A stretch of DNA of 64,000 bases from Burkholderiales bacterium (GTDB lineage Bacteria; Pseudomonadota; Gammaproteobacteria; Burkholderiales; SG8-39), in NCBI GenBank assembly GCA_036274735.1, contig DASUFD010000053.1, positions 19,587-83,586 of the forward strand, given 5' to 3'. Of this stretch, positions 1-64,000 are shown one piece after another. The position numbers were made by a program, and so were the translations under genes. Positions within the stretch are counted from its first letter, which is position 1. Each line of letters starts with the position of its first letter. The notes beneath the pieces are model-generated. The model was not told the DNA's origin. It searched no databases and saw nothing but the letters and a program-made list of their open reading frames with translations.

Positions 1-1
1 G

Positions 2-1729
2 GCCAAGGGGGTGACGCAGCTCAACACCATCCTGCTGCAGAACCTCGAGGCGATGCTCGCGCCGCTTCCCGACACGCCGCCGCGTGCGCTCAACGAGCGC
101 TTCGAGATCCGCAGCGCGCTCCTGCACGTGCGGCGCGAGGACACCTTCCGGCGCGACCCGACGGCGATCCTGGAGAGCTTCCTGCTCATGATGCAGCACC
201 AGGAACTGCGCGGCATGACCGCCCGCACCCTGCGCGCGCTCTACCGAGCGAGGTTTTCCATAGATTCCGCTTTTCGCAGAAACCCGATCGCACGCCTGCT
301 GTTCCTGCACATATTGCAGCAGCCTCGCGGCATCGTGCACGAGTTCCGGCGCATGAACCAGTACGGCATCCTCGGTCGCTACCTCCCGGAGTTCGGCCGT
401 ATCGTCGGGCAGATGCAGCACGACCTCTTCCACGTCTACACGGTCGACCAGCACATTCTCATGGTGGTCCGCAACCTGCGGCGCTTCACCATGCCCGAGC
501 TTGCGCACGAGTTTCCGCTCGCGAGCGAGCTGATGAGCGGCTTCGAGCGGCGCTGGCTGCTCTACGTCGCCGCGCTCTACCACGATATCGCGAAAGGCCG
601 CGGTGGGGACCATTCGCAGCTCGGCGCACGCGATGCGCGCGGCTTCTGCCGCAAGCACCAGCTCGGCAAGGAAGATGCCGACCTCGTCGTCTTCCTCGTC
701 GAAAACCATCTCCTCATGTCGCACGTGGCGCAGAAGCAGGATGTCTACGAGCCCGAGGTCGTGCGCGCATTTGCCGAGCGCGTAGGCAGCGAGCGCCGGC
801 TGGTCGCGCTCTATCTCTTCACGGTCGCCGACGTGCGCGGCACGAGCCCCAAGGTGTGGAACGCTTGGAAAGGCAAGCTGCTCGAGGACCTCTTCCGCGC
901 CACGCGCCGCGTCCTCACCGGGGAGCTGCTGGCGCGCGACATCGCGCTCGCCGAGAAGCAGGCGGAAGCGGCGCGGCTGCTTCGCCTTTACGCGCTCTCG
1001 GATGCCGCCAAGGACCGGCTCTGGGCGCAGCTCGACACCGCTTACTTCCTGCGCCACGACGCGCAGGAGATCGCCTGGCACGCGCGCAACCTCCATTACC
1101 GAGTCGGTAGCGAAAAACCCGTGGTGAAGGCGCGTCTCGCGCCTTTCGGCGAAGGGCTGCAGGTGATGATCTACACGCGCGACCGCGAAGCGCTTTTCGC
1201 GCGCATCTGCGGCTACTTCGAGCGTGCCGGCTTCAACATCGCGGAAGCCAAGATCCACACGACGCGCGGCGGCTACGCCCTCGATACCTTCGTGGTGATG
1301 GGCGAAGGCCGGGACGCGCATTACCGCGACCGCATCGCCATGATCGAGGCCGAGCTCGGCGAGGAGATGGTATCGGAGAAGCCGCTCGCGCCGCCGCGCG
1401 GCGCTCGCCTGTCGCGCCGGGTACGCCACTTTCCGATCTCCCCGGTCGTCGACATCCGTCCCGACGAGCGCGGCGCCTACCAAGTGCTCTCCATCGTCGC
1501 GGCCGACCGGCCGGGCCTGCTCTACGGCATAGCGCGCATCCTCGCGCGCTACCACATCAGCATGCAGACGGCCCGCATCAACACCTTGGGCGACCGCGCC
1601 GAGGACGTATTCCTGGTGTCCGGCGAGGCGCTGTCCTCGCCGCGGACCGTGCTGCAGCTCGAGCAGGACCTGCTCGCTGAGCTCAGTCTTCCGGCGGCAG
1701 CGGCTCTCCCGGAAACAGCGCTTCGTTGA
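2..1729 (+). CDS. glnD: [protein-PII] uridylyltransferase/uridylyl-removing enzyme, C-terminal part (5' end upstream of window)
   Basis: ORF open to the window edge. HD-domain motif '[14 protein letters not shown]'. Two C-terminal ACT-like repeats ('[21 protein letters not shown]', '[20 protein letters not shown]'). Confidence 0.85.
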
Positions 1730-2216
1730 AGCCGAACTTGCGCAGGTCGCGCACGCGCATCGGATAGAGGATGCCGTCGAGATGGTCCACCTCGTGCTGC
1801 ACCACGCGCGCGTGGAAGCCTTCGACCTCGCGCTCGAAGCGCCGCCCGCGCTCGTCGTACCCGGAGTAGCGCAGGCGCTTCCAGCGCGGCACCCAGCCGC
1901 GCAGGCCGGGCACGGAAAGGCAGCCTTCCCAGCCCTCCTCCATCTCCGCACCGAGCGGCTCTAGCTTGGGATTGATGAGCACCGTATCGGGGACCTCCTC
2001 GACATCCGGATAGCGAGGATTGCGGTGCACGCCGAAGATGACCACGCGCTTCAGGACGCCGATCTGCGGCGCGGCGAGCCCGGCGCCGTTCAGGTGCGCC
2101 ATGGTGTCGCGCAGGTCGGCCAGCAGCTCGTTCAGCTCCTCGCTCCCGAACCGCGTGACCTCCTCGGAGCGCTGAAGCAGGCGGGGGTCGCCCATGCGGA
2201 GAACTTCGCGGATCAT
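1683..2216 (-). CDS. def: peptide deformylase
   Basis: 177-aa C-terminal part of ORF 1683..3020 from ATG 2216. Deformylase motifs '[10 protein letters not shown]', 'EGCLSVPG', 'QHEVDHLDG'. Confidence 0.9.
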
Positions 2217-2953
2217 GATTGCTCGCAGACCTTTTCGATGATGCGCCGCACGCGGACCATCGCCTGCTCGAGCACGGCCTCGATGGCGTCGAGAGATACG
2301 CGGCTGCGGCTGTCGCCGCGTCCGGCCGCCGGGTTGGCGACGACCGCGAGCGCGGCATATTCGAGGTCGAGCTCGCGCGCGAGCGCCGCCTCCGGCATGG
2401 CGGTCATGCCGACGATGTCGGCGCCATCGCGCTCGAGCCGGTCGATCTCCGCAGCGGTCTCCAGGCGCGGTCCCTGCGTGACCGCGTACACGCCGCCGTC
2501 GTGCACCGTCTCGCCGCATGCCCGCGCCGCCGTCAGCAGCCTTCCGCGCAGCGACTGCGAGTACGGCTCGGTGAAGTCGATGTGCTTCACCGGCGCCCCG
2601 GCGCCTTCGAAGTAGGTCGACGGCCGGCCCCAGGTGTAGTCGACGATCTGATGCGGTACGAGGAGCGCCCCCGTGGCCGCCGCCTTCGTGATGCCGCCGA
2701 CGGCGGCGACCGACACGACCTCGCGCACGCCGGCATCGCGTAGCGCCCAGAGATTGGCGCGGTAGTTCACTTCGTGTGGGGCGACGGCGTGCTCGTCGCC
2801 GTGGCGCGCCAGGAAGACCAGGTGGCAGCTGCCAATGCTGCCGAAGCTGAGCGCGGCGGAAGGCTCGCCGTACGGCGTTCGTATCGTCCGGCGCTCGGTG
2901 AGCCGCAGGTTGGCGAGCCGGGTGAGGCCGCTGCCGCCGAGAATGGCGAGCAC
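2213..2953 (-). CDS. purine nucleoside / 5'-methylthio-adenosine(inosine) phosphorylase family protein
   Basis: 246 aa from GTG 2953 (2 nt after the hpt stop) inside ORF 2213..3913. PNP/MTAP-family motifs 'AILGGSGL', 'VFLARHG', '[14 protein letters not shown]'. The upstream part of the ORF is an Arg-rich artefact. Confidence 0.8.
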
Positions 2954-2955
2954 GC

Positions 2956-3501
2956 TCAGCTCCCGGCCATGGCGCGGATCTCGGGAAGATTGCGCCAGTA
3001 ACCCTTGGCATCCATGCCATAGCCGAAGACGAAGCGGTCGGGGATGCGCAGGCCGACGAAGTCGGCGTGGATCGGCTTTTCGCGGCCCAGCACCTTGTCG
3101 ACGAGCACCGCGCAGTGGAACGCTTTCGCCCCCAGCCCGAGCAGCCGATCGCGGATCGCCGCCATCGTCTGGCCGCCGTCGAGGATGTCGTCCACGACCA
3201 GCACCGTGCGTCCGCTTACGCCGGCAGGCGGCGCGACACGCCAGTCGATCGCTGCCCCGCGCGTCTCCTTGCCGTAGCGCGACACGTGGATGTAGTCGAA
3301 GTCGAGGGGAAAGCGAAGGAGCGGCAGCAACTGGCCGGCGAACACCACGGCGCCGCCCATCACCGCGAGCACGAGCGGGTAGTCTCCGCCCAGCCTCGCT
3401 GCGATCTCTTCGGCGACGCGCCGCAGTGCGCCCTGCACTTCGTCGGCGCTCGCCACGAGCTCCGACTGCTCGAGAAAACGCCAGGCCGCGGCGAGGTCCA
3501 T
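2956..3501 (-). CDS. hypoxanthine-guanine phosphoribosyltransferase-like protein
   Basis: ORF 181 aa. PRPP-binding loop '[13 protein letters not shown]' and 'FVFGYGMD', typical of 6-oxopurine PRTases. Confidence 0.8.
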
Positions 3502-3510
3502 CGGCCCAGT

Positions 3511-7313
<3,803 letters not shown>

Positions 7314-10300
7314 TCAGGCCGCCATCTCCTCCCGGATGCGAAGCGCCTCGTCGATGTCGACGGCCACCACGCGCGACACGCCGGACTCGGGCATCGTCAC
7401 GCCGATCAGCTGCTCCGCGAGCTCCATGGTGATCTTGTTGTGGCTGATGAAGAGGAACTGCGTCTCGCGCGACATGCGGCGCACCAGCTCGCAGAAGCGC
7501 AGCGTGTTGGAATCGTCGAGCGGCGCATCGACCTCGTCGAGCAGGCAGAAGGGGGCCGGATTGAGCTGGAAAAGCGAGAATACCAGCGCGATCGCGGTAA
7601 GCGCCTTTTCGCCGCCGGAGAGAAGGTGGATGCTCGCGTTGCGCTTGCCGGGCGGGTGGGCCATGACCTGCACGCCTGCGTCGAGGATCTCCTCGCCCGT
7701 CATGACGAGCTTCGCCTCGCCGCCGCCGAAGAGGGTCGGAAAGAGCTCGCCGAAATGCCGGTTCACGGCGTCGAACGTCTCGCGCAGAAGCTCGCGGGTC
7801 TCGCGGTCGATCTTGCGGATCGCGTCCTCGAGCGTGTGCACCGCCTCTTCGAGATCGATGGCCTGCGCGTCGAGGAAGCTCTTGCGCTCCTCGCTCGCGC
7901 GCAGCTCCTCGAGCGCGGCGAGGTTCACCGCGCCGAGCTCGCCGATCGCCTGGCTGAGCCGCGTGATCTCGCCCTGCAGGGCCGCAGGTCGCGGCGCGCG
8001 CTCGGCTTCGGCTGCCAGACGCGCCTCGTCGGCCTGGGCTTCGGCGAGCTGGTTCGCATACTGCTCGAAGCTGAGCTGCGCCGCCTGCTCCTTGAGACGC
8101 AGCTCGCCGAGCCGCTCGCGCAGGGGCGCGACGCGCGCCTCCACCTGGAGCCGCGCCTCTTCGATCTCGCGCAGCGCCGCAGCCGCGGCCTCGACCGCGT
8201 TGCGCGCTTCCGCGAGCTTCTTTTCATGAACGAGTCTTTGCTCCACCGCCGTCTCGAGCGCGGCTCGCACCTCCGGGATCGGGTCGCCGGCGAGCTCCTG
8301 CGCGAGGCGCGCGAGCTCGGCATCCGCCCGCTCGATCTGCTGGTCGATCACTCGCACCGAATGGTCGATCTCGCTGATCTTCGAGGCGCACTCGCGCTCG
8401 CCGAACAGCGCGTCCTGCACGTCGCGCTCGGCTTGCTGCGCCGAGCGCCGCTGCTCGCCGGCGGCGCTCTCGGCACCGAGGTGCCCCGCGCGCGCCGCCT
8501 CGAGCTTCTCGCGCGCCTCGCTTATCGTTTGCTGTGCGCGGCGAAGACTCTCCTCGCAGGCCGCCATACTCTCCCGCCCGCTCGCGTTCTCGAGCTCGAG
8601 GTCGTCGAGCGCGGTGCGGATTTGGCCGCTGCGCTCACGGAAGCGCTCCTGCGCCTGGCCGAGCTTCACGGCCTCGATCTCGGCGTCGTGGCGCTCGCGC
8701 TCGCGGAGGGCGATCGCGCTGCGCGCGTCCTCGAGCGCGGCATTGCGCTCGGCGAGCGCGTTCTCCGCCTCCGAGAGGCTGCGCTGCGCGCCCTCCAGCA
8801 TTTCGGCGAGCCCTCGGTAGTGCTCAGCGAGCCGCTCGATCTCGGCCTGCCGCGCGAGGATGCCGGCGTCGGCGGCATCCGGCGCATGGAAGCTCACCGT
8901 ATGTCGCGTGAACTGATGCCCCTCGCGCGTCACCAGCACGACGCCGGCGGGAAGCGCGGCGCGCGCCGCGTCTTCGGGATCCGCCGGCGCGGTATAGACG
9001 CCCGCCAGCCAGTCGGCGAGCGCCGCGGCCACCGCCGCATCGCCGGCATGAACCTTGGCCGCGAGCGGCTCGAGCCCCGGTATCGCCGCCGCCTCGTCAC
9101 CCGCGGGCTCGTGCGGCAGCTGGAACACGCTCGCCTTCGCCGGCGGCTGGTCGCCGAGAATCGATTGCGCGCTCGAGACCTCCATCGCGTGCAGCCGCTC
9201 GCGCAGCACGGCTTCGACCGCCGTCTCCCAGCCCGCGTCGATGCGCATCTTCTGCCACAGACGCGGCGAGCCGCCCAGCCCGTGACGCTCAAGCCATTCG
9301 CGAAGCGGCGCATTGTTTTCGCTGTCGGCCTGGATCTGTCGCAGCGTCGCGAGCTGCGCCTCGGCCGCCGCATGATCGCGCTGCGCCGCGCTCACCGCCT
9401 CGGCGGCCGCGGCACGGCGCTCCTCGAGAGCTTCGCATTGCGCCTGCAGCGAGGCAAAGGTCTGATGGGCGGCGTCGAGCTCGCCGGCGAGCGCGGTGCT
9501 GCGCTGCTCGAGCTCGGCCGCGGCGGCCGGATCGGGCTCGGCGAGCGCCTCGCGCTCGGCCTCGAGCCGCTCGCGTCGTTGCGCGAGCGCCTGGCTCGCC
9601 TTCTCGAGGTGCGCCCGATTGGACTCCTCGACCTGCAGCCGGCTTTCCGCCTGGATGAGAGCGCTGCGCGCTTCGGCGAGCCGCTCCTGCGCGGCGCGCA
9701 GCCCCTGCTCCATCTCGGGCAGCCTCGCGCTCTCCGCCTCGAGCTTCTGCCTTGCCTCGGCGACTTTCTCCTTGGCGCCGGCCGCGCGTGCCGCCCACAT
9801 GTGGAGCGCCTGGGTGAGCTGCGCGCGCTGCTCTCGCCACTGGGCGAGCTGTGTGCGCCGCTCGCCGTGCTGGTTCTCCAGCCGGGCGCGCGTCTCTTCG
9901 GCATGGCGCAGCTCGGATTCGTGCTTGGCGACTTCCGCGTTCGCCGCGTAGAGCTCGCCCTGCGCGGCGTTCAGCGCATCGCTCACCTGGAAGTGCGCGG
10001 CGCGCGCGCCTTCCAGGCGCAGCTCGAGATTGCGCAGCCCGGCATTCTCCGCTTCCAAAGAATTATTGACTTTGGAAACTTCGGACGCGTGCCGCTCCCG
10101 CTCGCTCGCCGCGTCGCGCCGGCGCACGTACCAGAGGAGCTGCTGCTTGAGCGCGAGCTCGGCCTGCAGCTCCTGATAGCGTGTCGCCACCTGCGCCTGC
10201 GCCTGCAGCTTCTCGAGCTGCGCGCCGAGCTCCAGGCGGATGTCGGTGATGCGCGCCAGGTTCTCGCGCGTGTCGGCGAGGCGCGATTCGGTCTCCTTGC

Positions 10301-10829
10301 GACGCTCCTTGTACTTGGAGATGCCGGCCGCCTCCTCGAGGAACACCCGCAGCTCCTCGGGCTTCGCTTCGATGACGCGCGAGATCATGCCCTGCTCGAT
10401 GATTGCGTAGGCGCGCGGCCCGAGGCCAGTGCCGAGGAACATGTCGGTGATGTCGCGCCGGCGCACGTGGCTGCCGTTGATGTAATAGTTCGACTCGCCG
10501 TCGCGCTGGAGCACGCGCCGCACCGCGATCTCGGCGTACTGGGACCATTGCCCGGCGGCGCGGCCCTGCGAATTGTCGAATGTCAGCTCGACCATGGCGC
10601 GGGCGAGCGGCTTGCGGTTCGTCGAGCCGTTGAAGATGACGTCCTGCATGGAATCCCCGCGCAGCGCCGCCGCGCGCGTCTCGCCGAGCACCCAGCGAAC
10701 AGCGTCGATGACGTTCGACTTGCCGCAGCCGTTGGGCCCCACCACGCCGACCAGGCTGCCGGGGACGTGAATCGTGGTGGGATCGACGAAGGACTTAAAT
10801 CCAGAGAGCTTTATTTGAGTTAGACGCAC
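7314..10829 (-). CDS. smc: chromosome segregation protein SMC
   Basis: Walker A 'GPNGCGKSN', long coiled coils, signature '[13 protein letters not shown]', Walker B '[13 protein letters not shown]'. Start set at GTG 10829 ('[14 protein letters not shown]'). The upstream in-frame start at 10880 is possible. Confidence 0.9.
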
Positions 10830-10873
10830 GCAAAAATGATAACATCGCGCCGCTTTCCCTCCGGTGGTTTTCC

Positions 10874-11248
10874 GTGCCATCCCGACCGAGCAAGCGGCTG
10901 GAGACGTTCGCCAACCCCGCGCCTGAGCGCGACTACCGGATCCACATGGAAATCCCGGAGTTCACCTGCGTCTGCCCGATGACCGGGCAGCCGGACTTCG
11001 CGACACTCGTGCTCGACTACGTGCCCGACCGGGTGTGCGTCGAGCTCAAGTCGCTCAAGCTCTACGTCTGGTCCTTCCGCAACGAGGGCGCGTTCCATGA
11101 AGCGGTGACCAACCGCATGCTCGACGACCTGGTACGCGCGACTCGGCCGCGCTGGATGCGGCTCGAGGGACGCTTCGCCGTGCGCGGCGGCATCACCACG
11201 TCGGTGTCCGCCGAGCACCGCAAAAAAGGGTGGAGCGAAAAGACTTGA
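10874..11248 (+). CDS. queF: NADPH-dependent 7-cyano-7-deazaguanine reductase (unimodular type)
   Basis: ORF 124 aa. Catalytic-Cys motif 'CPMTGQPDF' and QueF motif 'ELKSLKLY'. Confidence 0.85.
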
Positions 11249-12381
11249 ACCCGAACCTGGCGAAGCTCCAGCCCTACCCCTTCGAGAAGCTGCGCGCGCT
11301 CACCGCCGGCAACGCGCCGCCGGCAAAGCTCGCGCCGATCAACCTGTCGATCGGCGAGCCCAAGCATCCGACGCCGGCGCTCGTCAAGGAGGCGCTCGCC
11401 TCGAGCCTCGACGGCCTGGCCGCCTATCCCGCCACCGCGGGGACGCCGGAGCTGCGCCGGGCCGTCGCCGCCTGGCTCGCGCAGCGCTACGGGATCCGGG
11501 CGCCGGACCCGCAGACCGAAGTGCTGCCGGTAAATGGCTCGCGCGAAGCGCTCTTCGCCTTCGCGCAGACCGTGATCGACCCCGTCCCCGGCGCACGCGT
11601 CGTATGCCCCAACCCGTTCTATCAGATCTACGAGGGTGCGGCGATTCTCGCCGGCGCCGTCCCCGTATACGGCGAGCCGGAAAGCTGGGAAGGGGTACAG
11701 CTCGTGTATGCCTGCTCGCCCGCCAATCCCAGCGGACGCGTCATGTCCCTCGACGAGTGGCGCCGGCTCTTCGAGCTGTCCGATCGGCACGGCTTCGCGG
11801 TCGCCTCCGACGAGTGCTACTCGGAGATCTATTTCGACACGCCTCCGCTCGGCGCTCTCGAAGCCTGCCGCAAGATCAAGCGCGGCTACGAGCGCCTCGT
11901 CGTCTTCTCGAGCCTGTCGAAGCGCTCCAACGCGCCCGGCATGCGCTCGGGCTTCGTCGCCGGCGACGCTGCACTGATCGCCAAGTTCCTGCTCTACCGT
12001 ACCTACCACGGCTCGGCGATGAGCCTCGCGGTGCAGCGCGCCTCCGTCGCGGCATGGAACGACGAGGCGCACGTGCGCGAGAACCGCCGTCTCTATGCCG
12101 AGAAGTTCCGGGCAGTGCTGCCGCTCATCGGCCGGCCGCTCGAGACGCGCATGCCCGACGGCGGCTTTTACCTTTGGGTACGCACACCTATCGACGACGC
12201 CGAGTTTGCGCAGCGGCTGCATTCCCAGGAGAACGTCCTCGTCCTGCCGGGGAGCTTCCTCGCGCGTAGCGTCAATGGCCGCAATCCCGGCGCCAACCAT
12301 GTGCGCATCGCGCTCGTCGCCCCTCTGGAAGAGTGCCTCGAGGCGGCACGCCGAATCATGCGCTTCGCCCAATCCCTATGA
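11245..12381 (+). CDS. dapC: succinyldiaminopimelate transaminase (class I/II aminotransferase)
   Basis: N-terminus '[15 protein letters not shown]' and PLP-lysine region '[16 protein letters not shown]'. Immediately followed by dapD. Start TTG 11245 is preferred (TTGA overlap with the queF stop, GGAG 9 nt upstream). GTG 11230 is the alternative. Confidence 0.8.
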
Positions 12382-13190
12382 GCGCCAAAGACACCATCGA
12401 CCAAGCCTGGGATGACCGCGCGGCCCTCAGCGCGGCCAACGCCCCGCGAGACGTGCGAGCAGCGGTAGAGGAAGTCCTCGCCGGCCTCGATTCCGGGAGG
12501 CTCCGGGTGGCGGAGAAATCGGGCGGCCAGTGGATCACGCATCAGTGGATAAAGAAGGCCGTGCTGCTCTCCTTCCGCCTGGAGGACAACCGCGTCATGG
12601 AAGGCGGCGCGACCCGGTACTACGACAAGGTGCCCTCGAAATTCGGCCCGTCGTTCGACTTTGCCGCTGCCGGATTCCGCGTCGTGCCGCCCGCCATGGC
12701 GCGCCGCGGCGCCTATATCGCGAAGAACGCGGTACTGATGCCTTCCTACGTGAACATCGGCGCTTACGTCGACGAGGGCACCATGGTGGATACTTGGGCC
12801 ACCGTCGGGTCGTGCGCGCAAATCGGCAAGAACGTGCACCTCTCGGGCGGCGTGGGCATCGGCGGCGTGCTCGAGCCGCTGCAGGCGAACCCGGTCATCA
12901 TCGAGGACAACTGCTTCATCGGCGCGCGCTCGGAGGTCGTGGAAGGCGTAATCGTCGAGGAGAACAGCGTGCTTTCCATGGGCGTTTTTATCGGCCAGAG
13001 CACGAAGATCTTCGACCGGGAGACGGGGCAGGTTCTGTACGGACGGGTGCCGGCGGGCTCGGTCGTTGTTGCAGGAACTATGCCTTCCGCCGACCGCAGC
13101 TGCGCGCTTTACTGTGCAGTAATTGTGAAAAAGGTCGATGCCCGCACACGAGCGAAAACCAGCCTGAACGAACTTCTGCGAGGCGATTAA
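12378..13190 (+). CDS. dapD: 2,3,4,5-tetrahydropyridine-2,6-dicarboxylate N-succinyltransferase
   Basis: Starts at ATG 12378 (ATGA overlap with the dapC stop). Left-handed beta-helix hexapeptide repeats ('[19 protein letters not shown]', '[17 protein letters not shown]'). Confidence 0.9.
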
Positions 13191-13219
13191 ACTAGCGCAA
13201 AACCGCGGGAGGCGAGCCC

Positions 13220-16341
<3,122 letters not shown>

Positions 16342-16366
<25 letters not shown>

Positions 16367-16929
16367 CCGCGGGCGGCCTTGCTTTCTGCAACCGGCTCGA
16401 GGCCGAAGCGTCGCGCCAGAATGCCGGCCTCGCGCCTCAGCGCCCGCATGCGCCCCGCCTTCAGCTCGAGCTCGATCTCGCTGATGGCGCAGCGGCGCCG
16501 TCCGGCTCGCAGGCTCCCGCGGTCCAGCGCGATCTCGATCTTCGCCTTGCCGCGCTCCACAATGCGTGAGCGCCGCATGAAGCGAGTCTCGAAGATGGGC
16601 GCGAGCCCGGCAGCGATCGATTCGAGGTCGATGCCCGTGGCACGGCGGATCGCCGCAAGCGGCAGCCGCGCGAGCTCGAGCGAGCGGGACCGGACCGGCG
16701 TCTCCCATTCGTTGCGCACGTCCGCGCTGCGCTCGCCTTTCACCGTCTGCAGCCAGCGCCCGCCGTCGCGACGCAGGCGCAGCGCGATGCGCCGGCGTCG
16801 CAGCTCGCCGCGCGGCGTGTCGAAATAGACGCTGTGGAGGATGCGACCACGCGGCAGCCGCAACACCCGGGCCACGGTCGCGGCTCGCCCGGGTGCGACG
16901 GCGAGCTTCAGCTCACGCTCGAGCGGCAC
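16342..16929 (-). CDS. CYTH domain-containing protein (triphosphate tunnel metalloenzyme family)
   Basis: ORF 195 aa. N-terminal 'ERELKL' (ExExK-like) followed by alternating basic/acidic beta-strand pattern ('EIELELK'). GTG start. Confidence 0.6.
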
Positions 16930-16939
16930 GAGGGAAAGA

Positions 16940-17015
16940 TGGGGTGGCCGATGGGACTCGAACCCACAACAACGGGGATCACAACCCCGGACTCTACCTT
17001 TGAGCTACGGCCACC
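16940..17015 (-). tRNA. tRNA-His (anticodon GTG)
   Basis: The reverse complement folds as a cloverleaf: encoded G-1, acceptor GTGGCCG/CGGCCAC, anticodon loop TTGTGAT, T-loop TTCGAGT, encoded CCA. Confidence 0.9.
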
Positions 17016-17024
17016 GTAGCGAAC

Positions 17025-17101
17025 TGGCCTGCCCGACAAGACTCGAACTTGTAACCCCCAGCTTAGAAGGCTGGTGCTCTATCCGGTTGAGCTACGGGCA
17101 G
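17025..17101 (-). tRNA. tRNA-Arg (anticodon TCT)
   Basis: Acceptor CTGCCCG/CGGGCAG, D-stem GCTC/GAGC, anticodon stem CCAGC/GCTGG with loop CTTCTAA, T-stem ACAAG/CTTGT, encoded CCA. Confidence 0.9.
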
Positions 17102-17150
17102 TCCGCGAGCAAGCAAGAGCAGTGCAAATTGCGAACACTACGCCGACGCA

Positions 17151-17228
<78 letters not shown>

Positions 17229-17343
17229 GAAAAATTGCCCGCGAATGATACCCTTAGCGCAGACCGCGAGCAATCCAGGTTGCTTGCGACGGGGGGGTGT
17301 TTCTGGTACAAAAGCGCCTCACTTTTTTTGGGCTGTGCACGAA

Positions 17344-17769
17344 ATGCCGGTGGAATTGACGAGAAAAAGCTTCACGCCCTACGCCGCGAAGAAGGGCGAG
17401 GAGTACATGAGCGCGCCGCAGCGCAAGCATTTCCGGAAGATCCTTGAGGCGCTGAAGGCCGAGCTCTCGCAGGAAATCGACCGCACTGTGCACACCATGC
17501 AGGACGAGGCGACGGTGTTCGCCGATCCGAACGACCGGGCGAGCCAGGAGTCGGACATGGCGCTCGAGCTGCGCAACCGCGATCGCGAGAGGAAGCTGAT
17601 CAAGAAGATCGACGAGACCATCGCGCGCATCGACGCCAACGAGTACGGCTACTGCGACAGCTGCGGCGTCGAGATCGGGCTCAAGCGCCTCGAGGCGCGG
17701 CCGACCGCGACGCTGTGCATCGACTGCAAGACACTCGACGAGCTGCGCGAGCGGCAGGTCGCGAAGTAA
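17344..17769 (+). CDS. dksA: RNA polymerase-binding transcription factor DksA
   Basis: 141 aa from ATG 17344 inside ORF 17074..17769. Coiled-coil tip 'DPNDRASQESD', then 'LELRNRDRERKLIKKI'. C4 zinc finger 'CDSCGVEIGLKRLEARPTATLCIDC'. Confidence 0.9.
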   Translation: MPVELTRKSFTPYAAKKGEEYMSAPQRKHFRKILEALKAELSQEIDRTVHTMQDEATVFADPNDRASQESDMALELRNRDRERKLIKKIDETIARIDANEYGYCDSCGVEIGLKRLEARPTATLCIDCKTLDELRERQVAK

Positions 17770-17797
17770 AAAATTGGGCCCCCGCCTTCGCGGGGGC
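17768..17797 (-). terminator. rho-independent terminator downstream of pnp (hairpin also follows dksA on + strand)
   Basis: Perfect 8-bp GC stem GCCCCCGC/GCGGGGGC (17778-17785/17790-17797) with loop CTTC. On the minus strand it is followed by CCAATTTTTT. Confidence 0.55.
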
Positions 17798-17836
17798 GAC
17801 AACAAGTTCGCCATTCCCGCGTAGGCGGGATTCCCG

Positions 17837-19936
17837 TTACCCCTGCTTCGCGGTTTCCTTCTCGACCGCCTTCATCGAAAGCCGCACCCGGCCCTTATCG
17901 TCGGCTTCCAGCACCTTGACCTTTACCTGCTGGCCTTCCTTCAGGTAGTCGGACACGGCGTTCACGCGCTCGTGGCTGATCTGCGAGATGTGCAGCAGGC
18001 CGTCGCGGCCGGGCAGTAGCTGCACGATCGCGCCGAAGTCGAGAAGCCGCAGCACGGTGCCTTCGTAGACCTTGCCGACCTCGACGTCGGCGGTGAGCTC
18101 CTGGATGCGCTTCTTCGCGGCCTCGCCGCCTTCTGCGGAGACGCAGGCGATGGAGATCGTGCCGTCGTCCTCGATCTCGATGGTGGTGCCGGTCTCCTCC
18201 TGGATGCCGCGGATCACCACGCCGCCCTTGCCGATGACGTCGCGGATCTTGTCCGGGTTGATCTTCATCTTGATGATGCGCGGCGCGAAGGTGGAAAGCT
18301 GCTCGCGCGAGCCCTCGATCGCCTGCTTCATGATCTGGAGAATCGACAAGCGCGCCTCGCGCGCCTGGTCGAGCGCCACCTTCATGATGCCCTTGTTGAT
18401 CGACTCGATCTTCAGGTCCATCTGCAGCGCGGTCACGCCCTTGTCGGTGCCCGCCACCTTGAAATCCATGTCGCCGAGGTGATCCTCGTCGCCGAGGATG
18501 TCGGAGAGCACCGCGAAGCGGTTGCCTTCCTTGATCAGCCCCATGGCGATGCCCGCGACATGAGCCTTGATCGGCACGCCGGCATCCATCAGCGCGAGGC
18601 TGCCGCCGCAGACCGAGGCCATCGACGACGAGCCGTTCGACTCGGTGATCTCCGAGACCACGCGGATCGAGTAGCCGAACTCTTCCTGCGTCGGCAACAG
18701 TCCCACCAGGGCGCGCTTGGCGAGCCGGCCGTGGCCGATCTCGCGGCGCTTGGAGGGGCCCATGCGTCCGGTCTCGCCCGTGGCGTAGGGCGGCATGTTG
18801 TAATGGAACATGAAGCGCTCGCGGTACTCGCCCGAGAGCGCGTCGATGATCTGCTCGTCGCGTCCGGTTCCCAGTGTCACGGTGACGAGCGCCTGGGTTT
18901 CGCCGCGCGTGAACAGCGCCGAGCCGTGCGTGCGCGGCAGCACGCCAACGCGCACGGTGATCGGCCGCACCGTGCGGGTGTCGCGGCCGTCGATGCGCGG
19001 CTCGCCGTCGAGGATCTGGCCGCGCACGATTTTCGACTCGAGGTTGAACAACGTGTCTTTCACCACGTTCACGTTCACGTCGGGGTTTTCCGCACTCAGC
19101 TTCTCGAGCACGCTCTTGCGGATCTCGCCGAGCCGCTGGTTGCGCGTCTGCTTCTGCTTGATGGCGAAGGCGTCGCGCATGTCCGCCTCGCAGAGCGCCG
19201 CGACGCGTGCGATGAGGGTCTCGTCCCTGGCCGGCGGTTGCCAGTCCCAGGCGGGCTTGCCGGCCGCTTCCGCGAGCTCGTGGATCGCCTGGATCGCCGC
19301 CTGCATCTGCTCGTGGCCGAACACCACCCCACCGAGCATCAGGTCCTCGGAAAGCTCGAGCGCCTCGGACTCGACCATCATGACGCCCTGCTCGGTGCCG
19401 GCGACGACCAGGTTGAGCCGCGATTCTTTGATCTGCGTCATCGTCGGGTTGATGACGTATTCGCCGTTCACGTAGCCGACGCGGCAGGCGCTGATCGGGC
19501 CGTTCCACGGGATACCGGACAGGGTGAGCGCCGCCGACACGGCGAGCATCGCCGGGATGTCGGAGTCGACCTCGGGATTGAGCGACATCACGGTCGCGAC
19601 GACCTGCACCTCGTTGAGGAAGCCGTCGGGGAAAAGCGGCCGAATCGGCCGGTCGATGAGGCGCGAGGTCAGCGTCTCCTTCTCGGAGGGGCGCCCTTCG
19701 CGCTTGAAGAAGCCGCCCGGAATCTTGCCCGCGGCGTAGGTTTTCTCGACGTAGTCGACGGTGAGCGGAAACCAGTCCTGGCCGGCACGCGGCTCCTTCG
19801 CGCCGACCACCGTGGCGAGCACGACCGTGTCATCCATGGTGCACACCACCGATCCGTGCGCCTGGCGCGCGATCTCGCCGGTCTCGAAGGTCACTTCATG
19901 GGAGCCGAAGGTAAAAGTCTTCTTGATGGGGTTCAA
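17837..19936 (-). CDS. pnp: polyribonucleotide nucleotidyltransferase (PNPase)
   Basis: Two RNase PH domains, KH and S1 regions. N-terminus '[25 protein letters not shown]'. Start assigned to TTG 19936 (GAGGA 7 nt upstream). The ORF-track start at 19957 lies inside the upstream terminator T-tract. Confidence 0.93.
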
Positions 19937-19950
19937 AGGAGGGTCCTCGA

Positions 19951-19985
19951 AAAGCAAAAAACGCTCATCGGGGTGATGAGCGTTT
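19951..19985 (-). terminator. rpsO terminator / pnp leader hairpin
   Basis: 11-bp stem AAACGCTCATC/GATGAGCGTTT (19959-19969/19975-19985) with a 5-nt loop. On the minus strand it is followed by TTTGCTTTT. Confidence 0.7.
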
Positions 19986-20021
19986 GCGGTGCGGCATCGC
20001 GGATTGGCGTGGCGCGGATGC

Positions 20022-20291
20022 TTACTTTCGCAGGCCGAGCCGCTCGATCAGCCCGCGATACTTGTCCGCGTCCTTGCCTCGCAGGTAGTCGAGCAGCTTG
20101 CGCCGCTGGCTGACCAGCTTCAGCAGACCGCGTCGGGAATGGAAGTCCTTGACGTGCGTCTTGAAGTGCTCGGTAAGACCGTTGATGCGCTCAGTCAGGA
20201 GCGCAACCTGCACTTCGGGCGACCCGGTATCCTTGCCCGAGCGCTGGTACTGCTTGACCACTTCCGCCTTCTGCGGAACCTGCAATGCCAT
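20022..20291 (-). CDS. rpsO: 30S ribosomal protein S15
   Basis: 89 aa from ATG 20291 ('[46 protein letters not shown]...'). The ORF-track GTG at 20300 is less likely. Confidence 0.95.
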
Positions 20292-20323
20292 TCTGCTCAC
20301 TCGCTCTCAAATTTAAGCCGGCG

Positions 20324-20353
20324 ATTGTAACCGAAGGACTACTTCGCTCACAA
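20324..20353 (-). promoter_or_regulatory. candidate sigma70 promoter of rpsO
   Basis: Minus strand reads TTGTGA-N18-TACAAT. The -10 lies about 30 nt upstream of the rpsO ATG. Confidence 0.35.
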
Positions 20354-20356
20354 GGT

Positions 20357-21256
20357 TTAGCGATGTTTTTCAGCCGCTTGGCCGAGAGCGCGCGTGAGCC
20401 GCAGCGCTCGCACCCGGCCGCCCGCCTCGCCGCGGCCGAGGCCGATCACGCCCCCGTCGACACGGAAAAGCGCGCACAGCCCCTCGCCGATACCCGCGAC
20501 CCTGAGCTCCAGGCCATTTCTCAGCCGCGCTTCGGCCTGCGCGTCGAGCTCGGCCGCCGGCAGGCCCACGAGCAGGCGCGACAGTGGCAGGAGGCGCCGG
20601 CGCCGCTCAACGAGGGCGAGCCCCGCTAGCGCGTCGAGGCTCGCTGCCTCGGCAACGCGGAAAGCACCGGACGCCGTGCGGCGCAGCGCCGCGAGGTGCG
20701 CTCCCGTCCCCAGCGCCTCGCCAATATCCTCGGCGAGGGTCCGGACATAGGTGCCCTTGCTGCAGCGGACACGCAGCTCGACCAGCGGAGGCGCGAAGCG
20801 CAGCATCTCCAGCTCGAAGATCTCGACCCGGCGCAGGCGCCGCTCGACCTTCTCCCCGCGCCGCGCGAGCTTGTAGAGCGGCACCCCGTCGCGCTTGAGC
20901 GCCGAATGCATCGGCGGAAGCTGCTCGATCGGGCCGCGGAAGCGGCGCAGCGCCGTCTCGACATCCCCTTCGCCGACGGCAACGGGGCGGACCTCGACGA
21001 TCTCGCCTTCCGCGTCACCCGTGCTCGTCTTCTCGCCGAGCTTCAGCGTCGCCAGGTATTCCTTGTCGGCCTCGAGCAGAGGCCCGGCGAACTTGGTCGC
21101 CTCGCCGAAAAGCACGATGAGCAGTCCGCTCGCCAGCGGATCGAGCGTGCCGGCATGACCGGCCTTGGCGGCGCCGAAGAGCCGCTTCGCCTCCTGCAGC
21201 GCGGCGTTCGAGCTCGCTCCGACCCCCTTGTCGAGGAGCAGCGCCCCGTCGATCAC
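20357..21256 (-). CDS. truB: tRNA pseudouridine(55) synthase
   Basis: 'LLLDKGVGASSN' and catalytic-Asp motif 'GHAGTLDPLASGLL'. 4-nt overlap with the rbfA stop. Confidence 0.9.
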   Translation of the reverse strand: MIDGALLLDKGVGASSNAALQEAKRLFGAAKAGHAGTLDPLASGLLIVLFGEATKFAGPLLEADKEYLATLKLGEKTSTGDAEGEIVEVRPVAVGEGDVETALRRFRGPIEQLPPMHSALKRDGVPLYKLARRGEKVERRLRRVEIFELEMLRFAPPLVELRVRCSKGTYVRTLAEDIGEALGTGAHLAALRRTASGAFRVAEAASLDALAGLALVERRRRLLPLSRLLVGLPAAELDAQAEARLRNGLELRVAGIGEGLCALFRVDGGVIGLGRGEAGGRVRALRLTRALGQAAEKHR

Positions 21257-21606
21257 TTGCTCTCGCGGGTCGAGTCGATGAGGCGGGACAGCCGGTCGCC
21301 CCGCTCCACCGACTCGTCGTAGACGAAACGCAGCTCCGGCGTGGTGTAGAGCTTGATGCGCCGCGCGAGCTGCGAGCGCAGGAAGCCGGCGGCGCGCCGC
21401 AGGCCTTCGCCCGCCTCTTCGACGTGCTGCTCGCTGAGCGTGGTGAAGAACACCTTGGCGTGCGACAGGTCCGGTGAGACATCCACGCCCGTGATCGTCA
21501 CCATGCCGACGCGCGGGTCGCGCAACTCGCGGCGCAGCAGGTCCGACAGCTCGCGCTGGATCAGGTCGCCCAGCTTTTCCGGGCGCCCCGACCTTCTCTG
21601 TTTCAC
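21253..21606 (-). CDS. rbfA: ribosome-binding factor A
   Basis: 117 aa from GTG 21606 (GTGA overlap with the infB stop). '[43 protein letters not shown]'. The longer ORF-track N-terminus overlaps infB and was discarded. Confidence 0.85.
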
Positions 21607-24176
21607 AACGTTCTCGCCACCTCGACGGTCTCGAAGACCTCGAACTGGTCCTTCTCCTTCAGCTCCGTGAAGTTCTTGAGCGAGATGCCGCACTCGAACC
21701 CGGCCTTGACCTCGCGCACGTCGTCCTTGAAGCGCTTGAGCGAATCGATCTCGCCGGTGTGGATCACGACATTGTCCCGCAGCACGCGGACCTGGGCGCC
21801 GCGCTTGACGCTACCGTCGAGCACGTAGCAGCCTGCGACCGTGCCGACCTTGGAGATGCGGAATACCTGTCGCACCTCGACGAGGCCGATGACCGACTCC
21901 TTGCGCTCGGGCGCCAGCATCCCGGAGAGCGCGGCCTTGATCTCGTCGACCGCCTCATAAATGATGTTGTAGTAGCGGATCTGGATGCCCGCCGACTCGG
22001 CGAGCTTGCGCGCAGCGCCGTCGGCGCGGGTGTTGAAGCCGATGATCACGGCGCGCGATGCCATCGCCAGGTTCACGTCCGACTCGGTGATGCCGCCGAC
22101 GCCGGCGTGCACGACCATGACCTTCACCTCGTCGCTGCCCAAGCGCGTCAGCGCGTGGATCAGCGCCTCCTGCGAGCCCTGCACGTCCGCCTTGATCACG
22201 AGGTTGAGGACCTTCTTGCCGCCCTCGCCCATCTGCTCGAACATGTTCTCGAGCTTGGCCGCCTGCTGCTTGGCGAGCTTCACGTCGCGGAACTTGCCTT
22301 GGCGGAACAGCGCGATTTCGCGTGCCTTGCGCTCATCGGCGAGCACCATCATGTCCTCGCCCGCGTTCGGCACTTCGGAGAGTCCCTGCACCTCGACCGG
22401 GATGGAGGGCCCCGCTTCCTGAATGGCGCGCCCGTTCTCGTCGAGCATCGCCCGCACTCGGCCGTAGACCGCCCCGGTGAGGACGATGTCGCCGCGCTTC
22501 AGCGTCCCGGACTGCACGAGCAGCGTCGCGACCGGTCCCCGGCCCTTGTCGAGCCGCGCCTCGATGACCACCCCCTTGGCCGGAGCGTCCACCGACGCCT
22601 TGAGCTCGAGAATCTCCGCCTGCAGCAGCAGTTGCTCGAGCAGGTCGTCGACGCCCTGGCCGGTCTTCGCCGATACCGCAACCACCGGCGAATCCCCGCC
22701 GTACTCCTCGGGCACGACGCCGTGCGAGAGCAGGTCCTGCTTCACCTTCTCCGGGTTCGCCTCGTGCTTGTCGATCTTGTTCATCGCCACGACCAGTGGC
22801 ACGTCGGCCGCCTTGGCATGGTTGATCGCTTCGACCGTCTGCGGCATCACGCCGTCGTCGGCGGCAACGACCAGAACGACGATGTCGGTCACCTTCGCGC
22901 CGCGCGCGCGCATGGCGGTGAACGCCTCGTGGCCCGGGGTATCGAGGAAGGTAATCACGCCGCGCGGCGTTTCTACGTGATAGGCGCCGATGTGCTGAGT
23001 AATGCCGCCCGCCTCGCCGGCCGCGACTTTGGTGCGGCGGATATAGTCGAGGAGGGAAGTCTTGCCGTGGTCGACGTGGCCCATCACGGTCACGACTGGG
23101 GGACGCGCCTCGAGCTCGCCCGCGGCCGGCTCGGCCGTCTCGGCCAGGTAGGCCTCCGGATCGTCGAGCTTGGCGGCCTTCGCCTTGTGGCCCATCTCCT
23201 CGACCACGATCATCGCGGTTTCCTGGTCGAGCGCCTGATTAATGGTCGCCATGGTTCCGAGCTTCATCAGCACCTTGATGACTTCCACTGCCTTGACCGA
23301 CATGCGGTGCGCCAGTTCGCCCACGGTGATGGTCTCGGGCACGGCGACCTCGCGAACGAGCGGCTCGGAGGGCGGAGCGAAGGCGGTCTCCGCCCCCGAC
23401 ATGCCGCCGCGGTGGCGGTTGGCGCCCCGCGCATGCCAGCCCGCGACGCCGCCGCCGGCGTCGCCGCGCGTCTTGATCGTGCGACGGCGCGCCGAATCGT
23501 CGCGCAGAACCGTGGTCGGCCTCGCCTTCTTCGGCTTCTTGTCGGTCTTCGCGTCGGTCGGCCGGGGCGCATGCAGCGTGGTTCCCGGCGCCGATGCGAC
23601 GGCCGTCGCCCCCTGCGGCTGGGCCGCCTTCTGCTGCTCGGCGGCCTTCTGCTCGGCCTCGCGGCGTTCCCGCTCCTGCTGCCTTTCGCGCTGCTCCTCC
23701 TCGTGCTTCTCGCGCAGCTCCGCCGCCTGAATCTCGGCGAGCTGCTGCTCGCGCCGCGCTTCTTCTTCCCTCAGCTCGAGCTCGCGCGCATCGATCGGCG
23801 CCGCGGCCGGCGCGGCAACCGGGGCGGGGGGCGGCGGCGGCGCCTCCGCGGCAACGGCGGCAGCCGCAATTTCCGCCGGATCGCGCTTCACGAAGACTCG
23901 CTTCTTGCGTACCTCGACCTGCACGGTGCGGTACTTGCCGGTGGCGTCGGTCTTGCGGATCTCGCTCGTCTGCTTGCGCGTCAACGTGATCTTGTTCTTC
24001 GCCTCCGCCGAACCATGCGTGCGGCGCAGGTAGTCGAGCAGCCGCGACTTGTCCTGCTCGGTGAGCGAGTCCTCGGGCGCGCGCTTCTCGACGCCCGCGG
24101 CGCGGAGCTGCTCGATCAGCACCGAGGGCGGGACCTTAAGTTCGCTCGCGAATTGGGCTACGCTCGTTTGCGCCAC
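21603..24176 (-). CDS. infB: translation initiation factor IF-2
   Basis: ORF 857 aa. Low-complexity Ala/Pro/Glu N-terminal region. GTPase motifs '[12 protein letters not shown]', 'DTPGHEAF', 'NKID'. Confidence 0.95.
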
Positions 24177-25699
24177 TAGGCAGCCTCCTTGCTCTTGCTC
24201 TCGCCCTGCTTGTCACCTTCGAACCAGTGCGCCCGGGCGGCCATGATCAGTTTCTTCGCCTTCTCCTCGTCGAGCTGGGTGATCTCGGCGAGCTCATCGA
24301 CCGCGAGGTCGGCGAGGTCATCGCGCGTCTTGACGCCGGATTCCACCAGCTTGCCGGCCAGCGCGCCGTCCATGCCCTCCAGCTTGAGCATCTCCGGATC
24401 CACGCCTTCCATCTTTTCCTCGTTGGCGATCGCCGCGACCAGCAGCGCATTGCGAGCGCGGTTACGCAGCTCGTTCACGGTGTCGGCGTCGAGCGACTGG
24501 ATCTCGAGCAGCTCGTTGATCGGTACGTAGGCGATCTCTTCCAGCGTCGAGAACCCCTCCTCGATCAGGATGTTGGCGATCTCCTCGTCGACGTCGAGCT
24601 TCTCCATGAAATGCTGCTTGATACGGCCGCTCTCTTCCTGCTGCTTGCGGTTCGACTCCTCCTCCGTCATCAGGTTGATCTGCCAGCCGGTGAGCTCGGA
24701 GGCGAGCCGCACGTTCTGCCCGCTGCGGCCGATCGCGACGGCGAGATTCTCCTCGTCGACGACGACGTCCATCGCGTGCTTTTCTTCATCCACGACGATG
24801 GAAGAGACTTCGGCAGGCGCGAGAGCGCCGATCACGAACTGCGCCGGGTCGGCCGACCACAGGACGATGTCGACCCGCTCGCCGGCGAGCTCCTGCGTGA
24901 CCGCCTGCACCCGCGAGCCGCGCATGCCGACGCAGGTGCCGATCGGATCGATGCGCTTGTCGTTGGTGTGCACGGCGATCTTGGCGCGAATGCCGGGATC
25001 GCGCGCCGCCGACTTGATCTCGAGCAGCCCCTCCTCGATCTCCGGTACCTCGAGCTCGAACAGCTTCATGATGAACTGCGGTGCGGTGCGCGAGAGGATG
25101 AGCTGCGGGCCACGCGCCTGGCGGTCGATCTTCATTACCCAGGCGCGCACGCGGTCGCCTACGCGCAGGTTCTCCTTCGGAATCATGTGCTCGCGCGGCA
25201 GCAGGGCCTCGAGCCGCCCGGACTCGATGATGGCATTGCCCCGCTCCATGCGCTTCACCGTGCCGGTGACGAGCTCGTCGCCCCGCGACAGGAAGTCGTT
25301 CAGGATCTGCTCGCGCTCGGCGTCGCGGATGCGCTGCAGGATCACCTGCTTCGCCGTCTGCGCGCCGATGCGGCCGAACTCGACGTTCGGGATCGGCTCC
25401 TCTATGACGTCGTCCACCTTGGCGTCGGCCTTGCCCCGGTCCTGCGCCTCCTCGACCGAGAGCATCTGCGCGGTGTTCCAGTCCGGTGCGTCGTCCGGGA
25501 AGACCTTCCAGCGGCGGAAGGTCTCGTAGGCGCCGGTATTGCGGTCGACGTGCACGCGCACGTCGATGTCCTCGGCGTACTTCTTCTTGGTCGCCGAGGC
25601 GAGCGCCATCTCCAGCGCGCCAAAGACGATGTCGCGCGGCACGTTCTTTTCGCGCGCGAGTACGTCCACCAGCATTACCAGTTCACGGTTTCCAGCCAC
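24176..25699 (-). CDS. nusA: transcription termination/antitermination factor NusA
   Basis: ORF 507 aa. N-terminal '[24 protein letters not shown]', S1 and KH domains, C-terminal acidic repeats. GTG start with GAGGG upstream. Confidence 0.95.
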
Positions 25700-25708
25700 T
25701 TTGATCCC

Positions 25709-26140
25709 TCACAGTTCCGGCACCAGCCGCGCTCGCTCGAGGTCGTCGAGGGCGAGCCGCACCGTTTTTCCGTCCACTTCGACATCCACTGCGCCGCCTT
25801 GCACGCCGCGCAGCACCCCTACGAACCTGCGTCGGCCGCTCGCATCCGCCGTTCTCATGCGCACATCGGCCTTGTGGCCGACGAAGCGTGCGAAATCGTC
25901 GCTCCTGCGTAACGGCCGGTCGAGCCCCGGCGAGGAGACCTCCAGCCGCTCGTAGTCGATTCCTTCGACCTCCAGCACCCGGCTCAGCTGCCGGCTGACC
26001 GCCGCGCAGTCCTCGACTCCGATGCCGCCCGCCTTGTCGATGAAAAGGCGCAACATCCGGCCCCCGTTCGCCGCTTGCAGGTCGACGAGTTCGTACCCCA
26101 TGCCGGACACGACCGGCGAAATCACGTTTTCCAAGTTCAA
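25709..26140 (-). CDS. rimP: ribosome maturation factor RimP
   Basis: ORF 143 aa. 'LENVISPVVSGMGYELVDL', 'LRLFIDK', 'LEVSSPGLDRPL'. TTG start (26140 or 26134). No SD sequence. Confidence 0.85.
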   Translation of the reverse strand: MNLENVISPVVSGMGYELVDLQAANGGRMLRLFIDKAGGIGVEDCAAVSRQLSRVLEVEGIDYERLEVSSPGLDRPLRRSDDFARFVGHKADVRMRTADASGRRRFVGVLRGVQGGAVDVEVDGKTVRLALDDLERARLVPEL

Positions 26141-26142
26141 AT

Positions 26143-26163
26143 AAAAAATGGGCCGAAGCCCAT
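26143..26163 (-). terminator. rho-independent terminator/attenuator between rluB and rimP
   Basis: Minus strand reads ATGGGC-TTCG-GCCCAT followed by TTTTT. The T-tract ends 2 nt before the rimP TTG. Confidence 0.6.
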
Positions 26164-26227
26164 CTCTCGCGCTGCCAACGGCGAAACCGCCAGCCGTTCT
26201 TGTCTCACAGCCATCACAAGCTCGCCT

Positions 26228-26268
26228 TCAGGCCACGAAAAGCCTTTTTCAGGCCACGAAAAGCTTTT
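26228..26268 (-). repeat. 21-nt tandem duplication of the rluB 3' end including its stop codon
   Basis: + strand 'tcaggccacgaaaagc' occurs at 26228-26243 and 26249-26264. The minus strand reads ...KLFVA* then KRLFVA*. Confidence 0.8.
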
Positions 26269-27118
26269 GAAGTTTAACAGGATTTACCAGCTCGCGCCAC
26301 TGCCCAGGGGCGAGATCCGCGGGGAGCTCGACGGGCCCGTAGCGCACTCGCCGCAGGCGGCTCACGCGCGCACCCACCGCGGCGAAGAGCCGACGCACCT
26401 CGCGATTGCGTCCTTCGCGCAGCGTCACCCGATACCAGCGGTTCGCCCCGGCCGCTTGCCGCTCCAGGGGCTGTATCTCATCGAACGCTGCTCGACCATC
26501 TTCGAGATTGATGCCGCCCCGCAGTTTTTCAACGTCGACCGGGCCTTGCACCCGAGCGAGGTACTCACGCCGCACGCCGTAGCGCGGATGCATCAGGCGG
26601 TTGGCTAGCTCCCCGGAGTCGGTGAAAAGCAGCAGGCCGGAGCTGTTGATGTCGAGGCGCCCCACGGCGATCCAATGCCCCGGCGGCAGGCGCGAGAAGA
26701 CGATGGCTCGGCCCTGGGGATCGCGCCGCGTGACGAGCTCCCCGGGCGGCTTGTGATAGAGAAGCACGCGCGGCGGCGCGGGGCGGCGCAACTGCAGCGG
26801 CGCACCGTCGAGAAGGATGCGATCGTCGAGACCGACACGCGTGCCGAGCGCGGCCGGCGCGCCGTTGACCGTCAGCCGCCCGGCGGTGATCCAGCGTTCG
26901 ATCTCGCGCCGCGAGCCGAGGCCCGCCGCCGCCAGCAGCTTCTGCAGCCTTTGCGGCTCAGCCTTCGGTGCCGGTCGCTGGGGGCCGCTCGTGATCGGCG
27001 GGTGGCTCGTGGTCGGCGGCCGCGATTTCTGGCGCAGGCTCGGCCGGGGCGTCGGTGTTGGCGGGCCGGACGGCCGCCTCGGCGGCCGGGACGGGCTCAA
27101 ACTGGAGCGTCTTCGCAA
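26249..27118 (-). CDS. rluB: 23S rRNA pseudouridine synthase RluB-like
   Basis: S4 domain '[21 protein letters not shown]'. Catalytic motif '[15 protein letters not shown]'. The start is uncertain: TTG 27118 gives a Pro/Ser/Arg-rich N-terminus overlapping scpB by 161 nt. Confidence 0.75.
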
Positions 27119-27629
27119 TTTCCTCGAGCGGCGGCAGCTCCTCTAGCGAGCGCATGCCCAAATCGTCGAGGAATTTGCGGGTCGTTGCGTAGAGGGCCGG
27201 TCGCCCCGGAGTCTCGCGATGGCCGACGACATCGATCCAGCCGCGGTTCTCGAGGCTCTGCATGATCTGGCCCGAGACCGTCACGCCGCGGATCTCCTCG
27301 ATGTCGCCGCGCGTCACCGGCTGACGGTAGGCGATGATCGCGAGCGTCTCGAGCACCGCGCGCGAGTAGCGCGGCGGCTTCTCGGGCGAGAGCCGCTCCA
27401 GATAGGGGTGGAAGTCGGGACGAGTCTGGAAGCGCCAGCCGCTCGCTACGTTTACCAGCTCCACGGCGCGGCCCTTCCACTCCTGCGCAAGCTCGATAAG
27501 CAGGTTGCGCACGGTGTCCGGGCTTACCTCGTCCTCGAAGAGACGCTTGAGCTGCGGAACGCCCACCGGCTCGGGTGATGCGAGGAGCGCCGCTTCGAGG
27601 ATGCGCTTGGCTTCCGAGGGATTGTGCAT
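26958..27629 (-). CDS. scpB: SMC-Scp complex subunit ScpB
   Basis: ORF 223 aa. '[13 protein letters not shown]', '[11 protein letters not shown]', '[29 protein letters not shown]'. Confidence 0.85.
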
Positions 27630-27658
27630 GGCCGAGTTCCGCGTTCCTTGCGGGCGTC

Positions 27659-28480
27659 TTAGTTGTTGGCGGCTTCTGACGTGACGCCTAATTTAACGTA
27701 AATCGGGGCAAAACACTCGGATTGCGTGATCTCGATCAGCAGCTCGCGCGCGAGCTCGAGCAGGGCCAGGAAGGTCACTACGAGCACGGCAACCCCGCGC
27801 CCGGGATCGAACAGCTCGGCGAACTCCATGACCCGCCGCTCGCGAAGGGTGCGCAGGATGCCGCTCATGTGCTCGCGCACCGAAAGCTCTTCGCGGGAGA
27901 TGTGGTGATGGCGCGACATGCGCGCCCGGTTGAGCAGCCCTCGCCAAGCCTCGGCCAGGTCCTGCGGATCGACGTCCGGCAGTCGCTCGGTGACCGTCTT
28001 CTCGATCCAGACGGAGATCGCGACCACGTCACGGCCGACCTGCGGCCGTTCGTCCAGCGCGTGCGCCGCCTTCTTGATCTGCTCGTACTCGAGCAGGCGG
28101 CGCACCAGCTCGGCGCGCGGGTCTTCCTCCACCGGCGCCGCCGCCGGCGGGCGCGGCAGCAGCAGCCGCGACTTGATCTCCATGAGCATCGCCGCCATCA
28201 CCAGATACTCCGCGGCGAGCTCGAGATTCTTCGCCCGCATGATTTCGACATATTCCAGGTACTGGCGCGTGAGGGGCGCCATCGGGATATCGAGGATGTC
28301 GAGGTTCTGGCGCCGGATCAGGTACAGCAGCAGATCGAGCGGGCCTTCGAACGCTTCAAGCACCACCTCGAGGGCATCCGGCGGGATGTACAGGTCGGTC
28401 GGCAGCTCGATGACCGGCTCGCCGTAGATCTTCGCCACCGGCGCCGTGGCCGCGCTGCTTTGGTCGATATCGATGCTCAT
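27659..28480 (-). CDS. scpA: segregation and condensation protein A
   Basis: 273 aa from ATG 28480 (ATGA overlap with the trpS stop). '[34 protein letters not shown]'. Confidence 0.85.
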
Positions 28481-29679
28481 GTGTAGGAAAGCCCCATCGC
28501 TTCGCGCACGTCGCGCATGGTCTCGGCGGCGAGATGTCTCGCCTTCTCGCAGCCGTCCGCGACGATGTTGCGCACCAACGTCGGATCGTCCACGTAGGCC
28601 TGCGCCCGCGCGCGGATCGGCGCGAGCTCGGCGTTGACCGCCTCGATGACGGGCTGCTTGCACTCGAGGCAACCGATGCCGGCGGTGGTGCAACCCTTCT
28701 GCACCCATTGCCGGCGCGTCTCGTCCGAATAGACGAGGTGCAGGGCCCACACCGGACACTTCTCGGGGGTTCCCGGGTCGCTGCGCTTCACGCGGGCCGG
28801 GTCCGTCGGCATGGTGCGGATCTTCTTCGCCACGCTGTCCGGGTCTTCACGCAACGCGATGGCGTTGCCGTAGGACTTGGACATCTTCTGGCCGTCGAGG
28901 CCCGGCATGCGCGAAGCCGCGGTGAGGAGTACGTCGGGCTCGACGAGGATTTTTTTGCCGCCGCCCTCGAGCCATCCGTACAGCCGCTCGCGGTCGCCGC
29001 GCGAGAGGTTCTGCTGCTCGTCGAGCAGCGCCTGCGCGCGCGCCAGCGCCTCCGTCTCGCCCTGCTCCATGAACCGCCCGCGCAGCTCGTTCAGGAGCCG
29101 CGCCTTCTTGCTGCCCATCTTCTTCACTGCCGCTCTCGCCTTCTCCTCGAAGCCCGCCTCCCTGCCGTAGAGGTGGTTGAAGCGGCGTGCCACCTCGCGC
29201 GTGAACTCCACGTGCGGCACCTGGTCTTCGCCCACCGGCACGTACTTGGCGCGGTAGATGAGGATGTCGGCCGACTGCAGTAGCGGATAGCCGAGAAAGC
29301 CGTAGGTGGAAAGGTCGCGATCGACGAGCTTTTCCTGCTGGTCCTTGTAGGTCGGCACGCGCTCCAGCCAGCCGAGCGGCGTCATCATCGAGAGAAGCAG
29401 ATGCAGCTCCGCATGCTCGGGTACCTGCGACTGGATGAAGAGGATCGCCTGGCTCGGATCGACGCCGGCGGCGAGCCAGTCGATCACCATTTCCCAGCAG
29501 TTTCGCTGCACATCGCCCGGCTTCTCGTAGTCGGTGGTCAGAGCATGCCAGTCGGCGACGAAGAAGAGGCAGGGGTACTCGGCCTGCAAGCGGATCCAGT
29601 TCTTAAGCACGCCGTGATAGTGGCCGAGATGCAGGCTGCCGGTCGGCCGCATGCCGGAAAGCACGCGTGTCTCGTACAT
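28477..29679 (-). CDS. trpS: tryptophan--tRNA ligase
   Basis: ORF 400 aa. HIGH motif 'TGSLHLGHYHG' and KMSKS motif 'KMSKS'. Confidence 0.9.
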   Translation of the reverse strand: MYETRVLSGMRPTGSLHLGHYHGVLKNWIRLQAEYPCLFFVADWHALTTDYEKPGDVQRNCWEMVIDWLAAGVDPSQAILFIQSQVPEHAELHLLLSMMTPLGWLERVPTYKDQQEKLVDRDLSTYGFLGYPLLQSADILIYRAKYVPVGEDQVPHVEFTREVARRFNHLYGREAGFEEKARAAVKKMGSKKARLLNELRGRFMEQGETEALARAQALLDEQQNLSRGDRERLYGWLEGGGKKILVEPDVLLTAASRMPGLDGQKMSKSYGNAIALREDPDSVAKKIRTMPTDPARVKRSDPGTPEKCPVWALHLVYSDETRRQWVQKGCTTAGIGCLECKQPVIEAVNAELAPIRARAQAYVDDPTLVRNIVADGCEKARHLAAETMRDVREAMGLSYT

Positions 29680-29681
29680 GT

Positions 29682-30362
29682 TCAGAACACGATCGCCCGG
29701 ATCAGCGCGTCGGAAGCGCCGACCAGCGGCTGCAGCACGAAGCCCAGCACGTTGGTGACGAGCAGCAGGACGAGCAGCGGCAGCCCCCAGGGCTCGAGGC
29801 GCGCGTACTGCCCGGCGGCGCGACTCGGCAGCAGGCTCGCGGTGATGCGCCCGCCGTCGAGCGGCAGGATGGGAATCAGATTGAGGAACATGAACACGAG
29901 ATTCACGCCGATGCCGGCCTGCGCGACGAGCATGAGCGGCAGCGAGAAACCGGCGGCCGGCAACAGCACCGCGACCTTGAGAATCGCCGCCCAGGCGAGC
30001 GCCATGGCGAGGTTGGCGCCGGGCCCGGCGGCGGCGACCCAGGCCATGTGCTGGCGCGGCTTGCGCAGAGCGGAGTAGTTCACCGGGACCGGCTTCGCCC
30101 AGCCGAACAGGATGCCGGCGCCCCCGGTGAGCCGGGCGCTGAAGTACAGGATGACGAGCGGCACGATGATCGTGCCGACCAGATCGATGTGCCGCAACGG
30201 ATTCAGACTGATGCGCCCCTGGGCGTGCGCCGTCATGTCGCCGAAATGCCGCGCCACGTAGCCATGCGCCGCTTCATGCAGCGTGATCGCGAACAGCACC
30301 GGGAGGGCGTAGATGGCGACGATCTGAACGAGGGGGTTCAGAGCGAAGGAATGGACGTCCAT
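29682..30362 (-). CDS. site-2 protease (peptidase M50) family membrane metalloprotease
   Basis: ORF 226 aa with multiple TM segments. Zinc motif 'LHEAAHGYVA'. 'NLIPILPLDGG'. Confidence 0.8.
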   Translation of the reverse strand: MDVHSFALNPLVQIVAIYALPVLFAITLHEAAHGYVARHFGDMTAHAQGRISLNPLRHIDLVGTIIVPLVILYFSARLTGGAGILFGWAKPVPVNYSALRKPRQHMAWVAAAGPGANLAMALAWAAILKVAVLLPAAGFSLPLMLVAQAGIGVNLVFMFLNLIPILPLDGGRITASLLPSRAAGQYARLEPWGLPLLVLLLVTNVLGFVLQPLVGASDALIRAIVF

Positions 30363-30380
30363 CTTGCGCGGACGATTCTA

Positions 30381-31013
30381 TCAGACCGACTCGACGGAAA
30401 ACGGCGCGAGCGAGCCGCGTCCTTGACGCAGCACGAGCGGCGTGTCGCCGGTGAGATCGATGACCGTGCTCGGCTCGGCGCCGCAGCTTCCGGCGTCGAT
30501 GATCAGGTCGACCTGGCCGCCGATGCGGCGGCCGATCTCGTCCGCGTCGGCCAGCGGTTGTGCATCGCCGGGCAGGATGAGCGTCGCCGAGAGCATCGGC
30601 GCATCGAGCCCGGCGAGCAGCGCGTGCGCGACGGCATGACCGGGAATGCGCACGCCGATCGTCCTGCGCTTCGGATGCAGCAGCCGTCGCGGCAGCTCGC
30701 GGCGCGCCCGCAGGATGAAGGTATAGCTGCCCGGCGTAGCGGCCTTGATCAGGGCGAAGCGCGCGTCATCGACGATGGCATAGCGGGCGATCTCCGAGAG
30801 GTCGCGGCACATGAGCGTCAGGTGGTGGCGCTCGTCGATGCCGCGAATGCGTCGCAGCCGCTCGAGCGCCGCGCCGGCGTCCGAGAGACAGCCGAGCGCA
30901 TAGCACGAGTCCGTGGGATAGGCGACGAGCGCGCCGCGGCGAATCATGTCCGCCGCGCGGCGCGTCAAGCGGGCCTGCGGGTGGGTCGGGTGGATGGCGA
31001 ACCGTTGTGCCAT
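30381..31013 (-). CDS. yciO: YciO-like protein (TsaC/YrdC/Sua5 threonylcarbamoyl-AMP synthase family paralog)
   Basis: 210 aa from ATG 31013. Strongly resembles E. coli YciO as I recall it: 'IHPTHPQARL', 'YPTDSCYALGC', 'HLTLMCRDLSE', 'TPGSYTFIL', 'KRRTIGVRIP', 'PSTVIDLTGDTP'. Confidence 0.85.
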   Translation of the reverse strand: MAQRFAIHPTHPQARLTRRAADMIRRGALVAYPTDSCYALGCLSDAGAALERLRRIRGIDERHHLTLMCRDLSEIARYAIVDDARFALIKAATPGSYTFILRARRELPRRLLHPKRRTIGVRIPGHAVAHALLAGLDAPMLSATLILPGDAQPLADADEIGRRIGGQVDLIIDAGSCGAEPSTVIDLTGDTPLVLRQGRGSLAPFSVESV

Positions 31014-31882
31014 CAGCGAGACAGGAAATCCTCGATCAGGGCGGCGACGCGTTCGGGCTGGTCGTGGTGCAGCATGTGGCCGGCGTCGCTCACGCTGACG
31101 CGCTCGAGCGTCGCGAACGAGGCGCGTCGCTCGGCGTGGCCATGCTCGTCGATCCCCGCTCGCGCGAGCGCGTCCGAGCGCTCGGCGTCGACCCAGAGCA
31201 CGGGCGCCCGCACCTGCTGCCAGCAGGCGCGCACCTCCTCGTATCGCCAGAGCACCGGGTTGACGATCTTGTGCGCCGGATCGCCGCGCAGCACCACCGT
31301 GCCGTCGCCGGCTTCGCGCCCCCAATGGCGAGCCAGGTAGTCGGCGCGCTCGCCGCTCAGGCGCGGATTGTTCTCGCGCAGGCGCTCGGCGAGCGCCGGA
31401 AAGCCCGCGTAGGAGCGCAATCGCGGCGGCCGATGCAGCTCGTCCAGCCAGCGCGCGTAGCGCTTGGGGGCCTGCTCGGCACGCGTCGCCGCGAGACCGA
31501 AGCCCTCCAGGTTCACGAGCTTCGCCACGCGCTGCGGCCTTACGCCCGCGTAGAGGGCGGCGACATTTCCGCCCAGGCTGTGCCCCACGAGGTTCGCCGG
31601 CGCGCGCGGCGCGATCCACTCGAGCAAGAAATCCAGGTCGGCGATGTAGTCGGGAAACCAATAGCAGTCGGATCTCCCCCAGTCGCTGAGCCCGTAACCG
31701 CGCCAGTCGGGCGCGTACACATCCCACTCGCCGCGCAGCGCGTCGACCAGGAACTGAAAGGAAGCCGAGACGTCCATCCAGCCGTGCAGCAGCACCATCT
31801 TCGGTGCGCCGTCGCGGCGCCAGCGCCGGACGTGGTAGCGCAGGCCGCGGATGTCGACGAACTGGGAATCGCTAAGGCGCAA
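31013..31882 (-). CDS. alpha/beta-fold hydrolase
   Basis: ORF 289 aa. 'MVLLHGWMD' and nucleophile elbow 'GHSLGG'. C-terminal 'DAGHMLHHDQPE'. Confidence 0.75.
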   Translation of the reverse strand: MRLSDSQFVDIRGLRYHVRRWRRDGAPKMVLLHGWMDVSASFQFLVDALRGEWDVYAPDWRGYGLSDWGRSDCYWFPDYIADLDFLLEWIAPRAPANLVGHSLGGNVAALYAGVRPQRVAKLVNLEGFGLAATRAEQAPKRYARWLDELHRPPRLRSYAGFPALAERLRENNPRLSGERADYLARHWGREAGDGTVVLRGDPAHKIVNPVLWRYEEVRACWQQVRAPVLWVDAERSDALARAGIDEHGHAERRASFATLERVSVSDAGHMLHHDQPERVAALIEDFLSR

Positions 31883-33116
31883 AGGCGAAATCCACTTCTG
31901 GCCGGCGGCCGCTCATCAGGTCGGCGAGCGCCGCCGCGGAGCCGCAGGCGAGCGTCCAGCCCAGCGTGCCGTGGCCCGTGTTCAGCCAGAGACGCCGCAA
32001 CGGCGAGGGACCGATGATCGGCACGTTGTCCGGCGTCGCCGGCCGCAACCCGCTCCAGCGCTCTACCGTGGTCGCCGCGCCAAGCTGCGGAAAAAGCTGG
32101 CGCACGCGCCGCACGATCGCGGCGCAACGCACCTCGTTGATGGACGTGTCGTAGCCGGCGAGCTCCGCGGTGCCGGCTGCGCGCAGGCGCGCGCCCAGCC
32201 GGGAGATGACGATCTTCATGCTCTCGTCGGTCAGGCTGACGGTCGGGGCCGCGTCCTCCTCGGCAGGTCCGAGCGGCAGCGTGATGGAGTATCCCTTGAG
32301 CGGGTACACCGGGAGACGGATGCCCACGGTGCGCAGGAGCGGCGCGCTGTACGCGCCAAGGGCGACCACGTAGGCATCGGCGGAGAGCTTCCCGGTCGTC
32401 GTTTCGAGAGCGCGGATTTCCCCGCCGCTCGTTTCGAGCGCGATCACGCTCGTCGCCGTGGCGAAGCGCACTCCCCTCTCCGCCGCGCGTGCCGCGAGCT
32501 CCTGGGTGAAACGATGCGCGTCGCCCGACTCGTCCTCGGGCGTGTACACGCCGCCGGCGATGCGCTCCTCGGCGTACTGCAGGGCGGGCTCGAGCGCGAG
32601 ACATTCTGCGCCCGTCTTCACTTCTCGCCGAATCCCGAGCGCACGCATCGATTCGGCGTGCTGCGCGAGCGCCGTGAAGTCGCGCTGGGTGGTGGCGAAA
32701 TGCAGGATGCCGCGCGCCAGCTCGTCGTAGCGAAGCGCCGCCTTCTCGCGCAGCTCGCGCAAACGCTCGCGGCTGTACACGGCGAGATCGGCCAGCGCCC
32801 GGCAATTGCGCTCGAAGCGGCCGGGCAGGCACTCCATGAGGAAGCGCATGCCCCAGAGCCACTGCGCGAGATCCGCGCGGGGTCGAAAGAGCAGCGGCGC
32901 ATCTTCGCGACCGAGCCAGCGCAGGATCTTCGGCAGCAGCTCGGGCTTCGCCCACGGCTCGGCATGGCCCGCGGAGATCTGTCCACCGTTGGCGAACGAC
33001 GTTTCGAGCCCGGCGGCGGGCCTGCGCTCGAGCACGGTCACCTCGTGGCCCGCCTGGGCGAGATACCAGGCGCTCGTCGTGCCGATCACGCCGGCGCCGA
33101 GAACGGCGATCTTCAC
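31872..33116 (-). CDS. D-amino acid dehydrogenase-like FAD-dependent oxidoreductase
   Basis: ORF 414 aa. 'MKIAVLGAGVIGTTSAWYLAQAGHEVTVLERRP...LETSFANGGQIS' closely mirrors the DadA N-terminus. Confidence 0.8.
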   Translation of the reverse strand: MKIAVLGAGVIGTTSAWYLAQAGHEVTVLERRPAAGLETSFANGGQISAGHAEPWAKPELLPKILRWLGREDAPLLFRPRADLAQWLWGMRFLMECLPGRFERNCRALADLAVYSRERLRELREKAALRYDELARGILHFATTQRDFTALAQHAESMRALGIRREVKTGAECLALEPALQYAEERIAGGVYTPEDESGDAHRFTQELAARAAERGVRFATATSVIALETSGGEIRALETTTGKLSADAYVVALGAYSAPLLRTVGIRLPVYPLKGYSITLPLGPAEEDAAPTVSLTDESMKIVISRLGARLRAAGTAELAGYDTSINEVRCAAIVRRVRQLFPQLGAATTVERWSGLRPATPDNVPIIGPSPLRRLWLNTGHGTLGWTLACGSAAALADLMSGRRPEVDFAFAP

Positions 33117-33133
33117 TGCCTTATGATAGCCGG

Positions 33134-33661
33134 ATGCCGCTCTTCTCCCTCGGCGACAAGCGGGTGCGCCTCGTCGGCGCCGATCACTACGTCGCCTACG
33201 ATGCGACGCTCGTAGGATCGGTGACGCTTCTCGCTGCGGCGAGCATCTGGTTCAAGGTCGTGATTCGAGCCGAGAACGACCTGATCACAGTCGGCGAGCG
33301 CAGCAACGTGCAGGACGGCTCGGTGCTGCACGTCGACCCCGGCTTTCCGCTTACTCTCGGCCGCGAGGTGACGGTCGGCCACAAGGTGATGCTGCATGGT
33401 TGCACGGTCGGCGACGGTGCGCTGATCGGCATCAACAGCGTGGTGATGAACGGGGCGAGAATCGGCGCCGGCTCCCTCGTCGGCGCCAACACCCTGATCC
33501 CCGAGGGCAAGGAAATCCCCGAAGGCGTGCTGGTGGTCGGCTCGCCCGGCAAGGTTGTGCGCGAGCTGACGGCCGAACAGAAGACCTGGCTGCGCGAAAT
33601 CGCCGACGGATACGTGAAGCGCGCTGCGCTCTACCGGCGCGAGCTCAGGCCGATCACTTAG
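33134..33661 (+). CDS. gamma-carbonic anhydrase-like hexapeptide-repeat protein
   Basis: ORF 175 aa. Left-handed beta-helix repeats and '[19 protein letters not shown]' metal-ligand His pattern. Confidence 0.8.
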
Positions 33662-34415
33662 GTGCCATGCGGATCGCCCCGTCGAGGCGAATGGTCTCTG
33701 CATTCAGCATCTCGATCTCGACGATCGCCTTGACGAGCTGCGCATATTCGGTGGGGCGGCCGAGCCGCGACGGGAAAGGTACCTGCTTGCCGAGCGACTC
33801 CTGCGCTTCCTTGGGCAGGCCCATGAGCATCGGCGTCTCGAAGATCCCCGGCGCGATCGTGCAGACGCGGATGCCGTTGCGCGAAAGGTCGCGTGCGATC
33901 GGCAGCGTCATGCCGACCACGCCGCCCTTCGACGCCGAGTAGGCGGCCTGCCCGATCTGGCCGTCGAAGGCCGCCACCGAGGCCGTGTTGACGATCACGC
34001 CCCGCTCGCCCGCGGCGTTCGGGCTCGCCTTCGTCATGGCCTCCGCGGCGAGGCGAATCATGTTGAATGTACCGAGCAGGTTCACCTTGAGCACGCGCTC
34101 GAAGCGGCCGAGGTCGTGCGGCGCCTCCTTGCCGAGGGTGCGCTCGGCGATGGCGATGCCCGCGCAGTTGACGAGCACGTGCAGCCCGCCGAACTCCTTC
34201 AGGGCGAGCGCCACGGCGGCCTTGCCGTCGGCCTCGGAAGAGACGTCGGTCTTGGCGAAGCGTCCGCCGAGCTCGCGGGCGAGCTTCTCTCCCGCCTCGG
34301 CCTGCATGTCGGCGATGAGCACCTTGGCGCCATTCTCGGCGGCCATGCGAGCGGTCGCCGCGCCGAGGCCGGAAGCGCCGCCGGTGACGAGAAAGACGCT
34401 GTTCTTGATCTGCAT
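33654..34415 (-). CDS. short-chain dehydrogenase/reductase, 3-hydroxyacyl-CoA dehydrogenase type-2-like
   Basis: ORF 253 aa. 'VTGGASGLG', 'NCAGI', catalytic 'YSASKGG'. Confidence 0.85.
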
Positions 34416-34474
34416 TAAAAGCCCCCGGAGGAATAGGTCAATGCGGGAAAAAACTGGCCGATAATTCTAACCGC

Positions 34475-37400
34475 ATGCAGCTGGGATTCGGCATTCGCTT
34501 CAGCGACTTGTACGAGCGCGAGGGGCTCCTCCGCGTGGACCGCTCTTTCCTCGCCTTCCTCGGCGAGGCGAACGGCGCGCTGCGCGAGCGCCTGCTCGCG
34601 GCGCGCGCGCAGTTGCCCGCCGCGAAGGCGGAGTCGGAGCTGCTGGTCGACCTCGCGCCGCATGTCGAGGATTTCCTCGCGCGCCTGTTCGCCATCGAGC
34701 GCGAGGCGCGCGCGCTCGCCGCGCGCCACAACGAGCTCGCTCCGCTCTACTCGGTGAAGCGCCAATTCGTGCAGCGCCGCGCGCTGCATAAGGTCAAGGC
34801 GACCGAGCTGGAGGGCTTCGAGCCGCAACAGGCGATTGACCGGCTGTTCGGCGGCAGCTTCACCGAGCTCGACTTTGCGCGGCGCGTGAGCGAGTGGCTC
34901 GCCGACGAAGCCGAAAATGCCGCGGAGCTCGAGCTTGCGGCACGCTACGCCGCGTGGGCGACGCTCACGCCGGCCGGCAAGGCGAAGCATGGCACCGGCG
35001 TGCTCTTCAAGGCGCCGCACAAGCTCGACTACATGAAGCTCATCCCCGTGCCGATCGAGCCGCGCCGGCGCGAAGGCTTCGCGCTCACCGATCCCGGCAC
35101 CGATCTCGTGGGAGCGCTCGACGAGGCGAACTACTGCATCTGGTGCCACGAGCAGGGCAAGGACTCGTGCTCGAAGGGCCTGAAGGAGAAGCCGCCGGTC
35201 GAAGGTTTTCGCAAGAGCGTGTTCGGCGTTCCCCTCGCCGGCTGCCCTCTGGAAGAAAGGATCTCGGAGTTTCAAATGGTGAAGGCGCGCGGCGAGCCGC
35301 TGGCCGCGCTCGGCATCATCAGCGTTGACAACCCCATGGTCGCCGGCACCGGCCATCGCATCTGCAACGACTGCATGAAGTCGTGCATTTATCAGAAGCA
35401 GGAGCCGGTGAACATTCCCCAGGCGGAGACGCGCACGCTCAAAGACGTGCTGGAGCTGCCCTACGGCTTCGAGATCTACTCGCTGCTCACTCGCTGGAAC
35501 CCCTTCGACCTGCGTCGGCCTCATCCCAGGCCGGCTTCCGGAAAGCGCGTCCTCGTGGTCGGGCTCGGGCCGGCCGGCTTCACGCTCGCGCACCACCTGC
35601 TGAACGAGGGCCACACGGTGGTGGGCATCGATGGGCTGAAGATCGAGCCGCTGGACGCGGAAGTTTCCGGCGTCGATCCCCTTGGCAGTCGTGTGCCGTT
35701 TGCGCCGATCAAGAGCATCGCCGGCCTGCGCGAGCCGCTCGACGAGCGCGTCATGGCCGGGTTCGGCGGGGTCGCAGAGTACGGCATCACCGTGCGCTGG
35801 GACAAGAACTTCCTGAAAATCATTCGCCTGCTCCTCGAGCGACGTCGGCAGTTCGCGATGTTCGGTGGCGTGCGCTTCGGCGGCACGCTGACCATCGACG
35901 AGGCCTTCGCGCGCGGCTTCGACCATATCGCGCTGTGCGCCGGCGCGGGACGGCCCACGGTGCTCGACATTCCGAACGGCTTCGCGCGCGGCGTGCGCGC
36001 CGCCTCCGATTTCCTCATGGCGCTGCAGCTCACCGGGGCGGCCAAGCGCGAGTCGATCGCCAACCTGCAGATCCGCCTGCCGATCGTCGTCATCGGCGGC
36101 GGCCTGACCGCGATCGACACCGCGACCGAGTCGCTCGCCTATTACGCGGTGCAGGTCGAGAAGTTCCTCGCGCGCTACGAATCGCTTGAAGAGAAGCCGT
36201 CGTGGAACGCCGAGGAGCGCGGGATCGCCGAGGAGTTCCTCGCCCACGCGCGCGCCTTGAGGGTGGCGAAGCCGGCCGAGCGCCGGCAGTTGTTGAAGGC
36301 TTGGGGGGGTTCGACCATCGCCTACCGGCGACGGCTGATCGACAGTCCGTCCTACACGCTCAACCATGAAGAGGTCGCGAAGGCCCTCGAGGAAGGCATC
36401 GTCTTCTCGGAGAACCTGACGCCCGCCCGGATCGAGGTCGATCGCTACGGCCACGCGCGCGCCGTACGCTTCACCAATGCCGAAGGCCAGACGGTCGAGC
36501 TGCCGGCGCGCTCGGTGCTCGTCGCCGCCGGAACGCAGCCCAACACGGTGCTCGCCCGCGAGGAAGGCGTGAGCCTCGCGCTGGACGGAAAGTATTTTCT
36601 CGCCTGCGACGAGCACGGCAACCCGGTGCGGCCGGAGCGCCAGACGTCCAAGCCCAAGCAGCCCGACGTGCTGCTGCATCGTTATGCCGACGGCCGCTTC
36701 ATGAGCTTCTTCGGCGACCTCCATCCTTCCTATTTCGGCAACGTGGTGAAGGCGATGGGCAGCGCGAAGCAGGGCTACCCGGTCCTGAACCGTGTGCTTG
36801 CACGCCGGGAGCCGGCTTCACCGCTCGACGACGCGAAGTTCCTTGCCGAGCTCAACCGCGAGCTGCGTGCCGTGGTGCATGATGTGCGCCGCCTCACGCC
36901 GACCATCGTCGAGGTCGTGCTGCGCGCTCCGGTCGCCGCGCGCCGCTTCCAGCCCGGGCAGTTCTATCGGCTGCAGAATTTCGAGACCCTCGCCCTGCGC
37001 GTGCCCGGGACCACGCTCGCCATGGAAGGGCTGGCGCTGACCGGCGCGTGGGTGGACCGCGAGAAGGGCCTGATTTCCGTCATCGCGCTTGAGATGGGCG
37101 GCTCGGCCGATCTGCTCGCCTACTTGGGCGTGGGTGAGCCGGTCATCCTCATGGGGCCGACCGGCACGCCGACGGAGATTGCGCACGGCGAGACCGTGAC
37201 CCTCGTGGGCGGCGGGTTGGGCAACGCCGTCCTTTTTTCGATCGGCCGCGCGCTGCGCGCCGCCGGGTCGCGGGTCATCTATTTCGCCGGCTACAAGCAT
37301 GTCGGCGACCGCTACCGCATCGACGACATCGAAGCGGCGTCCGACGTCGTCGTCTGGTGCTGCGACGAGCCCCCCGGCTTCGCGCCGCGGCGCAAGCAGG

Positions 37401-37849
37401 ATCGCGCCTTCATCGGCAACATCGTCCAGGCGATGGTGGCCTACGCGTCGGGGGCCCTCGGCGAGCAGGCGATCGCCTTTTCCGCGACCGATCGCATCAT
37501 CGCCATTGGTTCCGACCGGATGATGGCCGCCGTCGCCCTGGCACGCCACGGCGCGCTCAAACCCTACCTCAAGGCATCGCACGTCGCCATCGGCTCGATC
37601 AATTCGCCGATGCAGTGCATGATGAAGGAGATCTGTGCTCAGTGCCTTCAGCCGCATGTTGACCCGGCCAGCGGCAAGACGAGCTACGTCTTCTCTTGCT
37701 TCAATCAGGATCAGCCGCTCGACCAGGTGGATTTCGCCGCGCTCGCCCAGCGCCTCGCCCAGAACGGCGTGCAGGAGAAGCTGACCGCGCTCTGGATCCA
37801 GCGCTGCCTCAAGCTCCTGCCGCCGCCCGCCGAGCGGAAAGCGGCTTAG
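34475..37849 (+). CDS. large fused iron-sulfur flavoprotein: unknown helical N-domain + GltD/NfnB-like pyridine-nucleotide oxidoreductase + PyrK/NfnA-like FNR module
   Basis: ORF 1124 aa with high GC3. Cys clusters 'CIWCHEQGKDSCSKG' and 'CNDCMKSC'. Rossmann motifs 'VVGLGPAGFTLA' and 'VIGGGLTAID'. C-terminal FNR-like 'FQPGQFYRLQ', 'LVGGGLGNAVLFS' and terminal cluster 'CMMKEICAQC...SCF'. Confidence 0.7.
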   Translation: MQLGFGIRFSDLYEREGLLRVDRSFLAFLGEANGALRERLLAARAQLPAAKAESELLVDLAPHVEDFLARLFAIEREARALAARHNELAPLYSVKRQFVQRRALHKVKATELEGFEPQQAIDRLFGGSFTELDFARRVSEWLADEAENAAELELAARYAAWATLTPAGKAKHGTGVLFKAPHKLDYMKLIPVPIEPRRREGFALTDPGTDLVGALDEANYCIWCHEQGKDSCSKGLKEKPPVEGFRKSVFGVPLAGCPLEERISEFQMVKARGEPLAALGIISVDNPMVAGTGHRICNDCMKSCIYQKQEPVNIPQAETRTLKDVLELPYGFEIYSLLTRWNPFDLRRPHPRPASGKRVLVVGLGPAGFTLAHHLLNEGHTVVGIDGLKIEPLDAEVSGVDPLGSRVPFAPIKSIAGLREPLDERVMAGFGGVAEYGITVRWDKNFLKIIRLLLERRRQFAMFGGVRFGGTLTIDEAFARGFDHIALCAGAGRPTVLDIPNGFARGVRAASDFLMALQLTGAAKRESIANLQIRLPIVVIGGGLTAIDTATESLAYYAVQVEKFLARYESLEEKPSWNAEERGIAEEFLAHARALRVAKPAERRQLLKAWGGSTIAYRRRLIDSPSYTLNHEEVAKALEEGIVFSENLTPARIEVDRYGHARAVRFTNAEGQTVELPARSVLVAAGTQPNTVLAREEGVSLALDGKYFLACDEHGNPVRPERQTSKPKQPDVLLHRYADGRFMSFFGDLHPSYFGNVVKAMGSAKQGYPVLNRVLARREPASPLDDAKFLAELNRELRAVVHDVRRLTPTIVEVVLRAPVAARRFQPGQFYRLQNFETLALRVPGTTLAMEGLALTGAWVDREKGLISVIALEMGGSADLLAYLGVGEPVILMGPTGTPTEIAHGETVTLVGGGLGNAVLFSIGRALRAAGSRVIYFAGYKHVGDRYRIDDIEAASDVVVWCCDEPPGFAPRRKQDRAFIGNIVQAMVAYASGALGEQAIAFSATDRIIAIGSDRMMAAVALARHGALKPYLKASHVAIGSINSPMQCMMKEICAQCLQPHVDPASGKTSYVFSCFNQDQPLDQVDFAALAQRLAQNGVQEKLTALWIQRCLKLLPPPAERKAA

Positions 37850-39002
37850 CGAGGCGCGCGGCGAGGGGCACGTTGGCGAGCACGACGAGCGCCACCACGA
37901 CCAGCGCGGCGGGCACGCCGAGCGCATCGCCGAGCAGGCCGTAAAGCACGGGGGCCAAGGCCCCCGCGCCCACCGTACCGGTATAGAAGATGCTGAAGGC
38001 GCGCACGCGCCAGGCCGGCGCGACGAGGTCCGGCACGGACCCATAGAGGACCGAGGAGGTGCCGTTGAGCGCGATGCCGAGCAACGGCAGGAGCGCCAGC
38101 GCGGCCGGAAGCGGCAATGGCAGAAGCGCGACAATGCCGAGCGCGGTGAGGACTTCCGTAAGCCACACCGTTGGCACCGCACCCAGGCGCGCACCGATGA
38201 AGGCGCAGACGAGCTTTCCCGCGGCTCCGCCGGCGAACACCGCGGTCAGCGCGACGCCGATGGTCGGCAGGCTCGCGCCTTTGGCGGTGAGGACGAAAGG
38301 CAGGAAGGTGAGGAAGGCCATGCGCGCGGCGCTGTCCAGCATGCCGATCGCGAGCAGCGAGTAGAAAGACGCGCGGTCGGTGGTGCTCGGCCCGCCCGCG
38401 GCACCCGGGTCGCCACGGCGCACCTCCTCGCCCTCCGTCGCGCGCGGCGCGAGCGCGAATATCGTTATCGCCGCAAGCACCGTCATGCCGCCGAGCAGGG
38501 CAAGCGTCTGCCGCCAGGGCAGCACGACCAGGAGCAGCGAAACCGCCGCCGGCACCGCCATCTTCCCGATGTCGCCGGCAAAGTTGTAGGCCCCGAGCGC
38601 CTTGAGCGAGCGCGCGCCCGGATACGCGCGCGCGATCATCGAGGAGCCGAGCGGATGCTGCGTGCTCGCCCCCGCGCCGCCGATCACCAGGGCCGCCGCG
38701 AGCAACGGCAGGCCGTAGCTCGCTCCGGCGATCAGGTAGCCGACGCCGACGAACGCAGTGCCGAGCGCAAGGACCGGACGGGCGCCGAGCCGCTGCGCGA
38801 GCAGGCCGGAAGGAATCTGGAGCGCGGCGAGCGTACCGCTGAAGAGCGTGCGCAGGATGCCGAGCGCAGCGTAGCCAAGGCCGAATTCGGCCTGCCAGAC
38901 CGGCAGCATGACGTAGACGAGGTCGGTGCAGCCATCGTGCAGCGCATGGGCGCCGCAGGCGACGGCCGCGGCGCGGCGCTCGTCGCGGGCGGGGGTGGCC
39001 AC
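37809..39002 (-). CDS. MFS transporter
   Basis: About 12 hydrophobic segments. Start set to GTG 39002 ('VATPARDERRAAAVACGAHALHDGCTDLVYVMLPVWQAEFGL'). The further 43 aa of ORF 37809..39131 run into the AT-rich promoter region. Confidence 0.7.
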   Translation of the reverse strand: MATPARDERRAAAVACGAHALHDGCTDLVYVMLPVWQAEFGLGYAALGILRTLFSGTLAALQIPSGLLAQRLGARPVLALGTAFVGVGYLIAGASYGLPLLAAALVIGGAGASTQHPLGSSMIARAYPGARSLKALGAYNFAGDIGKMAVPAAVSLLLVVLPWRQTLALLGGMTVLAAITIFALAPRATEGEEVRRGDPGAAGGPSTTDRASFYSLLAIGMLDSAARMAFLTFLPFVLTAKGASLPTIGVALTAVFAGGAAGKLVCAFIGARLGAVPTVWLTEVLTALGIVALLPLPLPAALALLPLLGIALNGTSSVLYGSVPDLVAPAWRVRAFSIFYTGTVGAGALAPVLYGLLGDALGVPAALVVVALVVLANVPLAARLAKPLSARRAAAGA

Positions 39003-39075
39003 GCGGGAAAGATAGCACCCGGCGGCGGTTGCCGTCTCTCTGGCGCACTTATCAGTTTTTATATAGTATTTGAAT

Positions 39076-39276
39076 ATGGCGCTCAAGGCCAAGGTCAGCA
39101 CCTTCTCCGCCACGGCACGCGATCTCGCCATGCTCGAGGCGGTCGCGCGCTATCACGGCCTGAACAAGAGCGCGACTCTGACGAGCCTCGTGCGCAAGGA
39201 GTTCTGGCGCGTCTTCCCGGCGGGCACCGACAAGGTCCGCCCCGACCGCGGCGCGAAAGTGGAAGGTGATCTATGA
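39076..39276 (+). CDS. small ribbon-helix-helix (CopG/Arc/MetJ-like) protein, hypothetical
   Basis: 66 aa from ATG 39076, with consistently high GC3. The pattern is a beta-strand 'KAKVSTFSA', helix 'TARDLAMLEAVARYH', turn 'GLNKS', then helix 'ATLTSLVRKEFWRVF'. The stop overlaps the next gene's ATG (ATGA). Confidence 0.55.
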   Translation: MALKAKVSTFSATARDLAMLEAVARYHGLNKSATLTSLVRKEFWRVFPAGTDKVRPDRGAKVEGDL

Positions 39277-40457
39277 AAAAACTGCTGCTTCTCCTCGCCT
39301 CGCTCACGCTTGCTACGCCGGCGCCGGCGCAGACCGTGCGCATCGGAGAGCTGAACAGCTACAAGGTGTTCCCTGCCTTCCTCGATCCGTACCGGAAAGG
39401 CATGGCCCTCGCCGTCGAGGAGATCAACGCGGCGGGCGGCGCAGCCGGGCGCAAGCTCGAGCTCGTGACCCGCGACGACGGCGGAACGCCGGGCAGCGCG
39501 GTACGGGTCGCCGAAGAGCTGATCTCGCGCGAAAAGGTCGACCTGCTGATGGGCACGTTCGCGTCGAACGTCGGTCTCGCCGTCGCGAACCTCGCCGCGC
39601 AGCGCAAGATCCTCTTCCTCGCCTCGGAGCCGCTCACCGACAAGCTGGTCTGGCAGGACGGCAATCGCTACACCTTCCGTCTGCGCCCCTCCACTTATAT
39701 GCAGGTGGCGATGCTCGTGCCAGCGGCGGCGAAGCTGAAGAAGAAGCGCTGGGCGATCGTCTATCCCAATTACGAGTACGGGCAGTCGGCGACCGAGTCC
39801 TTCAAGAAGCTCCTCGCGGCGGCGCAGCCGGGGGTCGAGTTCGTCGCCGAGCAGGCGCCGCCGCTCGGCAAGATCGACGCGGGCGCCGTGGTCCAGGCCA
39901 TCGCCGATGCCAAGCCGGATGCGATCTTCAGCTCGCTCTTCGCCACCGACCTGCAGAAGTTCGTGCGGGAGGGCACCACCCGAGGCCTCTTCCGCGCGCG
40001 ACCGGTATTCAATCTACTCGCAGGCGAGCCGGAGTACCTGGATCCGCTCAAGAACGAGACGCCGGAGGGCTGGTGGGTCACCGGCTACCCCTGGCGGCAG
40101 ATCGATACGCCGCAACATCGCAAGTTCCGAGACGCGTACATGCAGCGCTGGAAGGACTACCCGCGCCAGGGATCGGTGGTCGGCTATGCCGCGGTATACG
40201 CGGCGGCCGAGGCCGTGCGCAAGGCGGGGAGCGCGGACACCGAGAAGCTAGTGGACGCCCTGGAAGGCCTGCCGATGCAGACGCCCTTCGGGCCGATCGT
40301 CTGGCGAGCGATCGACCACCAGTCGACGATGGGGGCCTATGTCGGTCAGCTGGCGAAGAACGATGGCCAGGGCTTCATGGTGAATTGGCACTATGCGGAC
40401 GGAGCCGACTACCAGCCCCCGGACGCCGTGGTGCGCGCGTTGCGCAAAGAGCGCTGA
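39273..40457 (+). CDS. ABC transporter substrate-binding protein, branched-chain amino acid (LivK/type-1 PBP) family
   Basis: ORF 394 aa. Signal peptide 'MKKLLLLLASLTLATPAPAQT'. 'RIGELNSY...GMALAVEEINAAGG' typical of Leu/Ile/Val-binding-protein-like SBPs. Confidence 0.85.
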   Translation: MKKLLLLLASLTLATPAPAQTVRIGELNSYKVFPAFLDPYRKGMALAVEEINAAGGAAGRKLELVTRDDGGTPGSAVRVAEELISREKVDLLMGTFASNVGLAVANLAAQRKILFLASEPLTDKLVWQDGNRYTFRLRPSTYMQVAMLVPAAAKLKKKRWAIVYPNYEYGQSATESFKKLLAAAQPGVEFVAEQAPPLGKIDAGAVVQAIADAKPDAIFSSLFATDLQKFVREGTTRGLFRARPVFNLLAGEPEYLDPLKNETPEGWWVTGYPWRQIDTPQHRKFRDAYMQRWKDYPRQGSVVGYAAVYAAAEAVRKAGSADTEKLVDALEGLPMQTPFGPIVWRAIDHQSTMGAYVGQLAKNDGQGFMVNWHYADGADYQPPDAVVRALRKER

Positions 40458-40475
40458 GCCGGGAACCACTTCGCG

Positions 40476-42305
40476 GTGAGTGGCGCCGCCGTCCTGCTGC
40501 AATTTCTCAACGGGCTCGCCGGCGCAAGCTCGCTTTTTCTCGTCGCGGCCGGGCTGTCGCTGATCTTCGGCGTCACCCGCATCGTCAATTTCGCACACGG
40601 ATCGTTGTACATGCTCGGCATGTACTTCGCCGTATGGCTCGCCGAGCGGATCGGCTTCTGGCCGGCGGTGCCTGCCGCCACTCTCGGCGTCGCCGGCGCC
40701 GGCGTCCTGATCGAGGCGATGCTGCTGCGCCGGCTATACCGAGCGCCGGAGCTGCTGCAGCTCCTCGCGACCTTCGCCGTGGTGCTGATCGTGCGCGATC
40801 TCGCGCTCTGGGCCTGGGGCCCGGTGGACATGCTCGGGCCGCGCGCTCCGGGGTTCGCCGGTGCCGCGACCATCATCGGCCGACCGTTTCCGCAATACGA
40901 CCTGCTGCTGATCGGCATGGCACCGCTCGTCCTCGCGCTGCTGCACTTCTTCCTCGCCAGGACGCGCTGGGGCGTGCTCATCCGCGCCGCCGCCGAAGAC
41001 CGGGAAATGGCGGGCGCGCTCGGCGTCAATCAGCGCTGGCTCTTCACGGCAGTCTTTGCGCTCGGCGCCGCGCTTGCGGGCTTCGGCGGCGCGCTTGCCA
41101 TCCCGCGCGAGCCGGCGAGCCTCGGCGTCGACCTGGCCCTCGTTGCCGACGCCTTCGTCGTGGTCGTTGTAGGCGGCCTCGGCTCGATCCCCGGCGCCTT
41201 CCTCGCGGCCCTCGCGATCGGCGAGGTCAAGGCCTTCTGTACCGGCCTGGGCTACTCGAAGCTCACGCTCGTCGTCGAATTCATCGTCATGGCGGTGGTG
41301 CTCGTGCTGCGGCCCCAGGGTTTGCTCGGGCGTCCCGAGCCCGCGCCGCGCGTCGCCGCATTGCAGAGCGCACCGCTCCTCGCGCCGCTCTCGCGGCCGG
41401 CCCGTGTCGCGCTCGCGCTTCTCGCCGCCCTCCTTCTCGCCGCGCCGCTCGTCGGAGACGAGTACACCGTCGTGCTCCTCACCGACCTTCTCGTCTTCGC
41501 CGTCTTCGCCGCGAGCCTGCACTTGCTCATGGGCCCGGGAGGAATGGCTTCTTTCGGGCATGCCGCGTATTTCGGCCTCGGGGCCTATGGGGCGGGCATC
41601 GTCCTGCTGCGCTTCGGCGCGCCCATGGCGCTCGCGCTCGCGATCGCGCCGCTCGCCGCCGGGCTCGGCGCGGCGCTCTTCGGCTGGTTCTGCGTGCGGC
41701 TCTCGGGCGTCTATCTCGCGATGCTCACCCTCGCCTTCGCCCAGATCGCCTGGTCGGTGGCATTCCAGTGGGACGAGCTGACCGGCGGCTCGAACGGGTT
41801 GATCGGCGTGTGGCCGCCGGCATGGCTCGCCACGAAGACCGCCTACTACTACCTGGTGCTCACCCTGGGCATCACGGCGATCGGATTGCTCTGGCGGGCT
41901 ATCTACTCGCCCTTCGGTTACGCGCTGCGCGCGTCGCGCGATTCCGCGTTGCGCGCCGAAGCGCTCGGCATCAACGTGCGCATGCAGCAGTGGGCCGCTT
42001 TCACCGCGGCGGGTTGTTTCGCCGGCGTCGCGGGCGGTCTTTTCGCCTTCTCGAAGGGGTCGATCTCGCCCGACGTTCTCTCCGTGCCGCGCTCGGTCGA
42101 CGCGCTGGTCATGGTGCTGCTCGGCGGCGTGCAAACGCTCACCGGGCCGCTTTGGGGAGCGGCGCTCTTCACCTGGCTCTCCGACGTCGCCTCACGAAGC
42201 ATCGACTACTGGCGCGCGGCCATCGGCGGCGTGATTCTTCTTCTCGTACTCGCGTTCCCGCAGGGCATCGCGGGTTCGTTGCGGCGATGGCGGCCCTCGC
42301 CGTAA
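40476..42305 (+). CDS. fused LivH-like + LivM-like ABC permease
   Basis: ORF 609 aa. The N-terminal half 'LLQFLNGLAGASSLFLVAAGLSLIFGVTRIVNFAHG' is LivH-like. The C-terminal half 'LMGPGGMASFGHAAYFGLGAY' is LivM-like. Confidence 0.8.
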   Translation: MSGAAVLLQFLNGLAGASSLFLVAAGLSLIFGVTRIVNFAHGSLYMLGMYFAVWLAERIGFWPAVPAATLGVAGAGVLIEAMLLRRLYRAPELLQLLATFAVVLIVRDLALWAWGPVDMLGPRAPGFAGAATIIGRPFPQYDLLLIGMAPLVLALLHFFLARTRWGVLIRAAAEDREMAGALGVNQRWLFTAVFALGAALAGFGGALAIPREPASLGVDLALVADAFVVVVVGGLGSIPGAFLAALAIGEVKAFCTGLGYSKLTLVVEFIVMAVVLVLRPQGLLGRPEPAPRVAALQSAPLLAPLSRPARVALALLAALLLAAPLVGDEYTVVLLTDLLVFAVFAASLHLLMGPGGMASFGHAAYFGLGAYGAGIVLLRFGAPMALALAIAPLAAGLGAALFGWFCVRLSGVYLAMLTLAFAQIAWSVAFQWDELTGGSNGLIGVWPPAWLATKTAYYYLVLTLGITAIGLLWRAIYSPFGYALRASRDSALRAEALGINVRMQQWAAFTAAGCFAGVAGGLFAFSKGSISPDVLSVPRSVDALVMVLLGGVQTLTGPLWGAALFTWLSDVASRSIDYWRAAIGGVILLLVLAFPQGIAGSLRRWRPSP

Positions 42306-43027
42306 GCCATCTTTCGAAGGCCTACGGCGGCGTGCAGGCGTTGCGCGACGTCTCGTTCAGCGTCGGCGCAGGCGAGCGCGTCGCCCTCATCGGACCGAAC
42401 GGCGCCGGCAAGACCACCTGCTTCAACGTTCTCAACGGCCAGCTCACGCCCGACAGCGGTGAAGTTCGCCTCTACGGCGCGAGTCTCCTCGGCATGGCGT
42501 CGCACGCGATCGCTCGGCTCGGGGTCGGCCGAACCTTCCAGGTGGCGGCGCTCTTCGGATCGATGAGCGTACGCGAGAATGTCCAGGTCGCCCTGCTCGC
42601 GCACCATCGGCGCGAGCGCTCGTTCCTCGTTCCCGCACGGCGAAGCTACGCCGGCGAGGCGGACCGGCTCCTCGACACCGTCGGCCTGCGCGGGCAGGCG
42701 GAACGCGCCTGCGCGCTCCTCCCCTACGGCGAGCTGAAGCGCCTCGAGCTCGCCGTCGCGCTCGCGCAGGCGCCGCGCGTGCTGCTCATGGACGAGCCGA
42801 CGGCCGGGATGGCCCCCGCCGAGCGCTCTGCCCTCATGGCGCTCGCCTCGCAGCTCGCTCGCAGCGAGAATATCGCCGTGCTTTTCACGGAGCACGACAT
42901 GGACGTCGTCTTCGGCTTTGCCAGCCGCATTCTCGTGCTGCATCTCGGCGAGCTGATCGCCGAGGGCGAGCCGCACGCCGTGCGCAATGACGCGCGCGTA
43001 CGCGCCGTCTACCTGGGCGATGCTTGA
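42287..43027 (+). CDS. ABC transporter ATP-binding protein (LivG-like)
   Basis: 246 aa from ATG 42287 (3' end of the artefactual 1253-aa ORF). Walker A 'GPNGAGKTT', signature 'LPYGELKRLELA', Walker B 'VLLMDEP'. Confidence 0.85.
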   Translation: MAALAVSHLSKAYGGVQALRDVSFSVGAGERVALIGPNGAGKTTCFNVLNGQLTPDSGEVRLYGASLLGMASHAIARLGVGRTFQVAALFGSMSVRENVQVALLAHHRRERSFLVPARRSYAGEADRLLDTVGLRGQAERACALLPYGELKRLELAVALAQAPRVLLMDEPTAGMAPAERSALMALASQLARSENIAVLFTEHDMDVVFGFASRILVLHLGELIAEGEPHAVRNDARVRAVYLGDA

Positions 43028-43664
43028 AGTCACCCGGCTCAGCGCCGGCTATGGACGCGCCCGGGTACTGTTCGAGGTCAACCTCGTCGCCCGCGCGGGC
43101 GAAGTCGTGGCGCTCCTTGGGCGAAACGGCGCCGGCAAGTCCACTCTGCTCAAGGCGCTCATGGGCCTGGTGGAGCGCTTCTCCGGCGAGGTGCGCTTCG
43201 CCGGCCAACGCATCGAGCGCCTCGAGCCCTACGAGATCGCGCGTCTCGGGCTCGGGTACGTTCCCGAGGAGCGGCGGATTTTCCCCGGGCTGAGCGTGGC
43301 CGAGAATCTTCTCGTCGGCCGCCAGCCGCGGCGCGCCGAGGCGCCGCTTTGGGACGACGCGCGCCTCTACGCGCTTTTTCCCGCCCTCGGGGCGATGCGT
43401 TCGCGCCGGGGCGCGCGCATGTCGGGCGGCGAGCAGCAGATGCTTGCCATTGCGCGCACGCTCGCCGGCAACCCGCGCGCGATCCTGCTCGACGAGCCCT
43501 CGGAGGGCCTCGCGCCGCTCGTCACGGCGCAGGTCGTGGCGGTCGTTCGCGAGCTCAAGCGCGCCGGAGTGACCGTGCTCCTGGCCGAGCAGAGCCCGCG
43601 CTTTGTCGAGCGCGTCGCCGATCGTGCCTATGCCCTGGAAAAGGGAACGCTGAGCGAGCGATGA
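43020..43664 (+). CDS. ABC transporter ATP-binding protein (LivF-like)
   Basis: 214 aa from ATG 43020 (8-nt overlap with the preceding gene). Walker A 'GRNGAGKST', signature 'MSGGEQQMLAIA', Walker B 'ILLDEPSEGL'. Confidence 0.85.
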   Translation: MLEVTRLSAGYGRARVLFEVNLVARAGEVVALLGRNGAGKSTLLKALMGLVERFSGEVRFAGQRIERLEPYEIARLGLGYVPEERRIFPGLSVAENLLVGRQPRRAEAPLWDDARLYALFPALGAMRSRRGARMSGGEQQMLAIARTLAGNPRAILLDEPSEGLAPLVTAQVVAVVRELKRAGVTVLLAEQSPRFVERVADRAYALEKGTLSER

Positions 43665-43676
43665 AGCGGACGACCG

Positions 43677-44570
43677 ATGCCGCTTGAGCGCTTCGCTCGC
43701 CTGTCGATCGGCGCGGCGCTCGCCACCATCGCGCTCAAAGCCACGGCGTGGTGGATCACCGGCTCCGTGGGCCTGCTCTCCGACGCCCTCGAGTCGCTGG
43801 TCAATCTCGCAGCGGCCTTCCTCGCGCTGTGGATGCTGCGCCTCGCGGCGGCCCCGCCGAGCGAAGAGCATGCGTACGGCTTCTCGAAGGCCGAGTACTT
43901 CTCCGCCGGCATCGAGGGCGGGCTGATTGTCTTCGCCGCCGCCGGTATCCTCTTCGCCGCGATTCCCCGCTTCGTCGAGCCGCAGCCGCTCGACATGCCG
44001 GCCCTCGGTCTGGGCCTCACCGCGGTGGCGACGGCGCTCAACTTCGCCGTGGCGCGCTCGCTGATCGGCGCCGGGAAGCGCTTCCACAGCATCACGCTGG
44101 AGGCCGACGGCCGGCACCTGATGACCGACGTGTGGACTTCGCTCGGCGTATTCGCCGGCGTGACGCTCGTCTACGCGACCGGGCTGTACTGGCTCGATCC
44201 GCTCGTCGCGCTCGCCGTCGCCCTGCACATCGTCTGGGCCGGCGCGATGCTGGTGCGTCGCTCGGTGAAAGGCCTCCTCGACGCGGCCATCTCTCCCGTC
44301 GACAAGAACGAGGTCACGCGCCTCTTCGGCGAGTATTCGCGACGCTACGGCGTCTCGTTCCACGCGCTGCGTACGCGACAGGCGGGGGCACGCCGCTTCC
44401 TCTCGTTTCACATGCTGGTGCCGGACGCGTGGACCGTATCGCAGGCGCACAAGCTTTGCGAAGAGCTCGAGGAGCGCATTCGCTCGCTCGTGCCCAACGC
44501 CTCGATCGACACCCATATCGAGCCGATCTCCGATCCTGCTTCCTATGACGACCAGGGCCTCGACCGCTGA
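43677..44570 (+). CDS. cation diffusion facilitator family transporter
   Basis: ORF 297 aa. 'GSVGLLSDALESLVN', 'HAYGFSKAEYF', 'LEADGRHLMTDVWTS'. C-terminal cytoplasmic domain. Confidence 0.85.
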   Translation: MPLERFARLSIGAALATIALKATAWWITGSVGLLSDALESLVNLAAAFLALWMLRLAAAPPSEEHAYGFSKAEYFSAGIEGGLIVFAAAGILFAAIPRFVEPQPLDMPALGLGLTAVATALNFAVARSLIGAGKRFHSITLEADGRHLMTDVWTSLGVFAGVTLVYATGLYWLDPLVALAVALHIVWAGAMLVRRSVKGLLDAAISPVDKNEVTRLFGEYSRRYGVSFHALRTRQAGARRFLSFHMLVPDAWTVSQAHKLCEELEERIRSLVPNASIDTHIEPISDPASYDDQGLDR

Positions 44571-45711
44571 CAAGGCCGATCTCGGCGCCGTCGTGCGTCC
44601 CGGTGACGCGATCGTGGCCGGGCAGGCCTGCGCCGAGCCGGCCACGCTGCTCGAATTGCTCGTCGCGCAGCGCGAAGCGCTCTCCGGTTGCCGCCTCTTC
44701 CTCGGGTCGAGCTACTCGGGCGTCGTCAAGCCCGAATGCGCCGATCACCTTCGCCTCGCTTCGTATTGCGGCACCGGAACCAACCGGGCCCTGGCGGACG
44801 CCGGCGTGCTCGACATCCTGCCTGCGCCCTATTCGCGGCTCGGCGCCCTGCTCCGCACGCGGCAGCTTCCCTGCGATGTCGTGTTCGTCCAGGTAAGCCC
44901 GCCGAACGGCCGAGGCGAGTACAGCCTGGGTCTCGCCGTGGAATATCTCGCGCCGGCGCTCGAGGTCTGCCGAGCCGTCGTCGCCGAAGTGAACGACCAG
45001 GTACCCTGGACCCACACCCAGCCGCTGCTAAGGGAGGGCGATCTTGATCTTGCCGTCGAGACCTCGCGCGCGCCCGTCACCCTCGACCAGGGGCGGCCGA
45101 AGGACAACGACCTGCGCATCGCGCGTTTCGCGGCCGAGCTCGTCCCCGACGGCGCGACGATCGAGTGCGGCATCGGCGCGTTGCCGAACGCTGTCGTCGC
45201 TGCCCTGAACGGCAAGGCCCGGCTGCGCTACCACTCGGGCCTCGTGTGCGACGCGACGGTCGACCTGGCCCTCGACGCCTGCCTCGGCGGAGCGCTCATC
45301 GGCTCGCCGCGCCTGTTCGAATGGGCGCGCGAGAATCCGCTCGTGCAACTGCGCTCGTCCGACATCACCCATGGCGCCTCCGACCTAGCCGGGATCGAGC
45401 GCTTCGTCGCCATCAATTCGGCGGTCGAGGTCGACACTACCGGCCAGGTAAACGGCGAGATGGCGCGCGGCAGCTATATCGGTGCCGTCGGCGGCGCGCT
45501 CGACTTCGTGCGCGCGGCGAATCAGTCGCGCGGCGGACTGTCGATCGTGGTGCTCCCGGCTGCGCGCGTGGTCGAGCAGCTTTCCGGTCCGGTCTCGCTG
45601 CCTCGAAGCGAGGCGGCGGTCTTCGTCACCGAGCTCGGCGTCGCCGACTTGCGCGGATGCACGCTGATCGAGCGCGTGCGCCGCATGCGCAAGATCAGCG
45701 GAAGGTCTTGA
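44545..45711 (+). CDS. acetyl-CoA hydrolase/transferase family protein
   Basis: ORF 388 aa. 'VFVQVSPPNGRGEYSLG', 'IECGIGALPNAV', 'INSAVEVDTTGQVN', 'GAVGGALDF' are typical of this CoA-transferase family. Confidence 0.7.
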   Translation: MTTRASTADKADLGAVVRPGDAIVAGQACAEPATLLELLVAQREALSGCRLFLGSSYSGVVKPECADHLRLASYCGTGTNRALADAGVLDILPAPYSRLGALLRTRQLPCDVVFVQVSPPNGRGEYSLGLAVEYLAPALEVCRAVVAEVNDQVPWTHTQPLLREGDLDLAVETSRAPVTLDQGRPKDNDLRIARFAAELVPDGATIECGIGALPNAVVAALNGKARLRYHSGLVCDATVDLALDACLGGALIGSPRLFEWARENPLVQLRSSDITHGASDLAGIERFVAINSAVEVDTTGQVNGEMARGSYIGAVGGALDFVRAANQSRGGLSIVVLPAARVVEQLSGPVSLPRSEAAVFVTELGVADLRGCTLIERVRRMRKISGRS

Positions 45712-46879
45712 GCTCTCGCACGGTCCAGAAGGGCGCGGAAGCAATGGCCACGCAGACGAGGGCGAACGCCAGTCCAACCTTGTAGCCGCCCGTCAGGTCG
45801 TGCAGGAGCCCGCCGATGAAAGAGCCGCAGGCCGCGCCGACTGCGTTCGCGGCGTAGATGCCGCCATAGATCGCCGCGACGTTCGGCCCGGCGAAGTACT
45901 TCGTGCCCACCGAGGAGACGATCGGGCCCCGCACCCCCATGCACAACCCGAACGTCGGCACGAACAAGACGAGCAGCCAAGTCAGCGGAGCGACGGCCAT
46001 GGAGAGCAGGAGCGCCATGCCGCTCGCCGTGCCGACGAAGCTCGCCGTGACAACCCGGCGGTAGCCGAAGCGGTCGGAGGTGAAACCACTTCCCATGACG
46101 CTCATCGCCGACATCATGCCGATCGCGCCGAAGGCGGTCGCCGCGGTGAAGGGAGAGAACCCGGCGTCGATGAAGAAAGCGACGAGCTGGACCAGCACGG
46201 TGAACATGCCCGCCGCCGTGAAGAAGAACACCTGTGTGAGGCCCCAGTACACCGGACTGCGCAGCGCGGCGCGCAGCGTCCATCCCTCGGCCGCGCCTCT
46301 TGCCCTCGGCGCACGATGCTCCGGACTCCCGGCCGTGAACCGGCGCCACGGGACCCCAAGAGCAACGATCGGCGCGGCGAGAAGCAGCGTGCCGCCGAGC
46401 ATGCGATAGGCGCCGCGCCAGTCGAACTCGGCGACCAGGTGCTGCGCGAGGGGCACGAGCACCAGCGCGCCGACGCCGAACGAGGAATAGGCGATGCCGA
46501 TCGCCGTCGAAAGCCGGGCGCGAAACCAGCGCGACAGGAGCGCCGATGCGGGAACCATGCCGTTCAGGCTCACGCCGATGCCGACCAGCGCGCCGACGAA
46601 AACATAGAACTGCCAGAGGCTCTCCAGCGTGCTGGCGAAGAAAAAGGCCGCGCCGAGGCATACGGTGCCCGCGCCGTAGACCCAGCGCGGCCCGAGCCGA
46701 TCGAACGCGAGCCCGACGAGCGGCGCGGTGAAGCCGTGCACCAGGAGGTAGACCGAATAGACCCCGGTGGTCTGCGAGCGCGACCAGCCGAATTCGCGCT
46801 CGAGCGGCAGCAGGAAGACGGCGTAGGTGTCGCCGAGCCCGCGCCCGAACATGTTGAGGGCGAAGCAGGCGGCGAGCAC
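45695..46879 (-). CDS. MFS transporter
   Basis: 3' part of the 805-aa ORF 45695..48112, with about 12 hydrophobic segments ('FLLPLEREFGWSRSQTTGVYS'). The start is uncertain: GTG 46879, ATG 46852, or a non-canonical start near 46903. Confidence 0.7.
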   Translation of the reverse strand: MLAACFALNMFGRGLGDTYAVFLLPLEREFGWSRSQTTGVYSVYLLVHGFTAPLVGLAFDRLGPRWVYGAGTVCLGAAFFFASTLESLWQFYVFVGALVGIGVSLNGMVPASALLSRWFRARLSTAIGIAYSSFGVGALVLVPLAQHLVAEFDWRGAYRMLGGTLLLAAPIVALGVPWRRFTAGSPEHRAPRARGAAEGWTLRAALRSPVYWGLTQVFFFTAAGMFTVLVQLVAFFIDAGFSPFTAATAFGAIGMMSAMSVMGSGFTSDRFGYRRVVTASFVGTASGMALLLSMAVAPLTWLLVLFVPTFGLCMGVRGPIVSSVGTKYFAGPNVAAIYGGIYAANAVGAACGSFIGGLLHDLTGGYKVGLAFALVCVAIASAPFWTVRELKTFR

Positions 46880-46899
46880 CGCCAGCGCAGTTCTTCGAA

Positions 46900-48084
46900 T
46901 CAGGCCCTCTCGGCGGGTTCCAGGCCGAATACCTGACGCAGGTAGCGCAGGTAGCCGGCGTCCTTGCTGATCGTCTTGCCCGGCGCGTCCGACACCTTGG
47001 CCACCGGCTGGCCGTTGCATTCGGTCATCTTGATGACGATGTTGATCGGCTGATAGCCGAGATCGTTGGTGAGATTGGTGCCGATGCCGAAGGCGGTCTG
47101 TGCGCGTCCGTGGAAGCGCCGCGCGATCTCGACGGCGAGCGGCACCGAAAGCTGGTCGGAAAAGATCAGCGTTTTCGTGCGCGGGTCGACGCGGTTCTTC
47201 CGGTAGTGCTCGATCAGGCGCTCGCCCCATTGAAAAGGGTCGCCCGAGTCGTGGCGCGCGCCGTCGAAGAGCTTGCAGAAATACATGTCGAAGTCGCGCA
47301 GGAACGCATCGGTGCCGTAGGTGTCCGCCACCGCGATGCCGAGGTCGCCGCGGTACTCCTGCGCCCACTTGTCGAAAGCGAAGGTCTGGGAGTCGCGAAG
47401 CCGCGGGCCGAGCGCCTGGCACGCCTGCATGTACTCGTGCGCCATGGTGCCGAGGGGCGTCAGGTTGTTCCGCATCGCGAACCAGACGTTTGAGGTGCCC
47501 GCGAAGTAGACCGGCACCTCGCGCTTCAGCGTCTGCAGCACTTCCTCGTGCCATGCCAGCGAGAAGCGGCGGCGCGTCCCGTAGTCCGAGATCTTGAAGC
47601 CGACCTCGGGCTCTACGGTACGGACGAGGTCGATCTTGGCCTGCAGCCGGCGCCGGCCTTCCGCGAAATCGGGGCGCGGCTGGCTGCGACGAAAATACAC
47701 CTCGGACACGATGGCGAGTACCGGAATCTCGTACAGGATGGTGTGCAGCCACGGACCGCGGATGGTGACGTCCATCTCCCCCGGGCGCTCGCCAGGACCA
47801 ATCCGGACGTACTTCTCGTTGAACTGGAAGAGCCCCAGGAAGTCGACGAAGTCGGACTTCATGAAGCGCAGGCTGCGCAGGTAGCGCAGCTCGTCTTCGC
47901 GAAAGCGCAGGCTGCAGAGCGCGCCTACCTCGTCCCGGATGTCGGCGAGGTAAGGACGGAAATCGATACCCTCGGTGCGGCACTTGAACTTGTACTCGAC
48001 CTGGGCGCCGGGAAAGTGATGCAGCACCACCTGCATCATGGTGAACTTGTAGAGGTCGGTGTCGAGCAGCGACTGGATGACCAT
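46900..48084 (-). CDS. pncB: nicotinate phosphoribosyltransferase
   Basis: ORF 394 aa. '[21 protein letters not shown]', 'GTMAHEYMQ', 'RHDSGDP'. Confidence 0.9.
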
Positions 48085-48110
48085 GGCGCGGGGATTGTAA
48101 CCTCCGGCCC

Positions 48111-48803
48111 ATGTGCGGTCGTTACGCGCTCCACGCCCATTCCGAGGTCGTCGCGCTTCAGTTCCGCCTTGCGGCGGCGCCGGCTTTCGCGCCTCGCTAC
48201 AACATCTGTCCGGGTAGCGAGGTGCTCGCGGTGCGCGCCGACGAGCGCGGCCGCCGTAGCGTCGGCGAATTCCGCTGGGGCCTCATTCCGCATTGGGCGA
48301 AGGATGCGGCGATCGGACAGAAGCTCGCGAATGCGCGCGGCGAGAGCCTGGGCGAGAAGCCTGCATTTCGCGATGCTTTCCGGCGCTCACGCTGCCTCGT
48401 ACCCGCCAGCGGATATTTCGAGTGGCGCAGCGTGGCCGGGAGCAAACACCCCTGGTACTTGCGTCCCGCCGACGAACGGCTGTTCGCCCTCGGCGGCCTC
48501 ACCTCGCTCTGGCACGGACCCCAGGGGACGGTACGCAGCGTATCGCTCATCACCACGCCACCCAATCGCCTTACCGGGCCGATCCACGACCGTATGCCGC
48601 TCATCCTCGCCCCGCGCGACTACGACGCCTGGCTCGATCCGGGCAACGACGATGTCGAGGCCCTGAAAGCGTTGGTGCGCGCGTATCCGGCAGAAGAGAT
48701 GCGCGCGTACGCGGTGAGCCCGCGGGTTAATGCACCCGCCAACGACGATGCCGCGCTGATTGAGCCGCTTCCCGAGGGGCCGGCGCAGCGCGATTTGCTG
48801 TAG
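48111..48803 (+). CDS. SOS response-associated peptidase (SRAP/YedK-like abasic-site processing protein)
   Basis: ORF 230 aa. Invariant N-terminal 'MCGRY', then 'RYNICPGS', '[12 protein letters not shown]', 'NARGES', '[12 protein letters not shown]', 'HDRMPLIL'. Confidence 0.9.
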
Positions 48804-48813
48804 CGCCACCATA

Positions 48814-48829
48814 CTGTATATAATGCCAG
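48814..48829 (+). promoter_or_regulatory. LexA operator (SOS box) overlapping -10 hexamer of lexA
   Basis: CTGT-ATATAATG-CCAG, a CTGT-N8-ACAG consensus with one mismatch. An embedded TATAAT (48819-48824) lies 9 nt upstream of the lexA ATG. Confidence 0.8.
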
Positions 48830-48833
48830 TCCA

Positions 48834-49466
48834 ATGGATGCCGCGAACGCGCTCACCGCAAGGCAAGCCGAAATTCTGCGCTTGGTGCGCGAGCTGACCG
48901 AGGTGTCGGGCTACCCGCCGACCCGCGCCGAGATCGCCGAGCGCATGGGATTCCGCTCGGTGAACGCCGCCGAGCAACACCTGCGCGCGCTGGAACGAAA
49001 GGGCGCGATCGAGATCTCATCGGGCGCCTCGCGCGGCATCCGCGTGCGCGATGCCCGCGCGCCGACGCGGCGTCTGCTCGAGCTTCCCGTCGTCGGCCGC
49101 GTGGCCGCCGGCGCGCCGATCCTCGCCGAGGAGAACGTCCAGGGCCACTATCAGGTCGACCCGAACCTGTTCACGCCGCGCGCCGACTATCTGCTGCGCG
49201 TGCGCGGCATGTCGATGCGCGACGCCGGGATCCTGGAAGGCGACTTGCTGGCGGTGCACCGCACGCCGGAGGCGCGCAGTGGACAAGTTGTCGTCGCGCG
49301 CCTTGCCGACGAAGTCACCGTGAAGCGCCTGCGCCGTCGCGGCCACGTCGTGCAGCTCGAGCCGGAAAATCCCGAGTTCGCCCCGATCGAGATCGACCTG
49401 CGGCGCGAAGCGCTGGCCATCGAAGGCGTGGCCGTCGGTGTAATACGCAACGGCAAGGGCCTTTGA
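48834..49466 (+). CDS. lexA: LexA repressor
   Basis: ORF 210 aa. Winged HTH '[46 protein letters not shown]'. Cleavage site 'VAAGAP'. Ser/Lys dyad 'GMSMRDAGI' and 'VTVKRL'. Confidence 0.95.
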
Positions 49467-49504
49467 GAAGCCGATAGAATGGGCGCGGGCTCTTTCGCCT
49501 GCGC

Positions 49505-51340
49505 ATGAGCGATACCACGCTAGCCAACGGCGCCCCCAGCGCCGACCTCCGAAACCGCGCCGCACGCGAGGACATGAGCGCCGAAACGTTTTCGGCGCAG
49601 ATCCGCGATCGAGCCGATCCTCGTCTCGTGCTCGCAGACCGCGTCGAGCAGCTCTACAGCCAGCTGCCGCTGGGTATGGTCGCCACCCTCGCGATCGGCT
49701 TCATCGCCGCCGTCGAGCTGCGCGAAGGTCGCTTCATCGAGCTGGTGCTCTTTTGGAGCACGCTCCTCGTCGTGGTCGTTGCGCTGCACGCCGTGCTGTA
49801 CTTTGGCTACCGCCGCGACGCCGACAAGGTGGCGCAGGCGCCGCAATGGCTGCGCTGGCTTGGCATCGGCGCTTTCGCCGTCGGAGCGGTATGGGGATTC
49901 GCCGCCGCCGTGTTCTTTCCCTCTCATACGGACGAGCGGCAGGTCTTCCTCGCGTTCGTCCTCTCCGGGGTCATCTCCGGCGGCATCCCGATGTACGCCG
50001 CCTCCTGGCCGGTCTTCGCCGCCTACGCGGCCGCCATCGCCCTCCCCTTCACGTACGTGCTCGCCACCTTCGGCAACCGACTATTCGCCGAGATCGCGCT
50101 GCTCATTCCGCTCTTCTACGGCGCGAGCGTCGCCATCGCCTACCGGCTGAACGCGGTCTTCTTCTCGGGCTACCGGCTGCGACATGCCTATGGCCGCTTG
50201 ACCGAGGACTACAGCCTGCTCAATCGGCGGCTCGAGCGCCAGCTTGTCGAGCTCGAGGAAGCCCGGCGGCAGGTGGAGGCGAGCGGACGCAAGCTCGCCC
50301 TGTTCGCCGAGCGCGCGCCGATCGCCGTGCTCGAGCTCACCTCGGAGGCAACCGTGACGCAGATGAATCACGCAGCCGAGCTGCTTTTCGGCTATGCCGC
50401 CGGAGAGCTGATCGGCGGCTCGATCAAGCGCCTGGTGCTGCCGCAGTTCCAGGACGAGTTCGACCGGCAGTGGAGCGAGCTGATGTCCAGCCGCAGGCCG
50501 ATGGCCGGAGTCAAGGTGCGCAATCCGCGGCGCGACGGCATCTCGATCGTCTGTGAATGGACCGTGACGCCGCTCGTCAATGCCGAGGGCAGGGTGATCT
50601 CCGTGATCGCGCAGGGCCGGGACGTCACCGCGCAGCTCGAGGCGGAGCGCATGAAGAAGGAATTCACCTCGACGCTCTCGCACGAGCTACGCACGCCGCT
50701 CACCTCGATCATCGGCTCCCTGCAACTGATCAACGCCGGGGTGATGGGGGAAGTACCCAAGGACGTGGCCGAGCTGACCGACGTTGCCGAGCGCAACGGG
50801 CAGCGCCTGCTCGATCTGATCAACGACATCCTCGACATCGAGAAGATCGAGTCGGGCAAGCTCACCCTCGCTCCCGAGGCGATTCTCGTCGACGAGCTGG
50901 TGCAGGAGGCGATGGTGCTGAACAAGGGCTTTGCCGACCGGTTCAAGGTGCGCTTCGAGCCCGACGGGGCGCTCGCGAAGAGCGCGGTGCAGGCCGACCA
51001 CAAGCGGCTGCTGCAGGTCATGACCAACCTGCTGTCGAACGCCGCGAAGTTTTCCCCGGAGGGCGACGTCGTGCAGATCACCACGGAGGCGCGCGACGGC
51101 CGGCTTCGCATCGGCATTCACGATCGCGGCCCGGGGATTCCGGAAGCTTTCCGCGCGCGTATCTTCGGCCGCTTCAATCAGGCCGACTCGACCACCTCGC
51201 GACAGAAGGGCGGGACGGGCCTCGGCCTGGCGATCTGCAAGCGACTGATCGAGATGATGGACGGTAAGATCGGCTTCCAGGACCGCCCCGGCGGCGGCAC
51301 GACTTTCTGGTTTGAACTGCCATGCCTGAACGCCCGCTAG
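49505..51340 (+). CDS. membrane sensor histidine kinase (multi-TM N-domain, PAS, HisKA, HATPase_c; no receiver)
   Basis: ORF 611 aa with about 6 hydrophobic helices in the N-terminal third. Coiled coil 'LERQLVELEEARRQVE', PAS-like region, H-box 'FTSTLSHELRTPL', N box 'LLSNAAKFSP', G boxes 'HDRGPGIP' and 'GGTGLGLAICK'. Confidence 0.85.
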   Translation: MSDTTLANGAPSADLRNRAAREDMSAETFSAQIRDRADPRLVLADRVEQLYSQLPLGMVATLAIGFIAAVELREGRFIELVLFWSTLLVVVVALHAVLYFGYRRDADKVAQAPQWLRWLGIGAFAVGAVWGFAAAVFFPSHTDERQVFLAFVLSGVISGGIPMYAASWPVFAAYAAAIALPFTYVLATFGNRLFAEIALLIPLFYGASVAIAYRLNAVFFSGYRLRHAYGRLTEDYSLLNRRLERQLVELEEARRQVEASGRKLALFAERAPIAVLELTSEATVTQMNHAAELLFGYAAGELIGGSIKRLVLPQFQDEFDRQWSELMSSRRPMAGVKVRNPRRDGISIVCEWTVTPLVNAEGRVISVIAQGRDVTAQLEAERMKKEFTSTLSHELRTPLTSIIGSLQLINAGVMGEVPKDVAELTDVAERNGQRLLDLINDILDIEKIESGKLTLAPEAILVDELVQEAMVLNKGFADRFKVRFEPDGALAKSAVQADHKRLLQVMTNLLSNAAKFSPEGDVVQITTEARDGRLRIGIHDRGPGIPEAFRARIFGRFNQADSTTSRQKGGTGLGLAICKRLIEMMDGKIGFQDRPGGGTTFWFELPCLNAR

Positions 51341-51711
51341 AGCGCATCTGTTACGTCGAGGACGACGAGGACATCCAGCGGATCGTGCGCATGTCGCTCG
51401 AGCGCGTCGGCAAGATGACGGTGCAGATCATCACCGACCCCGGCGCCGCACTCGGCGCCATGGCGAGCTTCAAGCCCGATCTCGTCATGCTCGATTGGAT
51501 GATGCCGGGCATGGACGGCCCGACGCTTTTCCGCGAGATGAAAAAGCAGCCCGATCTCGCCGCGCTGCCCGTGGTCTTCATCACGGCGAAGGCCGGGCAG
51601 CGCGACCTCGATGAGCTGAAGAGCCTCGGCGCGGCCGGGACGATCTCCAAGCCCTTCTCGCCGAAGGACCTTCCTGAGCAGCTGCGCGCCATTTGGGCCA
51701 AGCTGCCCTAG
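51322..51711 (+). CDS. single-domain response regulator (CheY-like receiver)
   Basis: ORF 129 aa. 'YVEDDEDI', phospho-acceptor context 'DLVMLDWMMPGMDG', 'VVFITAK', 'ISKPF'. 19-nt overlap with the kinase gene. Confidence 0.85.
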   Translation: MPERPLERICYVEDDEDIQRIVRMSLERVGKMTVQIITDPGAALGAMASFKPDLVMLDWMMPGMDGPTLFREMKKQPDLAALPVVFITAKAGQRDLDELKSLGAAGTISKPFSPKDLPEQLRAIWAKLP

Positions 51712-51716
51712 CCGCG

Positions 51717-52982
51717 TCAGTGCAGCTTCACGGTGTCGTCAGCCACCGCGTCCGCGTCCTGCTCGAACTTGCGCGTCAGGAAACCGATGACCTCGTCGGC
51801 ATTGCGAAAGCGGGCTTCCCGGTCCTTCTCCAGCAGCTTGTCCATCAGACGCTGATACTGCTGTAGCGGCTCGGGCAGGGGCGGCGGCGTCTTGTTCAGA
51901 TGCTGCAGCGCCACCTCGACCGCGGAGTCGCCTTCGAACAGATGGCGCCCGGTGAACATCTGGTAGAGAAGCACTCCGGCGCTATAAATGTCGGTGCGCA
52001 GGTCGAGCGCCCGGCCCTGCACCTGCTCCGGGCTCATGTAACGCGGCGTGCCGAGCACCTCGCCGGCGCTCGTGCGGTCCACCGCGTCAACGTGCTTCGC
52101 GATGCCGAAATCGACAATTGCCAGGCTACCGTCGTCGCGGAACATGATGTTCTGCGGCTTGAGATCGCGATGCAGGATGCCTCGTTCGTGGATATCGCCG
52201 AGCGCGAACATGAGCTCGCGGAAAAGCCGCAGCGCCTCGGCCGCCGCCTGGGGCTTGCCGGCAAGGCGCTTGTTCAGATCGCCGCCTTCGAAGAACTCCA
52301 TCACCAGATAGGCGTAGCCCTCCACGTCGCCATGCCCGTAAATACGCGCCACGTGTCGGCTCTGAATGCGCTCGACGAGCGAGTATTCCTCCATGAAGCG
52401 CGCGAGCGCGTTCTTGTCGGACACGATCTCGCGTCGCAGGATCTTGACCACGAGCGGCGCGTCATCGCCTTCCTTGGACGCGAGATAGACCCTCGCCGTT
52501 CCCCCCTCGCCGATCAAATGCAGCACGTTGATGCCCGGGATCCGGATTTTCGCGCCGAGGTTGTGGCCCTCCAGCCGCGCTGCGAGCTCGGGCGACACCG
52601 TCCTTTCCACGGCGTCGGCCGTCAGCTCGTGGATCGAGGTGATGAGCTTCTCGCGCGTCATCTCCTGCTTGCGCTGATAGTCGTCGGCCCCCGCCTTCAT
52701 CGCGCGCACCGCGATGATTTCATTGCCGGCCCCGGTGAGGAACAGGACCTTCGGGCAGTCGGCCCGGGTCTTCAGCCGCTGCAGCCAGTCGAGGCCGTCG
52801 CCGCGGCCGAGCATATAGTCGAGGATGACCACATCGTAGGAACGGAGGGGAAAACCGGCGCCCGGAAAATCGCGCTCCAGCGGATCGTAACCATCCACTC
52901 CGGCGTCCGGCCAGCGCTGCTTGATATATCGCCCGAGGAGCTCGCGCAGGTCCGGGTCGTCGTCGATGATGAGCACGCGCAT
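51717..52982 (-). CDS. response-regulator receiver fused to Hanks-type Ser/Thr protein kinase
   Basis: ORF 421 aa. REC motifs: 'VLIIDDDPD', 'VVILDYMLG', 'LFLTGAG', 'DDYQRK'. Kinase motifs: 'IGEGGTARVY', 'VVKIL', 'HRDLKPQNIM', 'DFGIAK', 'GTPRYMSPE'. Confidence 0.85.
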   Translation of the reverse strand: MRVLIIDDDPDLRELLGRYIKQRWPDAGVDGYDPLERDFPGAGFPLRSYDVVILDYMLGRGDGLDWLQRLKTRADCPKVLFLTGAGNEIIAVRAMKAGADDYQRKQEMTREKLITSIHELTADAVERTVSPELAARLEGHNLGAKIRIPGINVLHLIGEGGTARVYLASKEGDDAPLVVKILRREIVSDKNALARFMEEYSLVERIQSRHVARIYGHGDVEGYAYLVMEFFEGGDLNKRLAGKPQAAAEALRLFRELMFALGDIHERGILHRDLKPQNIMFRDDGSLAIVDFGIAKHVDAVDRTSAGEVLGTPRYMSPEQVQGRALDLRTDIYSAGVLLYQMFTGRHLFEGDSAVEVALQHLNKTPPPLPEPLQQYQRLMDKLLEKDREARFRNADEVIGFLTRKFEQDADAVADDTVKLH

Positions 52983-52992
52983 GGCGCGCTAG

Positions 52993-53298
52993 TCACTCAT
53001 ACGCGATCTGCACGCGGGCGAGGTACTCGGCATATTCGGCGATCCGCGCCTCGAGCGATGCCCGGTCCCCGCTGCGCGCGCCGTCCTCGATGTATTTGCC
53101 GAGGATCGAGACTTGGGTGAAACCGTAGGAGTGGCCGACGCCTTTCATGCGATGTCCGAGCTGCCGCAACTGCTCGAAATCCGCTGCAGCGAGCGCCACG
53201 CGCAGGGTTTCGACCTCCTTGTTGCGGTTCTTGAGGAACACCGGGATGAGATCCTCGATGTCCCGCGCGACCGTGACCTTATAGTCGTTCTCGTCCAT
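52993..53298 (-). CDS. histidine phosphotransfer (Hpt) domain protein
   Basis: ORF 101 aa. 'DFEQLRQLGHRMKGVGHSYGF' matches the Hpt HxxKG phospho-His helix. Stop lies 10 nt upstream of the REC-kinase ATG. Confidence 0.7.
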   Translation of the reverse strand: MDENDYKVTVARDIEDLIPVFLKNRNKEVETLRVALAAADFEQLRQLGHRMKGVGHSYGFTQVSILGKYIEDGARSGDRASLEARIAEYAEYLARVQIAYE

Positions 53299-53349
53299 AT
53301 TCGCCGCATTATAGGCAGGGCAGTATCACAGCGGCGTTTCGACCGCCGG

Positions 53350-53868
53350 TCAGGGTTTGTCAGCCAGCACGTCGCGCGCCCGAGCGAGATGCGGATGCAG
53401 CGAAAGCGCCGCGGCGAAGGTGTAGCGCGCATCGGCGGATGCGCCTTCGCCGAGCAGTATTTCCGCGAAGTGCAACATCGCGGCGAAATGCCGCGGCTCG
53501 AGCGCGAGCGTACGCGCGATGTCGTGCAGGCATTCAGCGTCGCGACCGAGCAGGTAGTACAACGTGGCGCGCTTGTGCCATGCCTCGGGGAAGTCCGGCG
53601 TGCTGCGCAGCAGCCGGGTGAGACGCGTCTCGGCGATGTCGTAGCGCTGCGCGGCGATGTCGCGCGTCGCCGCGTCGAGCGCGGCGGCAGCGCCGGCGTG
53701 CGGGTGGTGCATCCAGGCGCTCCAGATGCGCTCTTCGGTCTCCTCCGCCTCCCCGGTCGGACAGCAGGCGAGACGACGGAAGAGTTGCGCAAGTCCCGGG
53801 AGATCCCGCGCGGGGCGACGCGCGCGGCGCTCGGCGATGAGGTTGAGGATTCCGCTCTCGGCCGTCAT
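53350..53868 (-). CDS. tetratricopeptide-repeat protein
   Basis: ORF 172 aa with high GC3. 'PDFPEAWHKRATLYYLLGRDAECLHDIARTLALEPRHFAAMLHFAEILL' are TPR-like helices. ATG lies 12 nt after the dnaE2 stop. Confidence 0.7.
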   Translation of the reverse strand: MTAESGILNLIAERRARRPARDLPGLAQLFRRLACCPTGEAEETEERIWSAWMHHPHAGAAAALDAATRDIAAQRYDIAETRLTRLLRSTPDFPEAWHKRATLYYLLGRDAECLHDIARTLALEPRHFAAMLHFAEILLGEGASADARYTFAAALSLHPHLARARDVLADKP

Positions 53869-53880
53869 CGAAGAGTGATG

Positions 53881-56862
53881 TTAATGGAAATCCCGGGAAG
53901 CCGCTGCGAGCGGCCCGAGCCAGGCGCTGTGGTCGACCAGGCGGCGCGCGACGAGATGCACGACGTCGGCGTCGCGCTCCACGATGCCGTGCACGCCGAG
54001 CAGCCGTGCACCGAGCAGCTCGTCCCGCTGGCGCTCGGCGAGCCGCGCCCAGACGACGATGTTGGCGCACCCGGTTTCGTCCTCGAGCGTGACGAAAATC
54101 ACGCCGCTTGCCGTATCGGGACGCTGCCGGCAGGTCACGAGGCCGGCGACGCTCGCCCGCGCGCCGTGCGGCAGCCGTCGCAGCTCCTCCGCGGTGAGTA
54201 GACCGCGCTTGCCGAAACGCTCTCGCAGCAAGGCGAGCGGATGGCGACCGAGCGTCAGGCCGAGGCTCGTGTAGTCGTCGGCGACGTCGTCACGTTCGCG
54301 CGGCGCGGCGAGCGAAGGTTGCGGCTCCGAGCCGAACGTCTCGAGCGGGGCCTGAACGGCGGCGCCGGCCGCGCTCCAGTGGGCGAGGCGCCGGTTCCCG
54401 GCCAGCGAGCCGAGCGCGGCGGCAGCCAGCGCTCGCAGGTCCTTGCGATTGAGCTGCGCACGTCGGGCGAGAGCCTCGACGTCTTCGTAGGGGCGGCGCG
54501 CGGCGATGCGCCTACCCGACGCCTCGGCGAGCCCGCGCACCATGCGCAAGCCGAGTCGAAGCGCCTTCTCCTCGAGCGTGCAGTCCCAGTCGCTCGCATT
54601 CACGTCCGGCGGGCGTACCTCCACGCCATGCCGGCGCGCGTCCTGCACGAGCTGCGCCGGGGCGTAGAAGCCCATGGGCTGGCTGTTGAGCAGGGCAGCG
54701 CAGAACGCCGCCGGATGGTGGCACTTGAGCCACGAAGAGACATACACGAGTAGCGCGAAGCTCGCCGAGTGGGACTCGGGAAAGCCGTACTCGCCGAAGC
54801 CGAGGATCTGCCGGTAGATGCCGTCGGCGAACTCGGCGCTGTAGCCGTTCACGCGCATGCCGCGCTTCAGCTTCTCCTCGAAGTGCTCGAGGCCGCCGCG
54901 CTTCTTCCATGCCGCCATCGACCGGCGCAGGGCATCGGCCTCGCCGGCCGAGAAGCCGGCCGCCACCATGGCGAGCTGCATGACCTGCTCCTGGAAGATC
55001 GGCACGCCGAGCGTGCGCTCGAGCACCTGCCGGACCGCGTCGCTCGGATACTCGACCGGCTCGGCCTCGCGTCGTCGGCGCAGATAGGGATGAACCATGC
55101 CACCCTGGATCGGACCCGGGCGCACGATCGCCACCTCGATGACCAGATCGTAATAGCTCGCGGGGCGCAGGCGCGGCAGCATGCTCATCTGCGCACGCGA
55201 TTCGATCTGGAAAACGCCCATGGTATCGGCTTTCTGGATCATGGCGTAAACCGCCGGATCCTCGGCCGGCACCTCGTGCATCTGCATTCCCAGCATCTGC
55301 AACGCTTTGCGAATTGCCGTGAGCATGCCGAGTGCCAGGACGTCCACCTTGAGGAGTCCGAGCGCCTCGAGATCGTCCTTGTCCCACTGGATCACCGTGC
55401 GCTCCGGCATCGCCGCGTTCTCGATCGGCACGAGCTCGCAGAGCGGCCCGCGCGAGATAACGAACCCGCCGGTATGCTGGGAGAGGTGGCGCGGAAAGCC
55501 GCGCAGCAGCTGCGCCAGCTCAAACCACGTCGCGGTTTCGGGCAGAGGGCCGTCCCAGAATGCGAAGCCCTTCGCCGTGCGCTCCACCTCATCGGGCGGC
55601 ACGCCGAGCGCCTTGCCCACGTCGCGCAACGCGCTCTTCGGCCGGTAGCAGATTACCGTCGCGGCAAGCGCCGCGCGACTACGGCCGTACTTGCCGTAGA
55701 TGTACTGGATCACTTCCTCCCGCCGCTCGTGCTCGAAATCGACATCGATATCCGGCGGCTCGTTGCGCTCGCGCGAAAGGAAGCGCTCGAAAAGCACGCT
55801 CATGCGCGCCGGATCCACCTCGGTAATGCCGAGGGCGTAGCAGACGACGGAGTTCGCCGCCGACCCCCTCCCCTGGCAGAGGATTCTCCGGCTGCGCGCA
55901 TAAGCGACTACGTCGTGCACAGTGAGAAAGAAGGGCTCGTAGCCGAGCTCGGCGATGAGCGCGAGCTCATGCTCGGCGGTCTCCCGCACCTTGTCCGGCA
56001 CTGCATTGGAAAAGCGCCGCGCGAGGCCCTCGGCGACCAGCCGGCGCAGCCAGGTGGCCGGCGTTTCGCCCGACGGCACGATCTCCTGCGGATACTCGTA
56101 GCGCAGCTCGTCGAGAGAGAACCGACAGCGCTCGGCGACGGCCAGCGTTTCGGCGAGCAGCTCCGCAGGATAGAGCTGAGCGAGACGCACGCGCAGCCGC
56201 AGGCTCCTCTCGGCGTTGGGAAAAAGCGCCTGGCCGCATTCGGCGACCGGACGCTTCAGGCGGATGGCAGTGAGGACATCCTGCACGCGGCGCCGCGAGC
56301 GCACGTGCATGTGCACATCGCCGGCGGCGACGAGCGGCAAGCCGTATTCTCGGCCCAGCGCCCGCAGCCGGGCGAGACGCATGCGGTCGTTTGGCCCGCA
56401 ATGCAGCTCGGCGGCGATCCAGGAGCGGCCGGCGAAATGCTCGGCGACCCAGCCGGCGGCGGGAAAGTCTTCGCCCGGGACCCAGAGCAGTAGGGCGCCG
56501 CTCCCCGACACTGCCGCGATATCCTCGCGTCGAGCGGCATATCGCCCTTTCCGGCTGCGCCGGCGCGCCTCGCTGATCATGGCGCTCAGAGCGCCATACG
56601 AGCGCCGGTCCGTGGCGAGGAGCACGAGCTTGAGGCCGTCTTCCAGCGTGACTTCGCTGCCGAGAATCAGCGGCAGGCCGAGCTCCTTCGCGGCCAGATG
56701 CGCGCGTACGGCGCCGGCGAACGAGCATTCGTCGGTCAGTGCGAGCGCTCGGTAGCCGAGCGCGCGGGCACGCGCCACGAGCTCTTCTGGATGGGAGGCA
56801 CCGCGCAGGAAGCTGAAGTTGGACAGGCAGTGCAGCTCGGCGTAATCAGGCAAACCAGCCAT
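53881..56862 (-). CDS. dnaE2: error-prone DNA polymerase DnaE2 (ImuC)
   Basis: ORF 993 aa. PHP N-terminus '[23 protein letters not shown]'. Pol III alpha core '[18 protein letters not shown]' and '[14 protein letters not shown]'. Follows imuA-imuB. Confidence 0.9.
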
Positions 56863-58018
56863 GTAGGTACCAATCGTCTTCTTCTCGATAGATCCACCCG
56901 AGCGCGCCCTGGAGGCGTGCGACGAAGTAGTCGCGGCGCGCCTCGTCTCCGTCCCACCAGCCGCACTCGATGCGCTCGGGCCCGGCTACCAGCTCGAAGC
57001 GGCCCGGCTCGAGACGGCGCGGCGGCTGGACGAGCCATGCCGGACGCGATCCCGGGGAGCGGAACTCGCGTGCATCCCAATCCCCGGGATCGATACGTCG
57101 CCACGCGTGCTCGGGGCGATGGTCCGGAATCGTCGTCACGCCATAGACGGCGTCTCGGCCAAGGCGCGCCTGGAGCCGCTCGAGGAGCTGCGCCCAGTCC
57201 TCGCTCTCGCCTGCGGCGTCGCCGAATAGCCCCCGGCTGCCTCCGGGAGCCGCCGCGAAGTCGGCGGCCTGAAGGCGAATCGCGTGGACCGGCTCGCGCA
57301 GATCGAGCATCGCCAGCCGCTCGCGAAGCAGGCGCACGAAACGCGCCGTTTCCCGTGATGGCGAGGCGAGATTCACGGGAACCGTTGTACCCGAGCCCCG
57401 GGCATCGATCAGACGCAGCGTGAACGTGCGTATTCCGGCATGGCGGGCGGCGAGCAGGCCTTCGAGCTGCAGAAGCAGCCGGCGTGCGGCGAAGAGGAGC
57501 GCCTCGGTTTGTATCACTTCCGCGGAGAGCTCGAGCTGCACGTCGAAGCGATCGGGAAGCGCGAAAAACTCGCGCGCCTCTTCTCGCAGGCCGCGCGCGC
57601 CGTCGAGCTCGTCCAGCACGCGCTTCGGGCAACGTCGGGCGAGGCCGGCGCGGGGCAGCTGCGCCAGATCGCCGAGCGTCGCGATGCCGATCGTGCGGAA
57701 GAAATCCAGTTCCCAACGGGTGACTTCCAGCGGCAGCGCGTCGAGGACAGCGCCGCTGCCGCGGGCGAGCCACAGCGCTGCGCGCGGCGTACCTGCCGTG
57801 GCGAGCGAAGCCTCGAGCCCGAGATCGGCGAGCCCGGCTCGCAGGGCTTCCAGCAGCGCCGGGAGGCCGCCGAAGTAGCGCAGGCTGCCGCCGACTTCGG
57901 CAAGCAGCGCATCGGGGCGCTCGAGAGAAACCCTAGGCGTGAACTGGCAAGCCCAGGCAGCGATCGCTTCGATCGTGGCGGGCGCGAGCTGGCGGAAGTG
58001 CAGGCCGACCCAGAGCAT
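56846..58018 (-). CDS. imuB: ImuB (Y-family polymerase-like, non-catalytic) protein, short form
   Basis: 390 aa from ATG 58018 ('[11 protein letters not shown]...'). '[20 protein letters not shown]' is an HhH-like segment. Position between imuA and dnaE2, with a 17-nt overlap with dnaE2. The upstream part of ORF 56846..58426 is non-protein-like. Confidence 0.75.
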
Positions 58019-58634
58019 GACGAGGTGAAGAAAGCGCGAGCCGCAGCACGGCGCCGGCGGAAGCGCCGCGGCGCTTGAGCAGCCGCACGACGAGCTCCGC
58101 CTCGCCGGGGTGTACCTCGAGCCGAAGCGCCGCCGGCGAACACTGACGCGCCGTTGCTGTCGGACGATAAAGGAAAGCGAGCGCGCGGCCCGCCTCGGCG
58201 GCAAGCGCAAGTCGCTGCAGCTCGATATAGCGCAGGCGTGGCAGCCAGGCGACCAGAGCGGCAATGACTCCGCTGCGCAGCACCTGCTCCGCGGCCCAAA
58301 GCGCATCCCGGGGCCGCTGCGGTTGCAGCACAACGAGCTGTGCGAGATCAACACCACCGGCAGCGAGCGCCGGCGCATAGGGAACGTGCGGCGGGGCGAG
58401 CCAAACGATGCGCTTGCCCGACGCACTGAGGGCGGCCAGGGCCCGTAGCACGAGCTCGAGCTCGCCGATGCCTTGGGCCTCGCCGAAGATCTCGGTCAGA
58501 TCGCCGGTCGGCCAGCCTTGGCCTGGAAGCGCGGCGTCGAGGTCCGGGAAGCCGGTGGCGATTCCCGGTAGCCAGTGCGCGATGCGCGATGCGCGCCACA
58601 CCGGCTGGGATTGCAGGATCTCTTCCACCGTCAT
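57933..58634 (-). CDS. imuA: ImuA (RecA/SulA-like SOS mutagenesis protein)
   Basis: ORF 233 aa. 'IATGFPDLDAALPGQGWPTGDLTEI', 'GIGELELVLRAL', 'RIVWLAPPH', 'LLKRRG'. First gene after a canonical SOS box. Confidence 0.75.
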   Translation of the reverse strand: MTVEEILQSQPVWRASRIAHWLPGIATGFPDLDAALPGQGWPTGDLTEIFGEAQGIGELELVLRALAALSASGKRIVWLAPPHVPYAPALAAGGVDLAQLVVLQPQRPRDALWAAEQVLRSGVIAALVAWLPRLRYIELQRLALAAEAGRALAFLYRPTATARQCSPAALRLEVHPGEAELVVRLLKRRGASAGAVLRLALSSPRHALGRPALPPARARHDRSDRCLGLPVHA

Positions 58635-58635
58635 G

Positions 58636-58651
58636 CTGTTATTATATACAG
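58636..58651 (-). promoter_or_regulatory. LexA operator (canonical SOS box) overlapping -10 hexamer of imuA
   Basis: CTGT-TATTATAT-ACAG, a perfect CTGT-N8-ACAG. On the minus strand TATAAT (58641-58646) is followed by 6 nt and then the imuA ATG. Confidence 0.85.
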
Positions 58652-58689
58652 TATCGGCGGACAGCGCTGTCGAGCTGCAGGTCGCGCGC

Positions 58690-59577
58690 TTACTCGCAGA
58701 AGAATTCGATCAGCTCGTTCGCCCTGGCGCGCGGCTGGCCGAACGCTATCCAGCCATGGCCTCGCAAAGTGAACTCCTCACGCCGCAGCACGATCTCCTT
58801 GTCGCCATCGATAGTAACGAACGTGCCGTTTGCGCTGTGATCCGTCAGGACGAACTTGTCCAGCCGGCGTTCGATCTTGCCATGCGCACGCGAGGCCATC
58901 CGTTCCCGGATGACAAGATCGGCAGACGGGTCGCGGCCCAGGGCAACGAACGGGCGTTGCGCCGAAAGCACGTACTCGTTGCCCTGCACGACGAGCCGAA
59001 GCTTGGAGTCCTTCGGCTTGTACGCCGACCTGTCCGATGCGAGGGTCGTCATGTCCTCGCTCTCCTGCCAAACCAGTTCGTAGACCGGGATTTCCTGCAC
59101 CCTGCCCTTCACCTCCATCGTCGTGATGGCGCGCGTCGCTGCCCTCAGCATCGGCGACATGAGCATCACGGTATCGCGCGCGGTGATGATCTGTCCCTTC
59201 GTCGCCACGCGCGCAAGGCGCGCCGCCACGTTGACGGCGTCGCCGAAGAGGTCGCCGTCGCGCTCGACGACGGGACCGAGGTTGAAGCCGATGCGGATGC
59301 CGATGCGCGTGTTGCCCACGGGCGTTAGCTCGGCAATCGCCCGTTGCATTTCGATCGCTGCAGCGGCCGCCGCATCCGCCGTCGCGAAGGTTGCCATGAC
59401 TTCGTCGCCGAGGGTCTTGACGACGCGGCCGTTCGCCGCGAGCGTCTTTTCGCGCATCAGGTTTACGCACTTTTCTATCGCGGCGTGCGCGACGGCGTCT
59501 CCGACGAGTTCGTAGAGCTTGGTGCTGCCGCTGACATCGGCAAAAAGAACCGCGGCTTCGCTCAAGTCCTCAGCCAT
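58690..59577 (-). CDS. class III adenylate cyclase with C-terminal FHA domain
   Basis: Cyclase motifs 'VLFADVSGST', 'KTLGDEVMATF', 'GDLFGDAVNVAARL' (Lys/Asp specificity pair suggests ATP). FHA motifs 'ALGRDPSADLVI', 'SRAHGKI', 'SANGTFV'. Start ATG 59577 preferred; ATG 59607 or TTG 59622 possible. Confidence 0.8.
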   Translation of the reverse strand: MAEDLSEAAVLFADVSGSTKLYELVGDAVAHAAIEKCVNLMREKTLAANGRVVKTLGDEVMATFATADAAAAAAIEMQRAIAELTPVGNTRIGIRIGFNLGPVVERDGDLFGDAVNVAARLARVATKGQIITARDTVMLMSPMLRAATRAITTMEVKGRVQEIPVYELVWQESEDMTTLASDRSAYKPKDSKLRLVVQGNEYVLSAQRPFVALGRDPSADLVIRERMASRAHGKIERRLDKFVLTDHSANGTFVTIDGDKEIVLRREEFTLRGHGWIAFGQPRARANELIEFFCE

Positions 59578-59620
59578 GTAGACCCGCCCGCTATGGCGCG
59601 CGGCCATTGTACGCAGCAGC

Positions 59621-59650
59621 AAAAAAAAGCGGGGCGCCGAAGCGCCCCGC
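59621..59650 (-). terminator. rho-independent terminator downstream of the ligD-ku-HTH/TPR-nuclease unit
   Basis: Minus strand reads GCGGGGCGC-TTCG-GCGCCCCGC (9-bp stem) followed by T8. Confidence 0.75.
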
Positions 59651-59675
59651 GCCCCTCCCCTCCTCTTCGGTTCTG

Positions 59676-59698
59676 TTGCAGCGCTCGCTTGCAGCGCT
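59676..59698. repeat. direct repeat TTGCAGCGCT x2 (3-nt spacer)
   Basis: Copies at 59676-59685 and 59689-59698. Each contains the palindrome AGCGCT. Confidence 0.7.
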
Positions 59699-59749
59699 TT
59701 TTACTGCGGCTCGAATGTTGGAGCCCGCGAACTGACGATATTTGACAAG

Positions 59750-60136
59750 CTAATGCTTCGGCTTCTGCGTACGCGAAGAGCGCACAGTCACGCGATGGCG
59801 ATCACCGATCCATTGTGCTCCGCGCCCGGCACGCGGGCCAATGTCGCTCTGTTCGATGCGCCGTCCGTTGATGTATACCTCGGCGAGGAGCCGGCCGTAG
59901 CGATCGGCTCCGAGAGGACGAAGCGTCACCTCGCCGGAGGAAATGAGCGCGCGAAGCCGCTGCTTGGCCGCCGGCCCGTCCGCTTGATCGAGCTCCGCTG
60001 CATACACGTTCGTCAATCGCACCTTCTGTCGGTTGCACACCAGCGTGTCGCCATCGATGGCAATGCATCGTTCGCCGCAATGGACGGACGAGGCCGTGGC
60101 TGCGAGGGCGAGCGCGAGAAGGACTCGCCGGCTCAC
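59750..60136 (-). CDS. thermonuclease (staphylococcal nuclease-like) family protein, secreted
   Basis: ORF 128 aa. Signal peptide 'MSRRVLLALALAATASS'. SNase-like 'AIDGDTL', 'VRLTNVYAAE', 'DRYGRLLAEVYING'. 4-nt overlap with the upstream gene. Confidence 0.65.
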   Translation of the reverse strand: MSRRVLLALALAATASSVHCGERCIAIDGDTLVCNRQKVRLTNVYAAELDQADGPAAKQRLRALISSGEVTLRPLGADRYGRLLAEVYINGRRIEQSDIGPRAGRGAQWIGDRHRVTVRSSRTQKPKH

Positions 60137-60951
60137 TTGCCCGATTGCAGCAGGCGCCGGTACTGCGCCATGTAGCGAATGGCTTCGCGCGGTTTGCGAA
60201 GCGCTTCGGAGAGGAGCGCCAGGTTGTAGCAGCAGTCGGCGAAACGGGGATTGAGGCGCAACGCCGCTTCGTAGGCGTTGAAGGCTTCCTCCCGTCGCCC
60301 CAAGTCCTCTAGGACCAGGCCCAAGTTATAGAGTAGCCGCGCATCGTCGCCGGAGATGCGTAGCGCGCCGCGATAGGCCTGCTCCGCATCGGTCAGCCGC
60401 CCGAGCTGGTGTAGCAGCCGGCCCAAGTTGATCCCGGCCTCCGGCATTCCGGGCTCGAGGGCGAGCGCGTGCTCGTACGCCGCGAGCGCCGCCTCCGCAT
60501 CCGCGGCCTCGAGCGCCGCGCCCCGGTCGAACCAGTCGGCCGCCGAGGAGAGCTGTTCGCGGCGGCGCGTCTCCATTACGCGGAGAGAACCGTCGGCGGG
60601 ATTGCCGTGGAAGCGCAGCAGGTACTGCCCGGATTCGGCGTGCCATCGTGCCGTGCCCTCGCCCACCACCAGGTGATCGCCTTCGGCGCTGATGTTGAGG
60701 CCGGAGAGCGGCATGGCAGACGGCAGGCGCCGTCGCAGCTCCCTGATGGAGCGCATCACGCGCCGCGGCGAAACGTTGGCAGCGACGAGCGACTGCGCGG
60801 TACGAAGGACGATCAGGTCACGGAAGGAAAAACGCCAAGCGTTGCGCGGCCCGCGCGAGGGAGAGACGAAGCCGGCACGGATGAGCCGCCTGATCGTACC
60901 CGGGGCAAGTCGCAGAAGCTTGGCGGCCTCGCGCAGGCCGTAGTCCACCAC
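60133..60951 (-). CDS. excisionase/MerR-type HTH domain + TPR repeat protein
   Basis: 272 aa from GTG 60951 (1 nt after the ku stop) inside ORF 60133..61161. HTH 'GLREAAKLLRLAPGTIRRLIRAGFV'. C-terminal TPR repeats 'AEQAYRGALRISGDDARLLYNLGLVLEDLGRREEAFNAYEAALRLNP'. Confidence 0.65.
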   Translation of the reverse strand: MVDYGLREAAKLLRLAPGTIRRLIRAGFVSPSRGPRNAWRFSFRDLIVLRTAQSLVAANVSPRRVMRSIRELRRRLPSAMPLSGLNISAEGDHLVVGEGTARWHAESGQYLLRFHGNPADGSLRVMETRRREQLSSAADWFDRGAALEAADAEAALAAYEHALALEPGMPEAGINLGRLLHQLGRLTDAEQAYRGALRISGDDARLLYNLGLVLEDLGRREEAFNAYEAALRLNPRFADCCYNLALLSEALRKPREAIRYMAQYRRLLQSGK

Positions 60952-60952
60952 C

Positions 60953-61813
60953 TTATTTCTTGGCCGCCCTGCGCGCCGTGGTCTTCGCCGCGGCAGCCTC
61001 CGTCCCTTTGGGCGCTTGCGCTCGCTTGGCCGGCTTCTTTTCCAGGCTGGCGCGCAGCGCTTCCATGAGATCGATAACCTCGCCGCCCGCCGAGGGCGCC
61101 TCGGCACCCGTGATCTCCTGGCCTTCGATCTTCTTCTGCACCGCCGCTTCGATTCGCGCACGTACGTCGTCGCTGTACTGGGTGGGGTCGAACTTGTCCG
61201 CCGACTGTTGCTCGATCAGCTGCTGCGCGAGCTTGAGCTCGGCCGGCTTGACGTCCATGTTCGGAATCTCGATGTCGCGCAGCGAGCGCACTTCGCCGGC
61301 GTACAGAAGCTGCTGCATTACCAGACCTTCCACGAGGTCCTCGACGGGACGAATCATCACGATGTACTGCTTGCCGCGCGCCGCCCACCGGCCGATCGCG
61401 CAGCGGCCCGACTCGCGCAACGCTCGCGCGAGGAGCGCATATGGCTTCGCCCCGCCCTTGTCCGGACCGAGGTAGTAGGCCTTGTCGAAGTACACTGGAT
61501 CGACCGCCTTCAGCGGCACGAACTCGGTGATCTCTGCCGCGTGCGTGCCCGTTTCCTCCATGGCCTTCAGCTCTTCCGGAGTGAACATCACGTACTGGTC
61601 CTTGGCGAATTCGTAGCCCTTGACCATGTCTTCGCGCGGCACGACGACTTCTTCCTTGACGCAGACGTACTGCTGCTTCAACCGCGAGCCGCATGCCTTG
61701 TGCAGCAGATTGAAGGAAATGGCGCGGCTCGCCTCGGTTGCCGAATACAGCTTTACCGGGATGGAAACCAGCCCGAAGGACACAGTCAGCGAAGCGATCG
61801 ATCGCGCAGCCAT
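60953..61813 (-). CDS. ku: Ku protein (NHEJ DNA end-binding)
   Basis: ORF 286 aa. 'SLTVSFGLVSIPVKLYSAT', 'VKGYEFAKDQYV', basic Lys/Ala-rich C-terminal tail. GGGAGG SD upstream. Confidence 0.9.
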   Translation of the reverse strand: MAARSIASLTVSFGLVSIPVKLYSATEASRAISFNLLHKACGSRLKQQYVCVKEEVVVPREDMVKGYEFAKDQYVMFTPEELKAMEETGTHAAEITEFVPLKAVDPVYFDKAYYLGPDKGGAKPYALLARALRESGRCAIGRWAARGKQYIVMIRPVEDLVEGLVMQQLLYAGEVRSLRDIEIPNMDVKPAELKLAQQLIEQQSADKFDPTQYSDDVRARIEAAVQKKIEGQEITGAEAPSAGGEVIDLMEALRASLEKKPAKRAQAPKGTEAAAAKTTARRAAKK

Positions 61814-61873
61814 TCAAACCTCCCGAAATGGGCGAACATACGCGGGGAACGGATTGTAGTACAAAGGGATTTC

Positions 61874-63949
61874 TCAGGCACTGGGGACCTTGAGTGCCGC
61901 CTCCAGGCTAAACTTCCGGCTTAATGCCTCCTTCCACCGGTCGCCCGTCTGGCGCAGACGGTCGGCGGCGTTGGTGAGCCGAAAGTCCAGTGGATGCGCT
62001 CCCGCGAGCTCCTCCCAGGTAAGCGGCATCGAGACCGGGGCGCCCGCCGCTCCGCGCGGCGAGTAGGCGACGTTCAGGGTCTTGCCGCGCACGTTCATGT
62101 TGTAGTCCATGAATATCTTGCCGGTGCGCCTGGGCACGCTCCACTCCATGGTGATGTCCTTCGGATGACGCCGCATGAGGTGCCGGCCGACCAGCTCCGA
62201 AACCTCGCGCGCGGCGTCGAAGTCGATGGTGCGACGGATGGGTACAAAAACGTGCAGCCCGGTTTTTCCGGAGGTCTTCACCACCGCGTCGAGGCTCATG
62301 CTCAGCAGAAGCTCACGCAGGCGGAAGGCGACTTCCTTGCCTTTTTCGAACGCTACGGTGTTGAGCTCCGGCTCCTCACCGGGCTTCTCCTTCCCGGAAT
62401 AGACGTACGGGTCGATGTCGAACACCACGTAGTCCGGATAGTTGAGCACCGACGCCTCCAACGCGGCCAGCGAGCTCGCATATTCGGTCCTGCTGCTCTT
62501 CGCGTCGGGACCTGGCTTCGCACGCGAATGCCAGACGTGGAACTCTAGCGTGCCGGACTGGGCGAGCCAGAGCAGCGTCGGCAGATTGTTGCACAGGACA
62601 TAGCCGTGACTCTCGTCCTTGTGCTCGGAAAAGACCGTGATCGTCTCCACGAACGACGGCCGCGCCTGGTGCCAATGCTTCTGGAAGAAGCGCTGTCCCT
62701 CGATGCCCTCCGGCATCCGAATCATCGTCAACGGCCGGTCGGCCAGGTGCGGCAGCATGTAAGGCGAGACCTGCGCGAGGTAGCACAGCAGGTCGCGCTT
62801 GGTGAGGGCCGGTTGCTGGAGCGCACGGTCGGCAGGCCAGTACACTCGATCGAGATGGGTGAGGCGGATCTCATGGCCAGCTAGCGCGAGCGTGAACGCC
62901 GCCTTGCCGCTGCCGAGCTGCTCGAGGATGTCCGCGATCTCGCCCTTGGGTCTCGCCGCCGCGTCGCCGAGCGAAGGGCGGCGCACATCGGCGGCGGCGA
63001 TGTCATCGCGAAAACGGAGGAACACCGGCGCGCGCAGGCGGTGATCGTGCGTCCACCCCTGGAACTTGACTTCCGCCACGACCCTCGGTTCGACCCAGAC
63101 CGCGGGCGCGTTGAGCTCCGGATCTTCCGAGAATGGGTTGGTCTTGCGCTGCAGCGAGGCGAGAAGAAGCTTCGCCTCGGCGAGGCTGCGTGCGTCGAAG
63201 CCCGAGCCGACATGCGATGCGAAGTGAAGCTCGCCGTCCTGCCAATAGCCGACCAGCAAAGCCCCGAGCGAGGCGCGCGACCCCTTGCCCCTCGTATAGC
63301 CGCCGACAGCGAAATCGGCGCTGGCGAACGCCTTGATCTTCAGCCACGCGGCCGAGCGCTTGCCGGTTTCGTACACGCTGCTCTTGCGCTTGCCGATCAC
63401 GCCTTCGAAGCCGCTCGCCATCGCCGCCTTCTGCAGCGCAAGGCCGTCCTCACTCGCGTGCACAAGCTGCACCCGCGCGGAAGGTAGAAGGCATTGCGCC
63501 AGATAGCGCCGGCGGTCCGCGTAGGCCGATTTGCGCAGGTCGATGCCTGCGAAGTTCAACAGATCGAAGGCGTAGAAGACAGCGCGCTCGGCCCCGCTTG
63601 CGCGGTTCTGCATCGCCGCGAACGACGGCTTGCCGCTCTCGTCGAGCGCCACGATCTCCCCATCGAGAATCATGCCGTTCACCGCCTGCGCGGAAAGCTC
63701 GCCGACCAGGCGGGGGAAATCCGCACCGAGCTCCAGGCCGCGGCGCGAACGCAGTCGCACACCCCCCGCATCGATGAAGGCAAGCGCCCGGTAGCCGTCG
63801 AGCTTCGGTTCCCACATCCATTCCGGGCTGTTGAACGCGGACTTGCCCAGCTCGGCGTGCATCGGCGTCAGCTTCTCGGGCAAGGAGCGCACGTCGCCGC
63901 CCGGCACCAATCGCTCTGCCGGGATGCGATGAATCGGCACCGCGCTCAT
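61874..63949 (-). CDS. ligD: ATP-dependent DNA ligase LigD, two-domain form (ligase + polymerase/primase, no phosphoesterase domain seen)
   Basis: ORF 691 aa. Ligase motif I 'EPKLDGYRA', 'LDGEIV', 'EGVIGKR', 'WLKIK'. C-terminal LigD-Pol region 'LTHLDRVYWP', 'PLTMIRMPEGI', 'FFQKH', 'DYVVFDIDP', 'KTSGKTGLHVFVP'. Confidence 0.9.
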   Translation of the reverse strand: MSAVPIHRIPAERLVPGGDVRSLPEKLTPMHAELGKSAFNSPEWMWEPKLDGYRALAFIDAGGVRLRSRRGLELGADFPRLVGELSAQAVNGMILDGEIVALDESGKPSFAAMQNRASGAERAVFYAFDLLNFAGIDLRKSAYADRRRYLAQCLLPSARVQLVHASEDGLALQKAAMASGFEGVIGKRKSSVYETGKRSAAWLKIKAFASADFAVGGYTRGKGSRASLGALLVGYWQDGELHFASHVGSGFDARSLAEAKLLLASLQRKTNPFSEDPELNAPAVWVEPRVVAEVKFQGWTHDHRLRAPVFLRFRDDIAAADVRRPSLGDAAARPKGEIADILEQLGSGKAAFTLALAGHEIRLTHLDRVYWPADRALQQPALTKRDLLCYLAQVSPYMLPHLADRPLTMIRMPEGIEGQRFFQKHWHQARPSFVETITVFSEHKDESHGYVLCNNLPTLLWLAQSGTLEFHVWHSRAKPGPDAKSSRTEYASSLAALEASVLNYPDYVVFDIDPYVYSGKEKPGEEPELNTVAFEKGKEVAFRLRELLLSMSLDAVVKTSGKTGLHVFVPIRRTIDFDAAREVSELVGRHLMRRHPKDITMEWSVPRRTGKIFMDYNMNVRGKTLNVAYSPRGAAGAPVSMPLTWEELAGAHPLDFRLTNAADRLRQTGDRWKEALSRKFSLEAALKVPSA

Positions 63950-64000
63950 TTCCTCAACCGTCGCCCCCGAGAGGACTGAGCGGTCTCTCGTCGTGAGATC

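Follow-up and report, generated by a model that had tools for sequence, protein, structure and literature searches.

The closest described counterparts of the locus studied here are the lexA-imuA-imuB-dnaE2 SOS mutagenesis cassette (the “adaptive mutagenesis cassette,” encoding the ImuA-ImuB-DnaE2 mutasome), the bacterial NHEJ operon (ku-ligD), multistep His-Asp-His-Asp phosphorelays (Bacillus KinA-Spo0F-Spo0B-Spo0A and hybrid HK-Hpt-response regulator systems), the T6SS threonine-phosphorylation accessory set (PpkA, TagH/Fha, TagF, TssL/DotU and TssM/IcmF), and the Pseudomonas aeruginosa HptB-HsbR-HsbA partner-switch pathway, in which HptB feeds HsbR (PA3346). HsbR is a receiver-PP2C phosphatase/kinase (PMC12189002), and SRAP and Ku/ligase are frequent neighbors of imuA-imuB-dnaE2 operons (PMC3765255).

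Using a 64-kb stretch of Burkholderiales DNA (64,000 nucleotides; the window), we analyzed a 16-kb region at positions 48111 to 63949 that an earlier note had read as one organized system, with every repair module flanked by a signaling gene. All 15 genes are present as that note described them, with identities assigned by Pfam and NCBIfam (ImuB by position and relatives), as are both SOS boxes, the terminator and the short gaps; the co-directional genes on the minus strand number 11, where 12 had been counted. Comparison of neighborhoods does not support the organized system, and on balance we think it somewhat probable that four units, each with an evolutionary history of its own, make up the 16 kb as a mosaic, i.e., not one integrated system. 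The one feature that stands out is a phosphorelay of four proteins, self-contained and with a Ser/Thr kinase at its end, located between an error-prone polymerase operon and lexA.

The classical SOS units are SRAP, lexA, and imuA-imuB-dnaE2 with a small TPR gene:

48111..48803, + strand: SRAP (YedK-like abasic-site/SOS-associated peptidase), Pfam PF02586, E 2e-68, N-terminus MCGRY
48812..48829, + strand: LexA (SOS) box TACTGTATATAATGCCAG, with an embedded TATAAT, ending 4 nt 5′ of the lexA ATG
48834..49466, + strand: lexA, LexA_DNA_bind and Peptidase_S24
53350..53868, - strand: small TPR protein, 172 aa, starting 12 nt after dnaE2
53881..56862, - strand: dnaE2 (imuC), error-prone polymerase, NF004225, 1424 bits
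56846..58018, - strand: imuB, 390 aa, start MLWVGLHF, overlapping imuA by 86 nt and dnaE2 by 17 nt
57933..58634, - strand: imuA, NF033429, 208 bits against a cutoff of 150
58636..58653, - strand: LexA (SOS) box TACTGTATATAATAACAG, ending 1 nt 5′ of the imuA ATG

A search of the 64 kb for TACTGTATATAATNNCAG with up to three mismatches returned two matches only, TACTGTATATAATGCCAG and TACTGTATATAATAACAG, where 0.01 were expected, and no box before ligD, the cyclase-FHA gene or SRAP. The box reported at lexA is indeed there, with one mismatch to CTGT-N8-ACAG, and the reported order of SRAP, box and lexA needs the qualification that SRAP lies upstream of the lexA box and has no box in the 26-nt gap before its own start. 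The lexA box occurs at the equivalent position in all 14 loci inspected and the imuA-side box in 22 of 22 clade loci covering the imuA 5′ region, with LexA itself 80-90% identical across the clade. In our reading lexA is autoregulated, and imuA-imuB-dnaE2(-TPR) has the same LexA box. SRAP is variable among relatives, adjoining lexA in some, separated from it by dinB in others, and not found in a few related loci. ImuB has no match in Pfam or NCBIfam and was identified from where it lies and from the equivalent gene in 22 related loci, to which it is 52-74% identical. The small TPR gene, present in clade variants A and B, absent in variant C, and separated from dnaE2 by -14 to 23 nt in 11 loci, is likely the fourth gene of the imuABC transcript. 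The canonical order imuA, imuB, dnaE2 with overlapping frames, the LexA box directly 5′ of imuA and the presence of lexA in the neighborhood are all as in the SOS mutagenesis cassette. The differences are the TPR gene after dnaE2, the position of lexA, which is not upstream of imuA (the canonical lexA-imuA arrangement is found in outgroups L021 and L026) but about 4.4 kb beyond the end of dnaE2 and converging with it, and the four phosphorelay genes that lie between dnaE2 and lexA:

49505..51340, + strand: membrane histidine kinase (HK), PAS, HisKA and HATPase_c, without a receiver domain
51322..51711, + strand: stand-alone receiver (REC), 129 aa, Response_reg, E 1.5e-23, overlapping the HK end by 19 nt
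51717..52982, - strand: REC-Hanks-type Ser/Thr kinase (REC-STK), terminal response regulator, Response_reg and Pkinase
52993..53298, - strand: Hpt phosphotransfer protein, 101 aa, Pfam Hpt, E 9e-10
53308..53315, - strand: conserved -10-like element CCTATAAT, 9 nt before the Hpt ATG, without a Shine-Dalgarno sequence

These genes supply all four parts of a multistep phosphorelay, i.e., kinase, single-domain receiver, Hpt and terminal receiver-output protein, with phospho-acceptors intact. The phospho-acceptor His and Asp are invariant. The HK has six hydrophobic segments (aa 54-211) and an invariant H-box, SHELRTPL, and the receiver motifs of REC-STK are invariant too; all 13 REC orthologues keep the motifs EDDED, LDWMMP, T and SKPF, and all 16 Hpt orthologues keep LGHRM(K/R)GVG. 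REC-STK of the window has the kinase motifs HRDLKPQN, DFG and GTPRYMSPE, and the alignment, which contains some frameshifted copies, retains them in at least 80% of its sequences. We infer a self-contained multistep relay, encoded by two converging transcription units, in which phosphate would pass from the six-TM, PAS-containing HK to the stand-alone REC, proposed as the relay intermediate, then to Hpt and finally to REC-STK. Many relatives have an additional REC-class III cyclase in the cassette, which would be a second output. Known multistep phosphorelays differ in that their output is a DNA-binding domain, whereas here it is a Hanks-type Ser/Thr kinase (with the class III cyclase in relatives), and in that the genes here are divided between two converging units, with stop codons that overlap or almost meet (5 nt between those of REC and REC-STK); outgroup versions of the relay resemble hybrid HK systems in using a hybrid kinase instead of a separate kinase and receiver. 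The P. aeruginosa partner-switch is similar in that an Hpt feeds a receiver fused to an enzyme controlling Ser/Thr phosphorylation, but in place of a PP2C phosphatase or an anti-sigma-type kinase the relay here has a eukaryotic-like (Hanks) kinase as its output, and an anti-sigma-antagonist partner is not encoded nearby. No characterized receiver-Hanks kinase was found in the literature or solved structures searched.

The cassette also appears to have promoters of its own. CCTATAAT, found once in the 64 kb (0.08 expected), is probably a leaderless-type promoter. A CTATAAT stands at the same position in the loci inspected at their true Hpt start; this element is absent from outgroup L034. A conserved TAGAAT/TATAAT element with a GC hairpin lies 5′ of HK, where TAGAAT would be the promoter. 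From coordinates and direct reading, the plus-strand gaps are 30 nt (SRAP/lexA), 38 nt (lexA/HK) and -19 nt (HK/REC), and those on the minus strand 10 nt (REC-STK/Hpt), 51 nt (Hpt/TPR), 12 nt (TPR/dnaE2), -17 nt (dnaE2/imuB), -86 nt (imuB/imuA) and 55 nt (imuA/cyclase-FHA). The remaining features are all on this strand:

58690..59577, - strand: class III nucleotidyl cyclase with a C-terminal FHA domain, Guanylate_cyc and FHA
59650-59629, - strand: strong intrinsic terminator, a 9-bp all-GC stem followed by T8, ending the ligD-ku-HTH/TPR-SNase unit
59750..60136, - strand: SNase-like small protein, weak partial Pfam SNase match, E 1e-6, hydrophobic signal-like N-terminus
60133..60951, - strand: HTH(MerR/HTH_17)-TPR protein, with a putative start codon, picked by reading, 1-2 nt past the ku stop
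60953..61813, - strand: ku, Pfam Ku, E 1.5e-51
61874..63949, - strand: ligD, N-terminal ligase and C-terminal primase-polymerase

Ku and LigD (ligase plus primase-polymerase) are adjacent and co-directional, as in other bacterial NHEJ operons; the differences are a LigD in which no phosphoesterase domain was detected with Pfam or NCBIfam and a third, tightly adjacent HTH(MerR-like)-TPR gene. This third gene of the ku-ligD operon is a true conserved partner, with ku directly upstream in 42 of 44 HTH-TPR-anchored metagenome loci. The ligD-ku-HTH/TPR(-SNase) operon is conserved and tightly packed, with gaps of 60 nt (ku/ligD), 1 nt (HTH-TPR/ku) and -4 nt (SNase-like/HTH-TPR, where the GTG start of the SNase-like gene overlaps the HTH-TPR stop codon), and it ends at the strong terminator, which falls in the gap of about 170 nt before the cyclase-FHA gene.

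Comparative genomics, the check that the earlier note had named, gave three different answers for three kinds of adjacency: the interleaving it described holds for the relay with imuABC and lexA and for HTH-TPR with ku-ligD, and the adjacencies of cyclase-FHA with imuA and of NHEJ with the mutasome are peculiar to the window. Of the HTH-TPR-anchored loci, 18 extend at least 3 kb downstream, and neither imuA nor cyclase-FHA was found there in any of them; among ImuB-anchored loci the NHEJ operon directly adjoins imuA only in L010. The cyclase-FHA protein, whose catalytic D, D, N and R are present, is directly beside imuA in this window only, five other genes lying in between in sister genomes. 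There (L002, L006, L007, L008 and L023) it heads a different module, cyclase-FHA/Ser-Thr kinase/DotU-OmpA/IcmF-N/TagF/TagH-FHA. Between cyclase-FHA and imuA lie exactly the domains of the T6SS accessory set; the module differs from that set in having no T6SS core genes visible in its flanks and an IcmF-like protein of only about 630-660 aa. The window has the first gene alone, a leftover of this kinase/FHA/T6SS-accessory-like module, and since the rest is missing, cyclase-FHA has been left next to imuA.

That these six signaling or interaction genes and four repair functions nevertheless form a single integrated damage-signaling neighborhood is thus very improbable. Co-directional genes with short gaps in the window, and the known tendency of SRAP, lexA, imuABC and Ku/ligase to cluster (PMC3765255), speak for it, but the minus-strand array is split by the strong terminator, ligD, cyclase-FHA and SRAP have no LexA box, and the neighborhood analysis already contradicts it, both in the NHEJ operon, which is away from imuABC in all 18 sufficiently long HTH-TPR-anchored loci, and in the cyclase-FHA/imuA adjacency.

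The relay beside imuABC and lexA, by contrast with these window-peculiar adjacencies, is not unique to this genome. All 18 related loci of sufficient length (14 species-level genomes from the ImuB anchor and 4 from the REC-STK anchor) place HK, REC, Hpt and REC-STK between dnaE2 and lexA, with zero exceptions, in the invariant block imuA-imuB-dnaE2-[TPR]-Hpt-[REC-cyclase]-REC-STK converging on REC-HK-lexA. This juxtaposition is confined to one clade, inside which REC-STK identity is 71-88%, against 46% or less outside. The relay cassette is autonomous and occurs elsewhere in Proteobacteria without repair genes: six REC-STK contexts outside the clade are free of imuABC, lexA and ku in the vicinity, and in three of them the same relay cassette stands alone. 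For example, L034 has hybrid HK-Hpt-REC-cyclase-REC-STK converging on REC, L036 has HK, REC, REC-cyclase, REC-STK, Hpt and REC, L035 has REC-cyclase-REC-STK converging on REC, and L031 has REC-STK-Hpt beside a pil-chp cluster; in these four, imuABC, lexA and ku are all absent within 10 kb, and identity to the window proteins is 40-44% for Hpt and 40-45% for REC-STK. Database fusions of REC-STK-Hpt (P0134, P0159) and REC-STK-cyclase (P0371) indicate that these parts are tied to one another, not to repair genes. Conversely, the relay is absent from the outgroup imuABC loci L020, L021, L024 and L026, and in L021 the imuABC cassette occupies another place in the chromosome, flanked by homologues of the window genes at 25709 and 28477. 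In the clade ancestor the cassette would have come to lie between dnaE2 and lexA, to be inherited there since, presumably with no dedicated damage-related role.

A less probable reading is that the clade recruited the relay into its damage response, with LexA cleavage de-repressing both converging operons, so that Hpt and REC-STK are made with the mutasome and HK and REC with new LexA. DNA damage would then be integrated with a signal sensed at the membrane or by the PAS domain, and Ser/Thr phosphorylation (and cNMP where REC-cyclase is present) of the mutasome, LexA or FHA-domain partners would tune error-prone synthesis. The invariance of the block argues for this, as does the fact that the relay is flanked on both sides by units reading into it that are headed by the sole LexA boxes, which counts against a mosaic. 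Across clade loci the gaps are tiny or overlapping (dnaE2-to-Hpt 0-78 nt, lexA-to-HK 26-135 nt) and no locus has a terminator on the dnaE2 side; units reading in, small gaps and no such terminator exceed random placement. With no terminator between the relay and either SOS promoter here, a functional SOS-relay link is possible, and relay expression would be expected to rise on DNA damage by read-through. Also against a mosaic, the dnaE2/relay and relay/lexA junctions are never broken in about 20 genomes, although the cassette itself gains and loses genes in them and the junction upstream of imuA, repeatedly rearranged, takes at least five different states. Signaling modules on both sides of imuABC in sister genomes each have a Hanks kinase and a class III cyclase, with FHA (phospho-Thr reader) proteins in the upstream one, just as an FHA-cyclase is upstream of imuA here, and this shared content hints at possible cross-talk around the mutasome.

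Against recruitment stand the outside lineages with the same cassette and no repair genes, the relay's own conserved -10-like elements without LexA boxes, the terminator-like hairpin and T-run between lexA and HK in several relatives, and the lack of a precedent in the literature searched. In addition, the unrelated flank gene pncB, our control for descent, is kept beside lexA clade-wide, to the same depth as the relay adjacency (the closer relatives L027-L030 also retain the MFS and acetyl-CoA hydrolase genes beyond pncB), so that conservation alone cannot separate function from descent. An anti-phage defense locus, with a kinase like PD-T4-6 or MADS and a cyclase like Pycsar, is the least probable reading of all. 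PADLOC and NCBIfam do return PD-T4-6 and mad6 for the kinase domain and PycC for the cyclase domain, but these matches are confined to generic catalytic domains and fall far under family cutoffs (MAD6, 140 bits against 460), effector genes are absent, a search for mobile-element marks found no bounding tRNA, bounding repeats or integrase, and the locus lies in the core chromosome with conserved synteny. The host group of the wedged relay is one clade of uncultured soil Burkholderiales.

Across 48111-63949, the ORF listing together with the Pfam and NCBIfam scans recovered in place every gene that an earlier note on this DNA had named, although the minus-strand array holds 11 co-directional genes and not the 12 counted there. 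Also as described, the intergenic gaps are short, an all-GC stem of 9 bp and a T8 tract form a terminator between the SNase and cyclase-FHA genes, and SOS boxes precede lexA and imuA: a search of the 64-kb window for TACTGTATATAATNNCAG with ≤3 mismatches returned exactly these two matches, against 0.01 expected. The surroundings are ordinary core chromosome, which we take, from reading the translations, to include ligA, smc, pnp, infB, nusA and trpS. Searches for tRNAs and repeats found no tRNA, repeat or integrase bounding the region, with repeats only at chance level, and Rfam gave no match at E ≤ 0.1 over 47.5-64 kb.

Genes of the region, in order along each strand
Plus strand: SRAP protein
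48834-49466, plus strand: LexA
49505-51340, plus strand: PAS/HisKA/HATPase histidine kinase (HK)
51322-51711, plus strand: 129-aa stand-alone receiver (REC)
61874-63949, minus strand: LigD
Minus strand: Ku
Minus strand: HTH(MerR-like)-TPR protein
Minus strand: small SNase-like protein
Minus strand: class III cyclase-FHA protein
Minus strand: ImuA
Minus strand: ImuB
Minus strand: DnaE2
Minus strand: 172-aa TPR protein
52993-53298, minus strand: Hpt
51717-52982, minus strand: receiver-Ser/Thr kinase (REC-STK)

A mutasome of this kind is made up of ImuA, a RecA/SulA-like protein, ImuB, an inactive Y-family-like protein, and DnaE2, an error-prone Pol III alpha homologue. ImuA (NF033429 equivalog, 208 bits versus a cutoff of 150) and DnaE2 (NF004225, 1424 bits versus a cutoff of 939) have family matches; ImuB has no match in either Pfam or NCBIfam, and is a putative assignment based on where it lies, on its overlapping frames, and on 52-74% identity to its counterpart in 22 syntenic loci. 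The putative LexA site of imuA is a perfect CTGT-N8-ACAG inside TACTGTATATAATAACAG, the latter ending 1 nt before the ATG, and is kept in 22 of 22 clade loci; the lexA box, with one mismatch to CTGT-N8-ACAG, lies 4 nt before the lexA ATG. In the four-gene lexA-imuA-imuB-dnaE2 form of the cassette, lexA is directly upstream of imuA, whereas in the window lexA is on the other strand, ~4.4 kb past the point where the operon ends with dnaE2, and is transcribed towards it. The canonical lexA-imuA order was found in two of the more distant ImuB loci, L021 and L026. In L021 (1-21203), from an outgroup betaproteobacterial MAG, comparison with window 17837-31013 placed the cassette at another chromosomal site, flanked by homologues of two window genes, those at 25709 and 28477 (presumably rimP and trpS, as judged by eye from their translations), so that the mutagenesis cassette occupies different sites in related lineages. 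The SRAP gene is upstream of the lexA box, with no LexA box in the 26-nt gap preceding its own start, and its position varies among relatives, several of which have a divergent dinB adjoining the lexA box and SRAP further out. An association of SRAP with imuABC, DinB and Ku/ligase has already been described, with kinases and two-component systems unmentioned (PMC3765255).

Our scan of species-dereplicated genomes with ImuB as the anchor gave 26 loci with 10-kb flanks, of which 25 are from uncultured Burkholderiales or Betaproteobacteria MAGs. Gene maps of these relatives were drawn with a codon log-odds caller, which misses imuA and the SNase gene in the window, and tblastn matrices were built for the ImuB-anchored loci. 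This analysis demonstrated a constant block, imuA-imuB-dnaE2-(TPR)-Hpt-(REC-cyclase)-REC-STK converging on REC-HK-lexA, where the genes in brackets are present in some forms only. The block is found in all 14 ImuB-anchored loci that reach lexA, with ImuB identity of 52-74%, and two loci ending just after REC-STK fit it. It occurs in the following three forms, of which variant C looks like the ancestral form of the cassette in this clade.

Forms of the block
Variant A: TPR-Hpt-REC-STK, the form in the window
Variant B: TPR-Hpt-REC-cyclase-REC-STK
Variant C: Hpt-REC-cyclase-REC-STK, with no TPR gene

REC-STK homologues of ≥77% identity are abundant in soil metagenomes, and the four REC-STK-anchored clade contexts examined (L027-L030) contain the same block. 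Their right flank, i.e., pncB, an MFS transporter, an acetyl-CoA hydrolase and a cation-efflux gene, is equally syntenic, and pncB adjoins lexA even in the most divergent members, L014 and L019. Since this unrelated flank is as conserved as the block itself, adjacency within the clade is expected from descent alone and is no evidence of function. The distant ImuB loci (L020, L021, L024 and L026; 34-42% identity) have no relay. As a separate observation, one clade locus, L015, has an HD-GYP-type gene (HD_5 plus DUF3391; 16904-18124) inserted between REC-STK and the converging REC, which adds a cyclic-nucleotide phosphodiesterase-like component to the cassette.

Examination of the relay proteins showed that the motifs expected of active components are in place. 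The HK contains HisKA and HATPase_c domains, with an H-box (SHELRTPL) invariant in 13 orthologues, six hydrophobic segments at aa 54-211, a cytoplasmic PAS and no receiver domain. The REC gene, which overlaps the HK gene by 19 nt, encodes invariant EDDED, LDWMMP, FITA and SKPF motifs (acidic pocket, phospho-Asp, Thr and Lys), and Hpt matches the Pfam family of that name with a phospho-His motif, GHRMKGVG, invariant in 16 orthologues. The terminal regulator is REC plus Pkinase in the window, and relatives also have a REC plus Guanylate_cyc protein. Receiver motifs of REC-STK are invariant across orthologues; its kinase domain has the catalytic Lys, the HRDLKPxN loop, DFG and the activation-loop GTPxYMSPE all present in the window protein, and these are kept in ≥80% of the ortholog alignment, frameshifted copies included. 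The best PDB relatives of REC-STK are StkP, PknA and PknB; the PDB matches were generic kinase domains, with no solved receiver-kinase among them, and the same search with the TPR protein returned designed or generic TPR proteins only.

Neither of the two converging units is complete, as the kinase and receiver are without an output, and the Hpt and outputs are without a phosphate donor. These complementary parts, their conserved adjacency, and the homologous cassettes and fusions found outside the clade lead us to infer that the simplest phosphate path would run from kinase to receiver to Hpt to REC-STK. The stop codons of REC-STK and REC are between -4 and +23 nt apart across loci (5 nt in the window), and they overlap in five loci, by 4 nt in each of L002, L003, L004, L006 and L022. 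In the window (51705-51725) both proteins end in ...KL(P/H), which creates a short inverted repeat, AAGCTGC...GCAGCTT, across the junction; folding this converging junction gave no significant structure (z = +1.0).

Homologue searches with REC-STK and the TPR protein listed 120 matches, all from the clade at ≥75% identity, and distant relatives were therefore sought in a library of 50%-identity clusters and then with a profile. In that library one full-length sequence at 78% identity, together with fragments, stands for the whole clade, and the next full-length receiver-kinases are ≤46% identical to the window REC-STK; a profile from 27 receiver-kinases recovered a diverse family. The plasmid collection, searched by tblastn with REC-STK, gave generic kinase-domain matches of ≤39% identity and no orthologue. 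We examined six contexts outside the clade.

REC-STK contexts outside the clade
L031: REC-STK and Hpt, with a pil-chp chemosensory cluster as neighbor
L032 and L033: REC-STK, no adjoining relay genes
L034: CHASE2 hybrid kinase, Hpt, REC-cyclase and REC-STK, facing a convergent REC gene
L035: REC-cyclase and REC-STK converging on a REC gene
L036: kinase, REC, REC-cyclase, REC-STK, Hpt and REC

In all six, imuABC, lexA, ku and ligD are absent from the 10 kb around. We also identified REC-STK-Hpt fusions in two database proteins, P0134 and P0159 (573 and 598 aa; the Hpt part recognized by eye from an HxLKG-type motif), and a REC-STK-cyclase fusion in a third, P0371 (607 aa); these predicted architectures speak for receiver-kinase, Hpt and cyclase working as one unit. 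Together, the outside cassettes and the fusions indicate that the relay is a pre-existing, self-contained device with two outputs, Ser/Thr phosphorylation and cNMP synthesis. The earlier note had proposed comparative genomics as the check on whether its signalling genes accompany repair genes; adjacency of the relay to imuABC and lexA holds within one clade, and in the contexts examined outside that clade the relay occurs without repair genes nearby.

Transcription signals around the relay were read from the sequence. On the dnaE2 side, the gap from dnaE2 to the TPR gene is -14 to 23 nt, that from dnaE2 to Hpt in variant C is 0-78 nt, and no terminator was found, which makes read-through from the imuA SOS promoter plausible; the mutasome operon seems to include the TPR gene as its fourth cistron. 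Within the relay, an element, CCTATAAT, lies 6-10 nt before the Hpt ATG, with no Shine-Dalgarno, in the loci with the true Hpt start displayed. This octamer has a single occurrence in the 64-kb window (0.08 expected), and the outgroup L034 is without it and has a normal ribosome-binding site before Hpt instead; no canonical -35 was found at 16-18 nt spacing. The HK gene is preceded by a conserved TAGAAT/TATAAT plus a GC hairpin, in several relatives lexA is followed immediately by a terminator-like hairpin with a T-run, and no locus has a LexA box before Hpt or the kinase gene. These -10-like elements and the lack of LexA boxes suggest that the relay probably has promoters of its own, with SOS read-through possible on top.

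The position of the cyclase-FHA gene beside imuA, which the earlier note had counted as part of a regular pattern, has an explanation in the sister genomes. There, in L002 (3663-8440), L006 (477-9300), L007, L008 and L023, it is the first gene of a co-directional module ending 19-41 nt before imuA; the module is also present upstream of imuA in L027, L028 and L030.

Order of genes in the upstream module
Cyclase-FHA
Ser/Thr kinase with Sel1 repeats (~850 aa)
DotU-OmpA
IcmF-N (~630-660 aa)
TagF, in some loci
TagH-like FHA

No T6SS core genes are visible in the module flanks. The window keeps only the first gene of the module, and it is the absence of the rest that leaves cyclase-FHA abutting the imuA SOS box. 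The protein, a predicted nucleotidyl cyclase (Pfam E 1.4e-15), has both metal-binding Asp and the transition-state Asn and Arg (FADVSGST, GDEVMA, NVAARL), conserved in 6 orthologues. A strict either/or between the REC-cyclase of the relay and cyclase-FHA upstream of imuA was considered and rejected, as the two occur together in L007 and are both missing within 10 kb in L004 and L022.

Our analysis of the NHEJ genes separated a conserved operon from a local juxtaposition. Ku (Pfam Ku, E 1.5e-51) and the 691-aa LigD (PF01068, PF04679 and PF21686; TIGR02776, 488 bits versus a cutoff of 373) are clear family members, with the LigD ligase N-terminal and its primase-polymerase C-terminal. Three-domain LigD has a phosphoesterase, whereas none was found in the window LigD at E ≤ 0.01; the L010 homologue is 889 aa, ~200 aa longer, and may carry this domain. 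A metagenome scan anchored on the HTH-TPR gene gave 80 loci, 44 of them with enough upstream sequence, and in 42 of these 44 the gene immediately upstream of HTH-TPR is ku (the exceptions are L068 and L069). Wherever the contig reaches far enough, ligD precedes ku, and this order is retained in relatives with as little as 45-52% identity. The window HTH-TPR gene starts 1-2 nt after the ku stop, and the SNase GTG start overlaps the HTH-TPR stop. We therefore class ligD-ku-HTH/TPR (60133-63949) as a real, conserved three-gene operon, and its HTH-TPR protein as a candidate to regulate bacterial NHEJ or to serve as its third factor. Neither imuA nor cyclase-FHA was found downstream of HTH-TPR in any of the 18 loci with ≥3 kb of downstream sequence, and among the ImuB-anchored loci only L010 has this operon directly next to imuA. 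The pairing of an interaction gene with a repair gene thus stands for HTH-TPR and ku, whereas the meeting of NHEJ and mutasome is local.

Most of the apparent regular interleaving is therefore the result of local deletion and local juxtaposition: the interleaved genes are there, and the neighborhood data contradict a single integrated 16-kb system. Separating such local events from conserved links guards against over-reading the locus. The reading that we favor, by somewhat more than even chances, is a mosaic of four units with separate histories, in which the relay would keep its place by synteny by descent, possibly with passive read-through. That the relay has been truly recruited into the SOS circuit we consider rather unlikely, even though both neighbors of the cassette are LexA-box units reading into it, its junctions are unbroken in ~20 genomes while the upstream junction of imuA has at least five states, and the mutasome has Hanks kinases, cyclases and FHA readers clustered around it. 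Against recruitment, the cassette is autonomous in other lineages and its association with SOS genes is limited to one, it has promoter-like elements of its own and no LexA boxes, and unrelated flanking genes are conserved equally; the literature searched held no precedent for a two-component system or kinase tied to imuABC or the LexA regulon. The fuller proposal, a captured dual-output relay acting as a damage-induced arm, is one that we consider somewhat less likely still. Under that proposal, both SOS promoters would read into the relay and make it damage-induced, its Ser/Thr phosphorylation would be read by neighboring FHA-domain proteins, and the relay, combining a membrane- or PAS-sensed cue with DNA damage, would in this way control error-prone synthesis or LexA itself. 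Anti-phage defence was also considered and rejected: similarities to PD-T4-6, MADS and Pycsar in the PADLOC and NCBIfam scans are catalytic-domain matches only (MAD6, 140 bits versus a cutoff of 460), and no partner genes of these systems are nearby.

All components of the mosaic are of known kinds. Their arrangement appears undescribed in three respects, namely the conserved location of a receiver-Hanks-kinase phosphorelay between imuABC and lexA, the cassette family as such (Hpt, REC-cyclase, REC-STK, REC and kinase), which appears to be a widespread, uncharacterized signalling module, and the ligD-ku-HTH/TPR operon, as we found no description of an HTH-TPR partner of ku. To our knowledge, how ImuA-ImuB-DnaE2 is restrained or licensed beyond LexA repression is poorly understood, and the question matters for stress-induced mutagenesis and for how drug resistance evolves. 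A relay that ends in a Ser/Thr kinase and is sited between imuABC and lexA in ~20 genomes is a concrete, testable candidate for such control, with well-defined parts, i.e., kinase, receiver, Hpt, receiver-kinase and nearby FHA phospho-Thr readers. If the captured relay does act as in the fuller proposal, it would represent post-translational, environment-gated control of SOS mutagenesis, without described precedent. The tight linkage of the HTH-TPR gene to ku-ligD is valuable in its own right for bacterial end joining.

Several smaller features recur in these loci. The imuA/imuB overlap (57933-58018) is unusually long, conserved and out of frame, at 86 nt in the window and most loci and 71 nt in the variant C group. 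A conserved GC-rich hairpin, GCGCAGGC-loop-GCCTGCGC, lies in the gap at window 49467-49504 and in the equivalent gaps in L002-L022, directly after a conserved TAGAAT and ending at or overlapping the HK start, and may be a translational or 5′-end control element. A TATAAT within 53308-53315 (minus strand), 48812-48829 (plus strand) and 58636-58653 (minus strand) lies 7-10 nt before the starts of Hpt, lexA and imuA, respectively, with no Shine-Dalgarno, and for lexA and imuA it is inside the LexA box itself; this arrangement suggests leaderless or near-leaderless mRNAs in the clade. Finally, dinB (Pol IV) diverges from lexA in L002, L007, L008 and L010, and likewise in L005, L006 and L011, with the two start codons ~20 nt apart and a single LexA box filling the gap, such that one operator would serve both genes in these relatives.

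Follow-up and report, generated by a model that had tools for sequence, protein, structure and literature searches.

Between lexA and the imuA-imuB-dnaE2 genes of an uncultured Burkholderiales bacterium, ORF calls and Pfam searches of a 64-kb stretch of DNA (the window, 64,000 nucleotides) place four genes for phosphorylation signalling: a sensor histidine kinase (HK), a free receiver (REC), a stand-alone histidine phosphotransfer protein (Hpt) and a receiver fused to a Ser/Thr kinase (REC-kinase). Do these genes belong to one phosphorelay, and does their position connect it with the SOS response? An earlier note on this DNA had read the parts list as that of a four-step relay with Ser/Thr phosphorylation as its output, coupled by its position to DNA damage. 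On the sequence evidence, it is moderately probable that the four genes constitute a single His-Asp-His-Asp relay in which each arm has its own promoter, the location beside SOS genes is inherited within one lineage, and any SOS input is at most supplementary.

Two convergent arms between lexA and imuA

The genes, gaps and both SOS boxes described in the earlier note were all found in place by ORF calling, Pfam domains and a box scan (Table 1). Gaps of 38 nt separate lexA from HK, 12 nt dnaE2 from a TPR protein gene, 51 nt the latter from Hpt, and 10 nt Hpt from REC-kinase, while the convergent stop codons of REC and REC-kinase are only 5 bp apart. LexA is an NCBIfam lexA equivalog (234 bits versus a cutoff of 111), and imuA, imuB and dnaE2 (53881-58634, minus strand) form a LexA-boxed SOS mutagenesis operon, with ImuB assigned by position and a weak IMS_C match. 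FHA-domain proteins are encoded immediately upstream of imuA.

Table 1. Genes and non-coding elements of the locus, in window coordinates.
Feature	Coordinates	Strand	Basis or remark
SRAP	48111-48803	+	ORF + Pfam
LexA (SOS) box TACTGTATATAATGCCAG	48812-48829	+	Overlaps a TATAAT -10 element; 9 nt upstream of lexA ATG
lexA (context, outside the relay)	48834-49466	+	Pfam LexA_DNA_bind + Peptidase_S24
TAGAAT, -10-like hexamer in lexA-HK gap	49475-49480	+	Position kept in relatives
GC-rich hairpin (8 bp stem, 6 nt loop)	49483-49504	+	Folding; ends at HK ATG
HK, membrane PAS-HisKA-HATPase sensor histidine kinase	49505-51340	+	ORF + Pfam
REC, free single-domain receiver (129 aa)	51322-51711	+	Pfam Response_reg 1.5e-23
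REC-kinase, receiver + Hanks-type Ser/Thr kinase fusion	51717-52982	-	Response_reg 9.1e-17 + Pkinase 1.3e-47
Hpt, stand-alone phosphotransfer protein	52993-53298	-	Pfam Hpt 9.3e-10
TATAAT, perfect	53308-53313	-	9 nt upstream of Hpt ATG; without LexA box
TPR protein	53350-53868	-	ORF + Pfam; 12 nt past dnaE2
dnaE2	53881-56862	-	DnaE2 Pfam domains
imuB	about 56846-58018	-	Position + weak IMS_C match, E = 0.006
imuA	57933-58634	-	NCBIfam equivalog, 208 bits versus cutoff 150
LexA (SOS) box TACTGTATATAATAACAG	58653-58636	-	Overlaps a TATAAT -10 element; 6 nt upstream of imuA ATG

The plus-strand arm encodes the sensor. HK was described beforehand as non-hybrid and membrane-bound, which agrees with its PAS-HisKA-HATPase architecture (HisKA 2.3e-19, HATPase_c 3.3e-31), the six hydrophobic segments within residues 52-215, a cytoplasmic PAS domain and the absence of a receiver domain in the Pfam scan. 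Its motifs are complete, with H393 in SHELRTPL and the N, G1, F and G2 boxes NLLSNA, DRGPGI, FGRF and GGTGLGL. The free receiver likewise retains a full acidic pocket (D14/D15/D58/T88/K110). Because the two reading frames overlap, by 19 nt in the window and by 8 nt in the related locus L001, HK and REC can be regarded as a cognate pair.

The minus-strand arm encodes the phosphotransfer protein and the presumed output. The phosphorylatable histidine of Hpt is H49 in GHRMKG, an HxxKG motif of which G48, H49, K52 and G53 are invariant across lineages in 10 orthologues, and the Hpt profile matches solved HPt, ArcB and Ypd1 chains. REC-kinase is built of a receiver (residues 1-121), a disordered linker (123-140) and a kinase domain (about 150-405). 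The receiver pocket is complete (D7/D8/D55/T83/K105), and its fold is predicted with pLDDT > 90 over residues 1-80. That the Hanks kinase is intact, as the earlier note held, is evident from the glycine-rich loop GEGGTARV (158-165), K180, E199, HRDLKPQN (271-278, with D273 and N278), DFG (291-293, with D291) and SPE (317-319); all Hanks catalytic residues and those of the receiver are invariant in 25 Hpt-linked orthologues. The closest solved chains of the kinase domain are StkP, PknA and PknB, and none of the top structure matches covers both domains.

One relay or two systems

In the proposed relay, HK would autophosphorylate at H393 and phosphorylate D58 of the free receiver, to which it is coupled translationally; the phosphoryl group would then move to H49 of Hpt and finally to D55 of REC-kinase, altering the activity of the Hanks Ser/Thr kinase. 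REC is accordingly proposed as the intermediate receiver and REC-kinase as the terminal response regulator, a choice of partners suggested by gene linkage. In most relatives the same Hpt would also feed a receiver-class III nucleotide cyclase, whose gene lies between those of Hpt and the kinase, with an HD-GYP gene following; this cyclase has been lost from the window. Speculatively, the FHA-domain proteins encoded near imuA are candidate substrates of the kinase.

The relay reading is well supported, because the catalytic residues are intact, the Hpt and REC-kinase genes are adjacent in seven loci of other lineages, and their domains occur fused in single proteins. Such neighbourhoods and fusions bear out the earlier parts-list argument for a four-step relay ending in Ser/Thr phosphorylation. 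Across the seven loci, where identity is 37-50% for REC-kinase and 39-44% for Hpt, the cassette includes a hybrid kinase, or a PAS kinase plus a free receiver, and usually a receiver-cyclase. The gene order is CHASE2 hybrid HK, Hpt, (REC-cyclase), REC-kinase in L005, L086 and L089; non-hybrid GAF/PAS HK, free REC, REC-cyclase, REC-kinase, Hpt, free REC in L091; REC-cyclase, REC-kinase, Hpt and then a convergent free REC in L087; and REC-kinase followed by Hpt in L085 and L088. Fusions join Hpt-REC-cyclase-REC-kinase (P0377, P0351), REC-cyclase-REC-kinase (P0141) and REC-kinase-Hpt (P0134). As recognised from its genes, the cassette is widespread, mainly in uncultured Burkholderiales and other Proteobacteria.

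It could be argued that two unrelated systems lie back to back, namely an HK and free REC pair with a CheY-like output or phosphate-sink role, and an Hpt-REC-kinase pair fed by a distant hybrid kinase. This would suit the organization of the arms as separate convergent transcription units, between which an HD-GYP gene is sometimes inserted, and also the donor of Hpt in three other lineages, which is a CHASE2 hybrid kinase rather than a split HK and REC; to the receiver domains of those hybrid kinases the window REC shows weak similarity (about 25% identity). However, among evaluable metagenomic loci of one family-level lineage of uncultured Burkholderiales, to which all within-lineage counts refer, the convergent HK-REC arm accompanies Hpt in 21 of 21, including L160 and L164, where an HK-REC-Hpt core is followed by an HD-GYP gene after Hpt and lacks both REC-kinase and REC-cyclase. 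Outside the lineage, the window REC best matches the free receiver that L087 encodes convergently to Hpt (39.5% identity, E = 1e-29), the L091 cassette is flanked by free receivers and a non-hybrid PAS kinase related to the window HK (39% identity), and a non-exhaustive look through the 64-kb window revealed no hybrid kinase. Two independent systems are therefore considered unlikely. Since the L160 and L164 cores lack REC-kinase and REC-cyclase, the kinase is not an obligatory endpoint of the single relay favoured here.

Far less probable, to the point of being nearly dismissed, is the notion that the genes adjoin by chance and that in this genome the cassette is decaying or no longer functions. 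The receiver-cyclase found in most relatives is indeed missing from the window, but none of the four ORFs is disrupted and no catalytic residue is missing, many relatives share the spacing and have proteins of 75-88% identity, and Hpt is followed directly by REC-kinase, without the cyclase, in at least 14 other loci.

Promoter-like elements and the SOS neighbourhood

A CTG-N10-CAG scan of the 64 kb recovered both SOS boxes reported previously: AT-rich sites of this form occur only twice, before lexA and imuA, and the imuA box is found in 14 of 14 related loci reaching that point. No LexA box precedes HK or Hpt in the window, and none lies in the lexA-HK or dnaE2/TPR-Hpt gaps of any related locus. 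The two hexamers raised as caveats in the earlier note, TAGAAT in the lexA-HK gap and TATAAT before Hpt, proved to be conserved better than any other non-coding feature of the locus. The former reads TAGAAT, TATAAT, TACAAT or TATAAA in 17 of 17 distinct related sequences. The latter is invariant in 35 of 35 distinct gap sequences, lying 6-12 nt from the ATG in 29 of them, and persists even where the TPR ORF overruns the site. TATAAT hexamers occur only three times in the window, preceding lexA, imuA and Hpt, and the last is read as a putative leaderless-type promoter for Hpt and REC-kinase, laid out as at lexA and imuA. The locus would thus be a natural example of (predicted) leaderless-type promoters in a GC-rich betaproteobacterium. 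Both promoter assignments, for HK and for Hpt, are based on conserved hexamers; no -35 element was found at canonical spacing.

In the HK arm, the putative promoter hexamer is followed by a hairpin, contrary to the earlier statement that the lexA-HK gap holds none. Its folding energy is -16.8 kcal/mol with flanking bases and -15.4 kcal/mol (z = -3.4) on the trimmed segment, and a hairpin occupies the same position in 17 of 17 distinct related sequences (mean z = -3.5), with the stem sequence covarying while its position is conserved. It is probably the 3′ end of the lexA transcript or an attenuator, or else a translation-control element.

These elements bear on whether both arms are transcribed mostly by read-through from the LexA-repressed lexA and imuA promoters, such that damage raises the level of the relay and its kinase and ties Ser/Thr phosphorylation into the SOS response. 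Several features are consistent with this. The genes are tightly packed on the same strand downstream of both SOS promoters, and, according to a consensus scan, no gap of the locus contains a T-tract terminator. As the TPR-Hpt gap of the window has no significant terminator or hairpin before the Hpt -10 element, substantial read-through is possible there. The TPR gene, restricted to a closer subclade and outside the cassette in other lineages, is clearly, on its spacing, a fourth gene of the imuABC unit co-transcribed with dnaE2, the gap being -14 to 16 nt in nearly all TPR-bearing relatives (45 nt in L138). The arrangement is also well kept, with dnaE2 or TPR preceding Hpt in 61 of the 62 loci that could be evaluated, despite a variable flank upstream of imuA, and with lexA beyond HK in 14 of 14.

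Nevertheless, neither HK nor Hpt is preceded by a LexA box, each arm has its own invariant promoter-like -10 element, the conserved hairpin stands between lexA and HK, and in two distant relatives (L159 and L160) a clear intrinsic terminator lies between dnaE2 and Hpt. Hpt also lacks a Shine-Dalgarno sequence, so that a read-through mRNA may translate it poorly. Conservation of the linkage is no higher than that of the neighbouring housekeeping flank, since pncB/MFS/acetyl-CoA-hydrolase on the lexA side is equally syntenic in the lineage. Outside it, imuABC, lexA or an SOS box was found near the cassette in none of the seven loci. Linkage of Hpt to REC-kinase recurs in other lineages, whereas linkage to dnaE2 and lexA is confined to one. 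Given the conserved promoters of its own and the distance of the cassette from SOS genes elsewhere, the SOS link is a weak reading and transcription driven mainly by SOS promoters is improbable; beyond adjacency, nothing found here upholds the earlier claim that position couples the relay to DNA damage.

Under the single-relay reading with separate promoters, the position between lexA and imuA-imuB-dnaE2(-TPR) would be inherited in one family-level lineage, and the SOS contribution would amount at most to supplementary read-through from the imuA promoter, possibly via dnaE2-TPR, into Hpt and the kinase. A more specific version, rather doubtful in our view, is that read-through from imuA via dnaE2(-TPR) lifts the dosage of Hpt and REC-kinase above a constitutive leaderless level, and that the kinase (together with the cyclase and HD-GYP protein in relatives) modifies mutasome, repair or FHA-domain proteins. 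If so, the SOS response would possess a LexA-gated branch based on Ser/Thr phosphorylation and cyclic nucleotides, joining an environmental signal sensed by a PAS kinase with DNA damage.

Comparison with known systems

HsbR of P. aeruginosa reportedly combines a receiver with a PP2C phosphatase and a Ser-kinase module. It belongs to the HptB pathway, in which hybrid kinases signal through HptB to HsbR, acting on HsbA (PMC2904497, PMC5085249), and which the diguanylate cyclase HsbD is reported to intersect (PMC5085249). The window shares with this pathway a stand-alone Hpt that would act on a response regulator controlling protein Ser/Thr phosphorylation instead of DNA binding, and HsbD echoes the cyclase and HD-GYP genes of the window's relatives. 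In contrast to the HptB pathway, the output in the window is a Hanks kinase and not a PP2C with an anti-sigma-type kinase, a split HK and free receiver take the place of the hybrid kinase as donor, and there is no partner-switch (STAS) gene; the comparison is one of presumed function.

Yeast has a His-Asp-His-Asp relay of the type proposed for the window, Sln1-Ypd1-Ssk1, in which the final receiver governs a Ser/Thr kinase, the MAPKKK Ssk2/Ssk22. By its profile match to Ypd1 structures, the window Hpt would have the Ypd1/ArcB-type four-helix fold with an HxxKG motif. In yeast, however, the receiver protein binds a separate kinase, while in the window the two reside in one polypeptide, and in Sln1 the kinase itself carries the first receiver, which in the window is a free protein. 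The Bacillus Spo0 relay consists of KinA-Spo0F-Spo0B-Spo0A and, like other split four-protein relays, resembles the window in having a non-hybrid kinase, a free receiver, a separate His-phosphotransferase and a terminal receiver-output protein. Spo0B, though, is not an Hpt-fold monomer, the Spo0 relay ends in a transcription factor where the output of the window would be enzymatic, and, unlike in Spo0, the output is branched into kinase and cyclase in the window's relatives.

Hanks kinases linked to DNA damage include B. subtilis YabT, activated when it binds DNA (PMC3708118), and D. radiodurans RqkA, which carries a WD40 domain (PMC6052341). They offer a precedent for Hanks kinases whose targets, in the context of DNA damage, are proteins of recombination or cell division, and illustrate what an SOS-linked kinase might do, although both lack a receiver domain and the phosphorelay input proposed for REC-kinase. 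The imuA-imuB-dnaE2 genes of the window form a typical LexA-boxed unit like the cassettes described in the available portions of the retrieved papers, which report no TPR, Hpt or kinase gene downstream (PMC3901139, PMC5261740). Receiver-Ser/Thr-kinase response regulators appear in genome censuses, and no experimental study of one was found in the searchable literature.

Were the SOS adjacency functional, which is the minority reading, it would provide a post-translational signalling branch of the SOS response in Proteobacteria. Taken together, the comparisons define a conserved cassette of Hpt, receiver-cyclase and receiver-kinase whose input comes from a hybrid kinase or from a split kinase and receiver. 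The cassette physically joins the two major bacterial phosphorylation systems with cyclic-nucleotide signalling and, by its predicted components, is a variant of the multistep phosphorelay with a Ser/Thr-kinase output.

Intactness of the parts and evidence for one relay

The gene layout, drawn from the ORF listing together with Pfam and NCBIfam scans, bore out the gene order and every intergenic gap of the earlier note (see the table), in a window whose GC content is 64.8-72.8% per 2-kb bin. The catalytic set of the histidine kinase (HK) is complete (H393 with the N, G1, F and G2 boxes) and its N-terminus has six hydrophobic segments; the free receiver has a full pocket (D14/D15/D58/T88/K110), and the phosphorylatable residue of the Hpt protein is H49 within GHRMKG. 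The receiver-Hanks kinase fusion (REC-kinase), 100% identical to P0001/HEX4927085.1 from a Burkholderiales metagenome-assembled genome, is complete in both its receiver half (D7/D8/D55/T83/K105) and its kinase half (G-loop, K180, E199, HRD-D273, N278, DFG and SPE). In its AlphaFold model (pLDDT 82), a receiver of canonical fold and a kinase resembling PknB, both modelled with confidence, are joined by a linker (123-140) that is disordered; PDB matches covered the kinase domain alone.

An Hpt orthologue of about 100 aa adjoins REC-kinase in seven loci from other lineages (L005, L085, L086, L087, L088, L089 and L091), at 39-44% identity and with G48/H49/K52/G53 invariant. L005, L086 and L089 present the order CHASE2 hybrid kinase (with a fused receiver), Hpt, (receiver-cyclase), REC-kinase, which is a textbook relay, and the parts of the window recur in L091, where a non-hybrid GAF/PAS kinase with 39% identity to the window HK accompanies free receivers, a receiver-cyclase, REC-kinase and Hpt. 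The window receiver finds its top match at L087, in a free receiver convergent to Hpt (39.5% identity, E = 1e-29). The same parts also occur as single polypeptides, namely Hpt-REC-cyclase-REC-kinase (proteins P0377 and P0351), REC-cyclase-REC-kinase (P0141) and REC-kinase-Hpt (P0134), and the domain order in these fusions mirrors the gene order. Receiver pocket and kinase catalytic residues are invariant in 25 Hpt-linked REC-kinase orthologues. Taken together, conserved neighbourhoods, fusions and invariant catalytic residues make sound the earlier reading of HK, receiver, Hpt and REC-kinase as one relay; the genomic evidence for their functional partnership is about as strong as such evidence can be, the phosphotransfers themselves being inferred from it.

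Features of the window and of related loci (L-numbers)
Feature	Locus	Coordinates	Strand	Basis or remark
tRNA-His, tRNA-Arg(TCT), tRNA-Pro(TGG) cluster	window	16940-17228	-	
SRAP (YedK-like)	window	48111-48803	+	ORF/Pfam
TATAAT, lexA	window	48819-48824	+	9 nt to ATG
lexA	window	48834-49466	+	ORF/Pfam/NCBIfam
lexA-HK hairpin	window	49483-49504	+	8-bp GC stem
PAS-HisKA-HATPase kinase (HK)	window	49505-51340	+	without receiver domain
Receiver, 129 aa	window	51322-51711	+	19-nt overlap with HK
Receiver + Hanks kinase, 421 aa	window	51717-52982	-	ORF/Pfam
Hpt protein, 101 aa	window	52993-53298	-	ORF/Pfam
TATAAT, Hpt	window	53308-53313	-	9 nt to ATG
TPR protein, 172 aa	window	53350-53868	-	ORF/Pfam
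dnaE2	window	53881-56862	-	ORF/Pfam
imuB	window	about 56846-58018	-	by position; weak IMS_C match only
imuA	window	57933-58634	-	ORF/Pfam/NCBIfam
TATAAT, imuA	window	58641-58646	-	6 nt to ATG
Class III cyclase-FHA protein	window	58690-59622	-	directly upstream of imuA
SNase-like gene, MerR-HTH/TPR protein, Ku, LigD	window	59750-63949	-	NHEJ cluster
Upstream-of-imuA region genes	L001	3093-4295		
Upstream-of-imuA region genes	L002	1992-3227		
Upstream-of-imuA region genes	L112	3-632, 867-3473, 3553-4695		
DUF3391/HD-GYP	L134	7348-8544		
DUF3391/HD-GYP	L138	8709-9956		
DUF3391/HD-GYP	L142	12701-13918		
DUF3391/HD-GYP	L153	12704-13903		
DUF3391/HD-GYP	L160	2090-3331		
DUF3391/HD-GYP	L164	338-1576		
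mfd	L086	11411-14827		same strand as REC-kinase
mfd	L089	11427-14852		same strand as REC-kinase

Linkage to SOS genes and the wider neighbourhood

When metagenomes were scanned with the Hpt alignment, 80 loci came up whose Hpt identity ranged between 89% and 43%, and linkage was counted by tblastn mapping over the 74 loci at 58% or more. The gene directly upstream of Hpt is dnaE2 or TPR in 61 of 62 evaluable loci, a convergent receiver is found in 21 of 21, lexA lies beyond HK in 14 of 14, and all 14 loci reaching the region upstream of imuA have a CTGT-N8-ACAG box there; L162 (63% Hpt identity) holds an orphan Hpt. The TPR gene is present in the closer subclade, and the deeper one is arranged as dnaE2-Hpt-REC-cyclase-REC-kinase, frequently with a DUF3391/HD-GYP gene next. 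Beyond lexA, the pncB/MFS/acetyl-CoA-hydrolase flank shows as much conservation as the cassette linkage, which points to one lineage inheriting one arrangement. The association of Hpt and REC-kinase with dnaE2 and lexA, on which the earlier note had leaned, is stable in that lineage but absent from all seven other-lineage loci, none of which has imuABC, lexA or an SOS box close to the cassette; the orphan Hpt of L162 also counts against it.

Several neighbouring genes deserve description. The DUF3391/HD-GYP protein of the deeper subclade carries an HHERxDGSGYP motif; in L160 and L164 it comes directly after Hpt, in place of REC-cyclase and REC-kinase, with a 4-nt overlap in L160. The TPR gene of the closer subclade (window and L092-L131) starts -14 to +16 nt from the dnaE2 stop and is missing from most of the deeper subclade, L138 with a 45-nt gap being an exception; it appears to be a lineage-specific addition to the imuA-imuB-dnaE2 operon, as its fourth gene. 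The position directly upstream of imuA is taken by a class III cyclase-FHA protein in the window and by a type VI secretion FHA protein (TagH/Fha) in L001 and L112, of which an unannotated L002 gene at the same place is probably the counterpart; TagF, TssM and TssL also occur in L001 and L002, and a PpkA-like 868-aa Hanks kinase in L112. Because FHA domains read phospho-threonine, these FHA proteins are possible partners of REC-kinase.

Between the SRAP gene and lexA is a 30-nt gap that contains the SOS box, and an NHEJ cluster lies beyond imuA; the cassette neighbourhood is rich in DNA-damage genes. The window also carries a cluster of three tRNA genes. In L086 and L089, of the CHASE2 hybrid kinase lineage, mfd (transcription-repair coupling factor) follows REC-kinase by 60-90 nt, a second DNA-repair adjacency that may be due to chance, and recQ is found near the cassette in L085. 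As independent DNA-repair links, mfd and recQ were set aside, the cases being too few and mfd too ubiquitous.

Promoters, hairpins and the question of SOS control

Apart from the two SOS boxes, TACTGTATATAATGCCAG and TACTGTATATAATAACAG, the 64-kb window has no AT-rich CTG-N10-CAG site. Only three TATAAT hexamers occur in the window, close to the start codons of lexA, Hpt and imuA, none of which has a Shine-Dalgarno sequence, and this layout suggests leaderless mRNAs for the three genes in a GC-rich betaproteobacterium. The LexA boxes enclose the hexamers of lexA and imuA, whereas that of Hpt lies outside any LexA box. The Hpt TATAAT is invariant in 35/35 distinct TPR/dnaE2-Hpt gap sequences, among flanks that diverge freely, lies 6-12 nt from the ATG in 29 of them, and is retained even where the TPR reading frame runs across it; no -35 hexamer was found at 17±1 nt from it. 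A LexA-like box near this promoter was considered and rejected, as the window's CTGTGATACTGCCCTG departs from the consensus at two positions and is not conserved in relatives. The dnaE2-Hpt gaps of the TPR-less subclade (L133, L140, L142, L143 and L145-L154) share TTTGACAA about 30 nt upstream of the TATAAT, with GCAAAC or GTCAAAC about 20 nt after it; its distance from the TATAAT is too great for a -35 element, and a regulator site or the base of a stem is possible.

No consistent terminator hairpin was found between TPR/dnaE2 and the Hpt -10 (mean z about -1, with clear hairpins in some loci only); in L159 and L160, however, dnaE2 is clearly followed by an intrinsic terminator. The TPR-Hpt gap of the window showed no significant structure, so transcription from the imuA promoter may read through to some extent. 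The other arm differs from the earlier description, which had wrongly seen no hairpin after lexA: the stem there ends exactly at the HK ATG. All 17 distinct lexA-HK gap sequences conserve a TAnAAT hexamer with a hairpin 0-3 nt downstream, constant in position and varying in stem sequence, that folds better than shuffles (mean z = -3.5, 17/17). A hairpin with a covarying stem is seen at this position in L001-L003, L093 and L110-L153. Since a transcript from the hexamer would lack the left stem arm, the stem could form in lexA read-through RNA only, where it may end transcription as a terminator lacking a T-tract or else act as a translation mask over the HK start. The SOS-linked phosphorelay proposed in the earlier note has adjacency in one lineage in its favour, against which stand conserved promoter elements independent of the SOS units, the lack of LexA boxes and the conserved hairpin after lexA, and we regard functional SOS coupling of the cassette as unlikely.

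The receiver-kinase family and known systems

A search with REC-kinase against representatives clustered at 50% identity found one further full-length cluster near it (78% identity) and more than 25 full-length receiver-kinase clusters at 37-46%, which by sequence makes it a member of a large family. Generic kinase motifs dominated a contig scan with the REC-kinase alignment, whose listed matches included at least six full-length REC-kinase loci (L005-L010) and no close relatives. None of L006-L010 had an Hpt, HK or SOS partner by tblastn; L006 and L007 have a cyclase-like match nearby. The phospho-acceptor Asp is missing in several distant family members (e.g. P0188, P0195, P0196, P0252 and P0268 in the REC-kinase alignment A1), which are pseudo-receiver-kinase fusions.

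No NCBIfam equivalog names the cassette, and the papers retrieved contained no description of it, no characterised receiver-Hanks-kinase fusion and no SOS-linked two-component system. The cassette comprises Hpt, with or without REC-cyclase, and REC-kinase, and is fed by a hybrid or a split kinase; as a variant of the multistep phosphorelay it is widespread but seems to have escaped study.

Follow-up and report, generated by a model that had tools for sequence, protein, structure and literature searches.

A class III adenylate cyclase with a C-terminal FHA domain: a candidate phospho-threonine-gated cAMP generator lacking its usual kinase neighbour in a Burkholderiales genome

Introduction

The class IIIc cyclases Ma1120, Rv1264, Rv1900c (the cyclase homology domain, CHD, of LipJ) and the Silicibacter protein 3mr7 have the same compact catalytic domain as the protein described here, with sequence matches at E values from 1e-19 to 1e-7, and the mycobacterial-type IIIc enzymes share with it the six catalytic residues and the Lys/Asp (ATP) pair. 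The regulatory modules of these enzymes are diverse: Rv1264 has a pH-sensing N-terminal domain, Rv1900c an alpha/beta-hydrolase, and the Ma1120 catalytic construct none. Our protein is unlike all three in having an FHA domain at its C-terminus and a conserved linker that bears a Thr. Cya1 of Synechocystis PCC 6803 likewise combines a class III cyclase with an FHA domain, implying phospho-threonine (pThr)-dependent control of cAMP. However, the FHA domain of Cya1 is N-terminal and the protein longer, whereas our protein, from the Proteobacteria, has the CHD followed by the FHA domain within 295 amino acids.

A second point of comparison is provided by GarA, OdhI and the linker of Rv1747, FHA switches that read phospho-Thr in their own disordered segment. 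Here too the FHA domain stands next to a segment, predicted to be disordered, with a highly conserved Thr (T177) after acidic residues, but the effector is a cyclase domain that needs dimerisation. The analogy suggests that cis or trans binding of pThr by the FHA domain might serve as the cyclase switch.

The third is the threonine-phosphorylation pathway (TPP) of type VI secretion (T6SS), PpkA-PppA-Fha1, in which Fha binds pThr-TssL in Agrobacterium (PMC3953482) and in which TagF acts in repression (PMC5995506). In the nearest relatives of our locus, the cyclase-FHA gene heads a series encoding a Hanks kinase, a DotU/OmpA (TssL-like) protein, an IcmF-like protein, TagF and Fha (T6SS_FHA_C). 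These components correspond to those of the TPP, and the logic is shared, in that pThr is placed by a kinase and recognised by an FHA protein, but these loci show no other T6SS core genes within 10 kb and a TpsA/TpsB pair adjoins the module. To our knowledge, no cyclase is a component of the TPP. The TPP genes (kinase, DotU, IcmF-like, TagF and Fha) are absent from the window itself, by which we mean the whole 64-kb stretch of Burkholderiales DNA that was analysed.

Results

The cyclase domain

The cyclase-FHA coding sequence occupies 58690..59577 on the reverse strand (295 residues and a stop codon); its start, the ATG at 59577, agrees with the 295-residue length and the MAE..SE N-terminus found in all close homologues. 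Residues 3-161 (59095..59571, reverse strand) match the class III cyclase homology domain (Pfam PF00211, Guanylate_cyc) with E = 1.5e-15 and 57.7 bits against a cut-off of 21.9. The metal-binding Asp pair is formed by D14 in FADVSGST and D58 in LGDEVMA, 44 residues apart, both of which align with the equivalent Asp of Ma1120 and 3mr7; among the 138 diverse family representatives used for residue conservation, the first is Asp in 128 and the second in 130. The adenine-specifying pair is K54, in the LGDEVMA region, and D109, which lies with the transition-state residues N116 and R120 in the motif DLFGDAVNVAARL. The catalytic spacings (D-D 44, K-D 4, D-N 7, N-R 4) equal those of Rv1625c, whose catalytic residues we take to be D256, K296, D300, D365, N372 and R376. 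The complete hexad DKDDNR is present in 111/138 representatives, the window protein among them. A sequence-only reading of this DNA had described an active-looking class III core on the strength of FADVSGST, LGDEVMA and the Lys/Asp pair, and our analysis bears this out, with all six catalytic residues intact.

A phmmer search of the PDB matched 3mr7 (1.4e-19) and Ma1120 (8e-16), and Rv1264 and Rv1900c also align, which is a class IIIc-like pattern. The AF2 model of the 295-residue protein (pLDDT 91.9) was matched to Ma1120 by Foldseek with a target TM-score of 0.85-0.90, E = 2e-13 and an rmsd of about 2.3 A. The gene is under purifying selection: dN/dS of the window copy against six close relatives (L001-L006; L007 and L008, with values of about 1, were left out on account of an indel that puts the frames out of register) is 0.08-0.15. 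Pairwise dN is 0.08-0.12 from the window copy to its relatives and 0.04-0.07 among the relatives. The residues of the core point to catalytic competence and to specificity for adenine, and we suggest that the product is most likely a soluble class III (IIIc-like) adenylate cyclase of small size, which as a homodimer would make cAMP.

The FHA domain and the linker threonine

The FHA domain spans residues 193-295 (58693..59001, reverse strand; Pfam PF00498, 1.5e-8), the match itself covering residues 213-254 with 35.4 bits against a cut-off of 20.7. In the AF2 model, strands run over residues 193-294 with pLDDT above 90, as a beta-sandwich. The residues of the pThr pocket are all in place (G214-R215, S229-R230-x-H232 and N250-G251), and each is retained in 135-138 of the 138 representatives. 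The Pfam match and this conservation uphold the earlier description of a complete FHA module with a pThr-pocket signature. The protein also gives a weak Pfam match to Yop-YscD_cpl, at 23.9 bits, under the cut-off.

Between the two domains lies a linker (residues 171-192; 59002..59067, reverse strand) with the motif W170-x4-[DE]175-x-T177-x-[MILV]179, of which residues 174-187 have pLDDT below 50 in the AF2 model and are predicted to be disordered. T177, encoded by ACG at 59047-59049, is present in 127/138 representatives (92%), whereas adjacent linker positions are 12-38% conserved. We regard T177 as a candidate phospho-acceptor and ligand of the FHA domain; its conservation could alternatively reflect a structural or dimer-interface role.

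Neighbours of the family

The cyclase-FHA family falls into at least 1,110 clusters when grouped at 50% identity. In a survey of 84 loci, 54 have a Hanks Ser/Thr kinase within 6 kb of the cyclase, and the same holds for 27 of the 43 distant relatives with full flanks, making this kinase the one strongly conserved neighbour of the family. Kinase density falls from 11.2 per 100 kb at 0-2 kb to 0 at 6-10 kb (396 kb surveyed), and in 10 loci a PP2C phosphatase is placed between cyclase and kinase. A REC domain is absent from all 54 of these neighbouring kinases. In about 37% of the fully flanked distant relatives no kinase lies nearby, which is also compatible with a function independent of a kinase; orphan copies of this kind are frequent and sound, all motifs being retained in 14 of the 16 loci that lack a kinase nearby. 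Two-partner-secretion (TPS) loci adjoin family members in two distant clades. A cAMP receptor was sought in the window by tblastn with an approximate E. coli CRP query and none was found; the 84 loci gave one weak case. Our literature search found no characterised cyclase-FHA protein and no link between a cyclase or kinase and imuABC.

The nearest relatives and the rearrangement

In the nearest clade (at least 56% identity), the region as a whole belongs to the conserved backbone of the chromosome. The order in the nearest relatives is TpsA, cyclase-FHA, (Sel1), Ser/Thr kinase (STK), (DotU-IcmF-TagF), Fha, SOS box, imuA-imuB-dnaE2, TPR, Hpt and a REC-Ser/Thr kinase fusion (REC-STK), and in the closest of them the kinase that adjoins the cyclase is a dedicated Hanks kinase of 850-945 residues; in L004 the adjacent Hanks kinase lies at 3760-6321. 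A kinase-to-Fha block of 3.5-9 kb stands between cyclase and imuABC in this clade. Proximity of imuA, imuB and dnaE2 to the cyclase is confined to L001-L004 and L008 (at least 70% identity) and occurs in none of 74 more distant loci.

The window has neither the kinase-(DotU-IcmF-TagF)-Fha block nor the upstream two-partner-secretion genes. No Hanks kinase adjoins the cyclase, REC-STK being the sole kinase in the 64 kb, and tblastn of the window with DotU, IcmF-like, TagF and Fha of L001 and with a PP2C gave no matches. Homology to the sequence that precedes imuA in the relatives begins only about 10 nt ahead of the SOS box; in an alignment made to look for a deletion scar, the intergenic sequences past the cyclase stop, those of the window and of the relatives, fail to align with one another. 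The cyclase stop probably abuts the imuA promoter because a rearrangement removed the kinase-to-Fha block, and the adjacency of cyclase and imuA looks like a by-product of this event. Its direction, loss here as opposed to gain in the relatives, we infer from the state shared by most of about 10 related loci rather than from a phylogeny. The window cyclase probably has its cognate kinase at another place in the genome.

The hairpin and candidate promoter element ahead of the cyclase

Upstream of the cyclase lies a 9-bp all-GC hairpin, GCGGGGCGC-TTCG-GCGCCCCGC, followed by eight T residues (59621..59650, reverse strand; placed at 59650-59629 by the terminator scan). It is an intrinsic-terminator-like element that goes with the 5' side of the cyclase gene. 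Across nine loci its core, GGGGCGC..GCG.CCC, does not vary, nor does the T-run, and its sequence is single-copy within the window. The gene on its far side is SNase in the window but a giant TpsA protein in the relatives. The hairpin had been taken for the terminator of the NHEJ operon; it does stand upstream of the cyclase, but it keeps that place in relatives whose upstream gene is quite different. An Rfam scan of 58500-59900 returned a chance-level match only, and no known RNA element. We also considered the hairpin as a class-II-activator site (its centre lies about -40 from the -10-like box described below) and dropped this as unsupported, the terminator reading being simpler.

Nine nucleotides past the T-run, and about 29 nt ahead of the cyclase ATG, is the -10-like hexamer TACAAT (59606..59611, reverse strand), recognised by conservation in the alignment; the relatives have GTAnAAT, and in alignment A3 G149, T150, A151, A153, A154 and T155 are invariant. 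No -35 match was found for it, and a sigma-70 promoter scan of 58300-60300 returned no promoter. The hexamer is a candidate promoter element of the cyclase.

The junction with imuA

The immediate downstream neighbour of the cyclase, on the same strand and after a gap of 55 nt, is imuA (57933..58634, reverse strand; NCBIfam ImuA_translesion, 1e-61), first gene of the LexA-controlled imuA-imuB-dnaE2. Its canonical LexA (SOS) box, CTGTATATAATAACAG, lies at 58636..58651 on the reverse strand, has the form CTGT-N8-ACAG, includes TATAAT and is the sole perfect box in the window. A scan of the window for such boxes reproduced the distance given earlier, the box starting 38 nt past the cyclase stop; it ends 1 nt ahead of the imuA ATG (58634). 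In L001-L004 and L008, where Fha is the upstream gene, a LexA box also stands directly ahead of imuA, whereas the cyclase has no CTGT-N8-ACAG box of its own (59578-59760). Judged by its conserved placement, the box is that of imuA and not of the cyclase.

The odd neighbourhood raised the possibility of a chimeric assembly. This was ruled out by a Logan contig from a second sample (SRR26502134, 1561 bp) that matches 58175-59735 of the window at 99.74% without gaps; because this independent contig carries the same junction, the order hairpin, cyclase, SOS box, imuA is no assembly chimera. No terminator was found in the 55-nt gap, and read-through of cyclase transcription into the imuA promoter is therefore possible, with nothing in its support.

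The REC-kinase

REC-STK (51717..52982, reverse strand; Pfam Response_reg and Pkinase) is the only kinase match in the window and, as had been noted before, starts 5.7 kb downstream of the cyclase on the same strand. The further proposals made for it have fared less well. That it is the partner of the cyclase finds no support in the family, since the kinases beside the cyclases are not REC-fused (0/54) and the closest relatives have a dedicated Hanks kinase. The suggested link to DNA damage fares no better: the linkage to imuABC is confined to the nearest clade and is interrupted there by the kinase-to-Fha block, and the LexA box follows imuA whatever gene lies upstream. The DNA-damage connection of the cyclase appears to be positional. 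An exact-match look-up of identical REC-STK sequences returned short Logan contigs only, and the corresponding look-ups of LigD and Ku gave no record.

Discussion

We think it reasonably probable that the protein is a phospho-Thr-gated cAMP generator that has been orphaned in this genome. A Hanks-type kinase would make the pThr ligand, whether in its own chain, in a partner or at the linker residue T177, and the FHA domain of the cyclase would bind it. Were the binding to occur in trans between two subunits, it would promote the catalytic dimer; were it to occur in cis, it would bring about auto-inhibition. In either case the cAMP output would shift, and PP2C would erase the mark where the genome has one nearby. 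Control of the cyclase by a pThr mark that a kinase sets had been put forward from gene proximity. In its general form this proposal is favoured by the kinases near 54 of the 84 loci and 27 of the 43 distant relatives and by the interposed PP2C genes; the choice of the REC-kinase as partner is what the family argues against. The synthesis of cAMP, the dependence on pThr, the site at T177 and the direction of regulation are all proposals that we draw from these patterns.

One challenge comes from the window itself. Both clade neighbours are missing here (TpsA upstream, the kinase block downstream), and dN from the window copy to its relatives is somewhat above that among the relatives (0.08-0.12 against 0.04-0.07), as would be expected were the gene left behind from a TPS/kinase/T6SS-accessory island that has been lost, intact yet idle or decaying. 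We consider this unlikely: the frame is intact, the catalytic and FHA residues are all kept, dN/dS is low, the upstream hairpin and the -10-like hexamer are still in place, the same arrangement occurs in the second sample, intact-motif orphans are common elsewhere (14/16), and the raised dN may merely reflect a longer branch. It is also conceivable that the FHA domain works independently of phosphorylation, for example in constitutive dimerisation or as a scaffold, with a cyclase that is constitutive or set by bicarbonate, pH or metabolites. Some FHA domains, such as the YscD/MxiG-type domains of type III secretion systems (T3SS), are known to interact independently of phosphorylation, and the sub-cut-off Yop-YscD_cpl match and the 37% of distant relatives that have no nearby kinase point this way. 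Such domains, however, typically lack the phosphate-contacting residues, whereas R215, S229, R230 and N250 are kept here in 135-138 of 138 representatives, and the enrichment of kinase and PP2C around family members is strong; we find the proposal rather improbable.

We are similarly doubtful that REC-STK makes the pThr read by the cyclase FHA domain and so yields a damage-linked cAMP output. Its kinase domain is intact, it is the sole kinase in the window, and once the adjacent kinase was lost it became the nearest candidate. The genes from imuA to REC-STK are co-directional with gaps of 10-51 nt, so REC-STK, perhaps co-transcribed with the SOS-controlled imuA-imuB-dnaE2-TPR-Hpt, could be damage-induced. 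A REC-cyclase lies between Hpt and REC-STK in two loci (L086 and L087), which makes a cyclic-nucleotide output of that relay plausible in this lineage. However, no kinase beside a family member is a REC fusion. In the nearest relatives REC-STK is present further down the same contig alongside the dedicated adjacent Hanks kinase, and because the two coexist it is no replacement for it. Moreover, the cyclase-imuABC linkage is limited to one shallow, globally syntenic clade, and the SOS box is that of imuA, with none upstream of the cyclase. A more elaborate version, in which the orphaned cyclase-FHA was captured by the Hpt-phosphorelay REC-STK, so that damage and/or input from a PAS histidine kinase would lead through pThr177-FHA dimerisation to a pulse of cAMP, seems to us very unlikely. 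Were it true, the capture would amount to a direct relay from SOS and two-component signalling through a Ser/Thr kinase to cAMP.

Taken alone, the window locus is of little weight, being a further class III cyclase whose regulatory domain is of a familiar type. It belongs, however, to a very large, uncharacterised family of cyclase-FHA proteins of about 295 residues that are tied genomically to Hanks kinases and sometimes to PP2C. The family may offer a simple model for turning Ser/Thr phosphorylation into a cAMP signal in Proteobacteria, with T177, R215 and S229 as the residues to which it points.

Domain architecture and family

The open reading frame at 58690–59577 (−) encodes a protein of 295 amino acids; a longer TTG-initiated form reaching 59622 is unlikely because the close homologues are all exactly 295 residues long and share the N-terminus MAE(Q/E)(L/V)SE. 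Pfam assigns residues 3–161 to the class III cyclase domain (57.7 bits against a cut-off of 21.9) and residues 213–254 to the FHA domain (35.4 bits against 20.7). The nearest solved structures are compact class IIIc-like cyclases (Silicibacter 3mr7, M. avium Ma1120, and M. tuberculosis Rv1264 and Rv1900c). The AlphaFold2 model, made from an input alignment of 25 sequences, has a mean pLDDT of 91.9, and its N-terminal half matches Ma1120 with a target TM-score of 0.85–0.90 and an rmsd of about 2.3 Å. The sequence-only reading had judged that the cyclase core looks active and that the FHA module is complete, and both judgements stand. All six catalytic positions are canonical (D14 and D58 metal-binding, K54 and D109 adenine-specifying, N116 and R120 transition-state), with spacings of 44, 4, 7, and 4 residues, which we take to be the same as in Rv1625c; these residues point to a class III cyclase domain that is competent for catalysis and specific for ATP. 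The FHA signature (G214-R215, S229-R230-x-H232, N250-G251) predicts a domain competent to bind phosphothreonine (pThr). Every test at the level of sequence and of structure assigns the protein to both domain classes.

At least 1,110 clusters match the protein at E ≤ 1e-30 (HMMER, 1.84 billion cluster representatives), and most of the best 150 matches are about 295–300 residues long with the same cyclase-then-FHA order. A genome scan finds the family mainly in Burkholderiales and other Betaproteobacteria, including the cultured Cupriavidus and Paraburkholderia phymatum, and in some Gammaproteobacteria. Such fusions are routinely annotated as 'adenylate/guanylate cyclase domain-containing protein', and our literature search found no paper characterising the proteobacterial family. 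Synechocystis has an FHA-cyclase, Cya1. Among 138 full-length representatives (35–55% identity to the query), 111, the window protein included, keep the whole catalytic hexad DKDDNR, and each FHA pocket residue is retained in 135–138. The other 27 (about 20%; P0131, P0148, P0159, P0204, and P0253 in the family alignment are examples) have lost at least one catalytic residue but retain the FHA pocket and, for the most part, T177, a threonine in the inter-domain linker. It is possible that these are pseudo-cyclases serving as pThr-dependent scaffolds.

Genomic neighbourhood

We surveyed 84 loci, four on long metagenome contigs (proteins 81–82% identical) and 80 from genomes, down to 40% identity, using phmmer with the window's and relatives' proteins and all-against-all clustering of neighbouring ORFs. 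The dominant neighbour is a Hanks-type Ser/Thr kinase, which lies within 6 kb of the cyclase in 54 of the 84. The distant relatives (L011 onwards) include 43 loci whose flanks extend 6 kb or more on either side, and 27 of these have such a kinase. As an internal control, we took the density of kinase domains in these distant loci: it is 11.2 per 100 kb within 2 kb of the cyclase, 4.6 at 2–4 kb, 1.4 at 4–6 kb, and zero in the 396 kb lying 6–10 kb away. A PP2C phosphatase adjoins the cyclase in 10 loci, mostly gammaproteobacterial, with the order cyclase–FHA, PP2C, kinase wherever it could be read. The principle of pThr control proposed by the sequence-only reading thus gains real support from the family, and the genomic coupling of cyclase–FHA to Hanks kinases and PP2C is family-wide.

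The module is also associated, though less strongly, with two-partner secretion (TPS): genes for TpsA (TPS and PATR domains) and TpsB (ShlB/POTRA) flank the module in 16 loci from two distant clades, so a functional link to TPS exoproteins is possible. The loci are L001–L010 and, in Gammaproteobacteria, L044, L067, L073, L080, L083, and L084, where a PPIase is added; between the two clades, cyclase identity is only about 40%.

The window locus and its closest relatives

In the nearest relatives one strand reads TpsB, TpsA, hairpin, cyclase–FHA, (Sel1 protein), a Hanks kinase of 850–945 residues, (DotU/OmpA, IcmF-like, TagF), the separate T6SS-type protein Fha with a T6SS_FHA_C domain, SOS box, imuA, imuB, dnaE2, TPR, Hpt, (REC-cyclase, two loci), and REC-kinase. 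Beyond it, the opposite strand carries REC, PAS histidine kinase, LexA, and SRAP; NAPRTase and an MFS transporter are among the genes that come next. From imuA onward the window is identical in order, and this region belongs to the chromosome backbone conserved in one Burkholderiales lineage; being neighbours there is therefore little guide to function. Where the relatives have TpsBA, upstream of the hairpin, the window encodes LigD, Ku, an HTH/TPR protein, and an SNase-like protein, and the block from kinase to Fha is wholly absent; in tblastn, the only match of the relatives' block proteins to the window is the kinase domain of the REC–Ser/Thr kinase fusion (REC-STK, 51717–52982 (−)), at 35% identity.

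The missing block resembles a set of T6SS accessory genes (Hanks kinase with Sel1 repeats, DotU/OmpA, IcmF-like, TagF, Fha) placed between the TpsA giant protein/cyclase–FHA and imuA (L001 6571–14659, L002 6216–13821, L003 2688–10736; also L006, L007, L008, L085, and L088). Its IcmF-like protein has about 640 residues and no C-terminal domain, L004 has only the kinase and Fha, and the 10-kb flanks of these loci hold no further T6SS core genes. In the window, 59750–61161 (−), between Ku and the cyclase, encodes the MerR/HTH_17-TPR protein, whose longest ORF shares about 200 nt with the 3′ end of Ku, and the small nuclease, which has an N-terminal signal-like segment. An HTH/TPR homologue follows Fha in L007 (12896–13240), which marks the stretch between Ku and the cyclase as rearrangement-prone.

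Since this neighbourhood is unlike that of all relatives, we checked for a chimeric assembly. An independent 1561-bp Logan contig from another sequencing run (SRR26502134) matches 58175–59735 at 99.74% with zero gaps. Hairpin, cyclase gene, and SOS box all fall within it, as do the first 153 imuA codons; a chimera is ruled out and these junctions are genuine. Pairwise dN/dS against L001–L006 is 0.08–0.15 (dS 0.74–1.04), all functional residues are intact, and kinase-less copies are common: 16 of the 43 distant relatives have no kinase close by, and hexad, T177, and FHA pocket are all kept in 14 of the 16. We therefore regard the window gene as functional, its kinase probably being encoded at another locus. 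The window holds no PP2C, second FHA domain, or second cyclase domain and, at the level of the locus, no kinase/PP2C/FHA module; a CRP-like protein was also not found there, a weak negative since the only probe was an E. coli CRP sequence.

The layout in the sequence-only reading is accurate (hairpin upstream, SOS box 38 nt past the stop, REC-STK on the same strand after another 5.7 kb), but its choice of the REC-STK as partner gains no support. The partner conserved in the family is a Hanks kinase without a REC domain, which is absent here; not one of the 54 neighbouring kinases is fused to REC. Moreover, the REC-STK coexists with the dedicated kinase in relatives and is therefore not its substitute. 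The presence of a REC-cyclase inside the Hpt/REC-STK string of one relative clade does make a cyclic-nucleotide output of that relay plausible in the lineage; nevertheless, we consider it very unlikely that the orphan cyclase–FHA was captured by the REC-STK.

Flanking elements and the imuA string

The upstream element, a 9-bp all-GC hairpin with T8 (59650–59621 (−)), had been called the NHEJ operon terminator. The hairpin and T-run are real, but the label needs correcting. Hairpin (GGGGCGC-N4-GCGCCCC), T-run, and GTAnAAT are invariant in nine loci (59606–59650 (−) in the window; alignment A3 of the 5′ flanks) amid variable intergenic sequence and whatever the upstream gene, so the element is better seen as belonging to a conserved 5′ flank of the cyclase gene itself. 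Most likely a terminator here shields the gene, and a −10 element with a presumed promoter function comes after it. The stems, being invariant, offer no covariation evidence for a hairpin, and the palindrome could instead be a protein-binding site.

The SOS box, a perfect CTGT-N8-ACAG at 58636–58651 (−), is the sole perfect box in the 64 kb. The same LexA box directly precedes imuA in relatives, where Fha is the gene before it; it therefore belongs to imuA, and its closeness to the cyclase stop results from the missing block. It is only in the closest clade (L001–L004 and L008, at least 70% identity) that imuA–imuB–dnaE2 lie near the cyclase, and this shallow synteny speaks against the suggested SOS link; nothing in the locus assigns the cyclase gene to the SOS regulon.

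The imuA box holds a perfect TATAAT, and the ATG lies 1 nt past the box and 7 nt past the −10 hexamer (58632–58651 (−)), a geometry repeated in L001 (14681–14696), L002 (13836–13851), L003 (10761–10776), and L004 (7532–7547). This suggests a leaderless imuA mRNA, with LexA covering promoter, transcription start site, and start codon together. From imuA (57933–58634 (−)), imuB, dnaE2, TPR (172 residues), Hpt (101 residues), and REC-STK follow co-directionally with gaps of 10–51 nt (51717–58634 (−)), an order conserved in L004 and L085–L088, and the SOS-inducible mutasome operon and the Hpt/REC-kinase relay may share a transcript. The REC-cyclase (Response_reg and Guanylate_cyc, 363 residues) sits between Hpt and REC-kinase in L086 (8907–9998) and L087 (6380–7471); in the window it is absent and the gap is 10 nt. 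REC, PAS histidine kinase, LexA, and SRAP occupy the opposite strand, the SRAP (YedK-like) and lexA genes adjoining at 48111–49466 (+). No perfect box precedes lexA, so any auto-regulatory box of this gene has to be either degenerate or of a different kind.

A candidate phosphorylation site in the linker

The 22-residue linker is variable (12–38% column conservation) and predicted to be disordered (pLDDT < 50 over residues 174–187), yet T177 is retained in 127 of the 138 representatives within the motif W170-x4-[DE]-x-T-x-[MILV]. Self-reading FHA switches (GarA/OdhI, the Rv1747 linker) have a conserved Thr after acidic residues in a disordered segment beside the FHA domain, and T177 resembles them in all these features. 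We suggest that the Hanks kinase would phosphorylate T177, perhaps once the FHA domain has docked on the autophosphorylated kinase, and that pT177 would then be held by the partner subunit's FHA domain, stabilising the active dimer. We prefer binding in trans because class III active sites form across the dimer interface and the protein has no other dimerisation module; a cis, auto-inhibitory version of pT177–FHA binding is equally compatible. What this analysis adds to the family is the statistics of its association with kinases, PP2C, and TPS genes, together with T177 as a candidate site.
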